Assembly (NCBI GenBank): GCA_028688515.1
Contig: JAQTXZ010000002.1
Coordinates: forward strand, 25,791 to 89,790
DNA: 64,000 nucleotides
Reading direction: 5' to 3'
DNA from: Patescibacteria group bacterium
Lineage (GTDB): Bacteria; Patescibacteriota; Patescibacteriia; 2-12-FULL-60-25
The notes beneath the pieces are model-generated. The model searched no databases and was not told the origin of the DNA. It was given only the letters and a program-made list of their open reading frames with translations. Positions 1 through 64,000 of the stretch are shown piece by piece (within the stretch, counting starts at the first letter, position 1; the number at the start of each line of letters is the position of its first letter). The translations under genes were made by a program, and so were the position numbers.

Positions 1-195
1 TTGACTGCACGCGCCGCTCTCACGACCAAAGATGAAGTCTGGAGCTTGGTGCACGACAGATTGGACGCGAAATTCGCCGTGATTGACGAAGATCGCTGGC
101 CTGATTTAGCCAAGATTTTTGCCCAAGATAAGCGATATATCAAGATTGGCGAAGGCGGCGGCGGTATTGCATACAGAGTCGAGGATCAACCCTGA
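1..195 (+). CDS. 3' end of a hypothetical protein (5'-truncated by window edge)
   Basis: Frame is open from position 1 to TGA at 193-195. Third codon positions are GC-rich. No recognisable motif. Confidence 0.35.
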   Translation: MTARAALTTKDEVWSLVHDRLDAKFAVIDEDRWPDLAKIFAQDKRYIKIGEGGGGIAYRVEDQP

Positions 196-208
196 AGTTC
201 TCGAGGGG

Positions 209-237
209 TTGACAAATTCGCAATTTTGTGCTATGTT
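209..237 (+). promoter_or_regulatory. sigma70-type promoter (TTGACA-17-TATGTT, extended -10 TGTGC)
   Basis: TTGACA at 209-214, 17-nt spacer ending TTTTGTGC, TATGTT at 232-237. One of four near-identical boxes (4023, 24719, 40142). Confidence 0.6.
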
Positions 238-342
238 GACGTGTTCTTTGGCTGAAAAGTCAAGAACGAAATCAACAACGCACGTCGACAAATCCCCTCG
301 TAGCTCGAAGAGCGAAGTGGGGTAGAGAAAGGACTAGACATA

Positions 343-1203
343 ATGGCGGCACCGAAGACGGCAGCACCGAAGAAGCATGTCTTGTTGGGATTCGTTGAAG
401 AGGCAGCGGAGTTTGCAACCGGCGTGGTTGCCGGCAGCGCGTTCTCGAGCATCCTCCGAGCCGGCGCATCAGGTCTGATTCGCGGTCTGAAGGGCGGTAT
501 GTTCGAAAAGCTCTTCGGCGGCACGCGTGCCAAGACCGAAGAGGCGAAGGCGGAAGACCTGGCGAAAGCGCCCAAAGATCTCGCCAAGGCGATCGAGAAC
601 GCGAGTGGTGATGCCAAGTTGGGTCAGTTGGCCCAGGAGCATCTCACCAACACGATCGCGATTCAGGTAAGCGGTCGTTCCGAGGCTGACAAGGCCAAGG
701 CGATTGAAGACGAGAAGGCTCGTTACAAGGCCGCGATCAACGAGTATCTGCTTGGCAAGAGCAAGCAGAGCATACAAAACATGATGGCCGAGCTCGCGGA
801 CATAGATGCGGACGCCGTTAGAATTGCTGCAAAGAATTTCAGAACGGCAGGTCGTGAGACCTATCGTGGGGATTTCTTTCAGTGGCTGTTCAACGAACTT
901 TCGCCCTCGCAGCGCGAGATCGTGCTTGCACGTCGTGACAAAATCACGACGGCTCGCATCATCACGGACATGCTGGACTTCAGCGAGAATTTCGCGGAGA
1001 GGTTCCAGTATCTCTCGTTTACGTTGGGCGACCCTGATTGGAAAGGAACACTCAACGAGTTGGCGCGTGCCGCGATGCACGGCTGTCTCGAAGATCATCC
1101 AGCCTATGTGGCGCTCAATGAGGCTTCGTCGCGTAACGTCGCGAGTCGCGAAGATCAAGCAGAGCTGATTGAACGCGGTTTTCGCAACCGCCGCAACATA
1201 TGA
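343..1203 (+). CDS. hypothetical protein with Ala/Lys-rich N-terminus
   Basis: 286-aa ORF in a GC-rich block with high GC3 in this frame. The antisense ORF 469..1485 looks like a shadow. No motif recognised. Confidence 0.6.
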   Translation: MAAPKTAAPKKHVLLGFVEEAAEFATGVVAGSAFSSILRAGASGLIRGLKGGMFEKLFGGTRAKTEEAKAEDLAKAPKDLAKAIENASGDAKLGQLAQEHLTNTIAIQVSGRSEADKAKAIEDEKARYKAAINEYLLGKSKQSIQNMMAELADIDADAVRIAAKNFRTAGRETYRGDFFQWLFNELSPSQREIVLARRDKITTARIITDMLDFSENFAERFQYLSFTLGDPDWKGTLNELARAAMHGCLEDHPAYVALNEASSRNVASREDQAELIERGFRNRRNI

Positions 1204-1219
1204 ATGAAAGGAGGGTCCC

Positions 1220-3175
1220 ATGGACCTATTGGGGTTTTTCGTTTGGGCGTTCATCATTCTCTTCCCGCCGCTTGCTCTGCGCGAGCAGATCCAGCAAGCC
1301 GGCATCGACATCGAGACGTTTCTGACCAACCAGGTTCCCTGGCGAATCAAGCAGCTCAAGTCGTTCTTCGTCGGACGGCTTGTTGTGCTCTCGCTCCTGA
1401 TCCTCGTGGTCAACGGAGTGTGGGCGTACACGCTGTTCCGCATGGAGCCACAGATCGCGCAAGACGCGATTCTGATGAGCATCATCGGTTACACGACGCT
1501 GATGCAGCTTGTGTTCGCGGCGTGGAACTTCACCAACGGACGTCTACGCTATCGTCCGATTGTCGGGGTGACTGTCGAACAGCGAACAGCTGCAACTTCG
1601 GCCATGGCGCAGGCGCAGGCGAGCAGGGAAACGTCCACTCGCTTGGATGCGTTGTACCAGTCGCAGTTGGACGAGTACAACCATGTGACGCCTCCGCCTG
1701 CCGCATTGGTGCTGGCGGCTCTGGCTGCCGGTGCTGCGCATGTGCGAAGGGCCGAAGCCTATGGTGAGGCAGCCGATGCCAACGCCGAAGTGCGCCGCAC
1801 CAGCAGAGTGCTGGCGTGTTCCGTGGCCGTGAAAGAATCGCTGGAGCGTGTCGCGCGCATCAGGGCAGTGGTTCCTCATCCCGTGCTTGATGCGAACTTC
1901 AATACAATACGCGACAATGTCATGCTTGCAGATCGGGCGGCGGAAGCTGCCTTGGTCGAGCAAGACAACCGCGTATTCGTCTGGGGTCCATTCGGCACGC
2001 GCTGGAGCAGGCCGGACATCTGGCTCGCTTCGGTCATCTTGTCTATGCTTGCCATGGGCATGTACGTTCACGTCTACGCTGTGGTCGTCGAAGACCGATG
2101 GCTGGCCGTGATGAGCTACGTTCCGTTCGCGCTTTGCTTCCTCATGACGCGGATCTCGGCTGAGGTGCTCGCCTGGTTGGTGCTCAAAGGCACCAAGCTG
2201 GCCGAGTTCATCTTGACCAAGACGGCGCAGCTGGCGGTTGCGGTGCTCCCGGGCAATACGCTCGCAACGGTGCAAGGTACGGTGAACATCAACATCCTCG
2301 AGGAGGACAAGAACGCCGCTGCCATCAAGGAGTGGGTCAACCTCTCCGCGGTGTTGGTAGCCCCGTACGCGGTGATCGTGTTCTGGGTCACCTGCCCGCT
2401 CGTATCCGTCATCATGGGTTCCATGACCGTGATCGGTGCTATCTTTGGACTGCTCTACATCACTCGCGGCAAAAAGACCGAGGTTGATGAGAACACCACT
2501 AAGACAATCGGCCACTTCTGGAAGTACGGCAAGCTGGCGACAGCTGTCGTGTTCCTTCTGGGAGCGTCGGTCGAGTGGGATGGGTTCATGAATCGGATCG
2601 CGGGCATCACGCCGATGATCACCGTTCCCGGGCTCGTGCGCTGGTATCTGCTCTTTGCGCTGCTCTCACTCATCGTGATGTGGGCGGCGTGGAAGGCGGC
2701 GAATGCGCTGAAGGGCAAGGCGGAAAAGGTGTTCAAGCCGATGGCCGCTGTTGCCGGCGCGATCGCGTTGCTCTTGATTATCGCACCTGCGGCACGTGCT
2801 GCGGCCGGCGGTCAGGAATCCTTCCAGCTCTCTGCGAGGAGCGGGCAGGACGCGGAAAAGCCGGTTGGGATGACGTTCCCCATCGTGACCTACGAGCCGA
2901 TGGTCAACGGCCACGAACAACTCGTCATCACGTTCTACTCCAAGGCGCGTCAGGCCAAGGGAGTGGTCGAGTTTGACCCCGCACTCGCGGCACAGCTCGG
3001 CGTTGAGCGGCAGGTGATGGTCAAGACGTACAGCGGGTACGTCGACTGCGGCGACGAACGTTGCCGCCAACACGAGGTCAGGATTCCTGAACTCAAATCG
3101 CGTCCGCATGGAACCTTTAAGGTGATCATGCGACGTCTTCTCACAACCGAGGTGGGCGAGGAGGTCGTCCTTTAG
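1220..3175 (+). CDS. large polytopic membrane protein, unknown function
   Basis: 651 aa. SD AAAGGAGGG lies 6 nt before the ATG, 17 nt after the upstream stop. Many hydrophobic helices (e.g. FFVWAFIILFPPLAL, LVVLSLLILVV, YAVIVFWVTCPLVSVIMG) and a soluble C-terminal domain. Confidence 0.7.
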   Translation: MDLLGFFVWAFIILFPPLALREQIQQAGIDIETFLTNQVPWRIKQLKSFFVGRLVVLSLLILVVNGVWAYTLFRMEPQIAQDAILMSIIGYTTLMQLVFAAWNFTNGRLRYRPIVGVTVEQRTAATSAMAQAQASRETSTRLDALYQSQLDEYNHVTPPPAALVLAALAAGAAHVRRAEAYGEAADANAEVRRTSRVLACSVAVKESLERVARIRAVVPHPVLDANFNTIRDNVMLADRAAEAALVEQDNRVFVWGPFGTRWSRPDIWLASVILSMLAMGMYVHVYAVVVEDRWLAVMSYVPFALCFLMTRISAEVLAWLVLKGTKLAEFILTKTAQLAVAVLPGNTLATVQGTVNINILEEDKNAAAIKEWVNLSAVLVAPYAVIVFWVTCPLVSVIMGSMTVIGAIFGLLYITRGKKTEVDENTTKTIGHFWKYGKLATAVVFLLGASVEWDGFMNRIAGITPMITVPGLVRWYLLFALLSLIVMWAAWKAANALKGKAEKVFKPMAAVAGAIALLLIIAPAARAAAGGQESFQLSARSGQDAEKPVGMTFPIVTYEPMVNGHEQLVITFYSKARQAKGVVEFDPALAAQLGVERQVMVKTYSGYVDCGDERCRQHEVRIPELKSRPHGTFKVIMRRLLTTEVGEEVVL

Positions 3176-3197
3176 CAGGTTTCGTTCTTACTTACTT

Positions 3198-3240
3198 AGG
3201 GCTCTCGATTGCGCAAGCGTTGAGGGCCCTCTTATTTTTC
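3198..3240 (+). terminator. putative intrinsic terminator
   Basis: Imperfect GC-rich hairpin AGGGCTCTC...GAGGGCCCT followed by CTTATTTTT. Confidence 0.4.
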
Positions 3241-3340
3241 AAAAAATAGCGGACCAAGCGGACTTGCGGACAAGGCGGAAAAAGTGCAAATACGCCTTGT
3301 CCGTTTGGTCCGTATCGTCCGTTTGGTCCGCGTAGTGAGG

Positions 3341-3369
3341 TTGACGCAAAGCGTGTTTAGTGGTATAGA
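3341..3369 (+). promoter_or_regulatory. sigma70-type promoter (TTGACG-17-TATAGA)
   Basis: TTGACG at 3341-3346, 17-nt spacer, TATAGA at 3364-3369, about 35 nt upstream of the 3403 ATG. Confidence 0.5.
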
Positions 3370-3402
3370 AAAGTCAGGCAAGAAACATGGAAGGAGAAAG
3401 CC

Positions 3403-3864
3403 ATGAGAATGTACATTTTGACACTAATCGTCGCGGTCGCGGTTCTCGCCGGCTGTACGGAAACGTTTACACGCAGAGCTGACGGGGTCGAGCGGTATCG
3501 CAGCCGCTCCACGAACTATGTCGTTGGCTCAGAGACTGTGATCGAGACCAACGACCAGGTCTATCCGGTCGCGCAGGCCAAGTACGGCCAGATGCCGGGC
3601 AACCTTCAGGACGGGTTTGCCGTCGAAGAAGCCGTCGCGGTGCACCAGCGGACAATGGATAACACGCTCTACCCAAACGGCGTCGGAATGGGCTACAACG
3701 GCTGGGCAGGCGGAGCGCCTGCCGGTTATGGCTACCGGCCATACGTGCTATCGCCTCGGCCGATGTATATGCTCAACCGCGATCAGTACGGCAATTCCCG
3801 TCTGGTCCCTGCCCCGGTCTACTACAACCCCCAGACCAGCTACCCTCTGACCCTAAGATACTGA
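3403..3864 (+). CDS. lipoprotein with Tyr/Pro/Gly-rich C-terminal half
   Basis: Lipobox MRMYILTLIVAVAVLAGC. SD GGAAGGAG upstream. Confidence 0.7.
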   Translation: MRMYILTLIVAVAVLAGCTETFTRRADGVERYRSRSTNYVVGSETVIETNDQVYPVAQAKYGQMPGNLQDGFAVEEAVAVHQRTMDNTLYPNGVGMGYNGWAGGAPAGYGYRPYVLSPRPMYMLNRDQYGNSRLVPAPVYYNPQTSYPLTLRY

Positions 3865-3883
3865 CTTGAGGGTCTATTTTTTT
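3849..3883 (+). terminator. intrinsic terminator
   Basis: GACCCT...AGGGTC hairpin spanning the stop codon, followed by a T-run (TATTTTTTT). Confidence 0.6.
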
Positions 3884-4022
3884 GCTAAAATTAGAGTAAA
3901 AGAGCATAACTCACTCTAACTCTCTCTTACTCAAGAGAGCACCTCATCATCCTCGCGTTGTTGAGCTATTCAGAACCCTCTCTTGGGTAAGAGAGGGCAG
4001 GGTGAGTTAGGCTGTCCAACAG

Positions 4023-4051
4023 TTGACAAAATGGCTAATTTGTGCTATATT
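4023..4051 (+). promoter_or_regulatory. sigma70-type promoter (TTGACA-17-TATATT, extended -10)
   Basis: TTGACA at 4023-4028, spacer ending TTTGTGC, TATATT at 4046-4051. Confidence 0.6.
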
Positions 4052-4190
4052 AGCCAGTCAACTTGGAGGCTCAAAAGGCATCCAAATGGCCTCGTTAAGC
4101 TGTAATCATTCAGCCAAACGAGCGCTCCTCGACAAACAAGGGATAAACCCTCGGCCAGGCCGAGGTAAACAATTCACCGGAGGTTTCGTC

Positions 4191-4649
4191 ATGCTCACCA
4201 ACACCTGTCGTCTGTTGTCTGTTGCCTGCTGTCTGCTGTCCGTCATCTTCGCCGGTTGCCACCAGAATGCGCCTCGGACGTCGCACAGTGTCGTCGACAT
4301 CCAGGGCAGGAAGTGCGAGGAGATGCGAACTCTTGTCGACAACGGCCGGAATCGTGACTTCGCATATTCCTACAACTGCGAAGGCGGTGGTCCGCCGTTG
4401 GGTTACATGGCGGCGACTCCGTACATGCAACCCTTCCCGCTCGTAACTCGAGCGCAAGCGGCACTGCTGAACGCGCCGTACAACCCGCCTGACGAAGTTT
4501 GTCAGGACGTGACATACAAGGAGGACGGACAGCCGAAGTTCACTGTTCCGTCGTGGTGCGTCCAGGCGAACACGATCCGCAACACACAGACTCAACCTCT
4601 AGTTCAACCGACGTCGCGCAAGAGCGCACGTGTAAGGAGTTCCCGATGA
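4191..4649 (+). CDS. lipoprotein
   Basis: Internal ATG at 4191 is preceded by CCGGAGG. Lipobox LLSVIFAGC. The longer TTG-started ORF (4023) would begin inside the promoter box. Confidence 0.6.
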   Translation: MLTNTCRLLSVACCLLSVIFAGCHQNAPRTSHSVVDIQGRKCEEMRTLVDNGRNRDFAYSYNCEGGGPPLGYMAATPYMQPFPLVTRAQAALLNAPYNPPDEVCQDVTYKEDGQPKFTVPSWCVQANTIRNTQTQPLVQPTSRKSARVRSSR

Positions 4650-5443
4650 AAAAGTACATCACGTGCATTGCGTACATCACGTTCATCGCGTTGGTTGCTG
4701 GTTGCGGTCAGGGTGCGATGCGATCCCCGGAGCTGCCAGAGTATGAGCCGTTGCAGCAGGCTCTGCCGCAGACGCAGACAACTTCGACTTCGGAGACGAT
4801 CGTGACCGGTGAGAATGTACCGCGTCAACCTCCGCCGCCGCCCGTTGTGACTCGTGAGTACGGCGATCCGTACTCCAGGTTTCCCGTCGAGTTGAAAGCG
4901 CACGATAACATGTGCGTGCAGGTGTACAACACGACGGCATTCTTCGTCTGCGCGATCTCGCCGACGTACGGAAACGGCATTCCCGTTTTCCGACTGCGTT
5001 ACGGCAATTACGCGCAGGATTTCCTTCCGGTACATCCGGAGTGGAAGGAAGTGCAATGTAACGCCGTGATCGTGCCGAATGAAACCGGCACGGATGACGG
5101 CGCACCCGAGGCATGGTTCGTCGCTGCGCATCCGGGGACGTACAGGATGATCTTCAAGATGTACACGGACGACGGAAACGGTCCGCAGTACACGGGGATC
5201 ACCAAGTCGAGCGAGGCTTGGGCATTTCCGAATGTCCACGCTTTGGACAGAACGTGCCCCAGTTGGTTCCGGCTCGGGTGCTTGCGCCACTATCCGGTGC
5301 GCGCTTCGCTCGAAGACAAGTCAGCCGGTGGTGCCTACGCTTACGTCCTGTTCCAGGACGGGCCCGGCAGCGTCGACGTGCTGTCTATGTTCGATCCCGC
5401 TCTGTCCTCGGCGCTCGCCGATGGATTCCTCGCGATGCGGTGA
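4646..5443 (+). CDS. lipoprotein
   Basis: ATG at 4646 overlaps the upstream TGA (ATGA). SD TAAGGAG. Lipobox ITFIALVAGC. Confidence 0.7.
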   Translation: MKKYITCIAYITFIALVAGCGQGAMRSPELPEYEPLQQALPQTQTTSTSETIVTGENVPRQPPPPPVVTREYGDPYSRFPVELKAHDNMCVQVYNTTAFFVCAISPTYGNGIPVFRLRYGNYAQDFLPVHPEWKEVQCNAVIVPNETGTDDGAPEAWFVAAHPGTYRMIFKMYTDDGNGPQYTGITKSSEAWAFPNVHALDRTCPSWFRLGCLRHYPVRASLEDKSAGGAYAYVLFQDGPGSVDVLSMFDPALSSALADGFLAMR

Positions 5444-5474
5444 GCAGGCTTGGCCTGCATCTTCACCCCGTCGC

Positions 5475-5512
5475 AAGCCGCGTAACTCGTTCTGAGTTAC
5501 GCGGCTTTTCAG
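5475..5512 (+). terminator. intrinsic terminator
   Basis: GCCGCGTAACTC-gttc-GAGTTACGCGGC hairpin followed by TTTTCAGTTTT. Confidence 0.6.
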
Positions 5513-5753
5513 TTTTAAAATAATATTCAGGTATCCCTCGGGATTCGGTTTTTGGGGTTCGGGTGATGAAATAGAAATCCCCCGTATGTACGGACAGGTC
5601 GAGACCTGTCTATACACACGGGGGATTACCTCCTACCGGATCAACAAGGCTTTTAACGTTGTTGAACGATCGCCGCCAAGCATGGGTGCGGCGAACGCAT
5701 CATTTTTCTCATGCCGCGAGATTATCGTCAATAGAGAACGGTGGATAAAATTT

Positions 5754-5843
5754 ATAATTAAGAATTATGAATTAAGAATTATGAATTTTGGAAGTGACAT
5801 TCGATATTCGATATTCAGCGAAGCGGATATTCGATATTCGACG
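5754..5843 (+). repeat. composite AT-rich repeat element: (AATTAAGAATTATGAATT)n + (GATATTCAGCGAAGCGGATATTC)n
   Basis: Same two-part element in inverted orientation at 13798-13911. Partial copies at 13219-13255, 22751-22806 and 36691-36723. Confidence 0.85.
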
Positions 5844-7568
5844 TCAGATTGAGAGCGGCGGTTTTGGTTCATTGTTGTTCACTTCGTTTGTACGTTGTGA
5901 CAATCCTCTGTCATCCTGCGACAGTCCGTCTTTGGAGGAAGCGGAGTCCGACGAAGTCGAAGGATCTGGATCAACTTTAATCAAATTCTCCGGTTCGTGC
6001 GCACTCGGATCATCTATTTTTTTATTCATGTCCGCAAAATTTATTTTTTTACCCAAACCCATACCCATCAGCGGCACCGTTGGCGATGAACTTGATAAAT
6101 CTTTCGAACGTTCGGGCAAAGTCGGCGTCTCTTGCCACTTAAAAATTATGAATCCGATGATGGCCAAGACTATCAGTGCGAGAATAGAAAGCAATATCAC
6201 TTGCGAGCCAAAAGACAAGTGTGGAAGTTTGTTCAGAATGCCGTTTATCGTCGATGACGCGGATGATGCAAATGAACTCGATGCCTTTTGCGGTGATTGG
6301 GTTTGATTGTTTGCAACATTCATCGGTTCGGTGCCTGCAAATCTGCCGTCCCACTGTGCGAGAAGCCGTCGGTCATTGGCAGAAAGCCTGTTGTCACCGT
6401 ACGGATCAGTATTGGTGATGTTGTTTGGATCATCCTGCAAACTGTTTTCGCCTTTTTGCGCAGCCAACTTTCGCAAAAACTGAAAATGCTTGTCGAGCGT
6501 AGATTGTACGGCAGATGACCTTTGATCAATCGGCATGGCAAGCAATTTAGCAACGGCGCCGCGATAACGTTCGGGGCGTTGTTGCATTGCGATGCACGCG
6601 GCGTTATCCCCTTGAGGGACTTGAAAACTTGCGCTGTAAAGCTCCATAGCCTGCATGTTTTGTTTATCGCCCTGCAGGGACGAAAGAATGCCGACTGAAA
6701 TCGTTTCGTACATGTTGTTCCACCAGGTTGCAAGCGGCAATACCTCTCCGTGGCATGGCGTCAGATCCAAAAGAGCGCGATGTAGTTCGATGTAGGCTTG
6801 AGGATTGGTATTATTGGCGCGCCACGCGTCCAAACCCTGTTCGTAATACGCCATGTTTTCCAAATTTGCCAATTGCCAAAAGACATCCGGTGCGGCCTGT
6901 AAATCTTTTTCGTTGAAAGTCCAAGACGTGTTTTTGCCGGAGTAAATAATTGGAATCATCGTCGGGTCGGCTTTAAGTTCGCGTAAAGCCACGTTCCAAT
7001 TGGCTGTTGTAAATGCAAAAAATGCCTCAATAGTTCCTGTGTTTATGTTTCCCGACCAGGCACGTCCGGTTTGAAATGCAAAAGGCACATTGTCTCCCGC
7101 AAGCGGCTGCAGCGCACGAACGTCCACGATGGCGTCAGCATCTTTTGCGACAGTCAAATTAAAAGAAACGGATGAAATCGGACTCGTAACGCCGAAATAA
7201 TTTTTATTTCGCATTTTACCAATAGGTTGCTCTCTGCCATTGACGTATATCGTCGTGATAACGGGAACTTCGTCTTCCGGCCCCGGGGTCGGGATCGAGA
7301 CCTCGATGTTTTGCGTCGCTGCAGGATTATGTAAACGATAAGTCATCTGCACGGGCACTGCTTGCGCACTTTTGCCTGTACCAATTTGATCAAAACGATA
7401 TGTTACGCGCATCTCGGCAACCTCGATGGGAGATTTTAGCCCGGTACCGATCATACCAAGCTGCATCAATGGCAAGCTCGTTTCCTGTGCTTTGACGGGC
7501 AGTGTGGATGCTGCTGTCAGTCCCAGCGTGAAGATGGAACAGATAAGGGCGGTGAGGATTTTTTTCAT
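5844..7568 (-). CDS. secreted, C-terminally anchored hypothetical protein
   Basis: Signal peptide MKKILTALICSIFTLGLTAASTLPVKAQ. C-terminal TM helix ILLSILALIVLAIIGFIIF followed by a Ser/Asp/Pro-rich tail. Confidence 0.7.
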   Translation of the reverse strand: MKKILTALICSIFTLGLTAASTLPVKAQETSLPLMQLGMIGTGLKSPIEVAEMRVTYRFDQIGTGKSAQAVPVQMTYRLHNPAATQNIEVSIPTPGPEDEVPVITTIYVNGREQPIGKMRNKNYFGVTSPISSVSFNLTVAKDADAIVDVRALQPLAGDNVPFAFQTGRAWSGNINTGTIEAFFAFTTANWNVALRELKADPTMIPIIYSGKNTSWTFNEKDLQAAPDVFWQLANLENMAYYEQGLDAWRANNTNPQAYIELHRALLDLTPCHGEVLPLATWWNNMYETISVGILSSLQGDKQNMQAMELYSASFQVPQGDNAACIAMQQRPERYRGAVAKLLAMPIDQRSSAVQSTLDKHFQFLRKLAAQKGENSLQDDPNNITNTDPYGDNRLSANDRRLLAQWDGRFAGTEPMNVANNQTQSPQKASSSFASSASSTINGILNKLPHLSFGSQVILLSILALIVLAIIGFIIFKWQETPTLPERSKDLSSSSPTVPLMGMGLGKKINFADMNKKIDDPSAHEPENLIKVDPDPSTSSDSASSKDGLSQDDRGLSQRTNEVNNNEPKPPLSI

Positions 7569-7728
7569 ATAAAAATAGGCAATGTTTATTGCCTACACTT
7601 TAGACTCAATGACCCAAAAGGGTCAATAACCAATAAATCAAGATTCCAATAATCCAACAAAACACAATTTGGTCATTGGTATTTGGCGTTTGGAATTTAT
7701 TTGGTTATTAGTGCTTGGTTATTGGAAT

Positions 7729-7917
7729 TTATTGGTTATCAGTGTCCCAAAGATTGGCTTCGGTTAGGGTTTTTTCGGCTAGATCCTCGGCTTCATCAAT
7801 ATCCATCATTTCATCCAAAATGAGATGGTTAATCATGGCCGCTCGGCACTCGGGCTTTGGTTTTACGGTGCCTTTTTCATCATAGCAAAGCTTGGTTAAT
7901 GTTTCTGGGGTGCTCAT
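7729..7917 (-). CDS. small acidic hypothetical protein
   Basis: First ATG (7917) downstream of a GTACAAC x3 tandem. The TTG-started 95-aa version begins inside a repeat. Confidence 0.45.
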   Translation of the reverse strand: MSTPETLTKLCYDEKGTVKPKPECRAAMINHLILDEMMDIDEAEDLAEKTLTEANLWDTDNQ

Positions 7918-8021
7918 ATTGAAAATATCGTACCACGTACAACGTACAACGTACAACGTTTGGAAAACCTCTGTCGCGTCAGACGCGACATCTCCTTTGC
8001 CAAGGAGAGGTTGCAAAGTGA

Positions 8022-8879
8022 CTACTCCCTAGGCAAAGGGAGGTAGGAGGGTTTTCGGGTTGCCGTCACGACGTTCGGTATCGGTGCGGAAGGGATTTCG
8101 AAAGTTTCGTCGTCTTTTTTGAATGACAATCCGGTCGAAGGGCCGCCATCCAAGTTGATAGCGATTTGGAATTTTTCAGGCTGATCCGCGATCCACTTTG
8201 CCGTTTCGTAAAGTGAAGTCGCGCCGCTTTCCGTTATGATTATAAAATTCGTACCGCCTGCATCTTGTGCCAAGATCGTGCGCCGCGCATATTTTTTGGA
8301 ATCTTCGCTGACCAAAGATTTTCCTTCGGCAAGCAAAGTCGGGTATGTTAAAAATGCTTGTTCATCATCTTTTGGTTTGTCTTGCGGATGAGCCGTCAAA
8401 TATGCGAGTTCCAACTTTCCGTCGTGCACGCGAGCCAGGCCGGAATAACTGGCAGGTTCATTTTGTTGTTCGCGGCTTGGCCACGTTTTTTCATTTATGA
8501 CATTTGGGCCGAAGTAATATCCCGAGGGTTGATAGTTCTCTTCAAAATAAGATCCGTTGATTACCAAATCCGCATCCAGCATCTCGCGCCACGCGCGGAC
8601 GGATTTTGGTTGCGTCGGGTCGTTGGCCAAAGACCACGCCCATTCGTCAGACTTAAACGGAATTACAATCAAACTGACTTTGCGGCCGTCCGCATAAGAG
8701 ATTTCGCGCCGTTCAAAGCCTGATGGGAGTTTTTGTTCATCGGCGATCTGCGAGTTAACCATCACTTGTCCGATGGGCATTGTTCGCGATTGATGGTCGG
8801 CCGTATTCGCAGTCGAACATCCTGCGCCAAACAGCGAAAGGATGATTAAAGTTGAACAGATGGGAACGGTGATGCGCAT
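8022..8879 (-). CDS. lipoprotein, phosphodiester glycosidase (DUF2233/NAGPA-like) family
   Basis: Lipobox LSLFGAGC. INGSYF and AINLDGGPSTGL motifs recalled from DUF2233-type proteins. Confidence 0.55.
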   Translation of the reverse strand: MRITVPICSTLIILSLFGAGCSTANTADHQSRTMPIGQVMVNSQIADEQKLPSGFERREISYADGRKVSLIVIPFKSDEWAWSLANDPTQPKSVRAWREMLDADLVINGSYFEENYQPSGYYFGPNVINEKTWPSREQQNEPASYSGLARVHDGKLELAYLTAHPQDKPKDDEQAFLTYPTLLAEGKSLVSEDSKKYARRTILAQDAGGTNFIIITESGATSLYETAKWIADQPEKFQIAINLDGGPSTGLSFKKDDETFEIPSAPIPNVVTATRKPSYLPLPRE

Positions 8880-8987
8880 AGTGGATTTTAAGTATGCAAT
8901 AAACGACGAAAAAAGTCATGCGGATACAAAACACCGTACGATGTACAGCCCCGTCAACTACTGGCGGAGCCATACACCATACGGTGT

Positions 8988-9078
<91 letters not shown>

Positions 9079-9214
9079 GTATTCAAATAACAATTAGCAA
9101 ATAACAATTAACAATTGTCGAGAGTCCGGATTGTTATTTTGACTAATTGCCCGCCAGTTTAGCCTAAAAGGCAGTTCTTGTCGAGTTGGTATGAGCGTAA
9201 GAGTTTTGATGTAT

Positions 9215-9242
9215 AAAAAATCCGGCCAGGTAGTTTGGCCGG
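9215..9242 (-). terminator. intrinsic terminator of the protease gene
   Basis: On the minus strand: CCGGCCAAACTACCTGGCCGG followed by ATTTTTT. Confidence 0.6.
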
Positions 9243-9254
9243 GGTGGTGTAGGG

Positions 9255-10490
9255 CTAGTTGGCGGAACTGAATTCGCTCAAGCGCCACTGACCGTGTTCG
9301 AAGGTCCAGAACAACTCGACGTTTTTGCCGTGAAGACTCACGTTGATGCGTACGTCTTCACCTTCGTCGAGTACGTTGTCCGAGGGGCTGATGTTGTCGC
9401 ATCTCTCGCCGGTGAGAACGCCGTTGCCGTCGTTGAAGAGCTCGAGAAGATACTTGGCCAGGGAGACCTTCATGCCCAGATACGGGTCATTGAGGAAGAC
9501 CTTCATCGCGTTTTCATCGTCGGCGTACTGATTGAATGCCGGTAACCCCTTCTGCGCCACCAGCTTGTAGGAGATCAGGGCGAGCAACATGTCAACGCGT
9601 GGCTTTGCCGATGACAGTTCGCTTACCAATTTGTAGCACGAGTCCTTGAGATGCGCGGTCATCCATTTGGCATCGGACCGGCTGGCGTGGATGGTCTCGG
9701 CGGATTGCACAGCCGCTTGGATTGCCTCGCCGGGAACGGCTACGTATACCTCGTGGTGCTGGGTGACGATAGCGGCGTTCACGCCGATGACTTGGTTGTC
9801 GGTCGTTACCAGCGGTCCGCCGCTCGAGCCGGGGTCGATCGCCGCAGTGTGCTGGATCCAGCAGAACTTTTTGCCGCTGTCGGTGATCTGATCGTCCTGC
9901 AGGCAGCGGTTGGAGACGTTGCCGCGCGTGATTTGGAAGTTGCCTTTCCTACCCATGGCGGGATAACCCACCGCGTTCACAACCTGAGACTCAGTGTACG
10001 TTGTTGTGACTTGGAGCCCGGGCACGGTGGTCGGAATCTCCAACACTGCCAGATCGTAGTTGTTGTCGATGAACAGGATCTTGGCAGTGATGTTGGTGTT
10101 TCCGCCGTCGAACGAGACCTGGGGCTTGTCGGAACCCTCGACCACGTGACGATTTGTCACCACCAGAGAATAGCCGCCGCCGGTGCGCGCCGTCACGAAG
10201 CCGCTGCCGCTCGCTTCGCGCAGAGCGTAGCTCATCAGGAACGCGCGGAACTGCTGGGAGAGGTCGCTGTCGTTGCTGATATTTAGGAACAGGTTGCGCA
10301 ACTCCATGGGAGTTGGCACCTGTATTAAGGCCGTTGAGGCCTTTGGATCTGCGGCAAGCGCGGTTGCCGCGGCCGACTGGCTGACAGTCGGCACAGGGGG
10401 CATCTCACCTCCTGTTCTCCCCGTTTTTTCGGGGCCGCAGGCAATGATCATGAGCGCGAACATCACGAACATCATTCCAAATTTCCTCAT
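9255..10490 (-). CDS. trypsin-like (S1 family) serine peptidase lipoprotein
   Basis: Start at MRKFGMMFVMFALMIIACG (lipobox) with AAAGGAAG upstream. Catalytic-triad contexts TNRHVV, DLAVLEI and DPGSSGGPLV. GC-rich gene between two tRNAs. Confidence 0.8.
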   Translation of the reverse strand: MRKFGMMFVMFALMIIACGPEKTGRTGGEMPPVPTVSQSAAATALAADPKASTALIQVPTPMELRNLFLNISNDSDLSQQFRAFLMSYALREASGSGFVTARTGGGYSLVVTNRHVVEGSDKPQVSFDGGNTNITAKILFIDNNYDLAVLEIPTTVPGLQVTTTYTESQVVNAVGYPAMGRKGNFQITRGNVSNRCLQDDQITDSGKKFCWIQHTAAIDPGSSGGPLVTTDNQVIGVNAAIVTQHHEVYVAVPGEAIQAAVQSAETIHASRSDAKWMTAHLKDSCYKLVSELSSAKPRVDMLLALISYKLVAQKGLPAFNQYADDENAMKVFLNDPYLGMKVSLAKYLLELFNDGNGVLTGERCDNISPSDNVLDEGEDVRINVSLHGKNVELFWTFEHGQWRLSEFSSAN

Positions 10491-10676
10491 CGTCTCATTA
10501 CTTCCTTTCGCTTCTAAGAGCGTCGAGAGTCTGTCATGAATAAGCTGTATCGTCAAGTGCTGTATCATTATCTGGTAAATTCATCACTCTTTACAAAATT
10601 AAGTCTTTTACATATACTTTCGGCGCGACATGTAACATATAACACGTGACATGTAACAAAAATTGTAATTGTTTAA

Positions 10677-10753
10677 GGACGGCTAGCTCAGTTGGTTAGA
10701 GCGTCACATTGACATTGTGAAGGTCAGAGGTTCAACTCCTCTGCCGTCCACCA
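10677..10753 (+). tRNA. tRNA-Val(GAC), CCA encoded
   Basis: GGACGGC/GCCGTCC acceptor stem, anticodon loop TTGACAT, T-arm AGAGGTTCAACTCCTCT. Followed by the hairpin AAATCCCCC...GGGGGATTT. Confidence 0.9.
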
Positions 10754-10793
10754 CATCAAATCCCCCACAGCGGGGGATTTTGATTTTTAAGTT

Positions 10794-12173
10794 ATGAGAT
10801 TGGCTAAATTCTTTAAATCATCTACACTGCTTGTTATGTCCATTGGCCAAGCTTGGCGCAAAACTGAAATCGCGATTTTATTTGCGCTGACCCTGGGAGT
10901 TTCCATTTTTATTTGGTGGTCAACATCCGGGGTTTTGTTGTTGAACGGCGGTCTGCCAATAATGCTGCGTTCAATCTCAAATTTGTTAGCAGTGCTGGCA
11001 GTCTTTTTTATTTTGTTGCAGCTCATGTTGATCGGCAGAGTCAAATGGATTGAGCAGGTTTTTGGTTTGGACAAATTGGCGCGCGTGCATCACGCAGTCG
11101 GTTTTAGCGTCATATTTTTTATTGTCGGCCATCCGCTTTTGCTGATCGCGAGTTCGTCATTGTTAACTCATCGAAGTTGGTATGTTACGTTTTGGAATTT
11201 TGTAAATTACATGGAAGATGTCGGAAGCGCTACAGTTGCAGTCGGACTGTTTCTCGTTTTGATCATCTTGGCCATCTTGATCGTACTGAAGAAATTGAAG
11301 TATGAGGCTTGGTATCTGACGCATCTGGCGATGTATGCCGCGGTGCTTTTGGCGTTCGGTCATCAACTGAATTTGGGAGATGATTTTGGCGCAATGTGGA
11401 CGATTGTGTTTTGGTATTTTTTGTACGTCTTTGTATTCGCGAACGTTTTGTATTATCGATTCTTTTCGCCTGTTTGGAATACTTGGCAGCATAAGTTTAT
11501 TGTCGACAAAGTCGTGCATGAAAACGATGACACGGTTTCGATTTATATTTCCGGACGCGATTTGGATAAATATAAAATCAAAGCCGGACAATTTTTCTTT
11601 TTCAGATTTTTGGACCGCAGCCGCTGGTGGCAGGCGCATCCTTTTTCGCTTTCGTGCTTGCCGAATGAAAAGTTTTTAAGGATTACGGTAAAAAATTTAG
11701 GAGACTACACGAGTGAACTCGCAAAAGTAAAACCCGGGACAAGAGTTTATATCGACGGACCGCATGGAGTTTTTATCGCAGATAAAATGAACACGGACAA
11801 ATGCCTTTTGATAGCAGGCGGTGTTGGCATCACTCCGGTCAGATCGCTGGTGGAGGATTTGCTTCAGCGCGGCAAAGATGTGATTTTGTTTTACGGCAAC
11901 CAAACGAAAAAAAGTTTGATCTTCGGCCAAGAGCTGGCGGATCTAGTCAGAAACAGCCGGCTTGAGGTCAAATACGTTTTAAGCGCAGAGCCGGAATGGC
12001 AAGGTGAAAAAGGTTTTATTGATCATGAAAAAATTCAGCGCCTTGTGCCGGATTATATGGAACGCGATATTTATGTTTGCGGCCCAAAGATGATGACTAA
12101 AATGATTCTACCCGCAATTAAAAGTTTGCACGTGCACAAAAGCCGGATACATTTTGAAAAGTTTAGTTTGTAG
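10794..12173 (+). CDS. ferric-reductase-like membrane flavoprotein (FRD TM domain + FAD/NAD-binding domain)
   Basis: N-terminal multi-TM domain with His pairs. HPFSLS (FAD) and LLIAGGVGITP (NAD) motifs. Confidence 0.75.
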   Translation: MRLAKFFKSSTLLVMSIGQAWRKTEIAILFALTLGVSIFIWWSTSGVLLLNGGLPIMLRSISNLLAVLAVFFILLQLMLIGRVKWIEQVFGLDKLARVHHAVGFSVIFFIVGHPLLLIASSSLLTHRSWYVTFWNFVNYMEDVGSATVAVGLFLVLIILAILIVLKKLKYEAWYLTHLAMYAAVLLAFGHQLNLGDDFGAMWTIVFWYFLYVFVFANVLYYRFFSPVWNTWQHKFIVDKVVHENDDTVSIYISGRDLDKYKIKAGQFFFFRFLDRSRWWQAHPFSLSCLPNEKFLRITVKNLGDYTSELAKVKPGTRVYIDGPHGVFIADKMNTDKCLLIAGGVGITPVRSLVEDLLQRGKDVILFYGNQTKKSLIFGQELADLVRNSRLEVKYVLSAEPEWQGEKGFIDHEKIQRLVPDYMERDIYVCGPKMMTKMILPAIKSLHVHKSRIHFEKFSL

Positions 12174-12525
12174 GCAAATCGTTTAACAATTTGATGATTT
12201 TTTCGTCGCCTTGCACGCAGGTTCTTCCGTCCCAAAGCAGGGGAACGCCTGCGGTTGAAAAATTTAAGTTGCAGGTTTGGATGGCTTTTACCAGCATGGC
12301 GGCGTTGTCTTGATTGTGAAAAACTTCCCTGACGTCGATGGATGAAAATTTGGGGTTGCCGTAAATTTTGTCCGCCACTATTTCGCAGTGCGTGCAACCT
12401 TGACCGACAAAAACAATCGTCTTGTCGTTTGGCAACTGAACATCTGGCTTGCTCTGACTGATTTTTGTGTTGCATCCCGCGCCGATCATCATCAGTCCGA
12501 TTGCGACGATTATCATTTGCTTCAT
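12163..12525 (-). CDS. thioredoxin-fold lipoprotein (CxxC)
   Basis: Lipobox LMMIGAGC. GQGCTHCE active-site-like motif. ATG overlaps the upstream stop (ATGA). Confidence 0.6.
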   Translation of the reverse strand: MKQMIIVAIGLMMIGAGCNTKISQSKPDVQLPNDKTIVFVGQGCTHCEIVADKIYGNPKFSSIDVREVFHNQDNAAMLVKAIQTCNLNFSTAGVPLLWDGRTCVQGDEKIIKLLNDLPTN

Positions 12526-13898
12526 ATTGTTGCTAAAGCCGCTAAAATCCAAAACTGCATGGCCAGATCATTTTTAAAATAAGGCATGTCAATCATTCCG
12601 TGCACCAAGATGACGATTAGCGGGATGACCCACAACCAGCGAGGCGGGTCCATGGTCCCGGGTCCATGGTCCTGGTTACTAAGTTGCTTGTAGGCCAGGA
12701 CTACGTACCTAGGACGCTGTACCATTTTCACCCAAGCCACGCAGATCCAAATAAACGCCAGCAAGCCGAGCAGACCCGTTTCTATCCAAACCATGAGAAT
12801 GATATTATGCGGATGAGGAAAAATTTCCATCCAGGTTGCGGTGTGATACGGAGCGATCGCCGTCTGATAACTGCGCAGACCCGTACCAAGCAAGGGATGA
12901 ACTTTGATGATTTGAATCGACTCTTGCCAGATGACAGTCCGAACCATACTCGACCAGCGTTTGGTCGAGAAAATTGTTGCGTCGATGTTCGTCGAATTTA
13001 ATTGCGTGCTAAGAATTTGATATCCGACAATTGCGGCGACAATTAGTCCTAAAGCGGACAGGGCGGCTCCAACACGTCGAGTTTTTTTGTTGATGATGAG
13101 CGTCAAAACGATACCGATTCCAAACGCGATTATCCCTCCCATCGATTTTGCCAAAACAACCGCCGTTCCCGCCGCAATCGTCGCCGATAAAAATAATATA
13201 GAATAAAAATTAACTCCGAAATTCTTAATTCTTAATTCATAATTCTTAATTTTTAAGAGTTCCATCCAACAGACGACTCCAAACGGTACAACAAAAAGCG
13301 ACAGCCCGTTTGGAAAACCAAACACTCCCGTAGCCCGTCGTCCCGGCCACGCATCCCACGGATGCGGAATGCCCCAGCCTGTCGCGAATTGCACAATCGC
13401 ATATAATCCAAGCATGATCGTCACTGCAGAGATGCCATACATCAACCACTGTTTTGTACCTCTCTTATTAAGGGGGGCAGGGGGGATCAAGTTCGTCAGC
13501 ATGACGAAAATCAAAATCGGTTCCAGCATGAAAGCGCGCCAATGACCGAACGCGCCCCATTTGTCTTGCGCAACAAGGGCTGCGATGAGCGTCGCAACCA
13601 GCCACGCCGTAATCGGCCACACCCAGCGGCGCAGCGCGGCGTTGTTCTGTAGAGACGCAAAATCTTGCGTCTTGCTCACCAGCCAAATCGCAAACGAAAC
13701 CAACACAAACACCTCCAACGCAGTCGTCGGCAGCGGTCCGATGTTGAAGCGAATGACGTATAACGGAAGAAAGATGGGCAACAAGAAAGCCCACACGTCG
13801 AATATCGAATATCCGCTTCGCTGAATATCCGCTTCGCTGAATATCCGCTTCGCTGAATGTCGAATATCGAATTTCGAAAATAATTTTCCAAAATTCAT
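12522..13898 (-). CDS. O-antigen ligase/polymerase (Wzy-like) family membrane protein, start uncertain
   Basis: About 12 TM helices with a large loop. Lies directly downstream of a flippase gene. The N-terminus and two internal segments are encoded by repeat elements. An alternative GTG start is near 13796. Confidence 0.55.
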   Translation of the reverse strand: MNFGKLFSKFDIRHSAKRIFSEADIQRSGYSIFDVWAFLLPIFLPLYVIRFNIGPLPTTALEVFVLVSFAIWLVSKTQDFASLQNNAALRRWVWPITAWLVATLIAALVAQDKWGAFGHWRAFMLEPILIFVMLTNLIPPAPLNKRGTKQWLMYGISAVTIMLGLYAIVQFATGWGIPHPWDAWPGRRATGVFGFPNGLSLFVVPFGVVCWMELLKIKNYELRIKNFGVNFYSILFLSATIAAGTAVVLAKSMGGIIAFGIGIVLTLIINKKTRRVGAALSALGLIVAAIVGYQILSTQLNSTNIDATIFSTKRWSSMVRTVIWQESIQIIKVHPLLGTGLRSYQTAIAPYHTATWMEIFPHPHNIILMVWIETGLLGLLAFIWICVAWVKMVQRPRYVVLAYKQLSNQDHGPGTMDPPRWLWVIPLIVILVHGMIDMPYFKNDLAMQFWILAALATI

Positions 13899-13911
13899 AA
13901 TTCTTAATTTT
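13798..13911 (-). repeat. composite repeat element (inverted copy of 5754-5843) with 3 tandem GAATATCCGCTTCGCT units
   Basis: Direct reading. Fills the spacer between the flippase stop (13913) and the ligase-like gene, and is read through as coding. Confidence 0.85.
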
Positions 13912-13912
13912 G

Positions 13913-15367
13913 TTAGATGACGTCGATAGTTGCTTCTCCGCGGCGCATGGCGAAAATTTCTTTGAGTGTTTCTTTGGAAATTGCGCCGGTAATAACAGTT
14001 AAGGCGGCGTAGACGATCACGCCGACGGCGATCGGGATCGGCAGCCAAAGATTCTGCAGCGGAAGGATCGTGAGCGCCATCACGAGTGATGCGAAAAGTG
14101 ATTTAAGAGTAACGCTCCACGAAAATCCTTTGGGGGATGCTTCAAGCGCAATCAAAGTCGATGCGACGGCAACTGCGGTTTCCGAAGCGACGGTCAGCCA
14201 GGCCGCAGCAACCATGCCGTACTGCGGAATCAGCGCCACATAACCAATAACCGTTAAAACTGCGACGATGATATAAACCGGCAGCATCTTCATCTGTTTA
14301 TTGACGGCGACCACGACGTGCGAAGATATTGTTCCAAAGTATATAACAGCGGTCGCGATGGCGAGAATCTTCAAAATTTGACCCGAAGCGGCATAGTCTT
14401 GTCCGGAGATAAAAATCATGGCAGGCACGCCCATTACGATAATGCCGATTGCCATCGGTATGGCGATTAAAATCATGACGTTGTAACTTTGCCGCAAAAG
14501 ATGCGCAAAACGGTCAGCGTTCTTTTTGGCCCAAGCGTGCGCCAAAAGCGGCAGCATAACCCCTGCAAGCATGAACGGAAAAGTCACCAGGATTTCCAGG
14601 ACGCGATAAGCTGCGCTGTAAATGCCGACTTCCGCAGCCGGTCGAACGAGTGAAAGAATAAGCGTGTCAGCTTTGAAATATGCGAGATTAAAAAAAATCG
14701 AAACGCCGATGGGCCAGGATCGCGTTAAAAGTTCTTTCCAAAAAGCCGTGTCCCAGTTCCATTTGAAAGATGCGTAATGTCTGGCGACCCACCAGTTTAT
14801 TATCAAATTGCAAGCGCTGCCGATCGAAACAAAAATCACGATGGGGATCAATCCGAGATTCAGCGCAATGGCGACAAGCAGTCCGATGAGCAAAATTGCG
14901 CGGCCCAAAACTTCGCTGATCGCAACGATGTGCATCTTTAAGTGTCTTTGCTGCACGCCGATGACGACCTGATTCAACGACGCGGAAAAGAAAGATGCCC
15001 ACAAAGCAAAGATGGCGAGTTTAACTTCCCATGCGTACGGAAACAACAAACTGATAAAGGGTGCGATGCCCAAAATCAAAATGCCGGTGGCAATCCGGAA
15101 CGTCATAGTTGCGCTCACCGCGCGATTTTCGTATTTTTCGTCTCCTTTGTGTTCGCCCAGCATCTGTACGAGCATCACGTTGATGCCAAGATCGAGCATG
15201 ATGGCAAAGATTTGAAAGAAAGCGTTTGCCGTGGAATAATACCCAAAGCCGATCAGGCCCAGATGCCTTGTCATGATGGCAATGCCGGCAACTCCAAGCA
15301 AAGTTGAAATAACTTTGCCCACGGCCTGCGAACCTGTGTTCCATGCAATCACGCGAGTTTCACTCAT
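13913..15367 (-). CDS. MOP/Wzx-type polysaccharide flippase
   Basis: 484 aa, about 14 TM helices. N-terminal GKVISTLLGVAGIAIMTRHLGLIGFGYY is typical of polysaccharide-biosynthesis (Wzx/MurJ-like) proteins. Confidence 0.7.
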   Translation of the reverse strand: MSETRVIAWNTGSQAVGKVISTLLGVAGIAIMTRHLGLIGFGYYSTANAFFQIFAIMLDLGINVMLVQMLGEHKGDEKYENRAVSATMTFRIATGILILGIAPFISLLFPYAWEVKLAIFALWASFFSASLNQVVIGVQQRHLKMHIVAISEVLGRAILLIGLLVAIALNLGLIPIVIFVSIGSACNLIINWWVARHYASFKWNWDTAFWKELLTRSWPIGVSIFFNLAYFKADTLILSLVRPAAEVGIYSAAYRVLEILVTFPFMLAGVMLPLLAHAWAKKNADRFAHLLRQSYNVMILIAIPMAIGIIVMGVPAMIFISGQDYAASGQILKILAIATAVIYFGTISSHVVVAVNKQMKMLPVYIIVAVLTVIGYVALIPQYGMVAAAWLTVASETAVAVASTLIALEASPKGFSWSVTLKSLFASLVMALTILPLQNLWLPIPIAVGVIVYAALTVITGAISKETLKEIFAMRRGEATIDVI

Positions 15368-15551
15368 AAGCTGTATTCTGTCACAAACCGGCTAACATGT
15401 CATCCTCGGGCGTAGTTCGACGACGTAAAGTCGCGTGGCGACCACGTCGCTTTACGCGAAGACCCGGGGATCTAATAAAATCAATTTGTTTCAATTTAAT
15501 GTTATTGGATTCCCGCCTCAACTAACCGCGGGAATGACAGAAAAATAAATT

Positions 15552-15803
15552 ATGTCCAAAAAGATTTCTCCCGGCGGCGACCATATGTCGGATGCCTCAC
15601 AACAGCCTGCGCAACAGATGATACAGGCCTCCAAAAACCAAAGACCGGCAGATGATACTTCCGGCGGGCTTTCGGCTAACCCGCGTATGAAACTTGCGGT
15701 TAATAAAATCGTCCACACGCCCGAAACTCCGGCGGATTACGAAAAAAGAGTTAAACTTGATCGGGAGTTAAGGAGTATCAAGGGCGATCAAGATATCAAA
15801 TAA
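15552..15803 (+). CDS. small hydrophilic hypothetical protein
   Basis: 83-aa ORF followed by a long AT-rich hairpin (15795-15860). No clear RBS. Confidence 0.35.
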   Translation: MSKKISPGGDHMSDASQQPAQQMIQASKNQRPADDTSGGLSANPRMKLAVNKIVHTPETPADYEKRVKLDRELRSIKGDQDIK

Positions 15804-16105
15804 CAAATAGCAAGAGCAACTAAGCGACTCTTGTTATTTGCTATTTGATATATGTTATTTGTTCCAGTCGCTTAACCGTCATGTTTTTGACCGAAGCCTC
15901 AAAAAATGCTATACTTAAATAAATAACCAAGAACCAAAAACACAAGAACCAATAATGACCGTACGTTTTATTCTCGCTATTATTTCTTGGAATTTAATTG
16001 GATATTGGCACTTGGTTATTGGAACTTAAAGATTCTATGCGGTTCTTAGCCCAAATATTCGGACAAGAGGCCAAACTATTTAATGTCTCTATTCGGAGAT
16101 ATTTG

Positions 16106-17944
16106 ATGGTTTGGCCTTTTTTAGGTCTTTTTTTATTGGCGGCTTTACCGGTGCAGGCTTATACCATTGTAGAAAAATCCAAAGTTCAACTGTTACCGGG
16201 AGAAGTTAAGCGTATTTTTGTCTCAATAAATAATCAGACGGGTCAAGTTTGGACGGGAGGTAATGGAAAAATCGCGCTTTATCTTTACGGCAGTTCCAGC
16301 GTTTTGCGCGACAGCAGTTGGAAGACGGCTGATTTGCCGGCCAATATAGATCAAAAAACAGTCTTGCCCGGGCAAGTGGCGACAGTATCGTTTAATGTAA
16401 AAGCGCCAGCTAAAGTCGGTACGTACATGGAACGGTTTTTGCTGGGCGATGGCAAAACATGGCAAAAAGATACGGTTATCGAAATATCTTTCGTTGTGCA
16501 GGGAGCTGCTGCATCTGTTGCGCCGACGGCAACCACTCAACCCTCTGCCGGCACGCCGGTCAATACGTCTAACAACGCCGCTGCGAGCGGCGCATCGGAT
16601 AGCGAGGCGTATGCCGCCAAACTTTTGTTAAAACCGAGCGGACCGTTTTCGATTTCCGGCAACGGTACATTGTCGGTGAACTTTGGAATAAAAAATATCG
16701 GCTCGGAAAGCTGGAAAAAACAAACCATTGTTTTAAAAGAAGTGATTCCCAATTTGGGAGTAAGACTTGCGAGCGTGCGCCACGATTCTTGGGTTTCGGG
16801 TACAAATGTCGTCGATGTCAGCAATCCTGTGGCACCAGGGACATTGGGTCTTTATGGTTTTAAAATTAAAGCTCCGGCCAAAAGCGGAACGTACACCGTG
16901 CGCTTTGCTGTACGAGCAGACGATCAAGAGGTTGATGGAGGAGAGATCGACATTCCTGTAACAGTCACGGCGGATGGCTACATCGCGCCCGAGCCGACAA
17001 CTCAAACTACAACTCAGACAACAAATTCGCAGCCGTCGGTCGTTACAAATGCAGATCCGGCCAACTTGCCTTCAGAGCCGATTATTCGAGTTGGTCTTTA
17101 TGCCACAACTGACGACGCATCTGTTCTTCGCGGGATTATTACCGGCATGAACTTGACGCAAAACGGCAATACTATTTGCACTGTTGGAGTCGGGCAAGAA
17201 ATCAGAATCGTTTTTGACCGCGCCAACAAAGTCTATAAGGCTACAGGCAGCGGTTGTACGACTCAATCCGGCAATTTTTACGTTGCTGTTGCTACGGACG
17301 GAGTTTCGCCACTCGAAGTTACGGATTTTTCACGCCCCGTTTCTTGGCTGCCGGGCGCAAATGACAATAAATTCCGCGGCAAACTGGAACTGCGTTATGC
17401 GCCAAAAACGGATACGGTTTGGTTAATCAACGAGCTTCCGGTCGAGACCTATCTTAAAGGCATTGCGGAAACGTCAGATGTGAGTCCCATGGAATTTCAA
17501 AAAACATTGCTTACAGCTGCACGTACTTATGCCATGTATCACGTGCAGCGTGCAACGAAACATGCAGACGAATATTATATTGTAGATGCCAAGTATGACC
17601 AGGTTTATAGAGGCTACGGACAAGAGGCCCGCAGTCCGCATATTGTCGAAGCGGTTGATGCTACGCGCGGTTCAGTAGTCCAGTATCAAGGCAAAATCGC
17701 CATCACGCCATACTTTTCGCGTTCGGATGGCCGCACTCGCGATTGGAGCGAGGTTTGGGGCGGGGAAGTTGCTTGGTGCAAAGGCGTGTCTGTTCCCCAA
17801 GATATCGGTAAAACTCTTTGGGGCCACGGCGTCGGCTTAAGCGCATCGGGGGCTTTGCAGATGGCGGCGCATGAAGGCAAAACCTACGATCAAATTCTAA
17901 AATATTTCTATACGGGGATAGAGCTGGTGAGGATATACAGGTAG
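16106..17944 (+). CDS. SpoIID/LytB-domain protein with N-terminal Ig-like repeats
   Basis: Signal peptide MVWPFLGLFLLAALPVQA. C-terminal ETYLKGIAE, ARTYAMYH, YDQVYRGY and ITPYFSRSDGRT motifs of the SpoIID family. Confidence 0.75.
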   Translation: MVWPFLGLFLLAALPVQAYTIVEKSKVQLLPGEVKRIFVSINNQTGQVWTGGNGKIALYLYGSSSVLRDSSWKTADLPANIDQKTVLPGQVATVSFNVKAPAKVGTYMERFLLGDGKTWQKDTVIEISFVVQGAAASVAPTATTQPSAGTPVNTSNNAAASGASDSEAYAAKLLLKPSGPFSISGNGTLSVNFGIKNIGSESWKKQTIVLKEVIPNLGVRLASVRHDSWVSGTNVVDVSNPVAPGTLGLYGFKIKAPAKSGTYTVRFAVRADDQEVDGGEIDIPVTVTADGYIAPEPTTQTTTQTTNSQPSVVTNADPANLPSEPIIRVGLYATTDDASVLRGIITGMNLTQNGNTICTVGVGQEIRIVFDRANKVYKATGSGCTTQSGNFYVAVATDGVSPLEVTDFSRPVSWLPGANDNKFRGKLELRYAPKTDTVWLINELPVETYLKGIAETSDVSPMEFQKTLLTAARTYAMYHVQRATKHADEYYIVDAKYDQVYRGYGQEARSPHIVEAVDATRGSVVQYQGKIAITPYFSRSDGRTRDWSEVWGGEVAWCKGVSVPQDIGKTLWGHGVGLSASGALQMAAHEGKTYDQILKYFYTGIELVRIYR

Positions 17945-18016
17945 CTCACAACTGACAACTGACAACTGACAAGAGCAACTAAGCAACTCTTGTTAGTTGT
18001 TAGTTGTAAGTTCGAG

Positions 18017-18637
18017 TTACGGCTCCAAACCTCTTGCCGTTTTTTCTTTTATCGCGTTGTGATGTTCGATTTCTGTAGACTCGATGGCTTCCATCGCTTC
18101 GTCCAAATGTTCTTTGCGGTCAATTTCGGCAAGCTCGAGGATTTTTTTTGCGATTTCATTCGGATGATGGACGTCTTCAAAAGTAAAATATTCTTTTTCA
18201 CCGGCTGTCTGTACAAAGACCATGCCAAAATCCAGCATGGTGCGTACAAAACCGTCCACTTTTGCCGTCACGTCTTGCACGCGATAGAGACGAAGTTCAG
18301 AAGTCGTTCGTGAGAACAGGCCGTTTTGTTCGATATTCATGATGCGGCGGTTGGTGACGATCCACATATCCAGCCAATAATCCAAAAAGTTTTGATAAAT
18401 GAACATGATGACGAATAAAAAGAAAAGTCCGCCAAACATAACAAAAACGGCCATTAACTGTTGATTGAGATAGTATGTCGGATGCAAAATAAGAATAAAG
18501 AGATACGCGGCAAAAGGTAAAACTATGACAATTACAAAAGAAATAATCAATGCAAGAATCGTTATCGGATGACGGCGGTACAGCCCTATCGGTTTTTCGT
18601 CTGGAAGCGCGCCGGGTAATTTATTCACATGAAACAT
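18017..18637 (-). CDS. membrane protein with bacterial PH (YdbS/YdbT-like) domain
   Basis: Two TM helices, then a domain resembling bPH_2 (NRRIMNIEQNGLFSRTTSELRLYRVQDV). Confidence 0.5.
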   Translation of the reverse strand: MFHVNKLPGALPDEKPIGLYRRHPITILALIISFVIVIVLPFAAYLFILILHPTYYLNQQLMAVFVMFGGLFFLFVIMFIYQNFLDYWLDMWIVTNRRIMNIEQNGLFSRTTSELRLYRVQDVTAKVDGFVRTMLDFGMVFVQTAGEKEYFTFEDVHHPNEIAKKILELAEIDRKEHLDEAMEAIESTEIEHHNAIKEKTARGLEP

Positions 18638-18696
18638 ATATTTGTCGTGACGGATGACTAACGACTAATGACTAATGATGAACGATTGATGATCAA

Positions 18697-18951
18697 TTAG
18701 AACAGCGGGGTTTGGCCGACGTTTAACAGCGCGCTAATGTCCAATCCGGACTTGAGGTCAACGCCCGAAAGATATCCGATTGTTCCGACAATAACCACAG
18801 CTACGATAAGTGCGAAAACCGCAGTCGAAATTTCCGTGACCGGATGAGCTAAGCCAAAGCGCAGCATTTGCAAAACGCTAAAACCGGCGAGTATGAAAAA
18901 CAGGCCAAGCACAATCACCCAGAGGATAAGAAAATAAATGAGAGGGATCAT
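18697..18951 (-). CDS. small 3-TM membrane protein
   Basis: ATG at 18951 (MIPLIYFLILWVIVLGLFF). The longer ORF upstream runs through REP-like repeats. Confidence 0.5.
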   Translation of the reverse strand: MIPLIYFLILWVIVLGLFFILAGFSVLQMLRFGLAHPVTEISTAVFALIVAVVIVGTIGYLSGVDLKSGLDISALLNVGQTPLF

Positions 18952-19060
18952 GTGGCTATTATAGCATCTGCTTGTCATTCCTGCGAAAGCGGGAATCCAG
19001 AAAAATAAACAAAAAGAAAATCGGATGGATCCTCGCATCCGCAAGGATGACAGAAGGGCG

Positions 19061-20074
19061 TTATAAAAGTTGTAAGTTTTCCGGCAGCGGATATCCCAGA
19101 TGCTTGTAAGCGAGTTCTGTGGCGACTCTGCCGCGCGGCGTGCGGGCGATAAAGCCTTCTTGTAATAAAAACGGCTCCAACACGTCTTCGAGCGTGTCGG
19201 TTTCTTCTGCCATGGCAGCGGCGAGGGTGGAAAGCCCGGCTGGTCCTCCGTTGAATTTTTCAATTAAAAGTTTGAGTGCGCGGCGGTCCGTATCATCCAA
19301 TCCGCGGTCATCGATGTTTAATGCTTTAAGCGCTCCAGTGACAGCCGTTTCATCAAAAACTCCTTCGTTTCTGACTTCGGCAAAATCGCGCACGCGTCTT
19401 AAAAGTCTGTTTGAAATGCGCGGCGTACGTCTTGATCTTGTCGCTACGCTGTTCGCTGTCGCTTTATCGATATTGATTCCCAAAAGTCCGGCGCTGCGTT
19501 CCACGATTGCCGTCATCTCGTCCGGTCCGTAGAATTCAAGGTGAAAAATGGAGCCAAAGCGGTCGCGTAACGGGCCGGAGAGCAGGCTGAGGCGAGTTGT
19601 CGCGCCGATCAAAGTAAAGTGTTTAAGGTCGAGTCTTAATGTCCTTGCCGCAGGACCTTTGCCGATTACCAAGTCCAGCGCATAGTCTTCCATTGCGGGA
19701 TAAAGTACCTCTTCGATGTTGCGGTTCATGCGGTGAATTTCATCAACAAACAAAATGTCGCCTTCCTCCAAGTTAGTCAGAATCGCCGCCAAGTCGCCGA
19801 CACGCTCCAGGGCTGGTCCGCTGGTGACTTTTACATGCGCTCCCATCTCATTTGCGATAACGTGCGCCAAAGTTGTTTTGCCCAAACCAGGCGGGCCGTA
19901 AAAAAGTACGTGTTCGCAGGGTTGGCCGCGTTTTTTAGCCGCTTCCAAAAAAATGCCCAGGTTTTCTTTAACCATTGGCTGGCCGATGAACTCCGCCAAA
20001 CTTTTTGGCCGCAACGAAAGGTCGATCCTTTCTTCGCCCGCAAGCTCCCCGGGTGCGATGATGCGTTCTTCCAT
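19061..20074 (-). CDS. ruvB: Holliday junction branch migration ATPase RuvB
   Basis: [11 protein letters not shown] Walker [10 protein letters not shown] Walker B, full-length RuvB-like sequence. Confidence 0.95.
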
Positions 20075-20241
20075 ACTCCAACAGATTAGTCCATAAAGTC
20101 CTTAAAGTCCATAAAGTTGTCGGAAAACCTCAGTCTCGTCGAACTCGACAGCTCCTTTGTCAAGGAGCTGTTTTGAGTAACTTAGCAACAAAGTAACTCT
20201 TGTTAGTTGTCACTTGTCACTCGTTATTTTATAATGTCCCC

Positions 20242-20538
20242 ATGCAACCGCGCATGAATCCTTTCAGACTTCAAACTCCCGTACAGCCAAAGTCGGCCGC
20301 TTTGCCGTCCGTCCCGGTTCAGGCTGCACCCAGAGCGAGCGGCGTGCGCGGACAAAGCGGGGAGGAACGCGCCAAGGTTTTAAGTTCAATGTCGCAAGAT
20401 CCGGCAGTGATGGCGTCGCGTATTCATTATCTCAAAACGTTGGGCAAGGAGATTTATAACGAACTTCAAGACGGAGAAGACGTCGGCTCATCACGTCTTA
20501 ACTGGCTGCACAATAAATTGACTCAACAAGATATATGA
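20242..20538 (+). CDS. hypothetical protein
   Basis: ATG at 20242. The stop overlaps the next ATG (ATGA). Confidence 0.45.
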   Translation: MQPRMNPFRLQTPVQPKSAALPSVPVQAAPRASGVRGQSGEERAKVLSSMSQDPAVMASRIHYLKTLGKEIYNELQDGEDVGSSRLNWLHNKLTQQDI

Positions 20539-20759
20539 TCAATCTTTTCGAAATGCCAGCGCAATCTCCGGACAGGTTGCCGTCATCTGAGCTGGTAAAG
20601 TTGGAGTCGCTGGAAGCGCAAAAATATTTTAGCCGCTTGTCCAATGCCTTAGATACAAGAGTCGCCGAATCCGTCAAACGCTCTCCGGAACGGTTGAGGC
20701 TTCTCGAACAAGTCAAAGAAGAGGTTGAGTCGATTCAAGAGGAGCTTTTGCGACGATGA
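20535..20759 (+). CDS. hypothetical protein (helical, acidic)
   Basis: Translationally coupled to 20242..20538. Confidence 0.45.
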   Translation: MINLFEMPAQSPDRLPSSELVKLESLEAQKYFSRLSNALDTRVAESVKRSPERLRLLEQVKEEVESIQEELLRR

Positions 20760-20793
20760 TAAAAACAGGAGAAATTAGAACATGAGAGAGCCT

Positions 20794-23340
20794 CTAAGCT
20801 CTCATTTTTTTATAGATATCGCTGCCGATTGCGGGGATCAGACCGAGTGCGACGGTCATCAGGAAAAGGCTGACGGGAATGGAAGTTAGGCTTAATTTAA
20901 AGTTTATGTGCGGTAGGTAAATCATGCCGACAAAGGCAACGAGCATCACCGTGTAGACGACGAGAAAAGTTTTGTTTTTTAGAATATCGCCGGTCAACAA
21001 TTCCGGTTTGCGGTAAGAGGCGGCAGTGATGACGTTGAAAAGATTGCTCCAAAGTATTACGCTAAAGCCGAGCGTACGCGCAGTTTCCACGCTGGCCCCG
21101 TATTTTAAAGCTAAATAATAAGTTGCAAAAGTCAAAGCAAAGATACTAATGCCTTGCACCAGTATGCGCAAAAATCTTTTGATTGAGATAATGGGTCTTT
21201 TTGGATCAAGGGGTTTGCGTTTGGCGATATCCGCCTCTGCGGGCATTGCCTCAAACACCAAAGAACAAGTGGGGTCTATAATCAGTTCTATCAGAACGAT
21301 GTGAATCGGTAAAAGCAAAGAGGGCATGCCCATAAGCGGAACGACCAGAGCAATTAAAATCACGTAAATGTGAATGCCGAAAATGTAAGAGATTCCTTTT
21401 TGTATGTTGTCATAAATGCGGCGCCCGTCGTGGATGGTGCTTACGACCGTATTCAATTGATCGTCCATCAAGATCATGTCCGCGGCTTCGCGTGCCACGT
21501 TCGTGCCGCCTAAGCCCATGGCAATACCAACATCGGCTTCTTTAAGCGAGGGTGCGTCGTTGACTCCGTCGCCGATCATGGCGACGATTTCTCCCGCCGC
21601 CTGCAGTGCGCGTACGATCTTGAGTTTTTGTTCCGGTTGAACGCGTGCAAAGATTTTGATGCCGTGAATTCGCGATGTCAGTTCCTCGTCCGTCATAGCA
21701 TCTATTTCCAGGCCGGTCATTATTTTATTTTTGTGATTGATGCCAACTGCCGTTGCGATGTGCAGTGCTGTTTTTGGATGGTCGCCGGTTATCATTCGCA
21801 CGGCGATTCCGGCGCGTTCGCAGGCCAATACAGCTTGTTTGGCTTCGGTTTTTGGAGGATCGCGAAACGCAAGCAGAGAAATGAATTCAAAATTATCGGC
21901 TTTTGATAAAGTCACCGGCAAAGCGCCGCGAACGTTCTTTTTCGCCAAAGCCAGAACGCGCATGCCGCGTGCAGAAAGTTTATCGACGTTTTTAAGTAAG
22001 AGCTTCTTTTCTTCCGCGGTCAGTTTTGATCGTTCGATGATTTGTTCTGCGCCGCCTTTGGCGTAAAGAGTCGTTTTGCCGGCATTCTTCCAAGCGTAAC
22101 CTATAAACTTCAATTTGTTGTCAAAACCGTATTCGCGCGTCAGGGCATTTTTTGATTGAAGGCTGTCGATATCAACGCCGGATTGTTTTGCTGTTTCAAA
22201 GATGGATAGATCTGCCGGATCGAACGGCTCCGACGGACAGGCGAGCATCGCATCTTTCAAAAACTCCTCACTCTTCATGTTCCGCCCCTCGCTGCCAATC
22301 ATGTCCTGCAGTTCCATTCGGTTGACTGTCAGTGTCCCCGTCTTATCAGTACAAAGCGTCGTTATACTGCCGAGCGTTTCGATGGCGTTGATTTTTTTTA
22401 TGAGGGCATTCTTTTTTGTCAGGCGATAAGCGCCGAGCGCGGCAAAAACAGCCAATACGACCGGCAGCTCTTCGGGAATTACGGAAATGGCAAGGGTAAG
22501 CCCTTTTAGCAGGCTGTCGATGAGATTTTTTGTGTTGGCAAAATTAATAAAAAATAGGGAGATGCAGGAAAACAAACCAATAATGCCGAAGATCTGCACG
22601 AGTCTTCTTGTTTTTTTCTGCAGGGGAGTGGGCGATTCGTTGATCTCAGCCAACGACTCTCCAATGCGTCCGTACTGCGTTTTGGTTCCAACGGCGGTGA
22701 CTTTTATTACAGCTTGACCGGTCAGGCATAGCGTTCCCGCGAATACGGAGTTCGAATCTCGAATATCCGCTTCGCTGAATATCCGCTTTGCTGAATATCG
22801 AATATCACTTTTGGTTGATTCCAAATCGAGTTTAGAGTTTCGAGTTTCGAAATTCGCTTTATGTATTGAACCGGATTCGCCGGTCAGCATCGATTCATCG
22901 ACCGAAAAGTTGGATGAGTCCAAAATCATGCCGTCGCCTGCGATGCGCTCACCCTCGCGAACAACCAGCGCGTCGCCTACAACAAGCTCATCGTTATTGA
23001 TGGAGATCAGTTTCTCGTCGCGGATAACGCTTATCTTTGGGGTTGAGAGTTCTTTTAGCGCGTCCAAGGCTTTGTCAGTCTTCGCTTCTTGATACAGATC
23101 AATGCCAATCATCAGCAAGACGCCTATCAGCATCAAAAAACCATCCCATGCTTCGCCGACCAAAAAGTAAATGAGCGCGGTCGCGAGAAGCAGCAACAAC
23201 ATCGGCTCGTTAAAGATTTGCATGACGTAATCAAAAAAGCCCTTCTTTTTCTTTTTAAAAAGAACATTGCCGCCGTTTTTTTGTCTGCGCACGGCTTCTG
23301 ATGTTGAAAGACCTTTAAAATGATCGTACTGCAACGACAT
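20794..23340 (-). CDS. P-type cation-transporting ATPase (P2, Ca2+/cation type)
   Basis: CTDKTGTLT, MITGDHPKTA and GDGVNDAPSLKEADVGIAMG motifs. Carries an in-frame repeat insert (DIRYSAKRIFSEADIR). Confidence 0.93.
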   Translation of the reverse strand: MSLQYDHFKGLSTSEAVRRQKNGGNVLFKKKKKGFFDYVMQIFNEPMLLLLLATALIYFLVGEAWDGFLMLIGVLLMIGIDLYQEAKTDKALDALKELSTPKISVIRDEKLISINNDELVVGDALVVREGERIAGDGMILDSSNFSVDESMLTGESGSIHKANFETRNSKLDLESTKSDIRYSAKRIFSEADIRDSNSVFAGTLCLTGQAVIKVTAVGTKTQYGRIGESLAEINESPTPLQKKTRRLVQIFGIIGLFSCISLFFINFANTKNLIDSLLKGLTLAISVIPEELPVVLAVFAALGAYRLTKKNALIKKINAIETLGSITTLCTDKTGTLTVNRMELQDMIGSEGRNMKSEEFLKDAMLACPSEPFDPADLSIFETAKQSGVDIDSLQSKNALTREYGFDNKLKFIGYAWKNAGKTTLYAKGGAEQIIERSKLTAEEKKLLLKNVDKLSARGMRVLALAKKNVRGALPVTLSKADNFEFISLLAFRDPPKTEAKQAVLACERAGIAVRMITGDHPKTALHIATAVGINHKNKIMTGLEIDAMTDEELTSRIHGIKIFARVQPEQKLKIVRALQAAGEIVAMIGDGVNDAPSLKEADVGIAMGLGGTNVAREAADMILMDDQLNTVVSTIHDGRRIYDNIQKGISYIFGIHIYVILIALVVPLMGMPSLLLPIHIVLIELIIDPTCSLVFEAMPAEADIAKRKPLDPKRPIISIKRFLRILVQGISIFALTFATYYLALKYGASVETARTLGFSVILWSNLFNVITAASYRKPELLTGDILKNKTFLVVYTVMLVAFVGMIYLPHINFKLSLTSIPVSLFLMTVALGLIPAIGSDIYKKMRA

Positions 23341-23506
23341 GCGGACATTATAACATGGAACATGTAACACGTAGCACATAACATGGAACAAAGAACATGG
23401 AATAGTTTGTCATTGCGAGCGGAGTTGGACGGAGCGCGGCAATCTGGGCTGTCATCTTGAACGCAGTACATTTCTGTCGAGACGACGGAAGTTGTATAAT
23501 GTATTT

Positions 23507-24439
23507 ATGCCTAAAATTTTAAAGATGCTTTCTGAGTCTTATCTTGCGGTGATGGTCGCGTCCCTGCTTATCGGACTGTTCGTTCCGTTTGCGAGGTACT
23601 TGATTCCGTTGAATACATTGTTGTTGCAAATCATCTTTTTTTTATCTTGTCTCAAAATAGATCTCAAACAAATGAAAGGATCTGCCAAGGATTGGCGCTT
23701 TTTGCTGTTGTCTAATTTTTTGATGCTTATCGCTTTTCCGATTATCGTTTGGTTTTTAATCGGTTCGCTGTATCCGGAAACGGGTCTCGCTTTGTTTTTG
23801 CTCGCCGCCATGCCGGCCGGCACGACAACGCCGTTGTTGGTTGAGATAGTCGGCGGCAAACAGGCGACGGCAATGGTACTGACTGTCACCACCGCTTTGC
23901 TTGCACCGATAACGATTCCGTTGCTTACAAAGTATCTTTACGGCGCAACAGTCAATGTCGACGCGTTCAACATGTTTAAACAACTTGCTTTGGTGATTTT
24001 TGTGCCTTTTGTTTTGGCGTTACTGGTCAGGCGACTGAATCTATCGTTCGTCAATAAAATCAAATCCAAGACAAAACCGATTTCCATTGCCATGCTCGGT
24101 TTGCTGATTATCGGCGCGGTTTCAAAAGAATCAGCATCAATAATCTCCATGTCAAAAGATTGGTGGCAACTTTTTGTTTTGATCGGCTCACTGTTCGTCT
24201 TTTTTCTTTTCACGCATTTCGTCGGTTACTATATTTTCTGGTGGAAAAATCACGACGAGAAAAATACGGCTTCCATCACTCTTACTTACATGAATTTTAC
24301 TTTGGCCATTTATCTGGCCTCGCAATTTTTTCCACGCCCCGGAGTTCTGTTGCCGTTAGTCCTCTGTATTTTGCCGTGGGCGACTTTGTTGCCACTTTGG
24401 AAGCAGGTTTCGGAAACTTTTTTAAAGCCGGGTAAGTAA
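23507..24439 (+). CDS. bile acid:Na+ symporter (BASS) family transporter
   Basis: Multi-TM protein. AAMPAGTTTPLLVEIVGG...LLAPITIPLL resembles the BASS signature region. TATAAT at 23495-23500 lies only 6 nt before the ATG. Confidence 0.65.
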   Translation: MPKILKMLSESYLAVMVASLLIGLFVPFARYLIPLNTLLLQIIFFLSCLKIDLKQMKGSAKDWRFLLLSNFLMLIAFPIIVWFLIGSLYPETGLALFLLAAMPAGTTTPLLVEIVGGKQATAMVLTVTTALLAPITIPLLTKYLYGATVNVDAFNMFKQLALVIFVPFVLALLVRRLNLSFVNKIKSKTKPISIAMLGLLIIGAVSKESASIISMSKDWWQLFVLIGSLFVFFLFTHFVGYYIFWWKNHDEKNTASITLTYMNFTLAIYLASQFFPRPGVLLPLVLCILPWATLLPLWKQVSETFLKPGK

Positions 24440-24460
24440 GCGATCGACCGGCCGTTCCCA

Positions 24461-24656
24461 CCCTCTATCCACCCCTCATTTTGATAATATTGCGGGGGAG
24501 CCTTTCCCCCGTCGAACAGGGGAAAGGCGGTTATAGGTTAATTAGTTAAACGCAAGATTTTGCGTCTCTACAGAACGGCTCACTAACTCCTTTCCCTCGT
24601 CTGACGGGGGAAAGGTGTCACCGCAATAAGATGTAGTAGAGGTGACGGATAGAGGG
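24461..24656. repeat. ~200-bp composite palindromic element
   Basis: Outer arms CCCTCTATCC/GGATAGAGGG. Inner arms GGGGGAGCCTTTCCCCC.../...GGGGGAAAGGTG. The centre carries a copy of the ACGCAAGATTTTGCGTCTCTACAG hairpin. Confidence 0.75.
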
Positions 24657-24718
24657 TTTTTCAGGCCGTTAACTAAGCCAATTTGGCTAATTTAAGCCAA
24701 AATACTTTCTTGAGGGGG

Positions 24719-24747
24719 TTGACAAAACCCTCGTTTTGTGTTATAGT
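24719..24747 (+). promoter_or_regulatory. sigma70-type promoter (TTGACA-17-TATAGT, extended -10)
   Basis: TTGACA at 24719-24724, spacer ending TTTTGTGT, TATAGT at 24742-24747. Confidence 0.6.
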
Positions 24748-25448
24748 ACTCGGTCAAACTCGAGATCAACGCAAACAGGAAGCGCGTTGCCGAGATGACG
24801 ATTCATCGCTTAAAAAGCGATTGGGCTTACACGGGGCATCCGTGGATGATTCTGCAGGGAGGTTCGAATGAACTATCTGTGGGACGGACCACTATTACAA
24901 AGTTTCAAGTGTTAAATGCGTGCCAGCTCGCACAAGGGCGAGCGGAAAGCAGGTGGTTGAGAATCACAGAAATACACCCAGCTCAAGGCGTCAGAATACC
25001 GACAACTCCAGCAAAAGGAGGAAGCTATGAGAAATTGGCAAGTGCCACATAGACGATAGCGTCGGAAATACGATAGGGCGCGTCACCTGCCCCTCGGCGA
25101 AAAGTGGTGAGATCTGTGAGACGAAAGCATCGTCTCCGCCTTCCAGGTAAGGCGTGAATCCTGGAAAATTCCATCGGGTTTGGAATTCTCTGCTTCACCT
25201 AGGACGTGACCCGACACGTTCCTGGGCAGTTATAAAATCATAAGTCTCTTGTGACTTTGTAACTGCCCTTTCTGTATAAGCGCTCACCGGCACCTGCAAA
25301 GGTGACCGGAAAGAGGCGAATCAGCCGACACGAGCCCAAACGGATTAGGCCATTGCGGTCGTAATTCGATGAACTAAAGGCGTATGGAAGCTGAAAATGG
25401 AATAGGGCAGACAATTCAACCGACGCGAGAAGCGTCAAAGGAGCTACA

Positions 25449-25730
25449 GTGGAGAACTTCAATCACGTCATCGCGATCGCCAGTGTCAACAACGTCAACC
25501 TGATCACCGTCCTGCGCAGCGATCGTGCCGCTCAAGTCAATATGTCGCGGAACGATGGCGAACGGTTCATGCGTCGCGTGGTGAGCGTCAAGCAGTTCGG
25601 CGAGTTCCTCGTCGATGCCACGCTGGACATGGATGAGCTCATCGAAGAGGGCTGGAAGATCGAGATCGGAAGCGAATCGATCATCTGCACCCGTCGTTCC
25701 GAGCTCGTCGACGTCGCCATCGCGGCCTAG
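25449..25730 (+). CDS. small hypothetical protein
   Basis: GTG start 6 nt after AAAGGAG. G/C strongly enriched at third positions in this frame. The antisense ORF 25416..25745 has its third positions on this frame's first positions. Confidence 0.6.
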   Translation: MENFNHVIAIASVNNVNLITVLRSDRAAQVNMSRNDGERFMRRVVSVKQFGEFLVDATLDMDELIEEGWKIEIGSESIICTRRSELVDVAIAA

Positions 25731-26181
25731 TCGCTCATTCATCACCTGCCCATTCTGGGCAACTCACCCCGATTTTCTTTCGGGGGTGGAACCGGAAGCG
25801 TGACAAAAAATTCATGCTTCCAGACCATTAAACAAAATTGCAAAACCTCGCTTACGCGGGGTTTTGTGTTTGGAGTTGATCCCCTGCATTGATGCTGCGC
25901 ATCTAATGCCGTCCCCTTAACAAGGGGACGGCAGAAGTCAGTACCCCTTTTTGTAAAGGGGGACATTTGACGCGCGGCGTTGAATTGGGGGAATCAACTT
26001 AACAACCCGTCTCCTCCTGGCGTAGGAGGAGCGGCGGGCGCGTAGCAAGCCGAGGTGGTAGACAGCTCTTGACGTCATCCTCTTGCCGTGGATTATTTTA
26101 TATTGTATCTTGTCGGTGCGTGACACTTTGGGTCACGTTGGCGACTTAGGTCGGTATCAAACCCGACCAAGGAGGAATCCC

Positions 26182-26289
26182 ATGTGTGTGTTGAACGGTA
26201 GCGTGAACGGAACGTCGATGGCAGCGCGGATGGGCGCAACGAGGACGGCGAAGGACGGCGTGCGTGGCACGCGAGCGATGGGCCGATGA
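26182..26289 (+). CDS. possible 35-aa Arg-rich peptide
   Basis: ATG is 6 nt after CAAGGAGGAA. Otherwise unsupported. Confidence 0.25.
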   Translation: MCVLNGSVNGTSMAARMGATRTAKDGVRGTRAMGR

Positions 26290-26819
26290 AGATCGAACAC
26301 CGTGCAAGATTGAGGTGGATCCTGCCTCAGTCGCGCCTCCCCAGGCAGTAGTTGGGGAGGCGACACGTGCAGCGCATCCAACTCGGCTGTCGCGTGAGAC
26401 GAGGGGTCTGTTCGACCCTCGACTCCGCGCGGTCACTCGCACTGAAAAACGGCAACTGTGGAGAAGATGCCAATGCGGGCTATGGCAAACGTCGTCAGGT
26501 AGCACCAGGGCGTCAGGGGCGCGCCAGGAGAACTAAGGAGTGGTTTCCAAACTTGCTCCTAGCACTCTTTCAACCGGCTTGACCGGTTTACCGACGGAGT
26601 GCGTTCTTTGTCCGCGCGTTTTCCCGGGTCGAACCGGCATGTCTGAAGATGGTGATGGCTATCGTAAGGCTGCAAGGCGCTCGGGGAATTCTTCTGAAGG
26701 AGACGTGACTAAGCGGCTCCTCTTTTTTTTGGGGAAGACGACAGACGTCCGTCGTCTGCTGTCTGCCGTTGCAGTTTTGTAAAAAATCCAGTACTCTTTT
26801 GCAGTCGCAGGCAATTGAT

Positions 26820-26906
26820 GCGCAAGTGGCGGAACTGGTATACGCGTTGGCCTTAGGAGCCAATGCCCGCAAGGGCTTGTGGGTTCAAGTCCCACCTTGC
26901 GCACCA
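26820..26906 (+). tRNA. tRNA-Leu(TAG), type II, CCA encoded
   Basis: GCGCAAG/CTTGCGC acceptor stem, anticodon arm TTGGC-CTTAGGA-GCCAA, long variable arm, T-arm GTGGGTTCAAGTCCCAC. Terminator hairpin at 26914-26938. Confidence 0.9.
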
Positions 26907-27023
26907 CGTAAAGGCCGTGAATAAAAGCACGGCTTTTATTTTTACGGCGGGGCGCGTCGTTAAGTGCTTGAGAATAAAAAAGCCGGCTAACTTGCCGACT
27001 CTTTTTAGTTTCCAGTTTCTAGT

Positions 27024-27587
27024 TCATTTCGCTCGTTCCACGTACTCTCCCGTATCCGTATTGATGATCACCGAATCGTCTTGATTGATAAAAAGCGGAA
27101 TTTGCACCATAAAACCGTTGTCGGTTTTGGCCTCTTTGGTGACGTTGCCGCTGGCCGTATCGCCTTTAACCGCAGGCGTTGTCTCCGTAATTTTAAAAGC
27201 CATCTTTTTTGGCAATTGCAAAGAGATGGGGCTGCCGTCATGCATCGAGATGGTAACTTCCAAACCTTCGCGCAAATATCGCGCCATATCGCCGACTTCG
27301 TCATCAGCCATCGTAACCTGGTCGTATGATTTTGAATCCATGAAAGTGTAACCCGTGTTGTCATGAAAAAGATATGACATGTTGTGGTATTCCAAATCCG
27401 CAAAAGTGATTGACTCGGATGTTTTGTAAGTCGTTTCCAAGGTTTTGCCGGTCTTTGCATTTTTGATGCGCGTGCGTACAAATGCCGCGCCTTTGCCCGG
27501 GTTTACGTGTTGAAATTCGGTGACGATCCAAAGCTCGTTGTTCTGCACGATGACTGCGCCTTTTTTGATTTCGCTTGTACTGCTCAT
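27024..27587 (-). CDS. efp: translation elongation factor P
   Basis: Full-length EF-P-like sequence (KKGAVIV...PGKGAAFVRTRIKN...). Confidence 0.95.
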   Translation of the reverse strand: MSSTSEIKKGAVIVQNNELWIVTEFQHVNPGKGAAFVRTRIKNAKTGKTLETTYKTSESITFADLEYHNMSYLFHDNTGYTFMDSKSYDQVTMADDEVGDMARYLREGLEVTISMHDGSPISLQLPKKMAFKITETTPAVKGDTASGNVTKEAKTDNGFMVQIPLFINQDDSVIINTDTGEYVERAK

Positions 27588-27885
27588 ACTTTACTCAATT
27601 ACGAATTACGAATGCCAAATTACGAATTCAGGAATTGCGCCGCAATACTATTTTATATTGCCGCAAGCCTCATCAATTTGGCATTACCTATAAGTGCGCC
27701 CATTATTGTTGAATCTGGAGGATTAGTCAAGTATGCAGAGAAAGTTAAAAGCAAGATGATTGAGGATCATAATTAAAGCAAATAGCAAGTGGCAAGAAGC
27801 GAAATAATTGAGGCCGGCACTTTGCTTCTTGCTTTAAGTTAACTTGCTTAAAGCTTTAAAAAAAAGAGTCGTCGTCAACTGCGTG

Positions 27886-28314
27886 TCAGTTGACGGCGAC
27901 GAGCGAGGGGGAGGGTTGGGCGGAGACGTGGGGCTTCGAGGCGGGCGCGAGAGCGGGAACGATGGTCGAGACGGAGACATGGTTGCGTTCGCGTTCGGTG
28001 GACGCGTTGATCGCCGCCGCCAACTGGGCGATGAGATGTTTCGTGCGCTTGGTGTCTTCGCCACGTGGGAAGGAGAGCATGATGAGCGCTCTACGAGCGT
28101 GGACGTGTGGCCCGGCGGCGATCAGGTCATGCCGCACGACCGCCTTCGCTGCATCTGCCAACATTTGGCGTGTATGAGACCATGCCAGATTGTTCGGTTC
28201 CATGCCGATCATCTCGATGAGTACGGAATCCAGGTAATCCAGGCCAGGCAGATCGCGGTGTCGCGCATTCTCGTGGATGATAAAAAATTGTCTACTGATC
28301 TCTGAAAGAGCCAT
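27886..28314 (-). CDS. hypothetical protein (GC-rich)
   Basis: ATG is 5 nt after GGAGG. Its own promoter lies at 28383-28411. The overlapping plus-strand ORFs look like shadows. Confidence 0.6.
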   Translation of the reverse strand: MALSEISRQFFIIHENARHRDLPGLDYLDSVLIEMIGMEPNNLAWSHTRQMLADAAKAVVRHDLIAAGPHVHARRALIMLSFPRGEDTKRTKHLIAQLAAAINASTERERNHVSVSTIVPALAPASKPHVSAQPSPSLVAVN

Positions 28315-28382
28315 TCAAACCTCCATTGGGGGAATGCCTGCCCGCGATGTTGCTGATTGCGGGTCAGACGGTGGGAGGCTAC

Positions 28383-28411
28383 AAAATACAAAAAAAGCCG
28401 GAGGGTGTCAA
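28383..28411 (-). promoter_or_regulatory. sigma70-type promoter (TTGACA-17-TATTTT) on the minus strand
   Basis: Reverse complement reads TTGACAccctccggctttttttgTATTTT. Confidence 0.5.
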
Positions 28412-28554
28412 CTTATCAGCCTGAATTCAACTTAATGACCAACCTCTTGCCTAACTTGCATCTATTTGTTAATCTATTCGCCGTCAGTCACGTAACACAT
28501 AACATCGGTCACCCAAATTGTTAATTGTTATTTGTTCATTGTAAATTGAATTAA

Positions 28555-28629
28555 GCGGGTATCGTATAGTGGCTATTATGCGACCTTGCCAAGGTCGAGA
28601 GGCGGGTTCAATTCCCGCTACCCGCTCCA
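28555..28629 (+). tRNA. tRNA-Gly(GCC), CCA encoded
   Basis: GCGGGTA/TACCCGC acceptor stem, anticodon arm CGACC-TTGCCAA-GGTCG, T-arm GGCGGGTTCAATTCCCGCT. Confidence 0.9.
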
Positions 28630-28743
28630 ATCCAGAGGCCGGCCGAATGGCCGGCTTTTGCGTTGGTTGAGAGAGGATTCCTCGGGAGCCTTGGTGACCG
28701 CTTTCTTCCTGTTACCCGCCTTGGTGGCCATTAGGTGACCATT

Positions 28744-31700
28744 TCAGTTTCGAATCTGGCCAGATCGCGGCTCGTTCGCTCGCGTCGAGTCCGTGTGCGC
28801 CGGACCCTCGGATGCACTCTTCGCGACCCGCTGCTGGGCACGAGGGCGTATGACCCCATCGCAGTCGTCGTCAACGACGCCGTCACATGTCTCGGCGGCG
28901 CCGGGGTGGACGCTGGTATTCCCGTCGTGGCAGTCGGCGCTGTTCGCTACGTAACCCGCTGGCGCGGAGCACGCGGCGTAGGGCTTCGTTGGATCGCCGA
29001 ACCCGTCGCTGTCTGCGTCTCGGTAGAAGGTCAGGGTCGCGCCGTCGTCGATCATGCCGTTGCAGTTGTTGTCCAAGCCGTCGCACTGCTCCGACGCCGG
29101 GAACACAAGCTGCGTGCAGACGATCGCCCCGATCGAGCATGATGACGTCCCTTTCGCACACTCCCCGAGTTGCTGGGTAACTGTGCAGGGGCTGCCGCCG
29201 CCGGGGTCGCCTTCGTCAGCGTTTCCGTCGCAGTCGTCATCGAGACCGTTGCACGTCTCCTGTCCTGGTGGCTTCGGGGTACACGGTTGGACTACGCCGC
29301 CTACGCAGTCGTCTTGGGTCACCGCGCACTGACCGATGCCGCACGCCGTAGATCCGAGCCCTTCGTCGATCTGCCCGTCGCAGTCGTTGTCCTTGCCGTC
29401 GCAGACTTCTGGGTCGGTAGGGACACAGACTAACAGGCAGCCGTCCAATCCCGAGCATTCTGAGTCCGCGCAATCCACTACGCCGTCGCAGTCATCGTCG
29501 ACGTCATTGCCGCACCGGCCAGCTACCCCTTCCGTCGTCGGGTAGCCCGTGAACGGGAGCTGGATTCCGCCACGGAAGCACGGACCCCAGGCTCCAGCCT
29601 GGCAAAGCTGACTCCCACCGGCACAGGCATCAAAGCCACAGCTCTGCGAGAAGGCGTCCACCTGCCCGTCACAGTCATCATCAACGCTGTTGCACGTCTC
29701 GGCACCGCAGCACTTCCCGCCGCTGCACCACTGCCCCTGCAGGCACTTGTGGAGACAGGCGCCGCAGTTCGCCCAGTCCGCCGACAGGTTGAACACCTCG
29801 TCAACTGCGCCGTCGCAGTCGTCGTCGAGACCGTTGCAAAGCTCGGTTCCTCCAGGGTGGACGCCCCAGATGGAGTCATCGCAGTCGGTCCCGCCGCAAG
29901 CCGCGTCTTCGATCCCGTCGCCATCCGCGTCGGGACATACAGGACCCGCGGGTCCGCATTTGCCGTTTGACACGCAGGTCGAGTCCTCAGCCGCGCATGT
30001 ACTGCCAGGGCAGCATGGCTCGCCGTTCTTCCCGCAGTACGTGCAACCCGTGCCCGGCACGCACACCCGGCCAGGATCGCACGTGTGCGGAGAGACCTTC
30101 ACGTTGCAGTAGCCAGAGAGGGTGCAGGAATACTCCTCGGTCTCGGAGTTGCACTGCCAGGTGTTCGAGGGGGAGCACTCGTCCGTGCAGGCAGTACCGC
30201 CCGAGCCTCCGGCACCACCCATTCCGCCGGAGCCTCCTCCGGCACCTCCACTACCCGAACTCTGGCACGACGATCCGTTGCACGACAAGCCTTGTTTGCA
30301 AGCGCTGGGGGAGTTCGAGCCGCAACACGGTCCATTCTCATCCCCGCAGGCAGTATTGCACGTCCCGTTTGGGGCTGTACACAGCAGCCACGAACCGCAG
30401 TTCGCTAGAGTCGTAGCGTCGCTAAGGCAGCCAGTGGGAGGGCAGAGGTAGATTTTGCCTTCGTCGGCACCGCAGGTCGTTATCCCTGGACTACACCCGT
30501 CGGAGCAAGAACCACCTGCTCCACCGCCCCCGCCGCCACTCCCACCCATTCCCTGACTGATGCACTGGCCGTCCACGCATTTCGTGTCGTCAACGCAAAG
30601 CTGGTCGGGTGACATCGTATAACACGGGTTGCTCCCGAATCCAGTCCCGCAGAAGCTCCTACTGTCCTGACTCGTGCATTCAGCGTGTCCCGGGGTGCAG
30701 TTATCCATACACGCGTCGGGACCGGGTTCGTTTTCTACAACGACCAAGTCGTGGCAATCCGGGTTCAGGGTGGGAATGTATCCTGGTAAATGCAGGTGAA
30801 CGCACGGCTCGCTCGGCGTCGGGCATTTGTCCCCCTTGCCCCACCACATATGACCATTCAAGAAGTTCTGTCGCGTCACGCTCTCGCTGTTGCCCAGGTT
30901 GACCTGACGCTCGTCTTCCACCGGCGGACCAAGCAGCCTGGGGCCCGCGGAGTCAGCTAGGCACTTGTAGGTACCCCAGAAGGCGCCCTTTACTACGTAT
31001 GCCTTCCGGTCGTTTGCCAGGATGGCCCAGGTGTGGGTTTGATCGACTGGACAGTGCAAAGATGGGGCGAAATCTTGAAGAAAGACACCGTGCCAGCTAT
31101 GCACGCCAACGCCGCCTCCGTTGTCAAAGGGATAACCCGGTGGAACGGTCTTGCCATAGTCCGTAGCAAAGAAACGCTCCCGAATCGCTCTGTCAGACTC
31201 GCCACAATCCGAAATGCACCTTCCGATGCACCAGGATCTTCGCAAGCGGCCCACGGAACTGTCGTCGCAGTCGAATGCAGAATCGCAAGCAGTGCTAAAC
31301 GGTTGTATGAGAGACGTATACGGGGACCTGAACTGGTAGACAGCATCCACGCGGAGTCGGATCTCGAAGTGAAGATGTCGGGTCGTATAAGGCTCTCCCG
31401 TGTTTGCGTCCAGGTTTGATACTTTAGCGATTCTTTGTCCCCGAGCGATGTGTGAATGTAATTTGAGACCCAACGCGGGATCGGTAGCAACATGCCCATA
31501 ATGATATTCTGCTGAACCATCGTCGGCTCTTAGAATGATCCATCCGTCGTGAAAAGTAGTAAGCGACCCATCCACCACCGCTACGACCCAATGGAGCTTG
31601 TCGCGGCAAGTCGGAGGTCGGACATCTTGGCCTTGATGCCCCGTTCCAGCCGGACAGGCTGGGTTCTTCCAAGAGCGAGGCTCGCAGAAGTTGTCCCACC

Positions 31701-31983
31701 ACGGGAAGTCGTAGTTTCCCGGATCGCATTGGAGCCCGTTCCCTCCGTCGGGAAAGAAGTAGTGATCTCCGCCAGGATTATAGTTCTGCGAGTTTGCAAA
31801 CCCGCCCCCTTCAACAGGGAACAGGATGCCAGGCGCCCAAACGATGTCATCCGAGACGCCCGCAGTGCCGGACAGGTTCTCGAGATCCCCTGGGTCGTGA
31901 TACTCGACTGGCGAAGCGTGCGCCGCGAGCGATGAGGCGCAAATGGAAGTCACCGTCGCGAGGAGTATGCGTGGTCGTATCAT
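28744..31983 (-). CDS. large secreted M23 metallopeptidase-domain protein with Cys-rich CxxxDDDCDGxxDE repeats
   Basis: Signal peptide MIRPRILLATVTSICASSLAAHA. M23 motifs HQGQD and RHLHFEI. More than 10 repeats of the type CNGLDDDCDGAVDE/CDGKDNDCDGQIDEG. Gly-rich linkers. Confidence 0.8.
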   Translation of the reverse strand: MIRPRILLATVTSICASSLAAHASPVEYHDPGDLENLSGTAGVSDDIVWAPGILFPVEGGGFANSQNYNPGGDHYFFPDGGNGLQCDPGNYDFPWWDNFCEPRSWKNPACPAGTGHQGQDVRPPTCRDKLHWVVAVVDGSLTTFHDGWIILRADDGSAEYHYGHVATDPALGLKLHSHIARGQRIAKVSNLDANTGEPYTTRHLHFEIRLRVDAVYQFRSPYTSLIQPFSTACDSAFDCDDSSVGRLRRSWCIGRCISDCGESDRAIRERFFATDYGKTVPPGYPFDNGGGVGVHSWHGVFLQDFAPSLHCPVDQTHTWAILANDRKAYVVKGAFWGTYKCLADSAGPRLLGPPVEDERQVNLGNSESVTRQNFLNGHMWWGKGDKCPTPSEPCVHLHLPGYIPTLNPDCHDLVVVENEPGPDACMDNCTPGHAECTSQDSRSFCGTGFGSNPCYTMSPDQLCVDDTKCVDGQCISQGMGGSGGGGGGAGGSCSDGCSPGITTCGADEGKIYLCPPTGCLSDATTLANCGSWLLCTAPNGTCNTACGDENGPCCGSNSPSACKQGLSCNGSSCQSSGSGGAGGGSGGMGGAGGSGGTACTDECSPSNTWQCNSETEEYSCTLSGYCNVKVSPHTCDPGRVCVPGTGCTYCGKNGEPCCPGSTCAAEDSTCVSNGKCGPAGPVCPDADGDGIEDAACGGTDCDDSIWGVHPGGTELCNGLDDDCDGAVDEVFNLSADWANCGACLHKCLQGQWCSGGKCCGAETCNSVDDDCDGQVDAFSQSCGFDACAGGSQLCQAGAWGPCFRGGIQLPFTGYPTTEGVAGRCGNDVDDDCDGVVDCADSECSGLDGCLLVCVPTDPEVCDGKDNDCDGQIDEGLGSTACGIGQCAVTQDDCVGGVVQPCTPKPPGQETCNGLDDDCDGNADEGDPGGGSPCTVTQQLGECAKGTSSCSIGAIVCTQLVFPASEQCDGLDNNCNGMIDDGATLTFYRDADSDGFGDPTKPYAACSAPAGYVANSADCHDGNTSVHPGAAETCDGVVDDDCDGVIRPRAQQRVAKSASEGPAHTDSTRANEPRSGQIRN

Positions 31984-32516
31984 CACGGTGCTCCTTTGCC
32001 TCCCACGAATACCGAAATCGACGCCAAGGACCGGGCATGCTGAATCGAAGCCGTACATTGTTGTGCACAACTTTCGATTATCTCGTACGCGGCACCGAAC
32101 TGCGTCCAACTGAACGTGAATCTACCATCGTCACTCTCGTACTCAGACGTTGATTCCTCGACGACAGGAGTACCTGGTACGTGGAATCCGACCTTCGTCG
32201 CGCTGATGTAAACGGAGCGGCCTTGGTAGTCCGCCGCGAAAGCGTACCCGCCCGCGTCCGAAATTAGCTTTCCGTTCCTGAGTAGCTCGACTTGTCTTGG
32301 GAGCAGTACCGGTACCGGCGACATGGCAACTGCCGCTTGACTCTCCGGAGGCAGCAGCGCGAAGGCGAGCTCATCCGGCTTGTCAGCCGGCCAAGTTATG
32401 TCAGCCTGAAATCGCTCAGGCGTCACCGGGCGTTGAAGGACGTCACTTGGTCGATTGTCGCTCCTCCCGCAGCCAGTCAAGACCAGTGCAATAAGCCCAG
32501 CTAGCACGAGCGTCAT
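31983..32516 (-). CDS. lipoprotein, unknown function (alternative start 32564)
   Basis: Lipobox LIALVLTGC. The TGA overlaps the ATG of the M23 gene by 1 nt (TGATG). Confidence 0.6.
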   Translation of the reverse strand: MTLVLAGLIALVLTGCGRSDNRPSDVLQRPVTPERFQADITWPADKPDELAFALLPPESQAAVAMSPVPVLLPRQVELLRNGKLISDAGGYAFAADYQGRSVYISATKVGFHVPGTPVVEESTSEYESDDGRFTFSWTQFGAAYEIIESCAQQCTASIQHARSLASISVFVGGKGAP

Positions 32517-32658
32517 CGGTTCGAAGGGTGCAACGCGCCTGGGGAGCGAATGGAGTGGCGGCATAGTACCCAATATGGAATACCAATCGCGACCAATAGT
32601 CAACAGGCAGGGATTGCCGGCTCGTAGGCCACGTGTTACGTCCAGACTGCAAGATCGC

Positions 32659-32845
32659 TCAGTCAGGGATAGTTGGTGCGCCGGCCTCGAGGTCAGCTTC
32701 GCGGATGCGCACCAGGCGCCCGATTGCGGAAGTGTGCCATGTCGCCTCGGGCGAGCAGGGCGTACACGCCGGAGGTCGCCATGTTGAGGCGACGGGCGAC
32801 ATCCGAGGCTGTGAGCAAGCGCGTGGATTGAATAACAGTTTGCAT
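32659..32845 (-). pseudogene. frameshifted excisionase/MerR-type HTH gene
   Basis: MQTVIQSTRLLTASDVARRLNMATSGVYALLARGDMAHFR continues in another frame as IGRLVRIREADLEAGAPTIPD. The span is 187 nt, i.e. one extra base, near 32721-32727. Confidence 0.6.
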
Positions 32846-33252
32846 ATAGTATTGTAGAGATAGGAATCAGGCCCCTCCTTCCTCCTCGCCACGCGCGGGT
32901 GGCGCACGACAGCGGGTGGCGCACGACTTGACGGCGATCGCCGCGTGCGGTGAAATATCGGCATCGGATGCATAATGCCGCGTACATTAACACCAATTGC
33001 GCCCCTGAAAAGGGACGCTGGCGGTCGCCAATATTTCAAGATGCCGCCCTCGCGAGGGGGTGCTCTCATCTCGAAACCATGGTGACCGCTTTGGTGACAG
33101 GAATGTCGCGCACGAGACGTTTTGTAAACCGACTGGCCAGACGGTGACCCTGGCTGAAAGCCGCTCTGCTGCGTGCAATCAGTGCGTCTCCGTCGTGCTC
33201 GATCGGGCACGACGACGCGCTTCGGCAAGTTCAATTCCCGCTACCCGCTCCA

Positions 33253-33286
33253 CGTAAAAACAGCTCCACAAGAGCTGTTTTTACGT
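33253..33286 (+). terminator. intrinsic terminator, probably the original tRNA-Gly terminator
   Basis: CGTAAAAACAGCTC-cacaa-GAGCTGTTTTTACG immediately after attR. Confidence 0.6.
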
Positions 33287-33440
33287 GTCCCGTGGCGCAT
33301 AGTATAAATTAGTTCTGCGCTTTACGGGACTAAATATTTCGCTGTTCACGTGGCGCCGCCAAAAAACTCCCACCGGGGAGTTTTTTGAATTTTCAATAAT
33401 CAACATTCAATATTCAATAGCCGATCAATCTCGTTAGCTA

Positions 33441-33469
33441 TTGCCCACTGCAAATCATCGCGCTACAAT
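33441..33469 (+). promoter_or_regulatory. sigma70-type promoter (TTGCCC-17-TACAAT)
   Basis: Direct reading, about 35 nt upstream of the 33503 ATG. Confidence 0.45.
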
Positions 33470-33502
33470 CCGTTCGTCCATAATTATTAATTATTAATTG
33501 TT

Positions 33503-33925
33503 ATGTCCCACACATGTTCCTCTCTCTTGATGCACTGCATGGATTTTCGCTTTGGATCAAAGATGAAAGAGTTTATGGCTGAAAAAGGTTTGATGAATGA
33601 CGCCGATATGGTGGCTTTTGCCGGGTCGGCCAAGAATCTTGTCAATCCGGAGACCCAGGCTTTTGCCTTGCGCCAGATTGAAATCTCAAAAACCCTGCAC
33701 GAGATGAAAGTCGTCCACCTCATGAACCACACGGATTGCGGCGGTTACGGCGGTAAAGCAGCTTTTGCGGACGAAGCGGCGGAGTACGACGAGTTGACGG
33801 GCGACCTTAAGGAGGCTAAAAACGTTGTTTTGGCAAAATGGCCCGATTTGGAGGTAAAACTTTGGCTGGCGCACATCAAAGAAGATGGTCATGAGGCCGA
33901 AATCAGTTTCGAAGAGATAGCCTAG
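33503..33925 (+). CDS. beta-carbonic-anhydrase-like small protein
   Basis: HCMDFR (CxDxR) and HTDCGG (HxxC) Zn-ligand-like motifs. Short (140 aa), so the family call is tentative. Confidence 0.4.
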   Translation: MSHTCSSLLMHCMDFRFGSKMKEFMAEKGLMNDADMVAFAGSAKNLVNPETQAFALRQIEISKTLHEMKVVHLMNHTDCGGYGGKAAFADEAAEYDELTGDLKEAKNVVLAKWPDLEVKLWLAHIKEDGHEAEISFEEIA

Positions 33926-33977
33926 CAGGGCTTGTTTGAGGCAAAATAATTAAATTCCCGGCAACACGTCCGGGAAT

Positions 33978-34006
33978 TTGACTTTTTGCCTTATTTCTGC
34001 TATATT
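33978..34006 (+). promoter_or_regulatory. sigma70-type promoter (TTGACT-17-TATATT)
   Basis: Direct reading. Leaves a ~115-nt 5' leader before the RRM gene. Confidence 0.5.
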
Positions 34007-34129
34007 ATTAGAGGATAGTTTAAGCGAATGCCGCCTGTTACCCGAAGTTTTAACGTAGGGTGATCGCAAAAAGTCGAAGGGAAAGGTCATGCGCAGCAAC
34101 ATCCGTGTTAATTCTTTAGTGTCAAACGC

Positions 34130-34399
34130 ATGCCTACGAAGTTGTTTGTTGGTGGCATTCCTTACCGCGCTACGGAAGACGAGCTTTCACAGCTTTTCTC
34201 CCAGTTCGGCGAAGTCGTTTCCGTGTTCATTCCGATGGACCGCGAAACTCATCGCCCTCGCGGTTTCGCGTTCGTCGAAATGGCTGATGATGCCGCTGCA
34301 GAAGAGGCCATCTCCAAACTCGACGGATCCGACATGGGTGGCCGCCGCATCGCGGTCAACAAAGCCCGTGCCATGGAAGAGCGCGGTCCTCGCCGCTAA
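34130..34399 (+). CDS. RRM-type RNA-binding protein
   Basis: RNP-2 LFVGGI and RNP-1 RGFAFVEM motifs. Confidence 0.9.
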   Translation: MPTKLFVGGIPYRATEDELSQLFSQFGEVVSVFIPMDRETHRPRGFAFVEMADDAAAEEAISKLDGSDMGGRRIAVNKARAMEERGPRR

Positions 34400-34484
34400 G
34401 TAACCTTGGTTACAAAAAATCCCCGCATTTTGCGGGGATTTTGATTTTACAATCGACTTGCCACGTGGTAATTTGTTGTTCTAT

Positions 34485-37280
34485 ATGTCATATCCGTATA
34501 AAGACTTTGAATCAAAATGGCAGGCTTGGTGGGAGGAACAGGGCGTTTACCATGCCAAAGAGGCGATCGATGCGGAAGGTGAAAAATTTTACGGCCTTAT
34601 TGAATTTCCATATCCATCGGGCGAAGGTTTGCATGTCGGGCATCCGCGTTCGTATACGGCGATAGACATTATGATGCGCAAAAAGCGCATGGAAGGAAAA
34701 AATGTTTTGTATCCGATAGGCTGGGATGCATTTGGTTTGCCCACGGAGAACTTCGCCATCAAAACAAAACAGCCGCCGGCACAAGTTACTGCTAAAAACA
34801 TCGCGAATTTTACGCATCAGATAAAAATCCTCGGCGTTGGTTTTGATTGGTCGCGCGAGATAAACACGACGGATCCCAAGTATTATCATTGGACACAATG
34901 GATGTTCATCAAGTTTTTTGATTCGTGGTTTGATGAAAAGTCGAACAAAGCACGTCCCATAAATGAGCTTATAATTCCAAAAGAAGTTGAAGAACAAGGT
35001 ATTGATGCAATGCGAAAATACCGCGACGATCGTCGCATGGCGTTTAAGCAGAAGACGGAAATCAATTGGTGTCCCAAAGATAAAATAGGACTTGCCAACG
35101 AAGAGGCTGCCGGCGGAGTTTGCGATCGCTGCGGCGGTCCTGTTGAAAAGCGCGAAAAAGAACAATGGATGTTGCGCATCACAGATTACTCGCAACGGCT
35201 CATCGACGAACTCGGGCAGGTCGACTATTTGGATAAGATAAAAACCTCGCAAGTAAATTGGATTGGGAGAAGCGAAGGCGCATCCATTCGGTTTGTCATT
35301 TCGGTTTCTTCTGTCATTTCGACCGAAGCGGAGAAATCTCAGAACTTAAAACAGTATACCAGCAAAGAGATCTCTCGACTGCGTAGGACTTCGCTCGAGA
35401 TGACAAAAGAGGATGACAATGCGGTCGAAGTTTTCACCACGCGCCCCGACACAATCTTTGGCGCAACCTATCTCGTTCTCTCACCCGATCATCGACTCAT
35501 CGCGCAATGGTTGGAAGACGGGACGATTGAGAATGCGAAGGATGTCAAAGCCTATCAAACTAAGACGAAAAAGAAATCTGATCTTGAACGTCAGGAGAAT
35601 AAGGAAAAAACAGGTGTTGAGCTCAAGGGCGTGACAGCCATCAACCCCGCGACAAAAAAAGAAATTCCAATCTGGATTGCAGATTACGTTCTCTCGGGCT
35701 ACGGCACCGGCGCCATCATGGCTGTGCCTGCGCATGACGAGAGAGATTTTGAGTTTGCCAAGAAGTTTAAGTTGCCTGTAATTAAAGTTGTTGAACCGCC
35801 GATTTTGGATACGATGTTCAGTCAAGACGTCGCAGTGTCCAAAGGATTGCAGGGAAACGTCAAAGTCAAAGCAGAATGTTGGATAGGAGACGGTGTCGCG
35901 GTTAACTCCGACTTCCTCGACGGACACGATACGTCCAAAGCCACGGAAAAAATTATAAGTTGGCTTGAGAAGAATAAAGTCGGGGAAAAGAAAGTCACGT
36001 ATAAACTTCGCGATTGGGTTTTTTCTCGTCAGCGTTACTGGGGCGAGCCGATTCCGATGGTCAACTGCGATCATTGCGGTTGGGTGCCGCTAGATGAATT
36101 CGAATTGCCGTTATTGCTTCCGGAAGTCAAGAATTATGAACCGACTGACACGGGCGAATCGCCGCTGGCGACAATGACGGATTGGTTAAAGGTCAAATGT
36201 CCGATTTGCGGAGCGAAAGCCAGACGAGAGACTGATACCATGCCTAACTGGGCTGGTTCATCTTGGTACTTCTTGCGTTACTGCGACCCGCACAATGAAC
36301 AAGAGTTTGCATCAAAGCATGCGCTTAAATATTGGATGCCAGTCGACCTCTACAACGGCGGCATGGAGCACACGACTTTGCATCTTTTGTATTCGCGATT
36401 TTGGTACAAAGTGCTTTTTGATCTTGGTTACATTCCGTCATCTTGCGGCAACGAGCCTTATTCGATGCGTAGGTCTCACGCCATGATTTTGGGCGAAGGT
36501 GGAATCAAAATGTCCAAGTCAAAGGGCAATGTGGTCAATCCGGATACAATGGTAGAGCAATATGGCGCCGATGTTTTTCGCACTTACGAAATGTTCATCG
36601 GTCCGTACGAAATGGATGCGCCGTGGAGCACAAAAGACATCCTCGGCGTCCGTCGCTTTTTGGATAAAGCATGGAATTTATCGCTAACTCAAATTAAGAA
36701 TTATGAATTAAGAATTAAGAATGACGGCGAGTACGCGTTGAGGGCGCCAAAGGACGTTGCAGGACGCGTTGAGGACGTTGTTAAGACGTTGAGCCTTCCC
36801 GGTATCGACTCGGAAGACGTTCAGCCGTACGATTATATTTTGAATTACTCGATCAAAAAAGTCGGTGAAGACATCGACAACATGCGATTTAATACCGCTG
36901 TCTCGCAGTTGATGATTTTGACCAATGAGCTGCAAGGTAAGCCGATGCGCTCGCGCGATGTCCGATCTTATTTGAAGCTCATCGCGCCTTTTGCGCCGCA
37001 TATGGCGGAAGAACTTTGGCATCAACTCGGCAACGACTCGTCGATTCATCTGGAAGCTTGGCCGCAGTTTGATGCGACAAAGATTGTTGAGACGGAAGTT
37101 ACGATTGCGGTGCAAGTCAATGGCAAGTTGCGCGGCAGCATCAAAGCCCCATCCGGCGCGGACGAGACGGTTGTGCGCAAGACGGCCGAATCAGAACCAA
37201 ACGTCCAAAAACATTTGGAAGGCAAAACAATCAAAAAAGTCATTTACGTCAAAAATAAAATTTTGAATTTTATAGTTTAA
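34485..37280 (+). CDS. leuS: leucine--tRNA ligase
   Basis: PYPSGEGLHVGH (HIGH) and KMSKSKGN (KMSKS) motifs with a CP1 editing region. Carries two in-frame repeat-derived inserts. Confidence 0.97.
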   Translation: MSYPYKDFESKWQAWWEEQGVYHAKEAIDAEGEKFYGLIEFPYPSGEGLHVGHPRSYTAIDIMMRKKRMEGKNVLYPIGWDAFGLPTENFAIKTKQPPAQVTAKNIANFTHQIKILGVGFDWSREINTTDPKYYHWTQWMFIKFFDSWFDEKSNKARPINELIIPKEVEEQGIDAMRKYRDDRRMAFKQKTEINWCPKDKIGLANEEAAGGVCDRCGGPVEKREKEQWMLRITDYSQRLIDELGQVDYLDKIKTSQVNWIGRSEGASIRFVISVSSVISTEAEKSQNLKQYTSKEISRLRRTSLEMTKEDDNAVEVFTTRPDTIFGATYLVLSPDHRLIAQWLEDGTIENAKDVKAYQTKTKKKSDLERQENKEKTGVELKGVTAINPATKKEIPIWIADYVLSGYGTGAIMAVPAHDERDFEFAKKFKLPVIKVVEPPILDTMFSQDVAVSKGLQGNVKVKAECWIGDGVAVNSDFLDGHDTSKATEKIISWLEKNKVGEKKVTYKLRDWVFSRQRYWGEPIPMVNCDHCGWVPLDEFELPLLLPEVKNYEPTDTGESPLATMTDWLKVKCPICGAKARRETDTMPNWAGSSWYFLRYCDPHNEQEFASKHALKYWMPVDLYNGGMEHTTLHLLYSRFWYKVLFDLGYIPSSCGNEPYSMRRSHAMILGEGGIKMSKSKGNVVNPDTMVEQYGADVFRTYEMFIGPYEMDAPWSTKDILGVRRFLDKAWNLSLTQIKNYELRIKNDGEYALRAPKDVAGRVEDVVKTLSLPGIDSEDVQPYDYILNYSIKKVGEDIDNMRFNTAVSQLMILTNELQGKPMRSRDVRSYLKLIAPFAPHMAEELWHQLGNDSSIHLEAWPQFDATKIVETEVTIAVQVNGKLRGSIKAPSGADETVVRKTAESEPNVQKHLEGKTIKKVIYVKNKILNFIV

Positions 37281-37286
37281 TGTTTT

Positions 37287-37403
37287 CTGTAGAGACGCAA
37301 AATCTTGCGTCTAACCTAAAACATTAAAACGGTTTGTACGCATGATTGTTATGCGGTGGTTTGTTTGCATGCGAGTTAGACGCAAGATTTTGCGTCTCTA
37401 CAG
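37287..37403. repeat. inverted pair of the 26-nt hairpin repeat CTGTAGAGACGCAAAATCTTGCGTCT
   Basis: Copies at 37287-37312 and 37378-37403 (reverse complement). Further copies at 13647-13672 and 24549-24573. Confidence 0.85.
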
Positions 37404-37489
37404 CGGGTTTGTAAAAAACGAGTGTCGTTGACGCCCGTTTTTGTTTATGGCAACATGGCTCTCGTCTTTGAAACACCTGGGAGGTGAAC

Positions 37490-37948
37490 ATGACGAACGC
37501 AGTGGTAATCGATGACACGAAACAGGAAATTGCCCAGACCGGAACCGACAGTGTCAACGCGGTGTGTCTGCACTGCCGCGGCGAACTGACCGAACTGCAA
37601 CCCGAGGACAGGTTGGTGTGGGACTCCAAGCACAATACTGTGGAACTCACTCGCCGCAACGGCGAACCGATCGTCCTCGTGCTTTCGCCGAAAGTGAAAC
37701 TGACGCAATGGCCTGCCGATCAGACCAACGACATCTTCGGGCTTGGCGCCTGTGGCACCTTGCAGGCGTTCGAGAGGCTCGCCACAAAGGCAGGGTTCAG
37801 ACTGCGCAAGCTCACAAGTCCCGCGCCGGTAAAGCCGAAGAGGTGGAAGACCAAGGAGGAAGAAGAGGCGGAGAAGAACGCTCCCGTCTACGTCTGTTTC
37901 ATGTTCCAGAACATGGGGTCTTCGCCCGCCATCTCATCCCGTCGCTGA
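37490..37948 (+). CDS. hypothetical protein (GC-rich)
   Basis: ATG is 5 nt after GGGAGG. No motif recognised. Confidence 0.55.
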   Translation: MTNAVVIDDTKQEIAQTGTDSVNAVCLHCRGELTELQPEDRLVWDSKHNTVELTRRNGEPIVLVLSPKVKLTQWPADQTNDIFGLGACGTLQAFERLATKAGFRLRKLTSPAPVKPKRWKTKEEEEAEKNAPVYVCFMFQNMGSSPAISSRR

Positions 37949-38000
37949 AAACTCCAGCTGACGGGTCTTTTTTTACCGCTTGTGATACTTTATTTACCGT

Positions 38001-39287
38001 ATGAAAATTACTATCATTGGCACAGGCTACGTCGGATTGGTCTCCGGCGCATGTCTTGCAGAACTTGGGCATCAAGTCATTTGCCTGGATGTTCAAGTCG
38101 AAAAGATTGAGATGTTGAACCAAGGTAAGATGCCGATTTACGAGCAGGGCTTGGACGAGCTTGTCCATCGTAACGTAAAAGCCGGGCGTTTGAGCTTTAC
38201 GTCATCTTACGAGCAGGCGATTCCAGGCATGGAATTGATTTCCATGGCCGTCGGTACGCCTTCGGCGGATGATGGGTCTGTTGATATGCAATACGTCTGG
38301 TCTGCGGCGCGTGAAATCTCCAAGCACTTGACCGATTATGTCGTGATTGCGGACAAAAGCACTGTGCCTGTCGGTACTGCGGAAGAAGTAGAAGAGATTG
38401 TTCGAGAGGGGTCGGGGATTCTGTGCGATGTTGTTTCCAATCCGGAATTTTTGCGCGAGGGACACGCCGTGTTTGATTTTTTGCAGCCGCCGCGGATAGT
38501 TATCGGCTCAAATTCAAAACGCGCCACGGAAACAATGCTGCATGCATACGAGCATGTCGATTGCCCCAAGTTTGTCATGGACAGGCGCAGCGCAGAACTG
38601 ACAAAATATGCGGCCAATGCTTTTTTGGCGACCAAAATCAGTTTTATAAACGAGATGGCCATGCTGGCGGAAGAATTGGGAGCTGATGTCACTCAAATCG
38701 CGGCAGGCATCGGTTCTGACCCGCGCATCGGCAAAGATTTTTTGCGCGCCGGGCTTGGCTGGGGAGGCAGTTGTTTTCCAAAAGACGTGCGCGCCATCCG
38801 CAAGATGGGGGAGAGCCTCGGCGTGCCGCTGCCTATAGTTAATGCAGCTTTTGAGACAAATGCGGGGATACGCAAAAGAGTCATTGATAGGCTGGAAAAA
38901 GCTCTCGGCAGTCTTAATGACAAAAAAGTTGCGGTTCTCGGCCTTGCGTTTAAAGACAATACGGACGACACGCGCGAGTCCGCGGCGATTGATTTGATTC
39001 GCCACCTAAAATCACGCGGTGCAGATGTGCGAGTCCACGATCCTGTTGCAAAAGTTTGTTCTCGCGAGACAGACGGCCACGAGCTTGAACATATCGCCTG
39101 CCCTTACGAAACTTGCCGCGATGCGCACGCCGTCATCATTGCAACGGAATGGGAACAATTCAGGACTTTGGATTTGGCGCGGCTCAAAGAAATCGCCGAG
39201 GGCAACATCTTGGTTGACGCCAGAAATCTTTTTGATCCCGCTCGCGCGCTGGAATGCGGCTGGCGTCACATCTCGGTGGGGAGATGA
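38001..39287 (+). CDS. ugd: UDP-glucose 6-dehydrogenase family protein
   Basis: N-terminal MKITIIGTGYVGLVSGACLA Rossmann motif. GWGGSCFPKD catalytic Cys region. Confidence 0.9.
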   Translation: MKITIIGTGYVGLVSGACLAELGHQVICLDVQVEKIEMLNQGKMPIYEQGLDELVHRNVKAGRLSFTSSYEQAIPGMELISMAVGTPSADDGSVDMQYVWSAAREISKHLTDYVVIADKSTVPVGTAEEVEEIVREGSGILCDVVSNPEFLREGHAVFDFLQPPRIVIGSNSKRATETMLHAYEHVDCPKFVMDRRSAELTKYAANAFLATKISFINEMAMLAEELGADVTQIAAGIGSDPRIGKDFLRAGLGWGGSCFPKDVRAIRKMGESLGVPLPIVNAAFETNAGIRKRVIDRLEKALGSLNDKKVAVLGLAFKDNTDDTRESAAIDLIRHLKSRGADVRVHDPVAKVCSRETDGHELEHIACPYETCRDAHAVIIATEWEQFRTLDLARLKEIAEGNILVDARNLFDPARALECGWRHISVGR

Positions 39288-39292
39288 CACGC

Positions 39293-40057
39293 TTAGCTTG
39301 TCAGTTTCCACATTTCCGCAAAAACGGTTCTTAAGTTTTGTGCCAAGGCGGGATCGCGCATTTCTATCAGATAGTGCGGGGACTGACGCACGTTGACGGT
39401 GATAACGTATTCGCCGACAATCCAAAGACTGCCCGTGAAAACATGTTCGCCTTTCCAGAATCTGATTTCGCGTCTTTCGGGCATGCGATTTTTTAATTCG
39501 TGTTCAATTTTTTCGTCATTGCTGAAAAGTTTTAACAGAATTTCTTTTGGCGCCAGTTCCCAATACCAGCTCAACCACTCGGTCGAATATTGTTTGATGA
39601 AATCGATGTCATTGTAACCCCACCAGGTTTTATCGGTCGCCATCAAGCTCGCATTCCAAACGTCGTTACGTTGTTTAAAATACTGTTGGATTCTTTGCTG
39701 CGGAATATAAGTAATGGCAGGCGCAACATAACCCGCGGCCGAAGGAGCGGAACGGATTTCTTCGATGGCTTCATTGACCAATTGCTTTTTCTTTTCCAAA
39801 CGAGTTTCTTCCTCCGTGGCCATAGCAGCCAAGGCTTCCGGGGGAGCGGCTACCAGGGCTTTGACCGGAGACGAGAAATCTTCCTGCAACATGCCGTTTG
39901 AGAGCAGCTCTTGTGCCACGCTATAAGTAGTGGTTCTGTTTAAACCGGTTTTTTTGGAAAGATCGGTGTAACTCAATCGTCCGTGTTCAAGTACTGACGT
40001 ATAGACGGTTATTTCTTTTTCCGACAGCCCGATTTTGGCAAGTATGTCTTTAAGCAT
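39293..40057 (-). CDS. TrmB-family transcriptional regulator
   Basis: N-terminal wHTH LGLSEKEITVYTSVLEHGRLSYTDLSKKTGLNRTTTYSVAQEL. Confidence 0.7.
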   Translation of the reverse strand: MLKDILAKIGLSEKEITVYTSVLEHGRLSYTDLSKKTGLNRTTTYSVAQELLSNGMLQEDFSSPVKALVAAPPEALAAMATEEETRLEKKKQLVNEAIEEIRSAPSAAGYVAPAITYIPQQRIQQYFKQRNDVWNASLMATDKTWWGYNDIDFIKQYSTEWLSWYWELAPKEILLKLFSNDEKIEHELKNRMPERREIRFWKGEHVFTGSLWIVGEYVITVNVRQSPHYLIEMRDPALAQNLRTVFAEMWKLTS

Positions 40058-40141
40058 GGGCTAATTATAGTAGTTTGTTGGAATTTCGTCAACAATATTA
40101 TAAATTTTGCTAATTTTAGATAAAATAATGACGTTTTTGTA

Positions 40142-40170
40142 TTGACAAATTTGCCATTTCGTGTTATTAT
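40142..40170 (+). promoter_or_regulatory. sigma70-type promoter (TTGACA-17-TATTAT)
   Basis: TTGACA at 40142-40147, spacer ending TTTCGTGT, TATTAT at 40165-40170. Confidence 0.55.
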
Positions 40171-40238
40171 TTGATATTGCACAAATGCAATCAGATCGAC
40201 TCAAGTCGATTTGTCACTTTGGACAAAAGGAGAGGGCC

Positions 40239-40946
40239 ATGTCGGACAAAAGATTTGAAGGTGTGCTCGGTGATGAATATGAGCTCTTTAAGCTCGCACT
40301 ACCTTACTACGACGAGCTGGAAGAGACGATTGGCCGAGCGGTGCGTGAACACTCCGCTGGTCTGACGGCATCTTCCATTGTGGTCGTCGAGGGCGGATGT
40401 GGAACCGGACTTACTACACGGCAGCTTTTGCAAGCTGATCCGCGGGTTCACGTTCTGGCCATCGACAATGAACCGATCATGCTTGTGCAGACGTGCGACA
40501 ACGTCAAAGACGAATGGAACAGGATCGAATTTCGTCGTCGCGATTTGCTGATGGTCTTGCGTGAATTGCAAACCGGGTCGATGGACGTTTTTGCGAGCGG
40601 ATATTTGATTCACAATCTCACGCCGCAATATCGTCGCGACCTGTACGCAGAAATTTCGCGCGTACTCAAACCGGGTGGTTTATTCGTCAACGGCGACAAG
40701 TGCGTTCGTGATGATCCCGTCAGTCAGGTCGAGGATTATCGAATGACGATCGCCGCGTATGATATATATGACACGATTGGCCGTTCCGACTACAAGGCTG
40801 AGTGGATCGAGCACTACGAGGAAGACGAATTGGTACGTTTTACCGAAGCGGAGCAGCGAGGGTTGCTGTCGGCTAATGGTTTTAGCGACGTTCGTCTCGT
40901 GAAACGGTTTGGTATGGATTCTGTCATGACGGCCATGAAGGCATGA
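40239..40946 (+). CDS. class I SAM-dependent methyltransferase (GC-rich paralogue of two cassette genes)
   Basis: ATG after AAAGGAGAGG. Motif I VVVEGGCGTGLTT. C-terminal W..HY..D...L..NGFSDV is shared with 50088..50792 and 51691..52383. Confidence 0.75.
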   Translation: MSDKRFEGVLGDEYELFKLALPYYDELEETIGRAVREHSAGLTASSIVVVEGGCGTGLTTRQLLQADPRVHVLAIDNEPIMLVQTCDNVKDEWNRIEFRRRDLLMVLRELQTGSMDVFASGYLIHNLTPQYRRDLYAEISRVLKPGGLFVNGDKCVRDDPVSQVEDYRMTIAAYDIYDTIGRSDYKAEWIEHYEEDELVRFTEAEQRGLLSANGFSDVRLVKRFGMDSVMTAMKA

Positions 40947-41515
40947 GGAGAATGAACATGAGAAACATCGTCACGATTCCGGTTGTTGTCGCGTGGGCGT
41001 TGGTCGCCGGTGTCGCTACTGCACAGCCGTTCGCTTTGGTGGACGCGGGGCGTAATTCATTCGGCGCAGGTGCGGGTTCAGCCTTTGGTGATGGCAAACT
41101 TCAGCCCGGGTTTCTGGTTGACGTCTTTCATTCGTACGACATGGAGCGTGTTCGTCCTGACACGGAAGCATACGGGGAACTCGCTTGGACGTTGCCGTCC
41201 AACTGGTACTTCATGGGTTTCCTTGGCGGGGGCGCGACGTTCAAGGGTGAGCGAGCGGACGTCGACTGGTCGGCGCGTTCCTTTCTGGTGCTGACGCAGA
41301 CTACGCCCGTTGCGTTTCGTACAAGTACATTCGTGATGTGGACGCCGCGTCATGAAAGTTGGCTCATCGAACAGCGCGTCGGACCGAGCGTCAAACTGCA
41401 CGACACGAGCCATCGACTCTTCCCGTATCTCGCACTCGATGTTACAACGCCTGGCATCAAGCACCGTGCCGACGTCGGTGTCAGTCCTGGTTGCACATTC
41501 ATCATGAATTTCTAA
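40943..41515 (+). CDS. secreted beta-rich protein ending in Phe (outer-membrane-barrel-like)
   Basis: ATGA overlap with the methyltransferase gene (alternative ATG at 40958 after GAGGAG). Signal peptide VVVAWALVAGVATAQP. Alternating hydrophobic pattern. C-terminal ...TFIMNF. Confidence 0.55.
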   Translation: MRRMNMRNIVTIPVVVAWALVAGVATAQPFALVDAGRNSFGAGAGSAFGDGKLQPGFLVDVFHSYDMERVRPDTEAYGELAWTLPSNWYFMGFLGGGATFKGERADVDWSARSFLVLTQTTPVAFRTSTFVMWTPRHESWLIEQRVGPSVKLHDTSHRLFPYLALDVTTPGIKHRADVGVSPGCTFIMNF

Positions 41516-41524
41516 CTCAACCTG

Positions 41525-41572
41525 CCGTCTGATCGTTCGCGTGCTCGCGACATGGTCAGACGGTGTTTTTTT
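41525..41572 (+). terminator. intrinsic terminator
   Basis: CCGTCTGA...TCAGACGG hairpin followed by TGTTTTTTT. Confidence 0.6.
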
Positions 41573-42803
41573 AAACAGATTCGACTGGTTGCGTCTGTAC
41601 TCGCGGTTTCTTCTCCGGCTTCGTCACATGGTAGTATCTCGCGGCCAGATATGTGGCGATAGGCATGGAGAGCGCCAGGCCGATGCTGCCGACAAGCGTG
41701 CGGACGATTTCGGTGGCGATTATTTCGTTGTTGATGACTTGCGAATAAGTCATGAACGGCGGTTGTTTGATGCTGAAGAGCAATAAGAGCGGCATGGCGG
41801 CGCCGGCGTAGGCCAGAAAAAGGGTGTTGACCATTGATCCCATGTGCGAATTACCGACGTGCAGCGCCATGCCAAAAACTTTTTTCCAAGGCAGATAAGG
41901 ATTGGCGTTTTTTATTTGAATGACGGCTTCGATTTGTCCGATGATGATGTCGTCGAGCACGCCCAGTGTGCCGATTAGGATGCCGGTCAGTAAAAGTCCT
42001 TTAAAGTTTAGAGCTTGTTTTGTAATGCCGATCAAAAACATTGTTTCTTCCTGCGCCGTTCCGGTTAATCGCGTGACGCTGGTAAATATGATCGATACGA
42101 CGCCGACAACGGTCAAACTGATAAACATTGTTAAGATCGCCAAGTGAGATTTTTTGTTAAATCCTTCCGTAACGTAGATCGTGAACGTAAAAATGATGAC
42201 CGACCCCAAGATTCCGATGGGTACGGGCGACCAGCCGTTTAAGATAAGCGGCACGATCATCATCATGATGATCAAAAAGCTGAATGCAAGACCGAGTAAG
42301 GCGCGAAAGCCTTTGCCGCGTGATATGAAAATGATAATGAGTACGAAAATTATTGCTAATGCATACAAATACGGACGACGAATAAAGTCCACGACATAAA
42401 ATACGTCCTTGCCATCCGGATTGACGGCATGTTGCACCAAAACGCGATCGCCTTTGTTGTATTTGTTGGAACCGAAAACGCTGATGTCGGAAATGCCGAC
42501 GTATTCAAAAGTCTGATTTTTCCAAGCCCCGTCCAATCCTTTTAATTGCAGATTTTGTTGAATCGCTCCGTTGGCGTTCGTGTCCGTTGAATGTCTTTCG
42601 TCCAAAACTTGCAGAATTTTTGCTTCAAACGCATCTTCCGTGTCGTTGGCCAGTGAACCGGTTTGAGTCGTACTGGCGGAGTTGGCAGTTGCAACGTCGC
42701 CGCTGGAGTCGACTTCGTCTTGCGCCAAAGCTTGAGAAAGCGGAACAAACGTCGAAATCGCAATAAAGGCAACAAGAGCGAGAGATGCTAAAAACTTACG
42801 CAT
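41571..42803 (-). CDS. YibE/F-family membrane protein
   Basis: Signal/anchor sequence, an extracellular domain, then about 8 TM helices with GVLDDIIIGQIEAV as recalled for YibE/F proteins. Confidence 0.55.
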   Translation of the reverse strand: MRKFLASLALVAFIAISTFVPLSQALAQDEVDSSGDVATANSASTTQTGSLANDTEDAFEAKILQVLDERHSTDTNANGAIQQNLQLKGLDGAWKNQTFEYVGISDISVFGSNKYNKGDRVLVQHAVNPDGKDVFYVVDFIRRPYLYALAIIFVLIIIFISRGKGFRALLGLAFSFLIIMMMIVPLILNGWSPVPIGILGSVIIFTFTIYVTEGFNKKSHLAILTMFISLTVVGVVSIIFTSVTRLTGTAQEETMFLIGITKQALNFKGLLLTGILIGTLGVLDDIIIGQIEAVIQIKNANPYLPWKKVFGMALHVGNSHMGSMVNTLFLAYAGAAMPLLLLFSIKQPPFMTYSQVINNEIIATEIVRTLVGSIGLALSMPIATYLAARYYHVTKPEKKPRVQTQPVESV

Positions 42804-42868
42804 AGAGAATCAGGTTAGCCGTCTTGATAAGTCCTGACAAGACCCGCACCGTTTGGTATATTACGCGC

Positions 42869-43825
42869 ATGCTTATATTGTTTTTCTTTGTCATCGGGAT
42901 GGTTCTGCTGCTTAAAGGCGCGGATTGGCTGGTGGACGGTTCGTCGGCGCTTGCCAAGCGGCTCAAGATTTCCGATATTGTCATCGGTTTGACTGTTGTT
43001 GCTTTTGGGACTTCCGCACCGGAGTTTGTAGTAAATCTCGTATCGAGTTGGCAAGGCCACACGCAGCTTGCAATCGGAAATATTTTGGGCAGCAACATCG
43101 CCAACATGCTTTTGATTTTGGGGGTCGCCGGCACCATCTATCCGTTAACTGTTAAGAGACAAACCATTTGGAAAGAAATACCTTTCAGTTTGTTGGCCGC
43201 GCTGGTTGTTTGGATTCTAGCCAACGACGTTTTATTGGATCATGCGGGCTTGTCTGCGCTGTCCAGAATAGATGGATTGATTTTGCTGTGTTTTTTTGTG
43301 ATTTTTCTTTATTACGTGGTCAACGTCGCATTAAGTTCAAAGTTCGAGAAAGCTGATGATATAAAAAGTATTTCGCTTGGCAAATCGTTTGGTCTCACTC
43401 TGATCGGTTTGATCGGTTTGACGCTTGGCGGCAAGTTAGTGGTTGATCAGGCGGTTTCGATGGCTACCGCGCTTGGCATAAGTCAGTCGATCATCGCGCT
43501 GACGATTGTCGCGTTGGGAACTTCACTGCCGGAATTGTTAACGTCCGCAATCGCGGCTTACAAGCATAAATCGGACATTGCAATCGGCAACGTTGTCGGT
43601 TCAAATATTTTTAATATCTTTTGGGTTTTGGGAGTCAGCGCCGTTATCCGCCCTTTGCCTTTTGATCCGGCAAGCAACATCGACGTGCTGGTCGGCGTCG
43701 GCGCAAGCGCACTGCTGTTTGCATTTATGTTCATCGGCAAAAGACATGTGCTGCAGCGTTGGCAGGCGGGATTATTTGTCGCACTTTACATGGGATATTT
43801 AGCCATGGTCGTGGGGAGGCTGTAG
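42869..43825 (+). CDS. Ca2+/Na+ antiporter (CaCA/YrbG family)
   Basis: Two alpha-repeats: GTSAPEFVV...GNILGSNIANMLLILG and GTSLPELLTS...GNVVGSNIFNIF. Confidence 0.85.
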   Translation: MLILFFFVIGMVLLLKGADWLVDGSSALAKRLKISDIVIGLTVVAFGTSAPEFVVNLVSSWQGHTQLAIGNILGSNIANMLLILGVAGTIYPLTVKRQTIWKEIPFSLLAALVVWILANDVLLDHAGLSALSRIDGLILLCFFVIFLYYVVNVALSSKFEKADDIKSISLGKSFGLTLIGLIGLTLGGKLVVDQAVSMATALGISQSIIALTIVALGTSLPELLTSAIAAYKHKSDIAIGNVVGSNIFNIFWVLGVSAVIRPLPFDPASNIDVLVGVGASALLFAFMFIGKRHVLQRWQAGLFVALYMGYLAMVVGRL

Positions 43826-43884
43826 GCCTTGCTAGATATGTTTTAATTTGCCACAATAGCGTGACAATAATTAAAGATACAAAT

Positions 43885-44820
43885 ATGCCAGAAAACATGT
43901 TAACCGCCGATATCGGCGTGATTGGGGCGGGGCCTGCGGGTTATAGCGCGGCGGTTTATGCGGTGCGCGCCGGTTTTAGCGTTGTGTTGTGGGGCGGTCC
44001 GGAACCGGGAGGGCAGTTGATGACCACTAACGAAGTCGAAAACTTTATCGGTTTTCCGGATGGGATAATGGGTCCGGAGTTGATGGAGCGCAGCAAGCAG
44101 CAAGCGATTCGTCTTGGAGTCAAATTCATCTGGGACAGTATAACCGGCATAGAAAAACAAGCTGACGGGTTTTTGCTTAAAGCGGATAAAGAACCGGGCA
44201 AGGTCAAAGCGGTTGTTATTGCCACTGGTGCGGTTGCCAAATGGCTCGGCACGGAATCGGAAACAAAGTTTCGCGGCAAAGGAATTTCCGCCTGTGCAAC
44301 TTGCGACGGATTTTTCTTTAAGGGCAAAAAAGTCGCGGTTATCGGCGGGGGAGACGTGGCTATGGAAGATACGAACACGCTCACGCAGTTTGCGGAGTCG
44401 GTTTCCGTCTTTGTTCGCGGAGAGGAGGACAAAATGAAGGCGAGCAAAATAATGTACGAACGCGCCAAAAACAATCCAAAAGTTAAATTTTATTTTAACA
44501 CCGAAGTTGATGAATTTTTGGGAGATGACAGATTAAAATCCGTGCGCATTAAAAATCGCACGACGGGTGAAACGCAGGAGTTGCCCATGGAGGGCGCATT
44601 TGTTGCCATCGGCCACAAGCCGAATACGGATGCGTTTAAGGATTTTGTCGAATGTGACGATGGAGGCTGGATAAAGGTCAACGTAACGGCAACGTCTGTT
44701 GCGGGTGTATTTGCTGCTGGCGATGTGGCCGACAAAGTCTACCGCCAAGCCATCACTTCCGCCGGCACGGGATGTATGGCGGCGTTGGATGCGAAGAGAT
44801 ATCTTGAACATCAAAATTAG
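43885..44820 (+). CDS. trxB: thioredoxin-disulfide reductase
   Basis: GAGPAGYSAA FAD motif, CATCDG redox centre, GGGDVAMED NADPH motif. Confidence 0.92.
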   Translation: MPENMLTADIGVIGAGPAGYSAAVYAVRAGFSVVLWGGPEPGGQLMTTNEVENFIGFPDGIMGPELMERSKQQAIRLGVKFIWDSITGIEKQADGFLLKADKEPGKVKAVVIATGAVAKWLGTESETKFRGKGISACATCDGFFFKGKKVAVIGGGDVAMEDTNTLTQFAESVSVFVRGEEDKMKASKIMYERAKNNPKVKFYFNTEVDEFLGDDRLKSVRIKNRTTGETQELPMEGAFVAIGHKPNTDAFKDFVECDDGGWIKVNVTATSVAGVFAAGDVADKVYRQAITSAGTGCMAALDAKRYLEHQN

Positions 44821-45491
44821 AGACTTAAAACTAGAAACTGGAAACTGGAAAGAGTAAACATTAGTAAAACACCCCTATGCAAATTTGCACCGGGGTGTTT
44901 TGTGGTACTCTGGACATTTTTATCTAGATATGCTTGAATTCCAGCGTTGGGTTAGCAATTCATGCGCTGGCTGCGCGATCACATGCAGCTAGGAGGTCGG
45001 TATGTTCATTATTCTGAAGAGAGACTGGACGGTTTCCGATGGTTCGACAAAGGTCAAGGATGGAATCATAAAAGCCGGAAGGCATGAGATCGAGCGGATC
45101 GAGAATCCTCGTGGCCATGCCGCTCCCCTGGCTTGTTCTCAAGGGTACCAAACTGGGCGCGGCTGAAGGCTTCTGGCGTCAATGGATCGGCCGCGAGTAT
45201 GACGACTTTGAGGTCGTCATCGAGGAATAGTCTGGGTTTTGCTAAGATTGGAGGACTGCCACGGCCACTCTCCTTAGGCCGTTCGCGTCAAAAGATGCGG
45301 GCGGCTTTTTTTATATATTCCAATTCTTTTTTGCTCCCCGAGATGATGTTTCTATTTTGCAACACAATCGTAGCAGTAAGTTTGACGCAGCTTGGTAGAT
45401 CTATTATTGATTTCATAATTCCGGCGTTATTTTATCAGCAACATGAGGGGCAACAAAGTGTGAATGACAATGTCGGCGGGAAAGTGTGCGA

Positions 45492-46010
45492 TTATCGCAT
45501 TAGCTTCATGCTTATGGTCGGCAAAAATTTTCCATCAATAGTTTCATACTTGCCCTCGCTCTTTGGCACAATCTGAAAGCCTGCCTTTTTGTAAAAATTG
45601 ATGGCGCTGGTATTATACGAGGCAACGTCCAGCCAAAGTTCTTTTGAGTCTTTGCGAAACTCCAGAATTTTTTGCAACAACATCGTGCCGATGCCTTTGC
45701 CTTGATATTCCGGTAGAACGTAGATAGCGCCTATGGTATCGTGTCCGTCTTTTTTGCGCACAATCGAGAATCCGATGATTTTCCCATCAGACTCCGCAAC
45801 CCAGCCTTGGCTGTCAGCGCCGTATTCCTCGATGCGCTGCCGGGTCTTATCAATCAAACTTTCTGTATCCGAGAATTTTTTGACAATGTCTTCGCGTCTA
45901 ATGTCGTATTCTTCGTTGGGATAAGTGTCCAACCAGGTAATTCTGTTGACGTTATATATTCCTTCAGCATCTTCTATTGTTGCAGGGCGGATTTGCATAT
46001 CAATCCTCAT
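45492..46010 (-). CDS. GNAT family N-acetyltransferase
   Basis: QGKGIGTMLLQ acetyl-CoA-binding motif. Confidence 0.75.
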   Translation of the reverse strand: MRIDMQIRPATIEDAEGIYNVNRITWLDTYPNEEYDIRREDIVKKFSDTESLIDKTRQRIEEYGADSQGWVAESDGKIIGFSIVRKKDGHDTIGAIYVLPEYQGKGIGTMLLQKILEFRKDSKELWLDVASYNTSAINFYKKAGFQIVPKSEGKYETIDGKFLPTISMKLMR

Positions 46011-46636
46011 ATGATACCACGATTGAAGTTGTTATAACTTAATTCAAAATCATAAATTGACTTGAATAGATGTGCGAAGGCATCTTTGGAATCAGATTCA
46101 CTGGCTCTTTTTAGCAGCTCGAGGATTTTTTCTTTTCCGTGTTTTTCAACCAAAAATTCAACAACAAAACCGGCTTCCGAATAAACTTCCGCTCCGCCGC
46201 TTTCGTAAAAATCGATGAATTTTAAATACTGTTCCGGTTTTGTCTTAAAATCCAGTTGGCCGGATAAAAATATGGCAATACCTTCTAGCAGCCACACCGG
46301 TTTTTGAGCAGACTTGCTGATGAGATGGGAAAAACAATGCGCCAGTTCGTGTTTTAGCAAGGCAAAATATTTGTCGTCGGAATATTTGTGGCTGCTCTCT
46401 TTTTCAAAATTTTTATCAGAAAGAATATAAACGGTCTTTCCGTTACCCCAACCCACAACCCAAGCCTCCGTAGCTTTGCCTTTTAAAGCGTTTATGGTTT
46501 TTCTGTCTGGCACTATAACGACGTTCGGTTTGCCATGCTCCCACCCCAAATCAAAAAAAGAATCCAATTCCCGCATTGATTTCTCGTAAACTGCATTCAA
46601 TTTTTTGTCGGTGATCCCATTAATCTTAAAAAGCAT
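46007..46636 (-). CDS. HExxH metallopeptidase-like protein
   Basis: LLKHELAHCFSH motif. 4-nt overlap with the downstream GNAT gene. Confidence 0.45.
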   Translation of the reverse strand: MLFKINGITDKKLNAVYEKSMRELDSFFDLGWEHGKPNVVIVPDRKTINALKGKATEAWVVGWGNGKTVYILSDKNFEKESSHKYSDDKYFALLKHELAHCFSHLISKSAQKPVWLLEGIAIFLSGQLDFKTKPEQYLKFIDFYESGGAEVYSEAGFVVEFLVEKHGKEKILELLKRASESDSKDAFAHLFKSIYDFELSYNNFNRGII

Positions 46637-46671
46637 AAGCGGTTTTTAAGGGTTTTTGGCAGAGGCATTAA

Positions 46672-47088
46672 TTATCCTTTCAGTTTCTTATACAAACATC
46701 TGTATTTTCCGCCTCGAAGGTAGCCGCGCTTCTCGTAATATTGCTGGAGCCCCGCATCATCTTCGTTAACGAAGATGGCGACTTCATCTTCGCTGTCTTT
46801 TTTCAACATTTCTTCTGCGTGTGAAATCAGCGAAGATCCAATGCCTTTGCCACGTTGGTCTTCTATTACGGCAAGACGAAATAAAAAACACGTCCATTTA
46901 TCTTTAATAATAAGTATGCATCCAAGCACCCCATCATCATTCTCGGCAATGAGAATGCTGTTGCTGTCGTTTTCACTTTTTGCTTTCCAATGCGAACGGC
47001 TGTCCCAAACATCATCAAAATGCCCGCCTTGCTGCAGGATGACTTTTACCTCGTCGTAATCCTTATCTTGATATGGCCGGATGTTCAT
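46672..47088 (-). CDS. GNAT family N-acetyltransferase
   Basis: QRGKGIGSSLISHAEE motif. Confidence 0.75.
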   Translation of the reverse strand: MNIRPYQDKDYDEVKVILQQGGHFDDVWDSRSHWKAKSENDSNSILIAENDDGVLGCILIIKDKWTCFLFRLAVIEDQRGKGIGSSLISHAEEMLKKDSEDEVAIFVNEDDAGLQQYYEKRGYLRGGKYRCLYKKLKG

Positions 47089-47095
47089 AGCCGAT

Positions 47096-47506
47096 TTACA
47101 ACCACAAAGAAAACTTTTTGGTCAGCTCGTCCAGTTCGTCTTTTTCGCCGATCAAACAAATACCGTAATACTCAAGATCCGCCTCTGGCGCGGCTTTTGA
47201 TCTTTCAACTTGATCCTCCCAGCTTCCAACCGTCATGCGGTCGGTAAACGAGGCGAAGGGAATATTCTTTTCAATGCAGGCGTTTCTCAATGTCCTGATT
47301 TTGTTGGAATTGTCCGCGCGAAGAATTATGAACGGAAATTTTGATGCCAGATGCGCGCCTCCGTCCTTGTCTTCATAATTGACCACGCCAAAATCTTGTC
47401 CGGGATTTGAACCAACCAAACCGATTGTCATGTGCGCCAAAGCGTTCATGATTTTGCCCGTTTCAATTTTTTTATTGAGCACCGCCACGAGTTTTGTGGT
47501 TGTCAT
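47096..47506 (-). CDS. DUF2000-like protein
   Basis: N-terminal KLVAVLNKKIETGKIMNALAHMTIGL resembles DUF2000 proteins from memory. Confidence 0.4.
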   Translation of the reverse strand: MTTTKLVAVLNKKIETGKIMNALAHMTIGLVGSNPGQDFGVVNYEDKDGGAHLASKFPFIILRADNSNKIRTLRNACIEKNIPFASFTDRMTVGSWEDQVERSKAAPEADLEYYGICLIGEKDELDELTKKFSLWL

Positions 47507-47727
47507 ATCGTTACAGGCATCTTGCCGCTTTGCTCAAGCTTTGTCTAGCACGTCGGTTTTATTATCCCGCCCGCCGGGCTAAGTAAAACGGGGGAGGGAG
47601 CCATTGACGGATCGGGTTGGATGCGTGTAAGTTTGATGTCACGTGTCTAACCGGCAAGCTGTCACGGTTGCGTCGGCGAACGCGAGTCGTACGCTAGTCG
47701 ACATTGTTGCGTGCCAAGGAGGATTAG

Positions 47728-48120
47728 ATGAGTCTCGAGCAACATACAAACGCTTTGCTGAAAGGCTTTCAACCGCCGGTATTTCCCAGTTCCCTCATGA
47801 GCTTGGCGCAAATGCTTGTTCAGATCAATGGATCTGAGCTTGGAACTATTGGCAGAGAACTGCCAGGCTGTACCTGTGTTAAGTCGTTCCTCGAAACATC
47901 CGATGGCTATAGTTGGTACCGTTGCATGTTTTTCGGGTCCGGGGGCGAGATTTGTATCGCCATACCATGGTGTCAGGATTGGGAGAAAACTGACGGATTC
48001 CAATCCGACCGTTCGCCCGCGGTTTACGTCTCGCGCCCGGATGTTCCTTTGGAGAAGATCGATGGCATCATCGAACGTCTCGTTGACAGGCTGGTAGAGT
48101 ACAAAAGAGTAGGTCGATAA
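47728..48120 (+). CDS. hypothetical protein, possibly SMI1/KNR4 (SUKH)-like
   Basis: ATG is 6 nt after AAGGAGG. FPSSLMSLAQMLVQINGSEL fits the loose LPxxLxxLLxxxNG pattern. GC-rich. Confidence 0.35.
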   Translation: MSLEQHTNALLKGFQPPVFPSSLMSLAQMLVQINGSELGTIGRELPGCTCVKSFLETSDGYSWYRCMFFGSGGEICIAIPWCQDWEKTDGFQSDRSPAVYVSRPDVPLEKIDGIIERLVDRLVEYKRVGR

Positions 48121-48223
48121 GCCGCGGCAGGTAAGCTCTCAGTACACCTAGAGCGTCTGGCTCACGGGCAGCTTTTTCTCACCGCTTTTTCTGATCGTTA
48201 CGAGGTCGGGAAGGCGGATTTTT

Positions 48224-48697
48224 TTATTGTTTGCTTTGCTCTGTCATCTGCAATATCGCTTGTTCTAACTTTTCAGGTTCATCGGTTCCTACTCTGTACG
48301 TTCTGCCGTTTTTCAGTTTTATTTCAACCGCATCAAAACCGGAAACATTGTAGATCCACATTTTGGGCCACAGCCATCCTCTGATTCCCCATCCATAATA
48401 CCAATGATTCTTAACGGTATTAGCGGATGTTATTTCATTGAGTAAAAATTTTTTTCGATATATGCCGTAGCCAAATTTGATGCGCAAATATTCTCCGTCA
48501 ACAATCACTTGCAGAGACGCAAAGGAAGCGAGAATAAAGATGATTAACGCCATGACGGTTGTAACGGCAAAATTAGTACCTGAATCAACCGAAGGGGGTT
48601 CGGCGGAAGTTGTGATGTAAGCCCATGCGAAAAGCACAAGTACGACAAGCGTCACAACAAGCATCAGATAGCCGATTTGAGTGTGTTTGTAGCTCAT
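48224..48697 (-). CDS. 2-TM membrane protein with PH-like C-terminal domain
   Basis: Two N-terminal TM helices followed by a beta-rich domain. Confidence 0.5.
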   Translation of the reverse strand: MSYKHTQIGYLMLVVTLVVLVLFAWAYITTSAEPPSVDSGTNFAVTTVMALIIFILASFASLQVIVDGEYLRIKFGYGIYRKKFLLNEITSANTVKNHWYYGWGIRGWLWPKMWIYNVSGFDAVEIKLKNGRTYRVGTDEPEKLEQAILQMTEQSKQ

Positions 48698-48758
48698 AAG
48701 GTTGTGATTTTTGTATTCTTTGTTTATAAAGTACGCCGATGGGAGGAGTTACGCAAAT

Positions 48759-49361
48759 TTAATCGACAACCGTGCCGGTTTTGACTTTTCCGGCTCGCTT
48801 GTAATGAGACATGATTAATCCGCTTGGCGTAACGGTGCTCTCCAACAAGGTAAACGCTGCCGGAATCGCGCCGCCGTCAAACAGTTTTTTGCCTTTGCCA
48901 AGAGTCAATGGATAAACGTTGAGCCAAAGTTCGTCCACCAAGTCGTTCTTAAGCAGAAGTTGGATAAGTTTGCCGCTGCCCCAAACTTTAATGTCAGAGC
49001 CTTTTGAATTTTTTAACTTTTTTATATCCGCCAAACTTTTGAGGAAGATGGAATTTTGCCACGGGGAACTTTTCATGGTCTTGGACATGACGTATTTTGT
49101 TACATCATTAATGCCCGGCCAGGAGTCTGCGTGTTTAGGCCAATAGGAGGCAAAGATTTCGTAAGTTTTTCTGCCCAAAAGAAGATCGGCGGATTCCATT
49201 TGTTTTAACATGACCTTGTTGGAAACTTCGTCTGCAAACGGCGCCGTCCAGCCGCCGTACTTAAAGCCGCCCGAAGTATCCTCATCGGGTCCGCCCGGCG
49301 CCTGCATAACGCCGTCTAATGTGACCATTGATAAAACGATGATTTTTCTCATATCTTTCAC
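48759..49361 (-). CDS. dihydrofolate-reductase-family (RibD C-terminal domain) protein
   Basis: GTG start after GGAG. RKIIVLSMVTLDGVMQAPGGPDED...GGW is typical of this family. Confidence 0.7.
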   Translation of the reverse strand: MKDMRKIIVLSMVTLDGVMQAPGGPDEDTSGGFKYGGWTAPFADEVSNKVMLKQMESADLLLGRKTYEIFASYWPKHADSWPGINDVTKYVMSKTMKSSPWQNSIFLKSLADIKKLKNSKGSDIKVWGSGKLIQLLLKNDLVDELWLNVYPLTLGKGKKLFDGGAIPAAFTLLESTVTPSGLIMSHYKRAGKVKTGTVVD

Positions 49362-49566
49362 CTCCTTGCGTAAACATCGTGTATGCCTAATTTCAGCTTG
49401 CCACTTTGCGATAAAATTGTACAGGGTTGAATTTTTGTTTAACGTTGGTTCTGTCGTCCCCCCGCCGATTGAAGTAAAACGGGGGAGCTGTTAGATTTAA
49501 TATTAATCGTATAATGCAATTGCTTTATTGCGACCATTCGCACTTTGCCTCTAAAGGGAGGGCAAG

Positions 49567-49830
49567 ATGAAAAAGGGTGAATTTGTTGCCGAATACGGCA
49601 CATGCGTACTGATTATCGAGGAAGACGATTTTCCTCTGGATGCGGACAATGTGATGCAGGTCGCTTGGGACTTGGGTGCCGCAGAGCACAACGAAGATCC
49701 TGACAATCCGGACAGCTTGCTCTGGATCCGCTTTCCCGGCAAAGAGGATGAACTGTGCGGCAGCCTTCTTGATTTGCGTAACGCCATCTATTTTGAGGAG
49801 AACAGGCGGTCTCATGCGCGCAACGGCTAA
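49567..49830 (+). CDS. small acidic hypothetical protein
   Basis: ATG after AGGGAGGG. Terminator-like hairpin at about 49852-49878. Confidence 0.5.
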   Translation: MKKGEFVAEYGTCVLIIEEDDFPLDADNVMQVAWDLGAAEHNEDPDNPDSLLWIRFPGKEDELCGSLLDLRNAIYFEENRRSHARNG

Positions 49831-49929
49831 GCCGTGTTCGTAAGCTTCTCCGGTCGATCTCCAAGATCGGCTTTTTTTGTAAAAATAGGAATGAATTTTG
49901 CGTGGATTTGTCGGTTGTTATCTGATTTC

Positions 49930-50065
49930 GTATACCGTCTAGGTATATGTGAAGTCGGCTGAAGTGAAGGCGGTAAAATTGAACTGTGCTCTACCGCCGT
50001 AACGGAAGCCGATTTGGGCGTAGCTGGGCGTTAGCCACAACGCAGGCACATATACCTTGTTGTAC
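49930..50065 (-). repeat. attC-like site A (distal, partly degenerate)
   Basis: Plus strand: ATTTCGTATACC-G-TCTAGGTATATGTG...CACATATACC-TT-GTTGTAC-GATGT. Confidence 0.55.
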
Positions 50066-50087
50066 GATGTTGTTGTGAAAATTTATT

Positions 50088-50792
50088 TCATTTCTTTGCA
50101 ATAATAAGTGCAGTGTTCAAATGCTCATAAGCAACACTAATTTCCGAAAAGCCTGCCTCCTTCAGCCAGTCAATTTGATCCTCAATCGGGGCAAGCAAGT
50201 TCAGAAATTTATGATGATAAGCCCATTCTTTAAGTGATGGTTCGTTGCGAGCATGTTCGACTAGGTGATGAAAATGCTGAGCATCATTAATGGCCGCCTT
50301 GGTTTTAGCTTTGTACGTGACTAAATCACCAAATATGAACACACCGCCAGACTTTAAAGAGCCGTAGATTTTTCTGAACAATTTTTTCTTACCTTCGTCT
50401 TTCTGATGATGGATACCAATAACAGATATAACCATATCGAAGTCGTCATCCAGGTTAATTTCAGCATAATCACCTAGGATATATGCGACGTTGTATTTTG
50501 ATAATCGCTTTTTTGCTCCGTCCATCATTTTTTCAGAAAAATCTACAGCCGTTAATGATGCGGTCGGGATAAGTTTCAGTATCTTTTCTGAAGTAAGCCC
50601 GGTTCCAATACCAAGCTCCAATATTCTTTCAACCTTGTTAGAAGCAATATACTCACGGGCGACCTCCTCAAATTTTTTATGCAGCTCATCATGACCTGGT
50701 ATTGAACGGCGAATATCATCGTCATAAATTTCTGACTCATACGAATCATAATTTAGATCGCCCGCAGCAACATTTGTGGTTCGATCATCCAT
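50088..50792 (-). CDS. cassette gene: class I SAM-dependent methyltransferase
   Basis: Motif I ILELGIGTGLTS and post-I AVDFS. Paralogue of 51691..52383 and 40239..40946. Confidence 0.8.
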   Translation of the reverse strand: MDDRTTNVAAGDLNYDSYESEIYDDDIRRSIPGHDELHKKFEEVAREYIASNKVERILELGIGTGLTSEKILKLIPTASLTAVDFSEKMMDGAKKRLSKYNVAYILGDYAEINLDDDFDMVISVIGIHHQKDEGKKKLFRKIYGSLKSGGVFIFGDLVTYKAKTKAAINDAQHFHHLVEHARNEPSLKEWAYHHKFLNLLAPIEDQIDWLKEAGFSEISVAYEHLNTALIIAKK

Positions 50793-50844
50793 ATTGTTAT
50801 TGCAAAGAAATGAATTGATAAGAGTAAATTTTCACAACAATTTC

Positions 50845-50983
50845 GTACAACGTTTCTGAATATCTGAAGTTTGCCAAAATTCCTTTAAAAATCAATTAGT
50901 TTTGGCAAATTTGGGTGAAGATATTTTGCATTCCTTAGCTTTTAATTGTGAAAAATTCCTGAACCGGATATGCCGTGTTATGT
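50845..50983 (-). repeat. attC-like site B
   Basis: ATTTC-GTACAAC-GTTT-CTGAATATCTGAAG...CCGGATATGCC-GT-GTTATGT-GATGT. Confidence 0.65.
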
Positions 50984-51007
50984 GATGTAGCCAGAAATTT
51001 CTATTCC

Positions 51008-51394
51008 TTAATTATTTTTGGTTTCTTTGTTTCTGTATGCATATAAATACAATGCAATAAATAATGGGATAAAAATAACAATATTAATTGTGGCAATAAC
51101 AGGTTGAGACAAGCCGCCCATATCTTTCTCTACTGTCTCTTGAACGACTTGTGACAATGGCAAAATATATTGTTGAAAAATATTCCAAACTATATATCCG
51201 CCAAAGAATATTTTCCAGAACATTAAACTAAACCATCTTTTTTGCCAACAGAATGCAAATAGCCCCACCATGGCTACCAACATAAGAGCAACATCAATAA
51301 CTTCCCAAACTCTTGAGAATCCTTGCCACAAATATGTTGGAATTATAGCAATTAAAAGAAACCAAAAATAAATTTTCCAAAAAGTTTTTTTCAT
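51008..51394 (-). CDS. cassette gene: 4-TM small membrane protein
   Basis: 128 aa with four hydrophobic helices. Confidence 0.6.
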   Translation of the reverse strand: MKKTFWKIYFWFLLIAIIPTYLWQGFSRVWEVIDVALMLVAMVGLFAFCWQKRWFSLMFWKIFFGGYIVWNIFQQYILPLSQVVQETVEKDMGGLSQPVIATINIVIFIPLFIALYLYAYRNKETKNN

Positions 51395-51500
51395 AATGTT
51401 ATTTGGTTAAAAATTAAATATATTTCATTATACACAAGTTATACCGACCACGAAATAAATTACCAAACAAATCTTAAAAAAAGAAATTTTTGGCTATTTC

Positions 51501-51600
51501 ACTTAACGTATCCGAATAAACGAAGTTCGTTTGAAACGCAGTGAGAACGAATTTGCGAAAATGCCGAGCCGAGGCATTTTCCGTTTATTCGGTGTTAGAC
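51501..51600 (-). repeat. attC-like site C
   Basis: ATTTC-ACTTAAC-GTAT-CCGAATAAACG...CGTTTATTCGG-T-GTTAGAC. Confidence 0.75.
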
Positions 51601-51690
51601 GAGGGTTTGTTTCGTCCTCCTATTATATCAATATTCAAAGGCAAAACAAAAGCGCAGCGTCCCCTTGCGTATGCCACAAACATAAATTAT

Positions 51691-52383
51691 TTACTTTTTA
51701 GCAAAGAATACAGCATAATTCATATATTCCCAAGTACTTCTCGAGTCAGAAAAGCCAGCGTCCCTTAGCCATTGCAATTGCTCATTAACCGAACTTGGCA
51801 AGTCCTCCTCTTTGTAATTATCAAACCAATATTGACCTTCTTTTGTCCCGAGATTTTTGATGAGAAAAGCCCTCCACTCTTCCTCTTTTGCAATAGTTTC
51901 TTTTTCTGAATCAAATTTGACAATATCCCCCAATACAAAGATACCACCACTTTTAAGATGATTGAAAATTTTCTTGAACAATTCTTTCTTTTGTTCACCA
52001 GTAAGATGGTGAACGGAGAGTACGGCCACACCAGCGTCGTAATGTTTTTCCTTAAGTTCAAGGTCTTTAATATCTTGCTCGATAAAATGAACATGACTCA
52101 GATTATCCCTTAAGCGAGTTTTGCCCTGTTCAATCATCTTGGGGGATATGTCAAATCCATCAATTACCGCTTGAGGATATTTGTTTAACAAGTGGAGGGC
52201 GGTTTTTCCAGTACCGATACCGAGATCCAATAATACTGGCTTTTCTGACGTTGTATTCACAAGGTCAATTACACTTTGATGCATTTTCTCATAATTTGGA
52301 ATGAGCTTTTTTATTAAAGCATCATAATCATGGTATTTCGCTTCAAAGTGTTCCTTGACTAAACTGCTGTGTTCATTTTCCAT
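51691..52383 (-). CDS. cassette gene: class I SAM-dependent methyltransferase
   Basis: Motif I LLDLGIGTGKTA. Same C-terminal extension ending FFAKK/IIAKK as 50088..50792. Confidence 0.8.
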   Translation of the reverse strand: MENEHSSLVKEHFEAKYHDYDALIKKLIPNYEKMHQSVIDLVNTTSEKPVLLDLGIGTGKTALHLLNKYPQAVIDGFDISPKMIEQGKTRLRDNLSHVHFIEQDIKDLELKEKHYDAGVAVLSVHHLTGEQKKELFKKIFNHLKSGGIFVLGDIVKFDSEKETIAKEEEWRAFLIKNLGTKEGQYWFDNYKEEDLPSSVNEQLQWLRDAGFSDSRSTWEYMNYAVFFAKK

Positions 52384-52414
52384 GAAAATTAATTTAGTTT
52401 TTGTGGCATATTTC

Positions 52415-52491
52415 GCCTAACGTTTCCGAGTATCTGATGTTGCGAAGCAATATGGGTGGAGCGAAGCGGAACCAGATACTCGGTGTTGTAC
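52415..52491 (-). repeat. attC-like site D
   Basis: ATTTC-GCCTAAC-GTTT-CCGAGTATCTG...CAGATACTCGG-T-GTTGTAC-GATGT. Confidence 0.8.
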
Positions 52492-52618
52492 GATGTAGAT
52501 TTTTTATCGTCGTCTTTAGTGGTACTTACGATATTTATTTTAAAAGAAAATTTGATTTTTTGTTTTGAAAAATTAAAGAGGGGTAGGGGGTGAATTTCAT
52601 TTTTCAAAGCTTATTATT

Positions 52619-53545
52619 CTACTTCTCAAGTAAGGGTCTTTGAAGCTCTGGGTTATTTTCGTCGATTTCGGCCATTTTATTTACTGGTATCAAATCAGCT
52701 ATAGATTCTTCACGTTTCCAATTTTGTAAAATATCCCAAATATTTCCTTCGCCAATGTAATCCATAGTTAGCTCACTTCTTTTTGCTTCATATTGCGGAT
52801 AAAGTACACTTTGCGGGTCTTTGATAAATCTTTCAGCAAAATCTTCTGTCCCATTGTAAACATCAGTAATCCATTCGGGTCTCAAGTCTAGTGTGTTTAC
52901 TTCTTTTTCCATTTCAATATTCATAGTTTTGAAGAGAGGATGAACTATTACATCATCGGAAGGTATAGAAAATTCAACAACAGGAAGTCCCTCTTTGTGA
53001 CCAGTGCGTGATTCAGCGGGATTGTGAGGGGGTTGATAAGAAGCTCCGACTGAGACTGAATTAAGTCCTGTCAAGCCCGGAAAATCACCACCGGGACCAA
53101 TATGCAGTTTGAATAATTTAATTCGAGGTATTTTGTGTTGAACAAAATTTCGATAACTATCTAATGAAAAATTGTCTGATAATTCAGCAAAGTCTTTTTC
53201 AAGTTGTGCGTAAATATCCTCTTGTTCAAGAAAACTTCGTAACGCATCTTTAATTCGTTTCGAATTTTTTTGAAAAGATTCTGCCGCATTAGGATTCTCC
53301 AAAACTGCATTTTGGGGATGGTTTAAAATTGCATTCAGTTCTTCATAACTAACCAATCTAAAATATCTGACAGGATTACCTTTGCTATCCTTGTCGGCGG
53401 CGGTTAGTATTTCCCGCTTACGTTCCTCTGGAAATAGATTGCGGGTTAACGATATTCTTTCTTCAATTGATGTGTCGGTAGCAGTAAGGCGAGAAATTAG
53501 AACATTTCGATTAATGTTTTCTGGCGTTGGCATTGCTTCGTTCAT
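52619..53545 (-). CDS. cassette gene: hypothetical protein
   Basis: 308-aa ORF bounded by sites D and E. No motif recognised. Confidence 0.6.
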   Translation of the reverse strand: MNEAMPTPENINRNVLISRLTATDTSIEERISLTRNLFPEERKREILTAADKDSKGNPVRYFRLVSYEELNAILNHPQNAVLENPNAAESFQKNSKRIKDALRSFLEQEDIYAQLEKDFAELSDNFSLDSYRNFVQHKIPRIKLFKLHIGPGGDFPGLTGLNSVSVGASYQPPHNPAESRTGHKEGLPVVEFSIPSDDVIVHPLFKTMNIEMEKEVNTLDLRPEWITDVYNGTEDFAERFIKDPQSVLYPQYEAKRSELTMDYIGEGNIWDILQNWKREESIADLIPVNKMAEIDENNPELQRPLLEK

Positions 53546-53638
53546 AAACCCCTTTATTATATTATTAAAAAAATGAAATTTTCTGTCTTTTTAAAATCAT
53601 TTAAACCCTATTTTACCACGAGATAAAAAATTTATTTC

Positions 53639-54256
53639 GTACAACGTTTCCGAATATCTGAAGTTGCGCCCGTGTTTATTGGTTAAAACTTCAAACATTC
53701 TACTATCTTAATTATATCACTAAACTTTGTTTTATCACAGCGCAATTTGAGTGGAACAGAAAAGAAAATCACAAATATTTTCCTTATTTTAAGCCCTTTT
53801 TTTGAATTTTTTGAAAGTGCTATGGACAAAGACTGAAAAATATGCTATAGTCTAGTGTCCAGTGGATTTCCCGCTGGCATACCTTACAAAGGAGGACATT
53901 ATGAGGATCGCTTTTCTTCTGGTAGCATTGTGGAATACGGTGGTGGCAGCAATTAACGTCAATATATTGCCGTTGTATATGTCACCGGAAGCCATGGTAT
54001 ATGTAACACCGTTATCACAGCTTCTTCCAATCTGTATACCACTCGTAATTGCGGCAGCATTGCCAAGTGGAGGCAATTCAATCACGCTCAACGACCTTCG
54101 CAAATGTTTGTCGTAAGCAATTCACGACTTACCCCCTGGTGGAATCTATTTCTACCAAGGGCTCTTTTTTTCAAAAAATTCAAAAAAAGGGCCATATAAA
54201 TTGTAAAAAATATTTGTGATTTTCTTTTCTGTGTAACCAGATATTCGGTGTTAGAT
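53639..54256 (-). repeat. attC-like site E, interrupted or expanded by a 477-bp IR-flanked module
   Basis: Left half ATTTC-GTACAAC-GTTT-CCGAATATCTG. Right half CAGATATTCGG-T-GTTAGAT-GATGT. The two halves are 590 bp apart. Confidence 0.55.
53901..54116 (+). CDS. small 2-TM hydrophobic protein inside site E (reverse orientation, own promoter and SD)
   Basis: ATG is 6 nt after AAAGGAGGA. TGGACA-17-TATAGT lies upstream (about 53823-53850). MRIAFLLVALWNTVVAAINVNILPLY.... Confidence 0.5.
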   Translation: MRIAFLLVALWNTVVAAINVNILPLYMSPEAMVYVTPLSQLLPICIPLVIAAALPSGGNSITLNDLRKCLS

Positions 54257-54355
54257 GATGTTTTGCCGACTCTGCAAGCTACAAATTACTTTATTGGAAC
54301 AAACTTTTTATCTGCACGAACATTTTTTAGTTTCTATATTACAAGGCGAAATTTC

Positions 54356-54422
54356 ATCTAACGTCATCGCGATATCTGACGTTTTAATGTGGCGAAGCCC
54401 TTGCAGATATCGCGTGTTAGGC
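54356..54422 (-). repeat. attC-like site F
   Basis: ATTTC-ATCTAAC-GTCAT-CGCGATATCTG...CAGATATCGCG-T-GTTAGGC-GATGT. Confidence 0.8.
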
Positions 54423-54439
54423 GATGTAAAGCCCAAAAA

Positions 54440-55309
54440 TTAATTTATAACCGCCATTAATGTTCTTTCTTTGCCAAATTTATTATAATCTTCTTTTGCT
54501 AAGGATAGACTATACGGAACGAAGGCTTGATCAATTAAACTTTCTGTTTTTTGATAAATGGTTTCAAAAAATTTTTTGTGTTGCACCGTGGCTTCAAAAC
54601 CATCCGTGTAAAAAACCACCAAATCTCCCTTGCTTAATCCGATTTCTCCAAAATTCATAAACTTTTCAGCTTCATTTTCACCGGTTAATGCGCCGTAAGA
54701 AACACATTTATTTTCAACGATTTTTTTGGCGTTGTTTCTATATTCAGACCTGATCATCTTGCGGTACTTAGGCATGGCAAAATTGAAATCGGATTTTTGC
54801 AGATTTGATTTTTCATATTCTTCAAACGTCTTCATCCAATTCGGTGTCTGAAATTTAATTTTGCCATTTTTATCATAAACAATAATTCCACAGTCACATA
54901 TTCCAGCCCAGAATAGTTTGCCGTTATAAATAATTCCACCACTGGCAACGCAGCCAAAAAAATCATTTATCAAGTAATCAACTTTTTTAGTATTGTCTTT
55001 GTTCAACTCGGCAATCTTTTTATTTCCAAAAATAAATGCGTTTCTGATTGTTTTTAATGAAGGAATTTTGTTATCTAGAGATTTTACAAACGATTCACAA
55101 AAAATATCAGCTGAAAAACGGGCACCACTTGGATTTGGATAATTTTTCAGAGAATCTTCTATGGACAAGTTTGTAAAATCTTTTGGAGAAATTGGATCTC
55201 GTGTAATTCCATCGGCAACACAAAAAATTTTTCCATCAACCATCATTGAATCTTCCGGAGGCATTAGATGTCCGTATAATAAATTTGGCAAAGATACTTT
55301 ATAAATCAT
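54440..55309 (-). CDS. cassette gene: PP2C/SpoIIE-like phosphatase-fold protein (tentative)
   Basis: FCVADGITRD and VVFYTDGFEA resemble the two Asp-containing PP2C motifs. Confidence 0.4.
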   Translation of the reverse strand: MIYKVSLPNLLYGHLMPPEDSMMVDGKIFCVADGITRDPISPKDFTNLSIEDSLKNYPNPSGARFSADIFCESFVKSLDNKIPSLKTIRNAFIFGNKKIAELNKDNTKKVDYLINDFFGCVASGGIIYNGKLFWAGICDCGIIVYDKNGKIKFQTPNWMKTFEEYEKSNLQKSDFNFAMPKYRKMIRSEYRNNAKKIVENKCVSYGALTGENEAEKFMNFGEIGLSKGDLVVFYTDGFEATVQHKKFFETIYQKTESLIDQAFVPYSLSLAKEDYNKFGKERTLMAVIN

Positions 55310-55333
55310 AAATTAATTTTTGGGCTTTATTTC

Positions 55334-55451
55334 GTCTAACGTTCCGGGCTATGCGAAGACCGCCTCAAGCGGTTTTGGGTGAGCGTCCTAATTCGCTTTA
55401 GCTACCTAAATACTAGCAAAACCGTCGCGAACCGCATAGCCCGAGTTAGCT
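55334..55451 (-). repeat. attC-like site G
   Basis: ATTTC-GTCTAAC-GTTC-CGGGCTATGCG...CGCATAGCCCG-A-GTTAGCT-GAAGT. Confidence 0.75.
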
Positions 55452-55673
55452 GAAGTATTCCTTTTCTTTTTTCCTTGATTTTACTGTTAAAATTTTTAAA
55501 TTTCTTTTTCTTTTCTGTGTGGAGGGCAAGAGGGGAAATAAAGGGGTGAATTGCCCGGAGCTACTAAAAAACTTTACTACATATAAAAAGGAAGGGGTTT
55601 AGGTTGGGGGTGGGGTGGGGTGGGGTGCTTTTTATTTAGGTTTGATTCCTAAAATTTTAATGTAAACTTACAG

Positions 55674-57929
55674 TTACTTATCAAATGTAACTATACCCTG
55701 TGCCTTGTTGTAAATATCAATTTTATTATCTATATCTACACGATTTACCAACCAACCAAGTAATTCGCATTGATGCACAAAATCATTAATTCTATTAACA
55801 CCATTAATCTCTTTTAATGTCACAACCAAACCAAAATTAATATCATTACTGCGCCTACTCAATCTTTCTTTTGATTTAACGCTGAGTCCCCACATGCCTT
55901 TATCGTAAACATCGCGTGCAAGAACTCTATCTGTAAAAATTTCATTTATATGTTTAGTGTTGTCCCATTTTCGGTAAAATTTCCTGGCGTTACCTTCGTA
56001 TATATAATGTTTTTCACCGTCATTATTATTTTGACAATTCTTGTTTATAGACTTGATGCCCTTGCCTTTGATTCTACCAAAATATATATCTAGCTCCGTG
56101 TTTGTGTAATCAACTCCTTGATTAATAGAGCAACTGGGGAAATAACATAAGGTAGCTTTAGCAACAAAAGGGTGTTTATTGTTATTTATTGGAACAGGTA
56201 AATTATAAGCATATGTATCCCATTTTTTAGAGATACCACTAATAATAAACTTTATTTCATCATTATCCGCTTTTATAATGTTTTCTATATTTTTAGGTAC
56301 TACACCATGACCCACAAAGGGTGCTAATTTAGTATTATTACCAATGCTATTCCACCCAGCAGCAGCATCTATAATTAGTGCTTTTGCGACTTCTCGGTTA
56401 AGCCCAAGGACTTCTATTAAATAAGCAATTTTTCGTGTTACCCATGGAGCTGCGTATGAAGTACCACTACATAAGCCTTCGCCAGTTGGCGTGCACACCC
56501 TAAGATAATCGCCTTTATCACCGCCATAACTGCTAACGTCTGGTTTATTAAAAAATGATAAAACTAACCCCTTTCTTGAATAGGTTGCTGGAGACCCCTT
56601 ACTATTTACCGAATTTACAACTATAGCGTTAATTGAATCGGCGGGTGAGCCAATCATTTTTTCCACTCTACTTTCATCGTCGCGTTTATTAGTACCTGCT
56701 ATTACAAAAATAACATTATTTTCGTATTGAATTTCGTCTAATATAGCAGCTTCTGGTGATATAAAATTGGGATTAATTTCTCTATCGGATCCCAAAGATA
56801 GATTCCATACTGTTATATCGGGATTTGAAGTAACTATCTCTCTTATGGCCTTCATAATAGAAAAAGCACTATACTGTCCTTGTGCGGCTACGCCAAAATG
56901 CCTAACTTTAAATCTACCACACCCATCATCTAGCTCTGGGTGAATAGTTGGCCCATCAACAATAATTGAACTTACCGATGTTCCGTGAACATAATCTTTG
57001 GATTCCGTAGGTATCTCCTCATTGATCATTTTTCTAAAATCCACCCATTCAGAAAAATATACTGATTTATCAAATAAAGTATCTATTACCCCTACAATAG
57101 GTTCGTCTTTTGGTGGGTCTATTGTTTTTATAGTCGCATCGCTGCTTGCGTCATCAACAACCTCCTCAAAACTTAGTTTAGATATATCTTCTGTCGACAT
57201 TGCAATAAGATAAGGAGCCTTGTCTGACAAGAGTTTAATTTCGTCTGGATATAAAAGTAAGGTGGTTTCACTTAGTATTTTATCAGGCTGAATATTTATA
57301 CCGATCCCTTTCATCAATTCAGTTAAATCGACATTTGTTTTATATACTGTAATTATCGATCTATTGTTTGTATTCGCGCTATTATTAGGAACCTTAAAAC
57401 CTTCTATATAATGTGAATCTACAATTATATTTCTAAAATTTGTTTTTGTGACCCCATATTTTTCATACTTAATATTTTTATCATTTAAACCACTAATCAA
57501 ATCGTGGGTTATCTTTCCGTTAAATATTTCATCTAATAGCTTTATACAGCCTTCTAATTTTTTAATTGTATCCTGAATTACTTTTTCGCTAACATGATGC
57601 GTAATCACATGTTTTCTTGTCACTTCATTAGCAAATCTCGCACCAACAACAGAATCATTTACAGAGCCACTATTTGATAATAGCCCACTTATCCTATTGC
57701 TCTTAGCGATGACGTCGATATAACAAACATCAACTAGGCAACCTTTGATAATACTTTGTCTAGTCCAATAATCAGCTAAGGCATTAAGCTGACTAACAAA
57801 AGACTTTAGTTTATCAGAATCTATAGATGGGGAATTTTTAGGAATGTTACGAGAGCTTGGCCGGATATCATGCGAGCGTTCCTGAAGAGTTCCTTTTAAT
57901 TGAAGTATGTTATTCATAATTTTAGACAT
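55674..57929 (-). CDS. S8 (subtilase) serine peptidase with ~290-aa unknown N-terminal domain (IetS-like)
   Basis: Catalytic contexts VGVIDT (D), HGTSVSSII (H), WNLSLG (N) and GTSYAAPWV (S). Confidence 0.85.
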   Translation of the reverse strand: MSKIMNNILQLKGTLQERSHDIRPSSRNIPKNSPSIDSDKLKSFVSQLNALADYWTRQSIIKGCLVDVCYIDVIAKSNRISGLLSNSGSVNDSVVGARFANEVTRKHVITHHVSEKVIQDTIKKLEGCIKLLDEIFNGKITHDLISGLNDKNIKYEKYGVTKTNFRNIIVDSHYIEGFKVPNNSANTNNRSIITVYKTNVDLTELMKGIGINIQPDKILSETTLLLYPDEIKLLSDKAPYLIAMSTEDISKLSFEEVVDDASSDATIKTIDPPKDEPIVGVIDTLFDKSVYFSEWVDFRKMINEEIPTESKDYVHGTSVSSIIVDGPTIHPELDDGCGRFKVRHFGVAAQGQYSAFSIMKAIREIVTSNPDITVWNLSLGSDREINPNFISPEAAILDEIQYENNVIFVIAGTNKRDDESRVEKMIGSPADSINAIVVNSVNSKGSPATYSRKGLVLSFFNKPDVSSYGGDKGDYLRVCTPTGEGLCSGTSYAAPWVTRKIAYLIEVLGLNREVAKALIIDAAAGWNSIGNNTKLAPFVGHGVVPKNIENIIKADNDEIKFIISGISKKWDTYAYNLPVPINNNKHPFVAKATLCYFPSCSINQGVDYTNTELDIYFGRIKGKGIKSINKNCQNNNDGEKHYIYEGNARKFYRKWDNTKHINEIFTDRVLARDVYDKGMWGLSVKSKERLSRRSNDINFGLVVTLKEINGVNRINDFVHQCELLGWLVNRVDIDNKIDIYNKAQGIVTFDK

Positions 57930-58968
57930 TTAGTTCTCTCGAAACTTGGCTTTTAGAAACTCCTGTTAATATTTCTATTTCTCTAACCGTAAAACCGCTG
58001 TGTTGTAATTTTTTTAAATCTATCTTGTTGTCTTTAGTCCGTATAGATTCATATAATTTTTTTAAGTAATCGTATTCATTATTTGGATCACTAAACGCTA
58101 GTGCGGTTTTAATTATATTTTTTAAATCACCGGGATAAGGAATATGATCTAATGTTAAAAATATTTTTTTAAATAGCCTCATATTGCGACTAGCGAATTT
58201 AAATTTTGTTAAAAACTCATTTAACATTGATTCTGCGACTTCAATCAATTCTTCTTTGTTATATCTATTAAAATTTATAGTTGAATCAAATCTTCTAAGT
58301 AACGCCTTATCGAATTGCCCAAAAAGATTAGTGGTGGCTATAAGTACGATTTCATCACTTAATCCATCCAACCCTTTTAAAACAGAAGATGTTACTCGAC
58401 CCATTTCTCGTAAATCATTAGAATTAATTCTATCTAGAGCTATTGCGTCTATCTCGTCAAACAAAATAATCACTTTTTCTGGGTGAGGTAATCTACTTAA
58501 CTCTGTAAAAACGGAAGCAATGTTTTTGGACGTTTGGCCAAGCTTGCTATCAATAACACTATCAAAATCTATCGCATATAAATCACGTTCAAGAATACGA
58601 GCAATCTGTTTTGCGGTTTCAGTTTTACCTGTTCCAGGATCACCCTCAAATAAGAACTTACTAACTCCAATTTTATGTCCAATTGAATTTATAATGCCCA
58701 CTATATCGTTTTTTATAAGAGTGGGGAGGGGGAAGGAGTTACTACTATCTAAGTTCACTCTCATAAAAAATGGAAGGCTGTATTCGTTGTCCTGTGGTAC
58801 AAAAGTATTAGCACCAGACAGCAAAGCCATAATATATTGAGCCAATTCAGAATCTCCAGTAGAATCGAAGTACCTAGCTATATCATAAGCTTCATTTTTA
58901 AAACCCGCCTCATTTTTTTCCGCATGGTATTTAATTAAATTTAAAATATTTTTTTTGCGCATATACAT
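57922..58968 (-). CDS. AAA+ ATPase with C-terminal HTH (IetA-like)
   Basis: Walker A GDPGTGKTETA, Walker B ILFDEIDAI, ATTN sensor-1. C-terminal FTVREIEILTGVSKSQVSRELN. 8-nt overlap with the S8 gene. Confidence 0.88.
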   Translation of the reverse strand: MYMRKKNILNLIKYHAEKNEAGFKNEAYDIARYFDSTGDSELAQYIMALLSGANTFVPQDNEYSLPFFMRVNLDSSNSFPLPTLIKNDIVGIINSIGHKIGVSKFLFEGDPGTGKTETAKQIARILERDLYAIDFDSVIDSKLGQTSKNIASVFTELSRLPHPEKVIILFDEIDAIALDRINSNDLREMGRVTSSVLKGLDGLSDEIVLIATTNLFGQFDKALLRRFDSTINFNRYNKEELIEVAESMLNEFLTKFKFASRNMRLFKKIFLTLDHIPYPGDLKNIIKTALAFSDPNNEYDYLKKLYESIRTKDNKIDLKKLQHSGFTVREIEILTGVSKSQVSRELNV

Positions 58969-59231
58969 TTTTTTAATGAAATGAATTTATGTTATCCATA
59001 CTTTATATTAACATATTTGGGACACCAGTACAACAAAATGGGACACAATAATAAAAAATTGCGATTTCATTGATGTTTTGCCTTTCATATATTTAATCCT
59101 ATTAATGCAAAAAACGCCTTAACTAGGCGTTTTCCGTTGCTGTCTTTAGCTTAAACAATATATGAAATTTCACTTTTTCCATTAGAACCACATTTTTTGT
59201 GCATTTTCCATGCTGGTTTTGATTTATTTAG

Positions 59232-60395
59232 TTACCGATTTCCCTTTGCCCTATTATGCGTCTTACACAACATCTGACAGTTTTTTGTTGCAGTTTTACC
59301 GCCTTTGCTCCAAGCGGCAACATGATCTGCATCCATATCACTCAAGCTCCAAATTTTATCTATGTTTGCATCGTGGCCTATTGCACAATGTGGGCAGTTT
59401 GAAACACCTTTTTCCTTTGCAGTAGCGGTTTGAACTTCGTAAACTGACCGCTTAGTCGGGTCATCAAATACACGCACCTCCAGTAATTTTTTATCAACCT
59501 CACCACCTAAAACATATTCGAAAATCCCTCGTCGATTCTTTACGTAAGCATCACCGTACAGCTTCTGTACTGAAGCGGACACTTTAGCCGGGTCGTATTT
59601 TTTCTTGTGGTAAGTTTTGTAAAGCCTGTTCCACTCAAGACCTTTCATTTCGCTTTCAACGTCTGTGAACGTGGTTGAAACCCAGTCGATAACAGTATTA
59701 AAATGCTTTTTTAATTCGGTTATATTTTTATCATTACGGTGCATGCTCATATAATTGTCGATCGCACCATCAGAAACCCAATCCAAAGCACGCTCCAAAT
59801 ATGCTTGGCGCTTAATGTCACCAGCAATGTACGTGCTCCACTTCTGTACGTTTGCGTTTTGGCTATTACTAAACTCTTCGCGCGCCTTGGTAACAAAAGG
59901 CCCTGAATAAACAGCGTTCAAGATTTCTTGCTCTGTCAGTGGCACACCAGCGATATTGATAGTTTTAAACCAATCCTTAATTTCAGGTTCGTCACCTTCA
60001 CATACATACACTAGTAATTTAGTGTCCATTATTTGCTCACGCTGACTACTAGCCATGCCACTGAAATACTGTTCATGGCCATTTTTATCTTTGACAGCAA
60101 ACTTACCTGCCACAAACCGACCAATACTTGTGATGCGTTGCTGTCCGTCGAGCACTTCAAATATATCAGTACCTGCTTGGTTAAAATAAATTAAACCTAT
60201 CGGATAACCTTTCAAAATTGAATCGATCACCGCAACGTCTCTTTTACCATCGGCATAAATGTAATTACGTTGGTACTCTGGCTGAATAGTTAACTTGCCT
60301 GACAAGCCAAACAAGCCTTTTCCTTCCAGTTCGTTATAAACAAAACCGTCGCAAATTTCTTTTATAGTGATGTCTTTTTTTAGGGTTGTTTTCAT
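59232..60395 (-). CDS. DUF262 (ParB/GmrSD N-terminal-like) + HNH nuclease fusion
   Basis: [12 protein letters not shown] motif. C-terminal CPHC...DADHV...[18 protein letters not shown]/zinc-hook. Confidence 0.8.
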
Positions 60396-60397
60396 AA

Positions 60398-61552
60398 CTA
60401 TTTTTGCAGTTGTTTAACTAATAATCGCGGAAATGTTTGACGATAAAGTTTTTCATTTACAATGTAATAAGTTTTGTTTTTAAGTGGTTCACTAATTTTT
60501 AAAACTGCACCATCATTTAATTTAGTTACCTTACTTTTTTCATTATTTTCTCCGACCTGTATTTGTTCAGGATAGGTTTTGGTAGCAGCACCGAACCAGG
60601 TTTTAGTTAAACCCAGAATTTCAAATTGATCAGGATTGTACTTATCTAGAAACGAAACAGGAACCCCCATAACACCATTGTAATTGCTAGGGATAGCGTC
60701 GACAAAAGGAACTTCAATTGCGTTAAAATTATCATATTTTTCGTACGCTTGTTTTCCTTGCAGTTTTTTGTTGAATTTTTTGTTATCACTCATAGACATC
60801 AGACTCATGGGTTGATGGCGACGACCGTGATCAAGATTAGTGAACCAACCCACGTTTCCAAACGACTGAGTTGAGCCATCGGGTTTATTAAATACTTTGA
60901 CTTTACTATATCCAAACCATATTTTATTGTCCTTAACCAACGGAAAGATTTCTTTTAGAGTAATAGAGTTTTGATTACCTATAATAAGAAAATTCCTTTT
61001 ATATTCTACTAGCTGTGCCACGTACTCACGAAATAAACTAAATGGTGGATTAGTCACCACAATATCACTTTTCTTAAGAAGTTCTATACATTCGTCACTA
61101 CGAAAATCACCGTCGCCGTCAAGAGGAGTCCATTCGTTATTTTTATTCGCTCGAAGTTGTTGTGCAATATCTTCTAGTGTAAAGGACCCGTCGCCGTCTA
61201 TATCGCCAACTTCGTTGATAATAAATTTGTTAGCAGTGATTTTAGGTCTCCCCTTTGATTTGGTAAGAGTTTTGTCATCGCCAAATAATCCCAGTTGTGT
61301 ATTGGCTACGGGTGAGGGTTTGTAACTCGTTGAAATAAGTTTTTTTAGGCCCAAACGATCAAAGTTTAATACAAAATAACGAAAGAAATTGCTTTCGTAT
61401 GGGTCGTCGCAGTTGCTGTAAATTACCTTATTTTTAAAAGTATTTGGGTTATACTCAAGATAAGATTCAATTTCTTTCTGAATATCTGAAAATTGCGTAT
61501 AGAATTCATCATTTTTTGCTTTTTTTGCTTTTGTGAGGTTTTTGTTTGCCAT
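60398..61552 (-). CDS. N6-adenine DNA methyltransferase, EcoRI-methylase-like family
   Basis: NDEFYTQ N-terminal motif and TNPPFS (NPPF) catalytic motif. ATG at 61552 (the TTG at 61573 is an alternative). The stop is 2 nt from the DUF262-HNH start. Confidence 0.8.
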
Positions 61553-61863
61553 ACATTCAATATATTCCTCCAATTACATTAATAAATCAAGATATTAATA
61601 TAAAATTAGATTTTCGTAGAAACTCCTTATAACCCCCTCTAAAATTAAATCCCAACATTATGAAAAGAAAAAGAAATTTGAAAATTTTACTAAATGGCTT
61701 TGTTCGTAGCTAAGAAAAAAGAAAAGGAATATTTCAGCTAACTCTTTTTTATACGAAAACACTTCGTATAGCTATCCACATCTTGCCACTTAGGCGAAAA
61801 AATGTATAGAATGGATTAGGTGTGAAGAGTTGACGGCCTCACTAATTATTAAAGTGAGGTTTT

Positions 61864-62679
61864 ATGTTAGATGAACAATTGAAGCGGACGTCGGACGAGA
61901 TGGTTTTGCGTAATTACAGTCAAAAAACGGTTAAGGCGTATGTTGGTTGTATTGAGGATTATCTAAGTCAGAATCAAGCGGACTTATATTGGTGTGATAT
62001 CGAGGCGATCCGTCAATTTTTGCTGGAGAAGCAGTCAAGAGGGTTGGCGCCGCAGACTATCAATCTATATCTAAACGCCATAAAGTTTTATTATCGTGAT
62101 GTTTTGCATTTAGGCGACACGATCAATCTAAAATTCGCTAAACGCTCGAAGAAGCTACCGGTTGTTCTGTCGAAAAGCGAAGTTTTACGAATCATTGACG
62201 CTGTCAGCAATCCAAAACATAAAGCGATGATCGCTTTGGCATACGGTGCCGGCCTTCGTGTTAGCGAGGTCGTTAAATTGCGGATCGGGGACTTGAATTT
62301 GGAGGAGTTGACCATCCATCTCAAGCAAGCAAAGGGAAACAAAGATCGGATTACCATCTTGTCTGCATCTATAGTAAATGATTTAAGACGGTTGATGACT
62401 GGAAGGTTGGTCGGCGATTTTGTGTTTGCCAGTGAACGCGGAGGGAGATTGACGGAGAGGACGGCGCAAAAGATTTTTGAACATGCCCTTAAAGCCGCCC
62501 GAATCGGTCGGGGAGCGACATTTCATTCGTTGAGGCACAGCTTCGCGACTCATCTTTTGGAAAATGGAGTTGATGTCAGGTACGTTCAGGAACTTCTTGG
62601 TCACCAGAATATTCGGACTACGCAGATTTATACGCACATAACCAATCCGGCGATGCGGCGGATTGTAAGTCCGCTATGA
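61864..62679 (+). CDS. tyrosine recombinase, IntI-like but without the IntI-specific insertion
   Basis: N-terminal SAM-like YSQKTVKAYVGCIEDYL. Catalytic contexts AGLRVSE (R), HSLRHSFATH (H-x-x-R) and LLGHQNIRTTQIYTH (H...Y). C-terminal ...RRIVSPL resembles IntI1 ...GVRSPL. Confidence 0.9.
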   Translation: MLDEQLKRTSDEMVLRNYSQKTVKAYVGCIEDYLSQNQADLYWCDIEAIRQFLLEKQSRGLAPQTINLYLNAIKFYYRDVLHLGDTINLKFAKRSKKLPVVLSKSEVLRIIDAVSNPKHKAMIALAYGAGLRVSEVVKLRIGDLNLEELTIHLKQAKGNKDRITILSASIVNDLRRLMTGRLVGDFVFASERGGRLTERTAQKIFEHALKAARIGRGATFHSLRHSFATHLLENGVDVRYVQELLGHQNIRTTQIYTHITNPAMRRIVSPL

Positions 62680-64000
62680 AGTTTACAGATTTCGCTGCCA
62701 AGCAAAAACCCGCAGTTATAATGCTTTCATTCTTGTCCGGCATCGCTATCCATTCCTTTTTCCCGCTGACGCCGGTTCCGACATTTGTTTGGTGGGGGAT
62801 TGCAGGTTTGATGTTGGTCGGTCTCATATTCAGAAAGCCCCTCTCCTGCTCGTGTGGGAGAGGGGTTGGGGTGAGGGCGCAGCGGTGGGACAGCGATGAT
62901 GTTGTTAAACAAGGGATTCCTCGACTGCGTGCCTTTAGTTTGGGCACTACGCTCGGAATGACAATGAGTTTTTTAGTGATAGGTCTCCTCCGTTTCGACA
63001 TCGCAATTCCTCGCGCGATCGACATCAAAGAGTCGCAAACTTTTGTCGGCGTTCTGACCGACGTCAACGACGGACTCTTCGGCAAACAGGGCACTATTGC
63101 CATTCAACCCCCCTTTTCCAAAGGGGGCAGGGGGAATCAACTTATAACAATTAACCTCAAAACCTCCCTCCCTCTCGGTTCCGCTATTAGCTTCTCGTGT
63201 GCATTAAAACCGGTTGCGCAAAAACCTGACGAGCTTGATCGACGGTTTGCGTATCGTCTGCATTTTTCTCAAGCAACCTGCTCGCCGAAAGATTTGACCG
63301 TTATCAAGCCGCCTGCGTGGTGGGATGTGCGGCAAAGTTTTGTCGAGCTGCGCGCGTGGACGAACTTGCGCATCAAATCCATATTGCCCGGCGACGAAGG
63401 TGCATTGATTGCGGGGATGCTTTACGGCGAACGTGGCATGTCGCAACAATCGAATAATCTTTTTCGCAACGCAGGTCTCACTCACTTGATCGCCGTCTCC
63501 GGTTCAAACATCACGATCGTCGCGTCGATCGTTTTTGCAATTTTGCTCGGCATTGGGCTTTGGCGCAGACAGGCGTTTTGGGTTACGACCGTGACGCTGC
63601 TCGCGTATGTGACGTTTACCGGCTTTTCTGCTTCGGTCGCGCGCGCGGCCGTGATGGGTTGGCTGGTTTTGTTTGCGCGCTACATCGGGCGTCGTCCAAA
63701 AACTTGGCATGTGCTGCTCGTGTCCGCATTTGCATTGTGTCTGCTGGACCCGTGGATGCTGGCATTCGACGCGGGATTTGCGCTTTCATTTTTGGCGACA
63801 ATCGGTCTCATGAGCTGGTCGCCGATATTCAGTCGTCTCTTAAAGTTTTTACCCGAGATTGGCGGTCTGCGTGAGGCTGCAGCGACGACAATCTCTGCGA
63901 CATTGATGACGACTCCTTACATGGCTTTTGCTTTTGAAAAGATATCGCTCGCCGGACTTGTCACGAACTTGATCGCTGTTCCTCTCGTGCCTTGGGCCAT
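62676..64000 (+). CDS. comEC: DNA internalization competence protein ComEC/Rec2 (3'-truncated by window edge)
   Basis: Frame is open from ATG 62676 to the window end (absent from the ORF track because there is no stop). GLTHLIAVSGSNITIV and SASVARAAVMG competence-domain motifs. ATGA overlap with the recombinase stop. Confidence 0.85.
   Translation, partial: MKFTDFAAKQKPAVIMLSFLSGIAIHSFFPLTPVPTFVWWGIAGLMLVGLIFRKPLSCSCGRGVGVRAQRWDSDDVVKQGIPRLRAFSLGTTLGMTMSFLVIGLLRFDIAIPRAIDIKESQTFVGVLTDVNDGLFGKQGTIAIQPPFSKGGRGNQLITINLKTSLPLGSAISFSCALKPVAQKPDELDRRFAYRLHFSQATCSPKDLTVIKPPAWWDVRQSFVELRAWTNLRIKSILPGDEGALIAGMLYGERGMSQQSNNLFRNAGLTHLIAVSGSNITIVASIVFAILLGIGLWRRQAFWVTTVTLLAYVTFTGFSASVARAAVMGWLVLFARYIGRRPKTWHVLLVSAFALCLLDPWMLAFDAGFALSFLATIGLMSWSPIFSRLLKFLPEIGGLREAAATTISATLMTTPYMAFAFEKISLAGLVTNLIAVPLVPWA

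Follow-up and report, generated by a model that had tools for sequence, protein, structure and literature searches.

Shine-Dalgarno sites mark mainly accessory genes beside a Shine-Dalgarno-less core in a Patescibacteria genome region

The stretch of 64,000 nucleotides analysed here (the window) belongs to a Patescibacteria (CPR) lineage; its P-type ATPase gene matches Patescibacteria metagenome-assembled genomes (MAGs). Core genes of the window have no Shine-Dalgarno (SD) site, and about 30% of its genes, mostly lineage-specific ORFans (lipoproteins, membrane and secreted proteins) and small proteins, are SD-led. Directly observed are the association of SD sites with GC-rich genes, the clade-wide pattern of SD use, an island at a tRNA-Gly gene and a switch in composition and start signal that is conserved among relatives. 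We lean, with some reserve, towards two initiation modes working side by side, an SD-less core and an SD-led accessory minority, with mixed origins of the SD-led genes. Core genes would initiate without an SD, a subset of them leaderless, and the accessory minority would be read by the host ribosome through a canonical AAGGAGG that precedes the start by 5-7 nt. Most, not all, accessory genes of the lineage use a GC-rich codon dialect in which G- and C-ending codons are both raised. Their origins include a recent island at tRNA-Gly, lineage-specific insertions (37490 and 39293-41515) and a long-kept block (343-5443, block A). The features discussed are listed in Table 1.

Start signals and composition of the window genes

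SD strength was expressed as the duplex energy against ACCUCCUUA for 51 curated starts, and values of -8.5 kcal/mol or lower were considered strong. The original prediction listed ten SD sites (1220, 3403, 4191, 4646, 25449, 28314, 37490, 40239, 47728 and 49567); all are present at canonical spacing, with the GGAG core 5-7 nt upstream of the start (GTG at 25449; minus strand at 28314). The five SD-less contexts that it quoted, for efp (27587, minus strand), leuS (34485), ugd (38001), trxB (43885) and the ATPase (23340, minus strand), are exact. Of 15 SD-led starts, 11 have a spacer of 5-7 nt; the exceptions are 40958 and 49352 (9 nt each), 61864 (4 nt) and 61552 (14 nt). When 5-mers upstream of starts were counted without a preset motif, AAGGA, AGGAG and GGAGG ranked highest, at about 20 times the expected frequency (p ~ 1e-9).

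Duplex energies of the 51 starts are bimodal in a Gaussian mixture analysis (BIC 311.9, 303.4 and 284.3 for one, two and three components), with component means near -9.4 and -0.5 kcal/mol. Strong SDs precede 8 of the 13 genes with GC >= 0.55 versus 6 of the 38 others (Fisher p = 0.003), and GC3 correlates with duplex energy over the same starts (Spearman -0.51, p = 1e-4), several GC-rich ORF starts having been picked by lipobox, signal peptide or upstream-gene overlap and not being wholly SD-independent. Random 18-mers reach -8.5 at only 1.3-2.1% of positions in all GC classes, therefore GC content alone does not create SD sites.

It had also been claimed that every gene of the GC-rich blocks has an SD. 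This was overstated: the first gene of block A, the protease gene at 9255-10490, the lipoprotein gene starting at 32516 and the RRM gene at 34130 lack a strong one. Three genes placed in those blocks (40239, 47728 and 49567), together with 49352 on the minus strand, have a GC of only 0.46-0.52 and thus lie outside GC-rich DNA; all four are SD-led. What stands of that observation is the sites and the two start classes by energy; per-gene GC3 is not significantly bimodal (BIC -67.3 vs -66.3).

Codon usage separates three populations: backbone genes, GC-rich genes and, distinct from both, the AT-rich defence island located at 50-62 kb. The two halves of the backbone correlate in RSCU at 0.92 and the GC-rich sets with one another at 0.63-0.85; for GC-rich genes against backbone the values are 0.19-0.47. 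The GC3 shift of the GC-rich genes raises both NNC and NNG in two-fold families.

Table 1. Features of the window, with start signals and composition
Feature	Position	Strand	Description
Backbone-GC gene, 3' end	1..195	+	GC 0.48, GC3 0.49
First GC-rich gene of block A, 286 aa	343..1203	+	GC3 0.67; weak SD (-5.3); orthologues in L004, L006, L007
Polytopic membrane protein, 651 aa	1220..3175	+	GC-rich, GC3 0.76; SD AAAGGAGGG
Lipoprotein, lipobox LAGC	3403..3864	+	GC-rich; SD GGAAGGAG
Lipoprotein, lipobox FAGC	4191..4649	+	GC-rich; SD CCGGAGG
Lipoprotein, lipobox VAGC	4646..5443	+	GC-rich; SD TAAGGAG
S1 trypsin-like protease lipoprotein	9255..10490	-	GC3 0.77; between 5' ends of tRNA-Ser and tRNA-Val; moderate SD (-6.3)
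P-type ATPase	20794..23340	-	SD-less core gene; TATAAT ends 6 nt before ATG, leaderless-type
SBF-family transporter	23507..24439	+	TATAAT + 6 nt + ATG, leaderless-type
93-aa ORF	25449..25730	+	GTG start; GC3 0.82; SD AAAGGAG; conserved in L001 (91% aa)
35-aa ORF	26182..26289	+	Promoter-like site, structured leader; SD AAGGAGGA; 73 aa in L001
efp	27024..27587	-	SD-less core gene
142-aa ORFan	27886..28314	-	GC-rich; SD TGGAGGT; in L001 81% aa, its translation implies the same SD
tRNA-Gly(GCC)	28555..28629	+	Last 24 nt (28606-28629) are the left copy of the direct repeat
GC-rich island, 4.6 kb	28630..33228	.	GC 58-65% vs 47%; absent from sister L001
Secreted M23 peptidase, 1079 aa	28744..31983	-	Island cargo; at least 5 MopE-type Cys-rich repeats; SD GGAGGCAAAGGAG
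Island lipoprotein, lipobox LTGC	31983..32516	-	Without SD; stop overlaps start of next gene
50-aa ORF	32693..32845	-	Weak excisionase-type HTH_17 match, E = 7.6e-4, below curated cut-off
Right direct-repeat copy of tRNA-Gly 3' end	33229..33252	+	Repeat sequence
RRM gene	34130		GC-rich, without strong SD
leuS	34485..37280	+	SD-less core gene; also SD-less in 55%-GC relative L008
152-aa ORFan	37490..37948	+	GC-rich; SD GGGAGG
ugd	38001..39287	+	SD-less core gene
TrmB-type regulator	39293..40057	-	TATAAT + 6 nt + ATG, leaderless-type; in lineage-specific ugd-YibE/F insert
SAM methyltransferase	40239..40946	+	Native GC 0.52; SD AAAGGAGAGG
185-aa protein	40958..41515	+	GC-rich; signal peptide; C-terminal Phe; SD GAGGAGA
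Na/Ca exchanger	42869..43825	+	TATATT + 6 nt + ATG, leaderless-type
ORFan	47728..48120	+	Native GC 0.50; SD AAGGAGG
RibD_C-domain protein	48759..49352	-	Native GC 0.46; strongest SD of the window AAGGAGGTG, -12.7
87-aa ORF	49567..49830	+	GC 0.52; SD AGGGAGG
AT-rich defence-type island	50088..61573	-	31-39% GC; mostly SD-less; third codon population

Core genes and leaderless-type starts

The SD-less core of the window comprises efp, leuS, ugd, trxB, ruvB, the P-type ATPase and transporters, and the lack of an SD in core genes is a clade-wide, inherited trait. For instance, the genes for L31, RF-1, S2, EF-Ts, iPGM and CysRS are SD-less in two other loci, L088 (50% GC) and L090 (63% GC). A -10 box stands exactly 6 nt before the ATG in four perfect cases (23340 and 40057 on the minus strand, 23507 and 42869 on the plus strand) and in about five weaker ones, and the L002 orthologue of the ATPase has TATACT at the identical distance. 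A spike of such boxes at 6 nt (39 vs about 13) is also seen in related loci, across 632 SD-less genes. Within the window, just 4-9 of some 35 SD-less genes have a convincing box at this distance; the remaining core genes have short A/T-rich leaders or lie directly behind the upstream gene. From these box positions, a subset of the core genes looks leaderless, and their transcription would begin accordingly at the start codon.

Genomes that mix leaderless and SD-led genes are known in Actinobacteria and Deinococcus ('group C' of GeneMarkS-2). The window resembles them in that some genes have a -10 box at a fixed distance of 6 nt from the ATG and others have SDs. Unlike in those genomes, most SD-less genes are off the leaderless distance, operon-internal genes are SD-less too, and the split falls between core and accessory genes rather than between first and internal genes of operons. 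No paper that ties leaderless initiation to Parcubacteria or Patescibacteria turned up in the literature searched.

A conserved switch at block A

The gene that ends at position 195 stands, in relatives, after a T4SS_pilin gene cluster and has an SD-less start behind a TATAAT or TATACT box. At the same boundary, relatives with orthologues 85%, 49% and 44% identical change from an SD-less gene with GC3 of about 0.48 to SD-led genes. The neighbour has a GC3 of 0.47-0.49 and the block A genes 0.65-0.82 in every lineage compared, the contrast in L005-L007 being gauged against the flanking gene. The upstream gene and the GC-rich genes are equally diverged (45-55% identity), and five lineages, at 44-85% amino acid identity, retain the SD in front of the 651-aa gene. 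Homologues of block A occur only on Patescibacteria-type or unnamed contigs. Relatives share the block, as they do 25449 and 28314, so it is not patchy; regions 28630-33228, 37490 and 39293-41515 are patchy among close relatives.

Horizontally acquired genes reportedly ameliorate towards the composition of their host, a model said to go back to Lawrence and Ochman in 1997. It is matched here by the atypical GC and codon usage that mark accessory genes, and both the AT-rich defence island and the island at tRNA-Gly agree with it. Block A does not, with its GC3 contrast standing at about 50% protein divergence. A single acquisition would have ameliorated, and the persistence of the switch argues that the block is old and is not the fading trace of one transfer. 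We infer that some process maintains its GC; the GC/SD contrast may be upheld by selection, by biased gene conversion or by ongoing exchange within an accessory gene pool of higher GC.

Insertions and the tRNA-Gly island

Other accessory genes appear to have different histories. The leuS and ugd genes are adjacent in L009-L011, and 37490-37948 is inserted between them in the window; likewise, 39293-41515 separates ugd from a YibE/F gene that directly adjoins it in relatives. Both look like lineage-specific insertions. The small ORF at 26182 retains its SD in L001. Regarding the protease, its closest matches (39-51%) are on CPR-like contigs, with named matches in Myxococcota (31-33%) and Patescibacteria (30%), and strong SDs precede the orthologues on the CPR-like contigs L088 and L090.

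The 4.6-kb island begins at the base right after tRNA-Gly and is bounded by direct repeats identical over 24 nt (28606-28629 and 33229-33252; the longer repeat matches at 27/29 positions). L001 holds other cargo at this site. The best named relatives of the M23 domain are Myxococcota (Sorangium, Myxococcales and Bradymonadia; 41-47% identity), and the island is recent foreign DNA, probably from a Myxococcota-like gene pool. Its insertion site, 24-29-bp repeat, atypical composition, absence from the sister genome, foreign-looking cargo and excisionase-like remnant are those of genomic islands at tRNA 3' ends. It differs from them in its small size (two or three genes), in having no integrase domain in any ORF, and in combining a CPR host with cargo whose nearest named relatives are Myxococcota. 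The predicted proximity of GC-rich blocks to tRNA genes holds in that tRNA neighbours exist; the 3' end is duplicated only at tRNA-Gly, and tRNA-Ser, tRNA-Val and tRNA-Leu have neither a 3'-end direct repeat nor an integration signature.

Survey of related loci

Among 81 independent related loci, with genes called by a home-made program and starts set at the first ATG, an SD precedes 2% of the genes with homologues in at least three other loci and 14% of those with none (OR 8.1, p = 2e-8). Accessory genes were not GC3-richer on average in these loci, and GC and SD are only weakly linked (rho -0.11 to -0.15), which argues that strong coupling with GC is peculiar to the lineage of the window. 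In L088 and L090 strong SDs precede the protease orthologue as well as hypothetical or secreted genes, at a GC equal to that of SD-less genes. The RRM, leuS and ugd genes of L008 reach a GC3 of 0.66-0.72 and are still SD-less, and an ORF inserted there is SD-led.

Alternative explanations

The original prediction explained the pattern by an SD-less host that repeatedly took up DNA, often at tRNAs, from GC-rich, SD-using donors, the SDs and the GC being undecayed donor signals. It draws on the tRNA-Gly island with its direct repeat, its absence from L001 and its Myxococcota-like M23/MopE protein, on the insertions at leuS/ugd and ugd/YibE, on the codon dialect common to the GC-rich sets, on a signal-peptide, C-terminal-Phe protein that is unexpected in a monoderm-type CPR cell, on the clade-wide confinement of SDs to genes without homologues in other loci, and on one relative without an anti-SD. 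Acquisition accounts well for the island, 37490-37948 and 39293-41515. As a general account we consider it unlikely, though not negligible: the block A switch sits at one boundary and co-diverges with an AT-richer neighbour, where neutral amelioration should erase it; an SD is conserved in five lineages; an integration signature occurs at only one of four tRNAs; and the closest protease relatives are on CPR-like contigs. The core genes are indeed SD-less, but genes at native GC (49352 on the minus strand, 47728, 49567 and 40239) are strongly SD-led, as are genes in relatives whose genes share one GC. The expectation of best matches outside the host clade was borne out by the island M23 protein and not by block A.

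A rather improbable extension of the two-mode reading is that translation runs in two channels, with an SD-independent or leaderless core and the strong SD reserved for accessory surface and host-interaction genes, whose GC3-rich dialect would be held by selection and resist amelioration over about 50% protein divergence.

Expression level is a still weaker candidate, one to which we give little credence. The SD-led, GC3-rich genes would be the most expressed, with strong SD and codon bias both due to selection for translation efficiency. This would account for long-term maintenance in block A; lipoproteins and surface proteins, the products of these genes, tend to be abundant; and a slight GC3 excess of SD-led genes over their neighbours is seen in L088, L090 and across the 81 loci. 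However, translation-apparatus genes (efp, EF-Ts, S2, L31 and RF-1) are SD-less and not GC3-rich, G- and C-ending codons both increase where wobble optimisation predicts C-ending codons only, and many SD-led members are tiny ORFans.

SD-less initiation needs unstructured start regions. On this principle, and given the GC-SD correlation in the window, GC-rich mRNAs might fold at the start codon, SD-independent initiation fail, and GC thereby select for an SD irrespective of where a gene came from. Such a physical necessity is very improbable and largely refuted by the gene data of L008, L088 and L090: core genes at GC3 0.66-0.88 are still SD-less in L008 and L090, and the strongest SDs of the window are on genes of GC 0.46-0.52.

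Finally, the strong compositional contrast, the metagenome-type source of the window and tRNA sequences as possible shared repeats could suggest an assembly or binning chimera in which another organism's DNA was joined by the assembler, but this is scarcely credible and was rejected because independent assemblies share the junctions (the sister MAG L001, NCBI JBAZTX01, about 88% nucleotide identity, for 25.4-28.6 kb within a collinear 11.7-28.6 kb that includes two GC-rich blocks; L004 from JGI and L003, L006 and L007 from Logan for the backbone/block A junction), and the tRNA-Gly island is flanked on both sides by target-site-type direct repeats of only 24 nt.

Conclusions

The preferred reading, an SD-less core beside an SD-led accessory minority, bears on the ribosome of the host. 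SD-independent initiation is known in Bacteroidota. A subgroup of Parcubacteria lacks CCUCC in the 16S rRNA (Tsurumaki et al. 2022, PMC9297842), a report that concerns the rRNA motif and not a split between gene classes. The conserved genes without SD and the A/T-rich upstream regions of the window resemble these SD-poor Parcubacteria, as does the 16S of a distant relative (L063), which ends GGATCATTCTAAAAGG, without CCUCC. Unlike in them, about 30% of the genes here have strong, well-spaced SDs, conserved in orthologues and concentrated in accessory genes. The 64-kb window holds no rRNA genes. SDs conserved across orthologues are presumably in use and still read by the ribosome of the lineage; judging from SD conservation and spacing only, the host would have a functional anti-SD. 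If the improbable two-channel arrangement were true, the ribosome, for example through anti-SD availability, could turn all accessory genes on or off at once.

General features

The G+C content of the window is 47.4% over its 64 kb and ranges from 31% to 65% across 1-kb windows. Its P-type ATPase gene matched two Patescibacteria (CPR) MAGs, with protein identities of 94% and 63%; the closer of them (L001, the sister genome) is collinear with the window from 11.7 to 28.6 kb, at a nucleotide identity of about 85-94%. Pfam annotation gave three gene groups: an ordinary core, many ORFans, and an AT-rich defence-type island that forms a third codon-usage population and falls outside the original prediction. 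Searched with Rfam over its full length at the gathering score, the window gave four tRNAs and nothing else, and a search of 24.4-28.7 kb at E <= 1 again gave only tRNAs; a His_leader-like match (40 bits, cut-off 49) was dismissed as it overlaps a terminator hairpin.

The genetic code is standard. TGA is the stop codon of 16 of the 51 genes and, read as sense, opens no ORF over 213 codons in the ORF-poor region, so an alternative code for this region was rejected. No Rfam family matches the region. Its promoter-like element is followed by a leader with two hairpins and by the 35-aa ORF, which has 73 aa in the sister genome owing to an indel between CGATGGGC repeats, and the copy number of its GC-rich hairpin units also differs from that genome.

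Features of the window (window positions; an empty strand cell means that none is given)
Feature	Position	Strand	Description
Core group			efp, leuS, ugd, trxB, ruvB, ATPase, transporters, flippase, O-antigen-ligase-like protein, SpoIID (Pfam)
Block A	343-5443		GC-rich, SD-led genes
Protease gene	9255-10490	minus	
Tandem repeats	18640-18700; 20075-20120; 33478-33502		7-9-nt units just upstream of three SD-less genes
P-type ATPase gene	20794-23340	minus	
ORF-poor region	24440-26800		2.4 kb; no ORF >= 120 aa under code 11; conserved in L001
Hairpin units	~25905-26045		GC-rich
Promoter-like element	26069		TTGACG-N17-ATTATT
Short ORF	26182-26289		35 aa
tRNA-Gly island	28630-33228		starts immediately after tRNA-Gly
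Island flanks	28606-28629; 33229-33252		repeat of the last 24 nt of tRNA-Gly
RRM gene	34130-34399		89 aa, RNA-binding protein; longer overlapping ORF 34089-34403 is a shadow
Smaller inserts	37490-37948; 39293-41515		
Putative barrel-like protein	40958-41515		185 aa; signal peptide, C-terminal Phe
Defence-type island	50-61.6 kb (50088-62679 with the recombinase gene)		31-39% GC; two SAM methyltransferases, S8 peptidase and AAA ATPase pair, GmrSD_N+HNH nuclease, EcoRI-like adenine methylase (Pfam)
Tyrosine recombinase	61864-62679		bounds the defence-type island; followed by ComEC

Initiation signals in the window

For each of 51 curated starts, we scored the preceding 18 nt against the 16S tail ACCUCCUUA. 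The resulting energies form two classes, with about one third of the starts near -9.4 kcal/mol and about two thirds near -0.5. Strong Shine-Dalgarno (SD) sites, with energies of -8.5 kcal/mol or below, precede 8 of 13 genes with a GC of at least 0.55 and 6 of 38 others (Fisher p = 0.003), and GC3 is correlated with pairing energy (rho = -0.51). GC content alone is not the source of these sites, because random 18-mers reach the threshold at only 1.3-2.1% in every GC class. In an unbiased count, the top 5-mers upstream of starts were AAGGA, AGGAG and GGAGG, about 20-fold enriched, and the spacer is 5-7 nt in 11 of 15 SD-led starts; at 61552 (minus strand) GGAGG lies 14 nt from the ATG and was treated as ambiguous.

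The original prediction described two gene populations, AT-rich without SD and GC-rich with SD, and what it observed is essentially real: the ten SD sites and five SD-less contexts that it quoted are all correct, and the energies do form two classes. Codon usage, on the other hand, forms three populations, and GC3 alone is not significantly bimodal (two components were not favoured in a per-gene mixture model). The halves of the backbone correlate in codon usage at r = 0.92, and the GC-rich sets at 0.63-0.85 with each other against 0.19-0.47 with the backbone, while the AT-rich island stands apart; the GC shift lifts NNC and NNG codons alike. The statement that every GC-rich gene has a strong SD fails for four (the gene at 343, the protease gene, a lipoprotein gene at 32516 and the RRM gene). 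Nor is SD confined to GC-rich DNA, as the genes at 40239, 47728, 49352 (minus strand) and 49567 are SD-led at a GC of 0.46-0.52. The strongest SD of the window belongs to one of these, the RibD_C gene at 49352, and the premise of an SD-less host is thus too simple. Inspection of the start contexts by eye showed SD-led genes in both first and internal positions, and operon position was rejected as the cause of SD; the internal genes at 13898, 46010, 57929 and 60395 (all minus strand) have none. We also took the avoidance of SD-like motifs at internal positions as a proxy for an active anti-SD; z was -0.4 to -2.0, no stronger than for control motifs, and the test is therefore without power.

The RRM gene (GC3 0.61 but SD-less) lies just upstream of leuS, an arrangement kept in two relatives (L008 and L009). 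Short tandem repeats such as TTAGTCA x3 and GGACTTTAT x3 are not enriched upstream of SD-less genes (3 of 51, against about 3% of controls) or over random windows.

SD-less starts across the clade

In four SD-less genes (23340 and 40057 on the minus strand, 23507 and 42869) the distance from the end of a TATAAT or TATATT box to the ATG is exactly 6 nt; about five others carry weaker boxes 5-8 nt away. The ATPase orthologue of another relative (L002) has TATACT at the same 6-nt distance, and the gene upstream of block A has a -10 box at this distance in L004 and L006, two relatives that share the block. For a survey of the clade we used 81 independent related loci, retrieved via leuS, in which a position weight matrix for the -10 box showed a spike at 6 nt among 632 SD-less genes (39 against a background of about 13). 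The remaining SD-less genes either carry a box 25-34 nt upstream or start right behind the previous gene, and SD-independent initiation on leadered mRNA must therefore occur too. Only 10.7% of the genes in the 81 loci have an SD at the first ATG. The SD-less state is a trait of the clade, and some of its genes look leaderless; we infer leaderless transcription from promoter geometry only.

The complete 16S gene of a related CPR contig (L063, 1629-3254, minus strand) ends in GGATCATTCTAAAAGG, without the CCUCC anti-SD, and none of the 15 called genes of this contig has an SD at its first ATG. This 16S agrees with the anti-SD loss published for a Parcubacteria subgroup (PMC9297842). The ribosome of the window's genome probably keeps a working anti-SD, because motif and spacing are conserved across five lineages.

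The SD-led class and its link to accessory genes

Two CPR-like contigs with orthologues of the protease gene, L088 (50% GC) and L090 (63% GC), carry L31, RF-1, S2, EF-Ts, iPGM and CysRS genes without SD, while the protease gene and several hypothetical or secreted genes have a strong SD at the GC of their neighbours. In L008 (55% GC), RRM, leuS and ugd reach a GC3 of 0.66-0.72 yet are SD-less, which rules out that GC-rich mRNA needs an SD; a gene inserted there between leuS and ugd is SD-led. In the 81-locus survey, genes with homologues in at least three other loci had an SD at the first ATG in 2% of cases, and genes without a homologue in any other locus in 14% (odds ratio 8.1, p = 2e-8). 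SD and relative GC3 are only weakly linked in the same loci (rho -0.11 to -0.15), and therefore the rule of the clade is that core genes are SD-free and a share of accessory genes is SD-led. The SD-led class is thus also native and not GC-dependent, and the strong coupling of SD to GC is particular to the lineage of the window.

Acquired regions and block A

Repeated acquisition from a GC-rich, SD-using donor, often at tRNAs, had been proposed as the origin of the GC-rich genes. It clearly fits one island and probably fits two smaller inserts, but it fails as a general explanation, given the old block A and the native SD-led genes. The 4.6-kb region behind tRNA-Gly is a genuine island, missing from the sister genome, where a different 201-aa ORF (3935-4540) takes its place, with tRNA-Gly on one side and the Pro_CA_2 gene on the other; the site is therefore a variable hotspot. 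The genes of the island code for a secreted M23 peptidase (1079 aa, with MopE-type Cys-rich repeats) and a lipoprotein; an excisionase-like remnant of 50 aa is also present, and an integrase is absent. The best named relatives of the N-terminal half of the M23 protein are Myxococcota-type (Sorangium, Myxococcales, Bradymonadia; 41-47% identity). The protease gene, which tRNA-Ser and tRNA-Val flank with their 5' ends, has its closest relatives on CPR-like contigs, and among the tRNAs of the window only tRNA-Gly shows an integration signature. The genes flanking the two smaller segments are directly adjacent in L009-L011, and these segments are lineage-specific inserts. The GC-rich genes at 25449 and 28314 and the 35-aa ORF are common to the window and the sister genome.

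The 185-aa protein has features of outer-membrane beta-barrels, which are odd in a CPR cell, thought to be without an outer membrane. It has no Pfam match, and its single-sequence AlphaFold model (pLDDT 29.6) is unusable.

The first 195 nt of the window are the 3' end of a backbone-GC gene (GC3 0.49), and block A follows. The 651-aa membrane protein of this block has orthologues in L004, L006 and L007, with identities of 85%, 49% and 44%, and all three conserve the boundary, at which an SD-less gene with a -10 box and a GC3 of 0.47-0.49 gives way to genes with a GC3 of 0.65-0.82 and strong SD. Divergence is equal on both sides (50-55% identity for the upstream gene, 45-49% for the GC-rich genes), which indicates that the two sides have moved as a unit without converging in composition. 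One transfer with neutral amelioration afterwards cannot account for a boundary and contrast that persist after deep, equal divergence. Selection would be one candidate for keeping the block GC-rich; alternatives would be ongoing exchange inside an accessory pool of higher GC, or biased gene conversion within a module of surface genes that recombines. In L004 the gene upstream of the block follows seven T4SS_pilin genes, and the membrane protein and lipoproteins may be part of a pilus or secretion apparatus. Positions 1-7091 of L004 hold these tandem genes (PF18895) and a 578-aa ORFan directly upstream of the block. A sequence search against solved structures gave no match for the 651-aa and 334-aa proteins. 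For block A a prophage origin was rejected, with no PHROG matches and no viral-contig relative. That the GC-rich blocks come from another organism through a chimeric assembly is very unlikely, because an NCBI MAG, a JGI metagenome and three Logan assemblies, built independently, show the same junctions in composition, and the island has target-site-type repeats.

Implications

CPR ribosomes are without several proteins and, in some lineages, without the anti-SD, and the start of translation on them has barely been described so far. The window probably shows two native modes of initiation, and in its lineage the SD-led one coincides with an accessory gene set that is GC-rich and of differing ages. 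Its parts are of known kinds (tRNA islands, SD-poor CPR, leaderless genes); the split between core and accessory genes in initiation signals across the clade, and a compositional switch surviving deep divergence, appear new. The tRNA-Gly island documents the entry of DNA, probably from a Myxococcota-like source, into a CPR genome. Block A, with a foreign-looking GC3 beside a native-looking neighbour over deep time, challenges composition as a clock of transfer and points to a force that acts per gene. If core genes are SD-free and accessory SD sites are conserved, gene finders with a single RBS model will misplace starts in such genomes, and the presence of an SD would mark the accessory, host-interaction gene set.

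Follow-up and report, generated by a model that had tools for sequence, protein, structure and literature searches.

Short repeats of several families read in frame within conserved genes of a groundwater Patescibacteria genome

Rickettsia palindromic elements (RPEs) are dispersed palindromic repeats of about 100–150 bp which, as relayed by later reviews, have no transposase and occur both between genes and in frame within unrelated housekeeping genes, where they are read as an extra peptide; in R. conorii nearly half of the 44 elements lie in ORFs (Ogata et al. 2000, via PMC10969869, PMC3184786). RPEs and cyanobacterial heptamer repeats appear to be the closest analogues of the repeats reported here from a Patescibacteria genome, and no paper on in-frame repeat inserts of this kind in CPR bacteria was found in the literature. 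Like RPEs as those reviews portray them, the Patescibacteria repeats are dispersed, lack a transposase, are read through in frame and vary between related species. The resemblance to RPEs suggested in the initial annotation holds for dispersed repeats with an in-frame translation, but does not extend to membership of that family; the host belongs to another phylum and the repeats have no evident sequence relationship to RPEs. The inserts here are mostly shorter (28–60 nt) and are made of 7-nt or 16-nt tandem units or of GC-rich palindromic hairpins of 20–36 nt. Furthermore, several unrelated families use common hot-spot loops and replace one another there, and the scale is larger, with about 140 of about 1220 ORFs concerned.

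Marine Beggiatoaceae carry abundant direct repeats of one dominant heptamer, TAACTGA, mostly in the leader sequence immediately ahead of start codons; a smaller share lies within ORFs, mostly at protein ends and in the stop-free orientation, their orientation being governed by stop-codon content (PMC4679880). Heptamer arrays are likewise abundant in the present genome and stop-codon content governs their orientation, whereas 104 distinct units are found, internal loops of essential enzymes are occupied and their content is exchanged from one species to the next. For cyanobacteria, Elhai et al. (Genome Research, 2008) reportedly described heptamer repeats (STRR) that enclose small dispersed repeats and are said to be mainly intergenic in large genomes. 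Tandem heptamers also dominate the simple repeats here, hairpin units are nested in arrays (GCGAAGC between GATATTC units), and peptides of the IKNYELRI type resemble those reportedly read from the cyanobacterial arrays. In contrast, the genome studied here is a 1.3-Mb CPR genome in which roughly one array in four is embedded deep in a conserved gene.

In-frame fusions are also on record for MITEs, among them ERIC, BOX, Correia and the Anabaena MITEs (reviewed in PMC3184786, PMC10969869). The elements in leuS and comEC resemble them in having terminal inverted repeats (TIRs), forming long hairpins, being gene-less and being fused in frame to ORFs; they differ in that the genome yielded neither target-site duplications nor a parent insertion sequence whose ends match. 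No mobilising enzyme was identified: DDE_Tnp_1 gave no match, and the single partial Y1 transposase is located in a GC-rich island where no matching repeats occur. In Borg proteins, tandem repeats within ORFs create disordered regions (PMC9879509). Here too, fast-evolving nucleotide repeats in ORFs make peptide stretches that are hydrophilic and probably disordered, frequently within membrane or surface proteins. Borg in-ORF units reportedly measure a multiple of three nucleotides and arise in place, whereas the units here are 7 and 16 nt long, so that the reading frame is kept by some combinations of units only, and unrelated loci share identical elements. A further parallel is offered by the intervening-sequence (IVS) cassettes with the 23S rRNA IVP gene (PF05635). 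Six IVP-type cassettes are present in the genome, and in five of them the IVP gene lies between inverted arrays of a 7–10-nt unit peculiar to that cassette; AATTA[AC]G arrays, whose unit also occurs in leuS and in the Wzy_C gene, flank two of the six. Unlike the cassettes, the in-gene inserts lack an IVP gene and mostly consist of one arm.

The host genome (1.29 Mb, groundwater) is a metagenome assembly. The window, the whole 64,000-nucleotide stretch of it analysed here, had been claimed to hold eight in-frame repeat inserts in leuS, a P-type ATPase gene, a Wzy-like gene and comEC. All eight segments lie within a few bases of the places given, translate to exactly the peptides quoted and are read through without stop or frameshift, and each belongs to a dispersed repeat family of the genome. 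Genome-wide cataloguing, which the initial annotation had proposed, showed the phenomenon to be general. 13-mers occurring at least five times cover 36 kb (2.8% of the genome), and 814 repeat regions divide into 373 intergenic, 153 at ORF edges and 288 within ORFs, 206 of these 288 lying deep within 140 ORFs of the crude ORF set. The hosts include queA, pheT, priA, a clpB-like gene, an asnB-like gene (asparagine synthase), MurL-MurD and elp3. Among tandem arrays with a TRF score of at least 36, periods of 7, 14 and 21 make up 360 of 653 and periods of 5 and 8 only 3; heptamer arrays lie deep in ORFs in 121 cases, across 91 ORFs. Repeat-read peptides are more hydrophilic than ORFs of at least 150 aa taken together (mean hydropathy −0.88 vs −0.17) and richer in disorder-promoting residues (68% vs 55%).

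The eight segments are a mixture of unrelated repeat types, namely heptamer and 16-mer arrays, small GC hairpins and 100–150-nt TIR hairpins (Table 1). With up to two mismatches allowed in 21 nt, the AATTAAG/AATTATG heptamer array matches the genome 84 times and its reversed control 23 times, and heptamer arrays are often laid out as inverted arrays. The 16-nt array, a GATATTC unit plus a GCGAAGC mini-hairpin (GATATTC+AGCGAAGCG), has 26 matches. About 40 matches were found for the AGACGCAAGATTTTGCGTCT hairpin, and the GC hairpin CCCCCTT..AAGGGGG(CAGGGGG) has 18 strict copies, 11 of them in ORFs. The TIR hairpins, of about 105–150 nt (TTTCTCTTCTGTCATTTCGACCGAAGCG...CGCTCGAGATGACAAAGAG), have ends that are conserved in the family alignment and include the first leuS insert. 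Copies within genes are filtered by orientation and frame: deep genic matches of the 16-mer array are sense in 21 cases and antisense in none, every genic copy of the strict AATTAAG element is read in its sole open frame, and open frames number 4.9 of 6 in genic heptamer arrays vs 2.2 in intergenic ones.

Table 1. Repeat-derived segments in four genes of the window, with window positions; segments marked "new" were missing from the initial annotation
Segment	Positions	Strand	Content	Status
leuS insert 1	35298..35417	+	ISVSS...KEDD, ISVSSVISTEAEKSQ...SRLRRTSLEMTKEDD; shortened TIR hairpin copy	
leuS site 2	36693..36725	+	exact 28-mer AATTAAGAATTATGAATTAAGAATTAAG, read as IKNYELRIKND; TRF period 7	
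leuS extra 20 residues	36726..36785	+	GEYALRAPKDVAGRVEDVVK; GGACGTT-type repeats	new
ATPase actuator-domain loop, just past TGES motif	22753..22851	-	heptamers TTCGAAA/CTCGAAA + 16-nt GATATTC+AGCGAAGCG array	
ATPase insert	22759-22806	-	DIRYSAKRIFSEADIR, encoded by the 16-nt array	
ATPase heptamers flanking insert	22807-22851	-		new
Wzy N-terminus	13797..13898	-	MNFGKLFSKFDIRHSAKRIFSEADIQRSGYSIFD; composite repeat	new
Wzy loop 1	13647..13673	-	KTQDFASLQ; one arm of dispersed hairpin CTGTAGAGACGCAAAATCTTGCGTCT	
Wzy loop 2	13458..13484	-	PPAPLNKRG; decayed half of GC-rich palindrome family	
Wzy loop 3	13215..13250	-	IKNYELRIKNFG; 28-mer AATTAAGAATTATGAATTAAGAATTAAG + AATTTCGG	
Wzy C-terminal loop	12648..12716	-	RPRYVVLAYKQLSNQDHGPGTMD; degenerate inverted heptamer array, TRF period 14	new
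comEC insert 1	62838..62963	+	PLSCSC...LGMT; module A GC palindrome half PLSCSCGRGVGVRA + module B second family QGIPRLRAFSLGTTLGMT	
comEC insert 2	63108..63140	+	PPFSKGGRGNQ; GC hairpin CCCCCCTTTTCCAAAGGGGGCAGGGGG, strict member of 18-copy family	

Orthologues were aligned from about 20 species of the genus. The first insert of leuS (leucyl-tRNA synthetase), about 105 nt with duplicated ends, sits in the first β-hairpin of the editing domain and folds end to end (z −3.1; none of 200 shuffles equally stable). The site holds 39 residues here vs 4 in T. thermophilus LeuRS, and at least six unrelated fillings among twelve species. The second site is of equal length in relatives, which carry IKNYELRIEGE (G013), a decayed IENYKLRQKGE (G009) or the unrelated LEHQASKTDGK (G007), so that IKNYELRIKND is a replacement or relic and not a plain insertion; in G013 leuS the same element, 36 nt long, replaces 42 nt of native sequence, and replacement therefore occurs besides insertion. 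The adjoining 20 residues are absent in G009, G007, G013 and G014, and G018 has a different element there, about 37 residues longer. Surface-loop placement of the inserts rests on alignment to solved structures (T. thermophilus LeuRS, Listeria LMCA1), the LeuRS structure model being too poor, at a mean pLDDT of 49, to show surface loops.

In G018 the ATPase orthologue, 95% identical, is shorter by 39 nt (13 codons) and carries CCGAATA/CCGAACC heptamers instead; LMCA1 has about 20 residues fewer at this loop. The two modules of the first comEC insert match different sets of genomic copies and their fold is strong (z −3.6). This insert is absent in all ten orthologues at 65% identity or less, and in relatives at 79% identity module A is a full palindrome without module B. 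The second comEC insert has a homologous PLDKGGKGDF in the nearest relatives only.

The Wzy-like product belongs by Pfam match to the Wzy_C, O-antigen-ligase family. Its N-terminal composite, common to G018 only, starts with AATTATG, which supplies the start codon, followed by GATATTC and 16-mer arrays, and about 90 nt of it have a near-identical copy in the intergenic stretch 5748-5844. The loop 1 peptide is also common to G018 only, with other fillings in other species; the hairpin recurs at 100% identity at 37285-37312 and at 24550-24576, with about 30 further copies genome-wide. The loop 2 copy, unmatched by the strict GC hairpin pattern, occurs in four species (including G018 and G009, and expanded in G004), with unrelated sequences elsewhere. 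Loop 3 matches the leuS copy at 95% identity along 37 nt; the element is present in G018 with one mismatch and absent from G009 and G004, where the loop is a minimal LRKIWDGEG. At the C-terminal loop orthologues have other heptamer-derived peptides or nothing. The segments had been taken for insertions, a view that conserved, ancestral counterparts in orthologues would have overturned; the alignments do not overturn it, showing loops that vary in length and content between species and segments mostly limited to the host species or its nearest relatives. Qualifications apply to the equal-length IKNYELRIKND and to PPAPLNKRG and the Wzy IKNYELRIKNFG, which are common to several species. Repeat inserts also account for large length differences between sister-species orthologues: among 23 G000/G018 orthologue pairs, all indels of at least 10 residues in proteins at least 80% identical are repeat-derived.

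The inserts are built largely from 7-base repeats and swapped rapidly at fixed hot spots, including in essential genes such as leuS. They are probably copies of several gene-less short repeat families written into, and overwritten at, permissive loops. It is proposed that the families pervading the genome (7-nt tandem arrays, the 16-nt array, GC palindromes and TIR hairpins) would enter genes at a limited set of such loops and later be overwritten by others. Only copies without stops in the given orientation and frame, and of frame-keeping net length, would survive, to be translated as hydrophilic, probably floppy extra loops. Copying may occur by transposition-like insertion or by templated patch repair or gene conversion from other copies, and the inserts are presumably translated and near-neutral for the host protein. 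The negative results for a mobilising enzyme and for target-site duplications count against this proposal.

That the arrays instead arise in situ by replication slippage in tolerant loops, with no movement between loci and only convergent similarity, is unlikely. Many of the 104 heptamer units are confined to one locus; the diversity of units is more in keeping with local slippage than with one mobile family and counts against the copying proposed above. A given loop holds different units in different species, and in many bacteria no long simple repeat is reported to be commoner than the heptamer, polymerase slippage being the proposed cause (PMC4679880). However, the 28-mer AATTAAGAATTATGAATTAAGAATTAAG, whose unit order AAG-ATG-AAG-AAG is non-periodic, has identical copies in five unrelated genes and is amplified in just 4 of 22 genomes of the genus. 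Together with the composite common to the Wzy 5' end and an intergenic stretch, these copies argue for copying between loci; moreover, neither the TIR elements nor the GC hairpins are tandem in structure. Slippage probably contributes to some arrays, but not all.

Somewhat less likely again is that in-gene copies are retained for a function of their nucleotide sequence or peptide, candidates being a binding site for a repeat-recognising protein (e.g. the IVP four-helix-bundle proteins), a signal for RNA processing or regulation, or a disordered linker under selection. In two genes and in two pairs of species, the 28-mer matches at 28/28 positions between orthologous sites whose flanks are only 56–66% identical (about 65% for Wzy loop 3 in G005), which is not expected of a neutral passenger and counts against the copying of near-neutral repeats favoured here. 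The exact ...AAG variant is found in genes only and the ...ATG variant outside conserved genes, most matches of the 16-mer family lie in genes (22 of 26), and the AATTA[AC]G arrays beside two IVP genes also fit a function. Yet intermediate species without the element at the same sites keep intact genes, and elsewhere in the genus unrelated sequences fill the same loop. In G009 the leuS copy of the AATTAAG element is decayed and the genome has zero family members, which homogenisation by a pool of copies fits better than site function.

It is very improbable that the inserts are cut out before translation, like 23S rRNA intervening sequences, so that the proteins never carry them. The first inserts of leuS and comEC do form long stable hairpins of the kind cut by RNase III, and the genome does have six IVP-type cassettes flanked by inverted arrays, but excision would make frame and stop compatibility needless, yet all examined genic copies keep both and the 16-mer orientation is one-sided. 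Bacterial RNase III cuts without ligation, so the mRNA would be destroyed, and the heptamer and 16-mer inserts are unstructured by folding (z −0.5 and −1.1).

Least credible of all is a misjoining of repeats into genes during assembly or binning, for although repeats are a classic source of misassembly in metagenome-assembled genomes, other genomes, assembled separately from different samples and studies, carry these inserts at matching codon positions (G018 for Wzy, AsnB and a 404-aa ORF; G005 and G015 for the 28-mer), all frames are intact, and the assembly comprises 4 contigs at 99% completeness.

The genome that holds the window (G000) comprises 1.29 Mb in four contigs, has a GC content of 48% and is 99% complete; its public relatives are groundwater 'Patescibacteria group' assemblies and one more distant relative labelled Candidatus Uhrbacteria. 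The observation of in-frame repeat inserts in leuS, a P-type ATPase gene, a gene of the Wzy_C/O-antigen-ligase family and comEC is confirmed, the host ORFs giving the conceptual translations that the initial annotation had claimed and the quoted peptides lying at most a few bases from where it had placed them. Its further claim that the inserts are repeat elements was borne out by whole-genome BLAST of each insert and pattern counts, which resolved the sequences into dispersed repeats of six kinds of family. The host genes and the other features discussed are collected in the table.

Features discussed in the text. Coordinates without prefix are window positions; C2, C3 and C4 are contigs of G000, and L010 and L012 are loci from relatives' genomes. 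IVP, 23S rRNA intervening sequence protein (PF05635).
Feature	Location	Strand	Remark
leuS	34458-37280	+	insert host
P-type ATPase gene	20794-23391	-	insert host
Wzy_C/O-antigen-ligase family gene	12522-13898	-	insert host; Pfam PF04932
comEC	from 62676	+	insert host
574-aa ORF	5844-7568	-	no Pfam match
433-aa protein	C4:179980-181278		orthologue in sister species, L085
16-nt unit with GCGAAGC	22761-22799		
16-nt unit with GCGAAGC	13807-13858		
Intergenic composite	5748-5844		matches composite at Wzy_C 5' end
Apparent repeat-derived start codon	13892-13898		compare 5776-5790
Inverted array without gene	15797-15847		intergenic
AT-rich cassette region	44820-61740		~17 kb
GC-rich segment	28629-33527		after tRNA-Gly
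IVP locus	C4:112649-113173		
IVP locus	C3:108577-109035		
IVP locus	C2:137631-138096		
IVP locus	C2:15251-15679		
IVP locus	C2:93353-93764		
leuS with NUDIX domain, G013	L010:1501-4356	-	
leuS with NUDIX domain, G014	L012:1-2841	+	

The first family consists of arrays of the heptamer AATTAAG/AATTATG, whose copies in the Wzy_C gene and leuS are 95% identical over 37 nt within the window. The second is a 16-nt array in which AGCGAAGCG lies between units of the heptamer GATATTC; AGCGAAGCG contains GCGAAGC, the sequence of a DNA mini-hairpin of exceptional stability whose loop is GAA. This family is mostly genic, with 22 of 26 matches in ORFs. The third family is a 20-26-nt hairpin, (CTGTAG)AGACGCAAGATTTTGCGTCT, and the fourth a GC-rich palindrome, CCCCCTT..AAGGGGG(CAGGGGG), read as the peptide PPLxKGGxGG and present in 18 strict copies (11 in ORFs); neither the GC hairpins nor the 26-nt hairpin has obvious heptamer flanks here. 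The fifth is an element of 105-150 nt that ends in conserved terminal inverted repeats (TIRs), TTTCTCTTCTGTCATTTCGACCGAAGCG and CGCTCGAGATGACAAAGAG; leuS insert 1 represents a shortened version of it. The sixth kind comprises two more families that jointly compose comEC insert 1. The whole of leuS insert 1 folds end to end as a single long hairpin (z -3.1), and comEC insert 1 is similarly prone to fold (z -3.6). An Rfam scan of the window at gathering thresholds returned only four tRNAs, and no repeat corresponds to a known RNA family.

For each protein, orthologues were aligned that came from as many as 21 further species in the genus or from public contigs. The possibility raised at the outset that the segments are conserved, ancestral parts of the proteins was not upheld, as they differ between species. 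In alignments to solved LeuRS and Ca-ATPase structures the inserts fall at gaps between conserved blocks. An AlphaFold2 model of the LeuRS from a 10-sequence alignment was too poor to place the inserts (mean pLDDT 49, pTM 0.32) and was not used. The term insertion holds for most of the segments but not for IKNYELRIKND at leuS site 2, where relatives hold a segment of equal length.

In leuS, site 1, between the GASIRF and VEVFTTRPDT blocks, varies from about 5 to 42 residues across 12 species and measures 39 residues in G000 versus 4 in the Thermus LeuRS. At the DNA level it is a hot spot with at least six unrelated fillings among the 12 species: a pure AAATTCG/AAATACG array, AATTACG and GCGGGAC arrays, an inverted GTCGCAC/GTCCCA array, a distinct TIR element (GTCATTGCGAG...CTCGCAATGAC) found in the two next-closest species, the TIR element of G000, and a short, apparently empty version. 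The G000 insert at this site shows the end motif GTCATTTCG twice, and the doubled motif may be a relic of an earlier element. A predicted peptide across an insert junction in the G000 LeuRS reads ...RFVISVSSVISTEAEK.... At site 2, G013 has a near-perfect counterpart, G009 a decayed one and G007 an unrelated sequence, all three being species of the same genus. At another site in the leuS of G013 a 36-nt IKNYELRIKND element stands in place of 42 nt of native sequence, and hence replacement occurs besides insertion. In G013 and G014 the LeuRS also has an entire NUDIX hydrolase domain (~120-130 residues; Pfam PF00293, E 9e-13 and 7e-8) inserted directly after the editing domain, a position at which G000 and the other species have nothing.

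The remaining hosts also carry lineage-specific segments. The ATPase of the sister species G018 is 95% identical and has exactly 39 nt fewer (two 16-mers and one heptamer, or 13 codons); its loop contains CCGAATA/CCGAACC heptamers, and distant orthologues have almost nothing there. This loop comes after the TGES motif and exceeds its counterpart in the solved Listeria Ca-ATPase by ~20 residues. Five loops of the Wzy_C gene product vary across the genus, with KTQDFASLQ common to G018 only and PPAPLNKRG to four species. Loop 3 reads IKNYELRIKNFG in G000, G018 and the distant G005; other species have SAKCKMQN, RTTYSVQR, PLIPPLTRG-type hairpins or a MITE, and the shortest versions consist of LRKIWDGEG alone. 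Insert 1 of comEC is absent from all ten orthologues of at most 65% identity. In the 79%-identical relatives its first module is a complete palindrome and the second is missing, and only these nearest relatives have a counterpart of insert 2. Besides these genes, the 574-aa ORF, 94% identical to its G018 orthologue, contains a repeat-derived insert of 14 residues, ASSKDGLSQDDRGL, close to the C-terminus; this insert is missing in G018. The 433-aa protein contains heptamer arrays that differ at the same site, ITNPNSKFQIPNS in G000 and IKNYELRIKNFG in G018, so that array content has been swapped between closely related species.

These cases are part of a genome-wide pattern. Altogether 36 kb of the genome are covered by 13-mers found five or more times, which merge into 814 regions, of which 373 are intergenic, 153 lie at ORF edges and 288 fall inside crude ORFs (a greedy longest-ORF call without gene prediction). 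Deep regions, defined as at least 40 codons from the ORF start and at least 15 from its end, make up 206 of the 288 and are spread over 140 of about 1220 ORFs. Seven further hosts were checked, all of them conserved genes: QueA, asparagine synthase, a ClpB-like ATPase, PriA, MurL-MurD, PheT and Elp3. Among the simple repeats of the genome, tandem heptamers predominate. At a Tandem Repeats Finder score of at least 36, periods 7, 14 and 21 account for 360 of 653 arrays and periods 5 and 8 are nearly absent. At a score of at least 24 there are 548 period-7 arrays versus 72 in a shuffled genome; total counts at this cutoff are dominated by chance period-6 matches, common in the shuffled genome too, and cutoffs of 30 or 36 were therefore used. 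At 30 or more there are 473 arrays of period 7, 14 or 21, in which 104 different units are used; 121 of these arrays are situated deep in ORFs, namely in 91 ORFs with 150 or more residues. For the comparison with G018, 23 orthologue pairs were aligned gene by gene as proteins where the window is syntenic, since nucleotide alignment across the whole window had proved too noisy in divergent stretches. All indels of at least 10 residues in proteins at least 80% identical are repeat-derived (one in the ATPase, three in leuS and one in the 574-aa ORF). The repeat-derived peptides amount to about 0.5% of residues and are more hydrophilic than the proteome (hydropathy -0.88 versus -0.17) and richer in disorder-promoting residues (68% versus 55%).

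Genic copies pass through a filter of orientation and frame. All 21 deep genic matches of the 16-mer family are in sense and none is antisense, and its reverse strand has TGA in all frames. The strict AATTAAG element is open in one of six frames, in which all genic copies are read. In this frame a fifth AATTAAG unit would yield TAA, and each gene carrying the element has this unit changed to AATGACG, AATTTCG or AATGAGG. Apparent antisense genic copies proved to be another unit, AATTTGG/AATTTTG, which has an open reverse strand. On average 4.9 of six frames are open in those heptamer arrays that lie deep in ORFs, versus 2.2 in intergenic ones. As read from the sequence, this pattern is what would be predicted if the elements are translated and is not what their removal from the mRNA would lead one to expect.

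The exact 28-mer AATTAAGAATTATGAATTAAGAATTAAG, an AATTAAG-type element present at leuS site 2 and in Wzy loop 3, occurs in five copies in G000, all inside ORFs. A one-mismatch variant ending in AATTATG has eight copies; the two that were placed lie outside conserved genes, one in an intergenic region and one in an 89-aa ORF. Between G000 and G015 (in a 404-aa ORF) and between G000 and G005 (in Wzy loop 3) the 28-mer is identical at 28 of 28 positions at orthologous sites although the flanks are 56-66% identical, and species that branch between them have no array at that site. The chance of 28 bases remaining identical next to ~65%-identical flanks is of the order of 10^-5. Four genomes have 15, 21, 12 and 9 copies of the family, and each of the remaining 18 has 0-1. 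In-gene copies may be homogenised against the genomic pool, which is favoured by a single data point: G009 has zero family members, a decayed look-alike in leuS and nothing in its Wzy_C gene. The identity may otherwise stem from repeated insertion at the same codon, or may reflect selection on the nucleotide sequence.

No enzyme that moves the repeats was found in G000 among DDE_Tnp_1, Y1_Tnp and the IVP cassettes. DDE_Tnp_1 has no match in the genome, and neither this profile nor Y1_Tnp revealed a competent transposase or a parent insertion sequence whose ends match. A Y1 transposase was considered as a REP-type mobiliser and rejected, since its single partial copy lies in a GC-rich island with hairpins of its own and is not associated with the repeats. 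The aligned flanks of 10 TIR copies of the leuS family show no consistent direct repeat indicative of a target-site duplication. Of the six IVP genes of G000, located outside or next to the window, five lie between inverted arrays of a 7-10-nt unit particular to each cassette (in one case AAGGACT x6.7 upstream and GTCTTTA x9.7 downstream), two of the five cassettes using AATTA[AC]G. Many intergenic elements resemble such inverted arrays minus the gene.

It is proposed that copies would be written into permissive loops by copy-and-paste or templated repair, the loops probably becoming targets through repeats already present there or through DNA prone to form hairpins. Frame-breaking copies would be lost and the others translated as tolerated loops, with local slippage probably widening the diversity of units. 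A stronger version, which we consider improbable, is that hot-spot loops, instead of receiving copies passively, are actively and repeatedly overwritten by templated copying from a pool of heptamer/hairpin cassettes, possibly the array-bearing IVP (Avd-like four-helix-bundle) cassettes. Such copying would maintain the identity of genic copies with the pool in different species and exchange loop content fast. If true, this would constitute a targeted sequence-replacement system in CPR bacteria that has not been described before.

The reading of the inserts as a colonisation of genes like that by Rickettsia palindromic elements (RPEs) is supported, in that they appear to work in the same manner without belonging to the RPE family. 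All the inserts are in frame and, like RPEs, lengthen the predicted product of a protein-coding gene. Only leuS insert 1 and comEC insert 1 conform to the ~100-150-bp dispersed palindromic repeat without a transposase gene; the inserts made of heptamers, 16-mers or GC hairpins fall below this length and differ in build. Since the host is a member of the Patescibacteria, common descent with RPE-1 to RPE-10 is not expected. R. conorii has 44 RPEs, nearly half of them in ORFs (PMC10969869), and in-frame gene colonisation is also known for several MITEs (PMC3184786). The leuS family, at 105-150 nt and folding end to end, has the MITE design of TIRs around a 50-400-bp non-coding core. The dominance of 7-nt tandem repeats is shared with STRR/SDR-type heptamer arrays. 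Heptamer arrays are known from cyanobacteria. Those of Beggiatoaceae have a few in-ORF copies, mostly at protein ends (PMC4679880). In Borgs fast-evolving repeats create disordered regions (PMC9879509). IVS/IVP cassettes, with a PF05635 gene bounded by inverted repeats, are present in the surrounding genome, and the in-gene inserts carry no such gene. The units here, of 7 and 16 nt, also differ from the in-ORF units of Borg-type amino-acid tandem repeats, which are divisible by three in length.

Literature searches on CPR/Patescibacteria found no description of in-frame repeat colonisation. Several features together set this case apart: it concerns a CPR genome; its 7- and 16-nt units keep frame in certain combinations only; several unrelated families share the same loops in essential enzymes and replace one another there; roughly one ORF in ten is affected; and one element is letter-perfect across diverged orthologues. 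In this genus of ultra-small bacteria, length differences between orthologues, aminoacyl-tRNA synthetases included, arise chiefly from short genomic repeats and not from point mutation, which bears on how proteins gain loops in genomes otherwise losing material. The alignment, trimming and annotation of CPR genes are affected, as repeat peptides can yield false homology between unrelated proteins and false 'hypothetical proteins'. The inserts also provide a natural map of permissive sites in essential enzymes, and they raise the question of what holds a 28-base element letter-perfect while its surroundings diverge by at least a third.

Two segments of the window have no counterpart in the otherwise syntenic G018 contig. 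One is the AT-rich cassette region, past which synteny picks up again at the recombinase/comEC junction. The other is the GC-rich segment, whose matching flanks are ~1.5 kb apart in G018, consistent with a putative island specific to G000. The start codon of the Wzy_C gene (MNFG...) is apparently the ATG of an AATTATG unit, followed by AATTTTGG, and repeats may thus also act as suppliers of translation starts.

Follow-up and report, generated by a model that had tools for sequence, protein, structure and literature searches.

Classical islands inserted by tyrosine integrases occupy the 3′ end of a tRNA gene, which is regenerated, and are recognised by a direct repeat of the tRNA end, a deviant GC content and an HTH gene of the excisionase type at one of the ends; the corresponding site is unoccupied in related genomes. 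The island described here has all of these features, but this copy is devoid of an integrase gene and, like the rest of the family, provides the tRNA with an element-borne terminator. As in the CIMEs (cis-mobilizable elements) of Streptococcus thermophilus related to ICESt1 and ICESt3, attL and attR have been kept while the integration genes have been lost; there is also a related integrase-bearing element at the same att site and a tandem accretion array in the genome (PMC5704250). Unlike those CIMEs, no conjugation or mobilisation genes were found in any member of the family examined, and the parental element would only presumptively have been an integrative conjugative or an integrative mobilizable element (ICE or IME). 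The host also differs, being a Patescibacterium, and the island is located at a second, paralogous tRNA-Gly gene, apart from the functional element; its mobilisation would therefore have to occur in trans and not by accretion in cis. A further parallel is provided by the tandem islands of Dehalococcoides (PMC3146451), which were acquired horizontally by a small-genome bacterium at a single small-RNA gene; there the target is a tmRNA gene (ssrA) instead of tRNA-Gly, and the cargo is different. The island is thus an ordinary type of decayed mobile element, and the element type itself is not new.

Patescibacteria have tiny genomes, and the routes by which they acquire genes are little known. The DNA analysed (64,000 nucleotides, hereafter the window) originates from a metagenome-assembled genome (MAG) of this group (1.29 Mb, 48% GC). 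The integration target is an intact tRNA-Gly(GCC) gene, identified by ARAGORN at 28555–28629 (plus strand) and 100% identical to tRNA-Gly(GCC) of the related species G018 and G007. Its final 24 nt, GTTCAATTCCCGCTACCCGCTCCA, cover the T-arm and the 3′ strand of the acceptor stem and constitute the attL core (28606–28629, plus strand). A second exact copy on the same strand, the attR core, is located at 33229–33252, where ARAGORN recognised no tRNA. No further copies, with up to 3 mismatches allowed, were detected in the window, and none (0) are expected from shuffled sequences. The insert bracketed by the two cores (28630–33228; 4,599 bp) has a GC content of 0.59–0.66, compared to 0.42–0.50 outside. 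These results bear out the first-pass annotation of this region, which had described an island integrated in tRNA-Gly, an exact att duplication of 24 bp and an abrupt switch in GC content.

The tRNA gene is directly followed by a GC-rich hairpin with a U-run, an intrinsic terminator for the tRNA supplied by the element (28633–28660, plus strand; −22.4 kcal/mol, z −4.0). A hairpin and T-run are present at the same position of the left end of all five islands identified in this genome (the window island and four others on contig 4, see below); the stem sequences differ, so that the terminator has been kept by structure and not by sequence. Folding analysis of the native DNA beyond attR (33253–33387, plus strand) revealed an A/T-rich terminator (33253–33285; −19.7 kcal/mol, z −8.2), followed by a module of approximately 110 bp and a second terminator (33360–33387; −17.2 kcal/mol). 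[quoted passage not shown] Both terminators proposed earlier, the GC-rich one brought in by the island and the AT-rich original one behind the second repeat, were therefore confirmed, the latter in sequence shared with other tRNA-Gly genes of this genome.

Comparison with related genomes, suggested as a check in the same annotation, revealed that the locus composed of efp, tRNA-Gly(GCC) and the right flank is empty in three related species (G018, G010 and G013), in which the right flank directly follows the tRNA. In G018, the closest relative compared (83–88% DNA identity in the left flank), it is the homologue of the sequence from 33360 onward that directly follows the tRNA. Another species of the genus, G004, contains a 1.4-kb remnant at the orthologous tRNA, between the same exact repeats.

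The cargo of the island comprises two genes on the minus strand. The first (28744–31983), assigned by Pfam and its homologues, encodes a secreted M23 protein of 1079 aa, composed of a signal peptide, an M23 metallopeptidase domain (residues approximately 24–230), Gly-rich linkers and Cys-rich MopE-type repeats (PF11617, 1.3e-31; PF01551, 3.7e-05). The M23 match scores 24.3, under the Pfam cut-off of 28.7; the zinc-binding/catalytic HxxxD and HxH motifs are present, with H116-D120 and H203/H205 invariant in an alignment with 11 homologues. The best named homologue is an M23 peptidase of Sorangium (44% identity), and a PDB sequence search with the N-terminal half yielded no match. An AAGGAG motif precedes the ATG by 7 nt. 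The second gene, an ORF at 31983–32564 (start at 32564 or 32516), encodes a lipoprotein with the lipobox LTGC, and its stop codon overlaps the start of the M23 gene (ATGA). A word-level search with the lipoprotein retrieved no homologue besides itself. However, on an unrelated contig the closest M23 homologue is immediately preceded by a gene whose product has 27% identity to the lipoprotein (E 5e-16), so that the lipoprotein and M23 genes form a conserved module. PADLOC gave no match with either cargo protein. The two genes are translationally coupled, and their products are most probably an enzyme acting on the cell wall and its partner or immunity protein.

Upstream of the cargo genes lies an Xis/AlpA-type pseudogene (32659–32845, minus strand), whose HTH_17 frame runs from 32845 to 32693, identified by the Pfam domain HTH_17 and by alignment to the intact 77-aa copies of islands B and D of contig 4; relative to these it contains one extra base near 32722, which shifts the frame after approximately residue 40. 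Searches of 28630–33228 for an integrase revealed neither a PF00589 domain nor a tblastn remnant of the integrases of islands D and A (IntD and IntA), and domain and PHROGs searches of the island found no relaxase, coupling-protein or phage genes. An absent integrase, a frameshifted recombination-directionality gene and an intact cargo, as previously noted for this island, thus all hold, both cargo ORFs being whole.

The two ends of the island are related to those of the contig-4 islands. The left arm (28661–28763, plus strand), delimited by homology and motif clustering and termed type 1, is 75–78% identical to the left ends of islands A and C; GGTGRCC occurs in it three times in direct orientation (at 28693, 28723 and 28734). 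The right arm (32846–33228), a non-coding region shown by alignment to be conserved in the family, is 81% identical to that of D, 77% to that of B and 81% to that of C; within it, GGTGAC recurs in direct orientation at 33081, 33093 and 33143, and a 17-bp stretch is duplicated in tandem (approximately 32893–32927). Pairs of GGTGAC were also observed in a metagenome relative, contig L057. Given their clustering at island ends, the GGTGRCC motifs are candidate arm-type sites to which the integrase may bind.

On contig 4, four further islands (A–D) are arranged in tandem behind tRNA-Gly(TCC), divided by the same att core with 0–3 mismatches. Three of the four (B, C and D) have a right arm of the window type. 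Island D carries an intact xis gene and encodes a 369-aa integrase with N-terminal SAM-like and catalytic domains, in which several R, K, H and Y positions, presumably the catalytic residues, are invariant among relatives. In island B three integrase fragments remain, showing that loss of the integrase by deletion occurs in this family. Two types of left arm can be distinguished. Type 1 (window, A and C) adjoins an integrase gene in island A and in metagenome contig L056, and that integrase is different and rearranged; type 2 (B, D and one L056 element) accompanies elements of the xis-int-cargo order. The order att-xis-int-cargo recurs, with the same core, in the independent metagenome contigs L057 and L056. 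The database record of L056 is labelled Polyangiaceae. Elsewhere in the family the cargo consists of defence genes, namely Shedu and a Qat-like gene set.

Word-level searches with IntD and the right arm found no match outside the genome itself, and metagenome scans for the attR junction and for a conserved block in the xis leader were also negative. The deeper relatives of the integrase are mostly from Myxococcota. Nevertheless, this group was downgraded as a direct donor, since the att core is absent from all five myxobacterial genomes searched, even with as many as 2 mismatches allowed, while the exact core is present in 16 of 300 other Patescibacteria. A 17-mer search with 1 mismatch gave matches in myxobacterial genomes at the control level only.

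The region 28630–33228 is very probably a genuine, site-specifically integrated island of a tRNA-Gly family, now devoid of its integrase, of the CIME type. In this model, a tyrosine integrase would recombine the 24-bp core of the element with the 3′ end of tRNA-Gly, whereby the element would bring a replacement tRNA 3′ end together with its own terminator, and the native tRNA end and terminator would be pushed 4.6 kb downstream. The window copy would later have lost its whole integrase gene, and the excisionase-type gene would have been frameshifted. As this copy retains no trace of an integrase, its integrase-bearing ancestry is deduced from its relatives. With the integrase gone and xis frameshifted, the island is non-autonomous, which fits the definition of a CIME. 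It had been described as immobilised, and this is correct for autonomous movement but not overall: contig-4 island D contains an intact xis-int pair and a right arm 81% identical to that of the window island, and so movement with an integrase supplied in trans is conceivable. Both arms and both cores are intact, and excision would be possible only with the Xis-Int of island D supplied in trans. Such excision has somewhat less than an even chance of taking place, and as the left arm of the window island is of type 1 and that of D of the other type, the D integrase may not recognise both arms.

The history of the island may have been more complex. The window island and island C, both of them without an integrase, combine a type-1 left arm with an xis-type right arm, while in other members type 1 adjoins an integrase gene (A, L056) and type 2 goes with xis-int-cargo elements. 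Such a mosaic could have arisen by deletion within a former tandem of two different elements, one with the type-1 left arm and one with xis-int and the right arm seen here, with loss of the internal att site and of both integrases; accretion followed by deletion is a documented route to CIMEs (PMC5704250). We regard this origin as possible but rather unlikely: the loss of both integrases with retention of the cargo and xis would take no fewer than two deletions, the arms could instead be modular within one element type, and no deletion scar was identified. It refines the interpretation of a site-specifically integrated island and does not contradict it. Arrival without an integrase, by homologous recombination or gene conversion between paralogous tRNA-Gly loci sharing the tRNA body and the ~110-bp module, is improbable. 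The tRNA-Gly(TCC) and tRNA-Gly(GCC) genes are indeed 96% identical over 79 bp and their downstream modules approximately 81% identical, and the right arms of C and D, 100% identical over 361 bp, show a recent exchange of a non-integrase type in the array. However, the M23 cargo is present in none of the array islands, the arms of the window island are only 75–81% identical to those of the array, which argues against a recent copy, and the island begins and ends exactly at the 24-bp core, as site-specific recombination predicts.

Because the genome is a MAG and the repeat is short and conserved, a chimeric assembly, in which a GC-rich fragment of another organism was joined at the conserved tRNA-Gly 3′ end, also has to be weighed. 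Independent Logan contigs from the same organism (run SRR22315507) are 100% identical to the flanks and span neither junction, ending at 28580 within the tRNA and resuming at 33258, past attR. A chimera would, however, require entry and exit at one and the same 24-mer, and the second repeat lies outside any tRNA, as expected of attR. Moreover, diverged copies of both arms are present at the second tRNA-Gly locus of the same genome, within a 971-kb contig, and diverged arms also occur at the orthologous tRNA in another species of the genus. An assembly artefact is thus very unlikely. The chance that the island descends from a prophage or a phage satellite is equally slight. There are matches to phage PHROGs, namely of the integrase and Xis to those for integrase and excisionase and, weakly, of the M23 domain to those for endolysin, but these were the only such matches, and domain and PHROGs searches of the window island and the four contig-4 islands found no virion (capsid, tail), terminase, packaging or replication genes; the cargo elsewhere in the family consists, as stated above, of defence genes. 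A phage origin was therefore rejected.

The site-specifically integrated island represents a cleanly bounded case: the two att sites and the two arms are present, the element has brought a terminator, and the site is empty in sister species. It shows that classical integrative elements directed at tRNA genes operate in the phylum Patescibacteria, where they also decay into non-autonomous forms and accrete in tandem. Genes of foreign origin imported by the five islands total approximately 22 kb; among them are those for a secreted cell-wall peptidase and for Shedu-type defence. With one intact xis-int element and several integrase-less relatives, this single genome offers a simple, testable system of mobilisation in trans. 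More speculatively, and with a low probability, the five tRNA-Gly islands might operate as a single system in which the autonomous island D services the integrase-less ones (window, B and C), moving them from one paralogous tRNA-Gly gene to another and from cell to cell. In ultra-small bacteria, the ends of tRNA-Gly genes would in that case serve as a platform, similar to a cassette system, for GC-rich genes of foreign origin; part of this gene pool, namely the integrase lineage and the M23 domain, may go back to Myxococcota.

The 24-mer GTTCAATTCCCGCTACCCGCTCCA occurs in exactly two copies in the whole window, at positions 28606–28629 (attL) and 33229–33252 (attR); no third match with up to 3 mismatches was found there (chance expectation, 0). 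The first copy constitutes the 3′ end of a tRNA-Gly(GCC) gene (28555–28629), and no tRNA was identified at the second. The GC content of the DNA between the repeats is 0.59–0.66, compared with 0.42–0.50 on both sides. The host genome (1.29 Mb, 4 contigs, 99% completeness) has a GC content of 48%. In NCBI, proteins matching its EF-P and RRM proteins with at least 90% identity carry the name 'Patescibacteria group bacterium'.

The tRNA-Gly site was compared within the genus, which is represented in the collection by genomes of at least 21 other species. In G018, the closest relative among those compared (83–88% DNA identity in the left flank), contig 3 has the gene order tRNA-Leu–efp–tRNA-Gly(GCC), as in the window, and the site is empty: a homologue of the window sequence from position 33360 onward comes immediately after the identical tRNA. 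The tRNA-Gly(GCC) site is empty in G010 and G013 too, and a single copy of the 24-bp core is present in G007, in G009 and at a second G018 locus. The insertion in the window was precise, with the tRNA rebuilt and the native end displaced. In another species, G004, two exact copies of the 24-mer at tRNA-Gly(GCC) enclose a GC-rich remnant of 1.4 kb (L052, 4348–5815, on contig 8), which has homology to both the left and the right arm and to part of the excisionase-type gene (xis), with no recognisable cargo. The neighbourhood comprising efp, tRNA-Gly(GCC), a carbonic-anhydrase-like gene and an RRM gene is present twice in G018 (contigs 3 and 2; L049 and L150). Both contigs are large, the arrangements differ and the tRNAs lie on opposite strands; this may reflect a genuine duplication, or the bin, with 3% contamination, may combine two strains.

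A GC-rich hairpin with a trailing U-run is located 4 bases after attL (−22.4 kcal/mol, z −4.0), and an A/T-rich hairpin directly follows attR (−19.7 kcal/mol, z −8.2). Since a hairpin with a U-run opens all five related islands at the same start position, with differing stem sequences, the rebuilt tRNA receives its terminator from the element itself. In this genome, the approximately 110 bp after attR (33253–33365) represent what natively lies downstream of tRNA-Gly genes; this stretch recurs behind tRNA-Gly(CCC) on contig 3 (20786–20895) and at the end of an array of islands on contig 4 (810521–810631). This module, composed of the A/T-rich terminator hairpin and further short inverted repeats, stands behind all three tRNA-Gly genes of the genome (81–82% identical), as well as at two sites in G012, and lacks any additional copy of the tRNA end.

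All genes of the window island are located on the minus strand. Between attR and the xis pseudogene lies a non-coding right arm of 383 bp. The pseudogene (HTH_17, AlpA/Xis-type; start at 32845) carries 1 extra base near position 32722 relative to the intact 77-aa copies that this genome has at other places; according to sequence comparison, the frame is lost after approximately residue 40, and the adjacent frame contains the expected continuation. Upstream of it, a 17-bp block (CGGGTGGCGCACGAC plus 2 nt) is duplicated in tandem (32893–32927); islands B, C and D of the contig-4 array contain a single copy. The next gene (31983–32564) encodes a lipoprotein with the lipobox LTGC, and its stop codon overlaps (ATGA) the start of an M23 peptidase gene (28744–31983) encoding a 1079-aa secreted protein. 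The M23 domain, with invariant HxxxD and HxH motifs, precedes Gly-rich linkers and a set of five Cys-rich repeats of the MopE type. For the M23 half, the nearest homologue (43% over 98% of that half) is encoded on an unrelated contig of 64% GC, directly downstream of a lipoprotein homologue (27%, E 5e-16), and this shared gene pair indicates that the two genes form a conserved module. The cargo would act as a secreted peptidoglycan hydrolase with a partner lipoprotein; it was not found in any of the 30 relatives searched, except for short matches to the Cys-repeat motif. No integrase domain, integrase remnant, relaxase or phage gene was found in the window island. This copy has lost its integrase and carries a broken xis, and its cargo is intact.

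The right 530 bp of the window island gave three matches on contig 4 (approximately 82% identity) and the left 115 bp gave two (75–78%), all within an 18-kb block of 60% GC behind tRNA-Gly(TCC); this tRNA and tRNA-Gly(GCC) have the same last 24 nt. Core copies with 0–3 mismatches divide this block (contig 4, 792677–810518; L017, 677–18518) into four islands, A to D. Island D contains an intact xis overlapping a gene for a 369-aa integrase (IntD; N-terminal SAM-like and catalytic domains), followed by cargo, and is the only copy whose recombination module is evidently intact. IntD and its relatives share several invariant positions (R, K, H and Y), presumably the catalytic residues. In island B, xis is intact, three short fragments of an integrase remain, and a Shedu (SduA) gene is present along with a PDC-M48B-like gene. 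The xis of island C is truncated, and its right arm is 100% identical to that of D over 361 bp. Island A has an FGE-sulfatase-like gene and a 540-aa ORF in which an integrase is represented by its catalytic half alone, plus a second C-terminal fragment; this integrase has probably been rearranged. The integrase content of these islands, including the fragments in B, documents integrase loss by deletion within the family. Three further tyrosine-integrase genes or fragments in this genome (contig 4, 693727–694973; contig 3, 99686–100445; contig 4, 302297–302758) lie directly beside tRNA genes (tRNA-Met, tRNA-Arg(TCT) and tRNA-Ser(GGA)), and a GC-rich block surrounds one of the three. Approximately 8% of the genome consists of blocks with a GC content of 57% or more.

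Independent Logan contigs span neither junction of the window island, ending close to, or within, the repeated tRNA-Gly sequences. Nevertheless, an assembly chimera appears very unlikely on comparative grounds, since diverged copies of both arms occur within a contig of 971 kb, at a second tRNA-Gly gene, and another species has such copies at the orthologous tRNA. Two types of left arm can be distinguished. Type 1 is shared by the window island, A, C and the G004 remnant, and adjoins an integrase gene both in island A and in L056, a metagenome contig; type 2, found in B, D and one L056 element, goes with xis–int–cargo elements. The window island thus joins a type-1 left arm to an xis-type right arm, and may have arisen by deletion within a former tandem; alternatively, its arms may be modular. 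Between the window island and D, the non-coding right arm is 81% identical and the xis coding part 68%. Directly oriented GGTGRCC motifs in the left (28693, 28723, 28734) and right arms (33081, 33143), with a near-match, GGTGACA, at 33093, are candidate arm-type integrase sites, which the recombinase would bind; just one other GGTGRCC copy occurs within the island. Integration would have been catalysed by an IntD-type tyrosine recombinase. It is uncertain whether IntD could use both arms of the window island, and excision in trans by IntD with the excisionase of D or B seems possible rather than probable.

The window island is comparable to CIMEs (cis-mobilizable elements), and the contig-4 array is a textbook case of tandem accretion. 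Two differences are notable: no conjugation genes were seen in the family, and the window copy is separated from the functional element, residing at a paralogous tRNA gene. Genomic islands are described as common in Patescibacteria (PMC12455944), and a term search of that paper returned no mention of integrases or tRNAs. The window island represents a kind of element already known, of which this copy is new.

The nearest relatives of IntD show 83% (metagenome contig L057), 69% and 65% (L056) identity, and none above 39% was found among 200 genomes of the host's class. In L057 (a JGI contig) the exact 24-bp core adjoins xis–int, and the 50% GC flank is unrelated to the window genome. L056 (ENA contig Polyangiaceae_MWCO01_2_NODE_1436) contains tandem xis–int–defence islands divided by the same core; their defence cargo consists of a 2018-aa STAND-like NTPase and a KAP NTPase–QatB–TatD set. 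The Polyangiaceae label of this bin is doubtful, given its 57% GC and the use of a Patescibacteria-type tRNA-Gly core as att. A 599-kb contig (L059; GCA_027425155.1) carries, beside tRNA-Ala(GGC), an island of 61–69% GC in a genome of approximately 52% GC, with genes for a relaxase (Replic_Relax), a TraG-like coupling-protein domain, RadC and an xis–int pair (49% to IntD); it is a mobilisable relative of the IntD lineage. The integrase beside tRNA-Gly(TCC) on one contig of a MAG labelled Nanoarchaeia has an identical counterpart in a Candidatus Uhrbacteria MAG (L078, L079), likely a result of mis-binning.

In a tree of 64 integrases, that of the window genome falls within a well-supported 12-member clade with mostly unassigned hosts. 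Its sister clade is rich in Myxococcota (28 of 39 members, including cultured Sorangium, Chondromyces and Polyangium), and among named M23 homologues the best one (44%) comes from Sorangium. Two integrases from loci of 62–63% GC, in a MAG labelled Patescibacteria (L101) and an unclassified MAG (L097), nest within this Myxococcota-rich clade. The att core is absent from 5 myxobacterial genomes, whereas 16 of 300 other Patescibacteria contain it exactly, which argues against a direct myxobacterial donor. In our reading, this family of elements circulates among organisms whose tRNA-Gly is of the Patescibacteria type, and its deeper ancestry may be myxobacterial.
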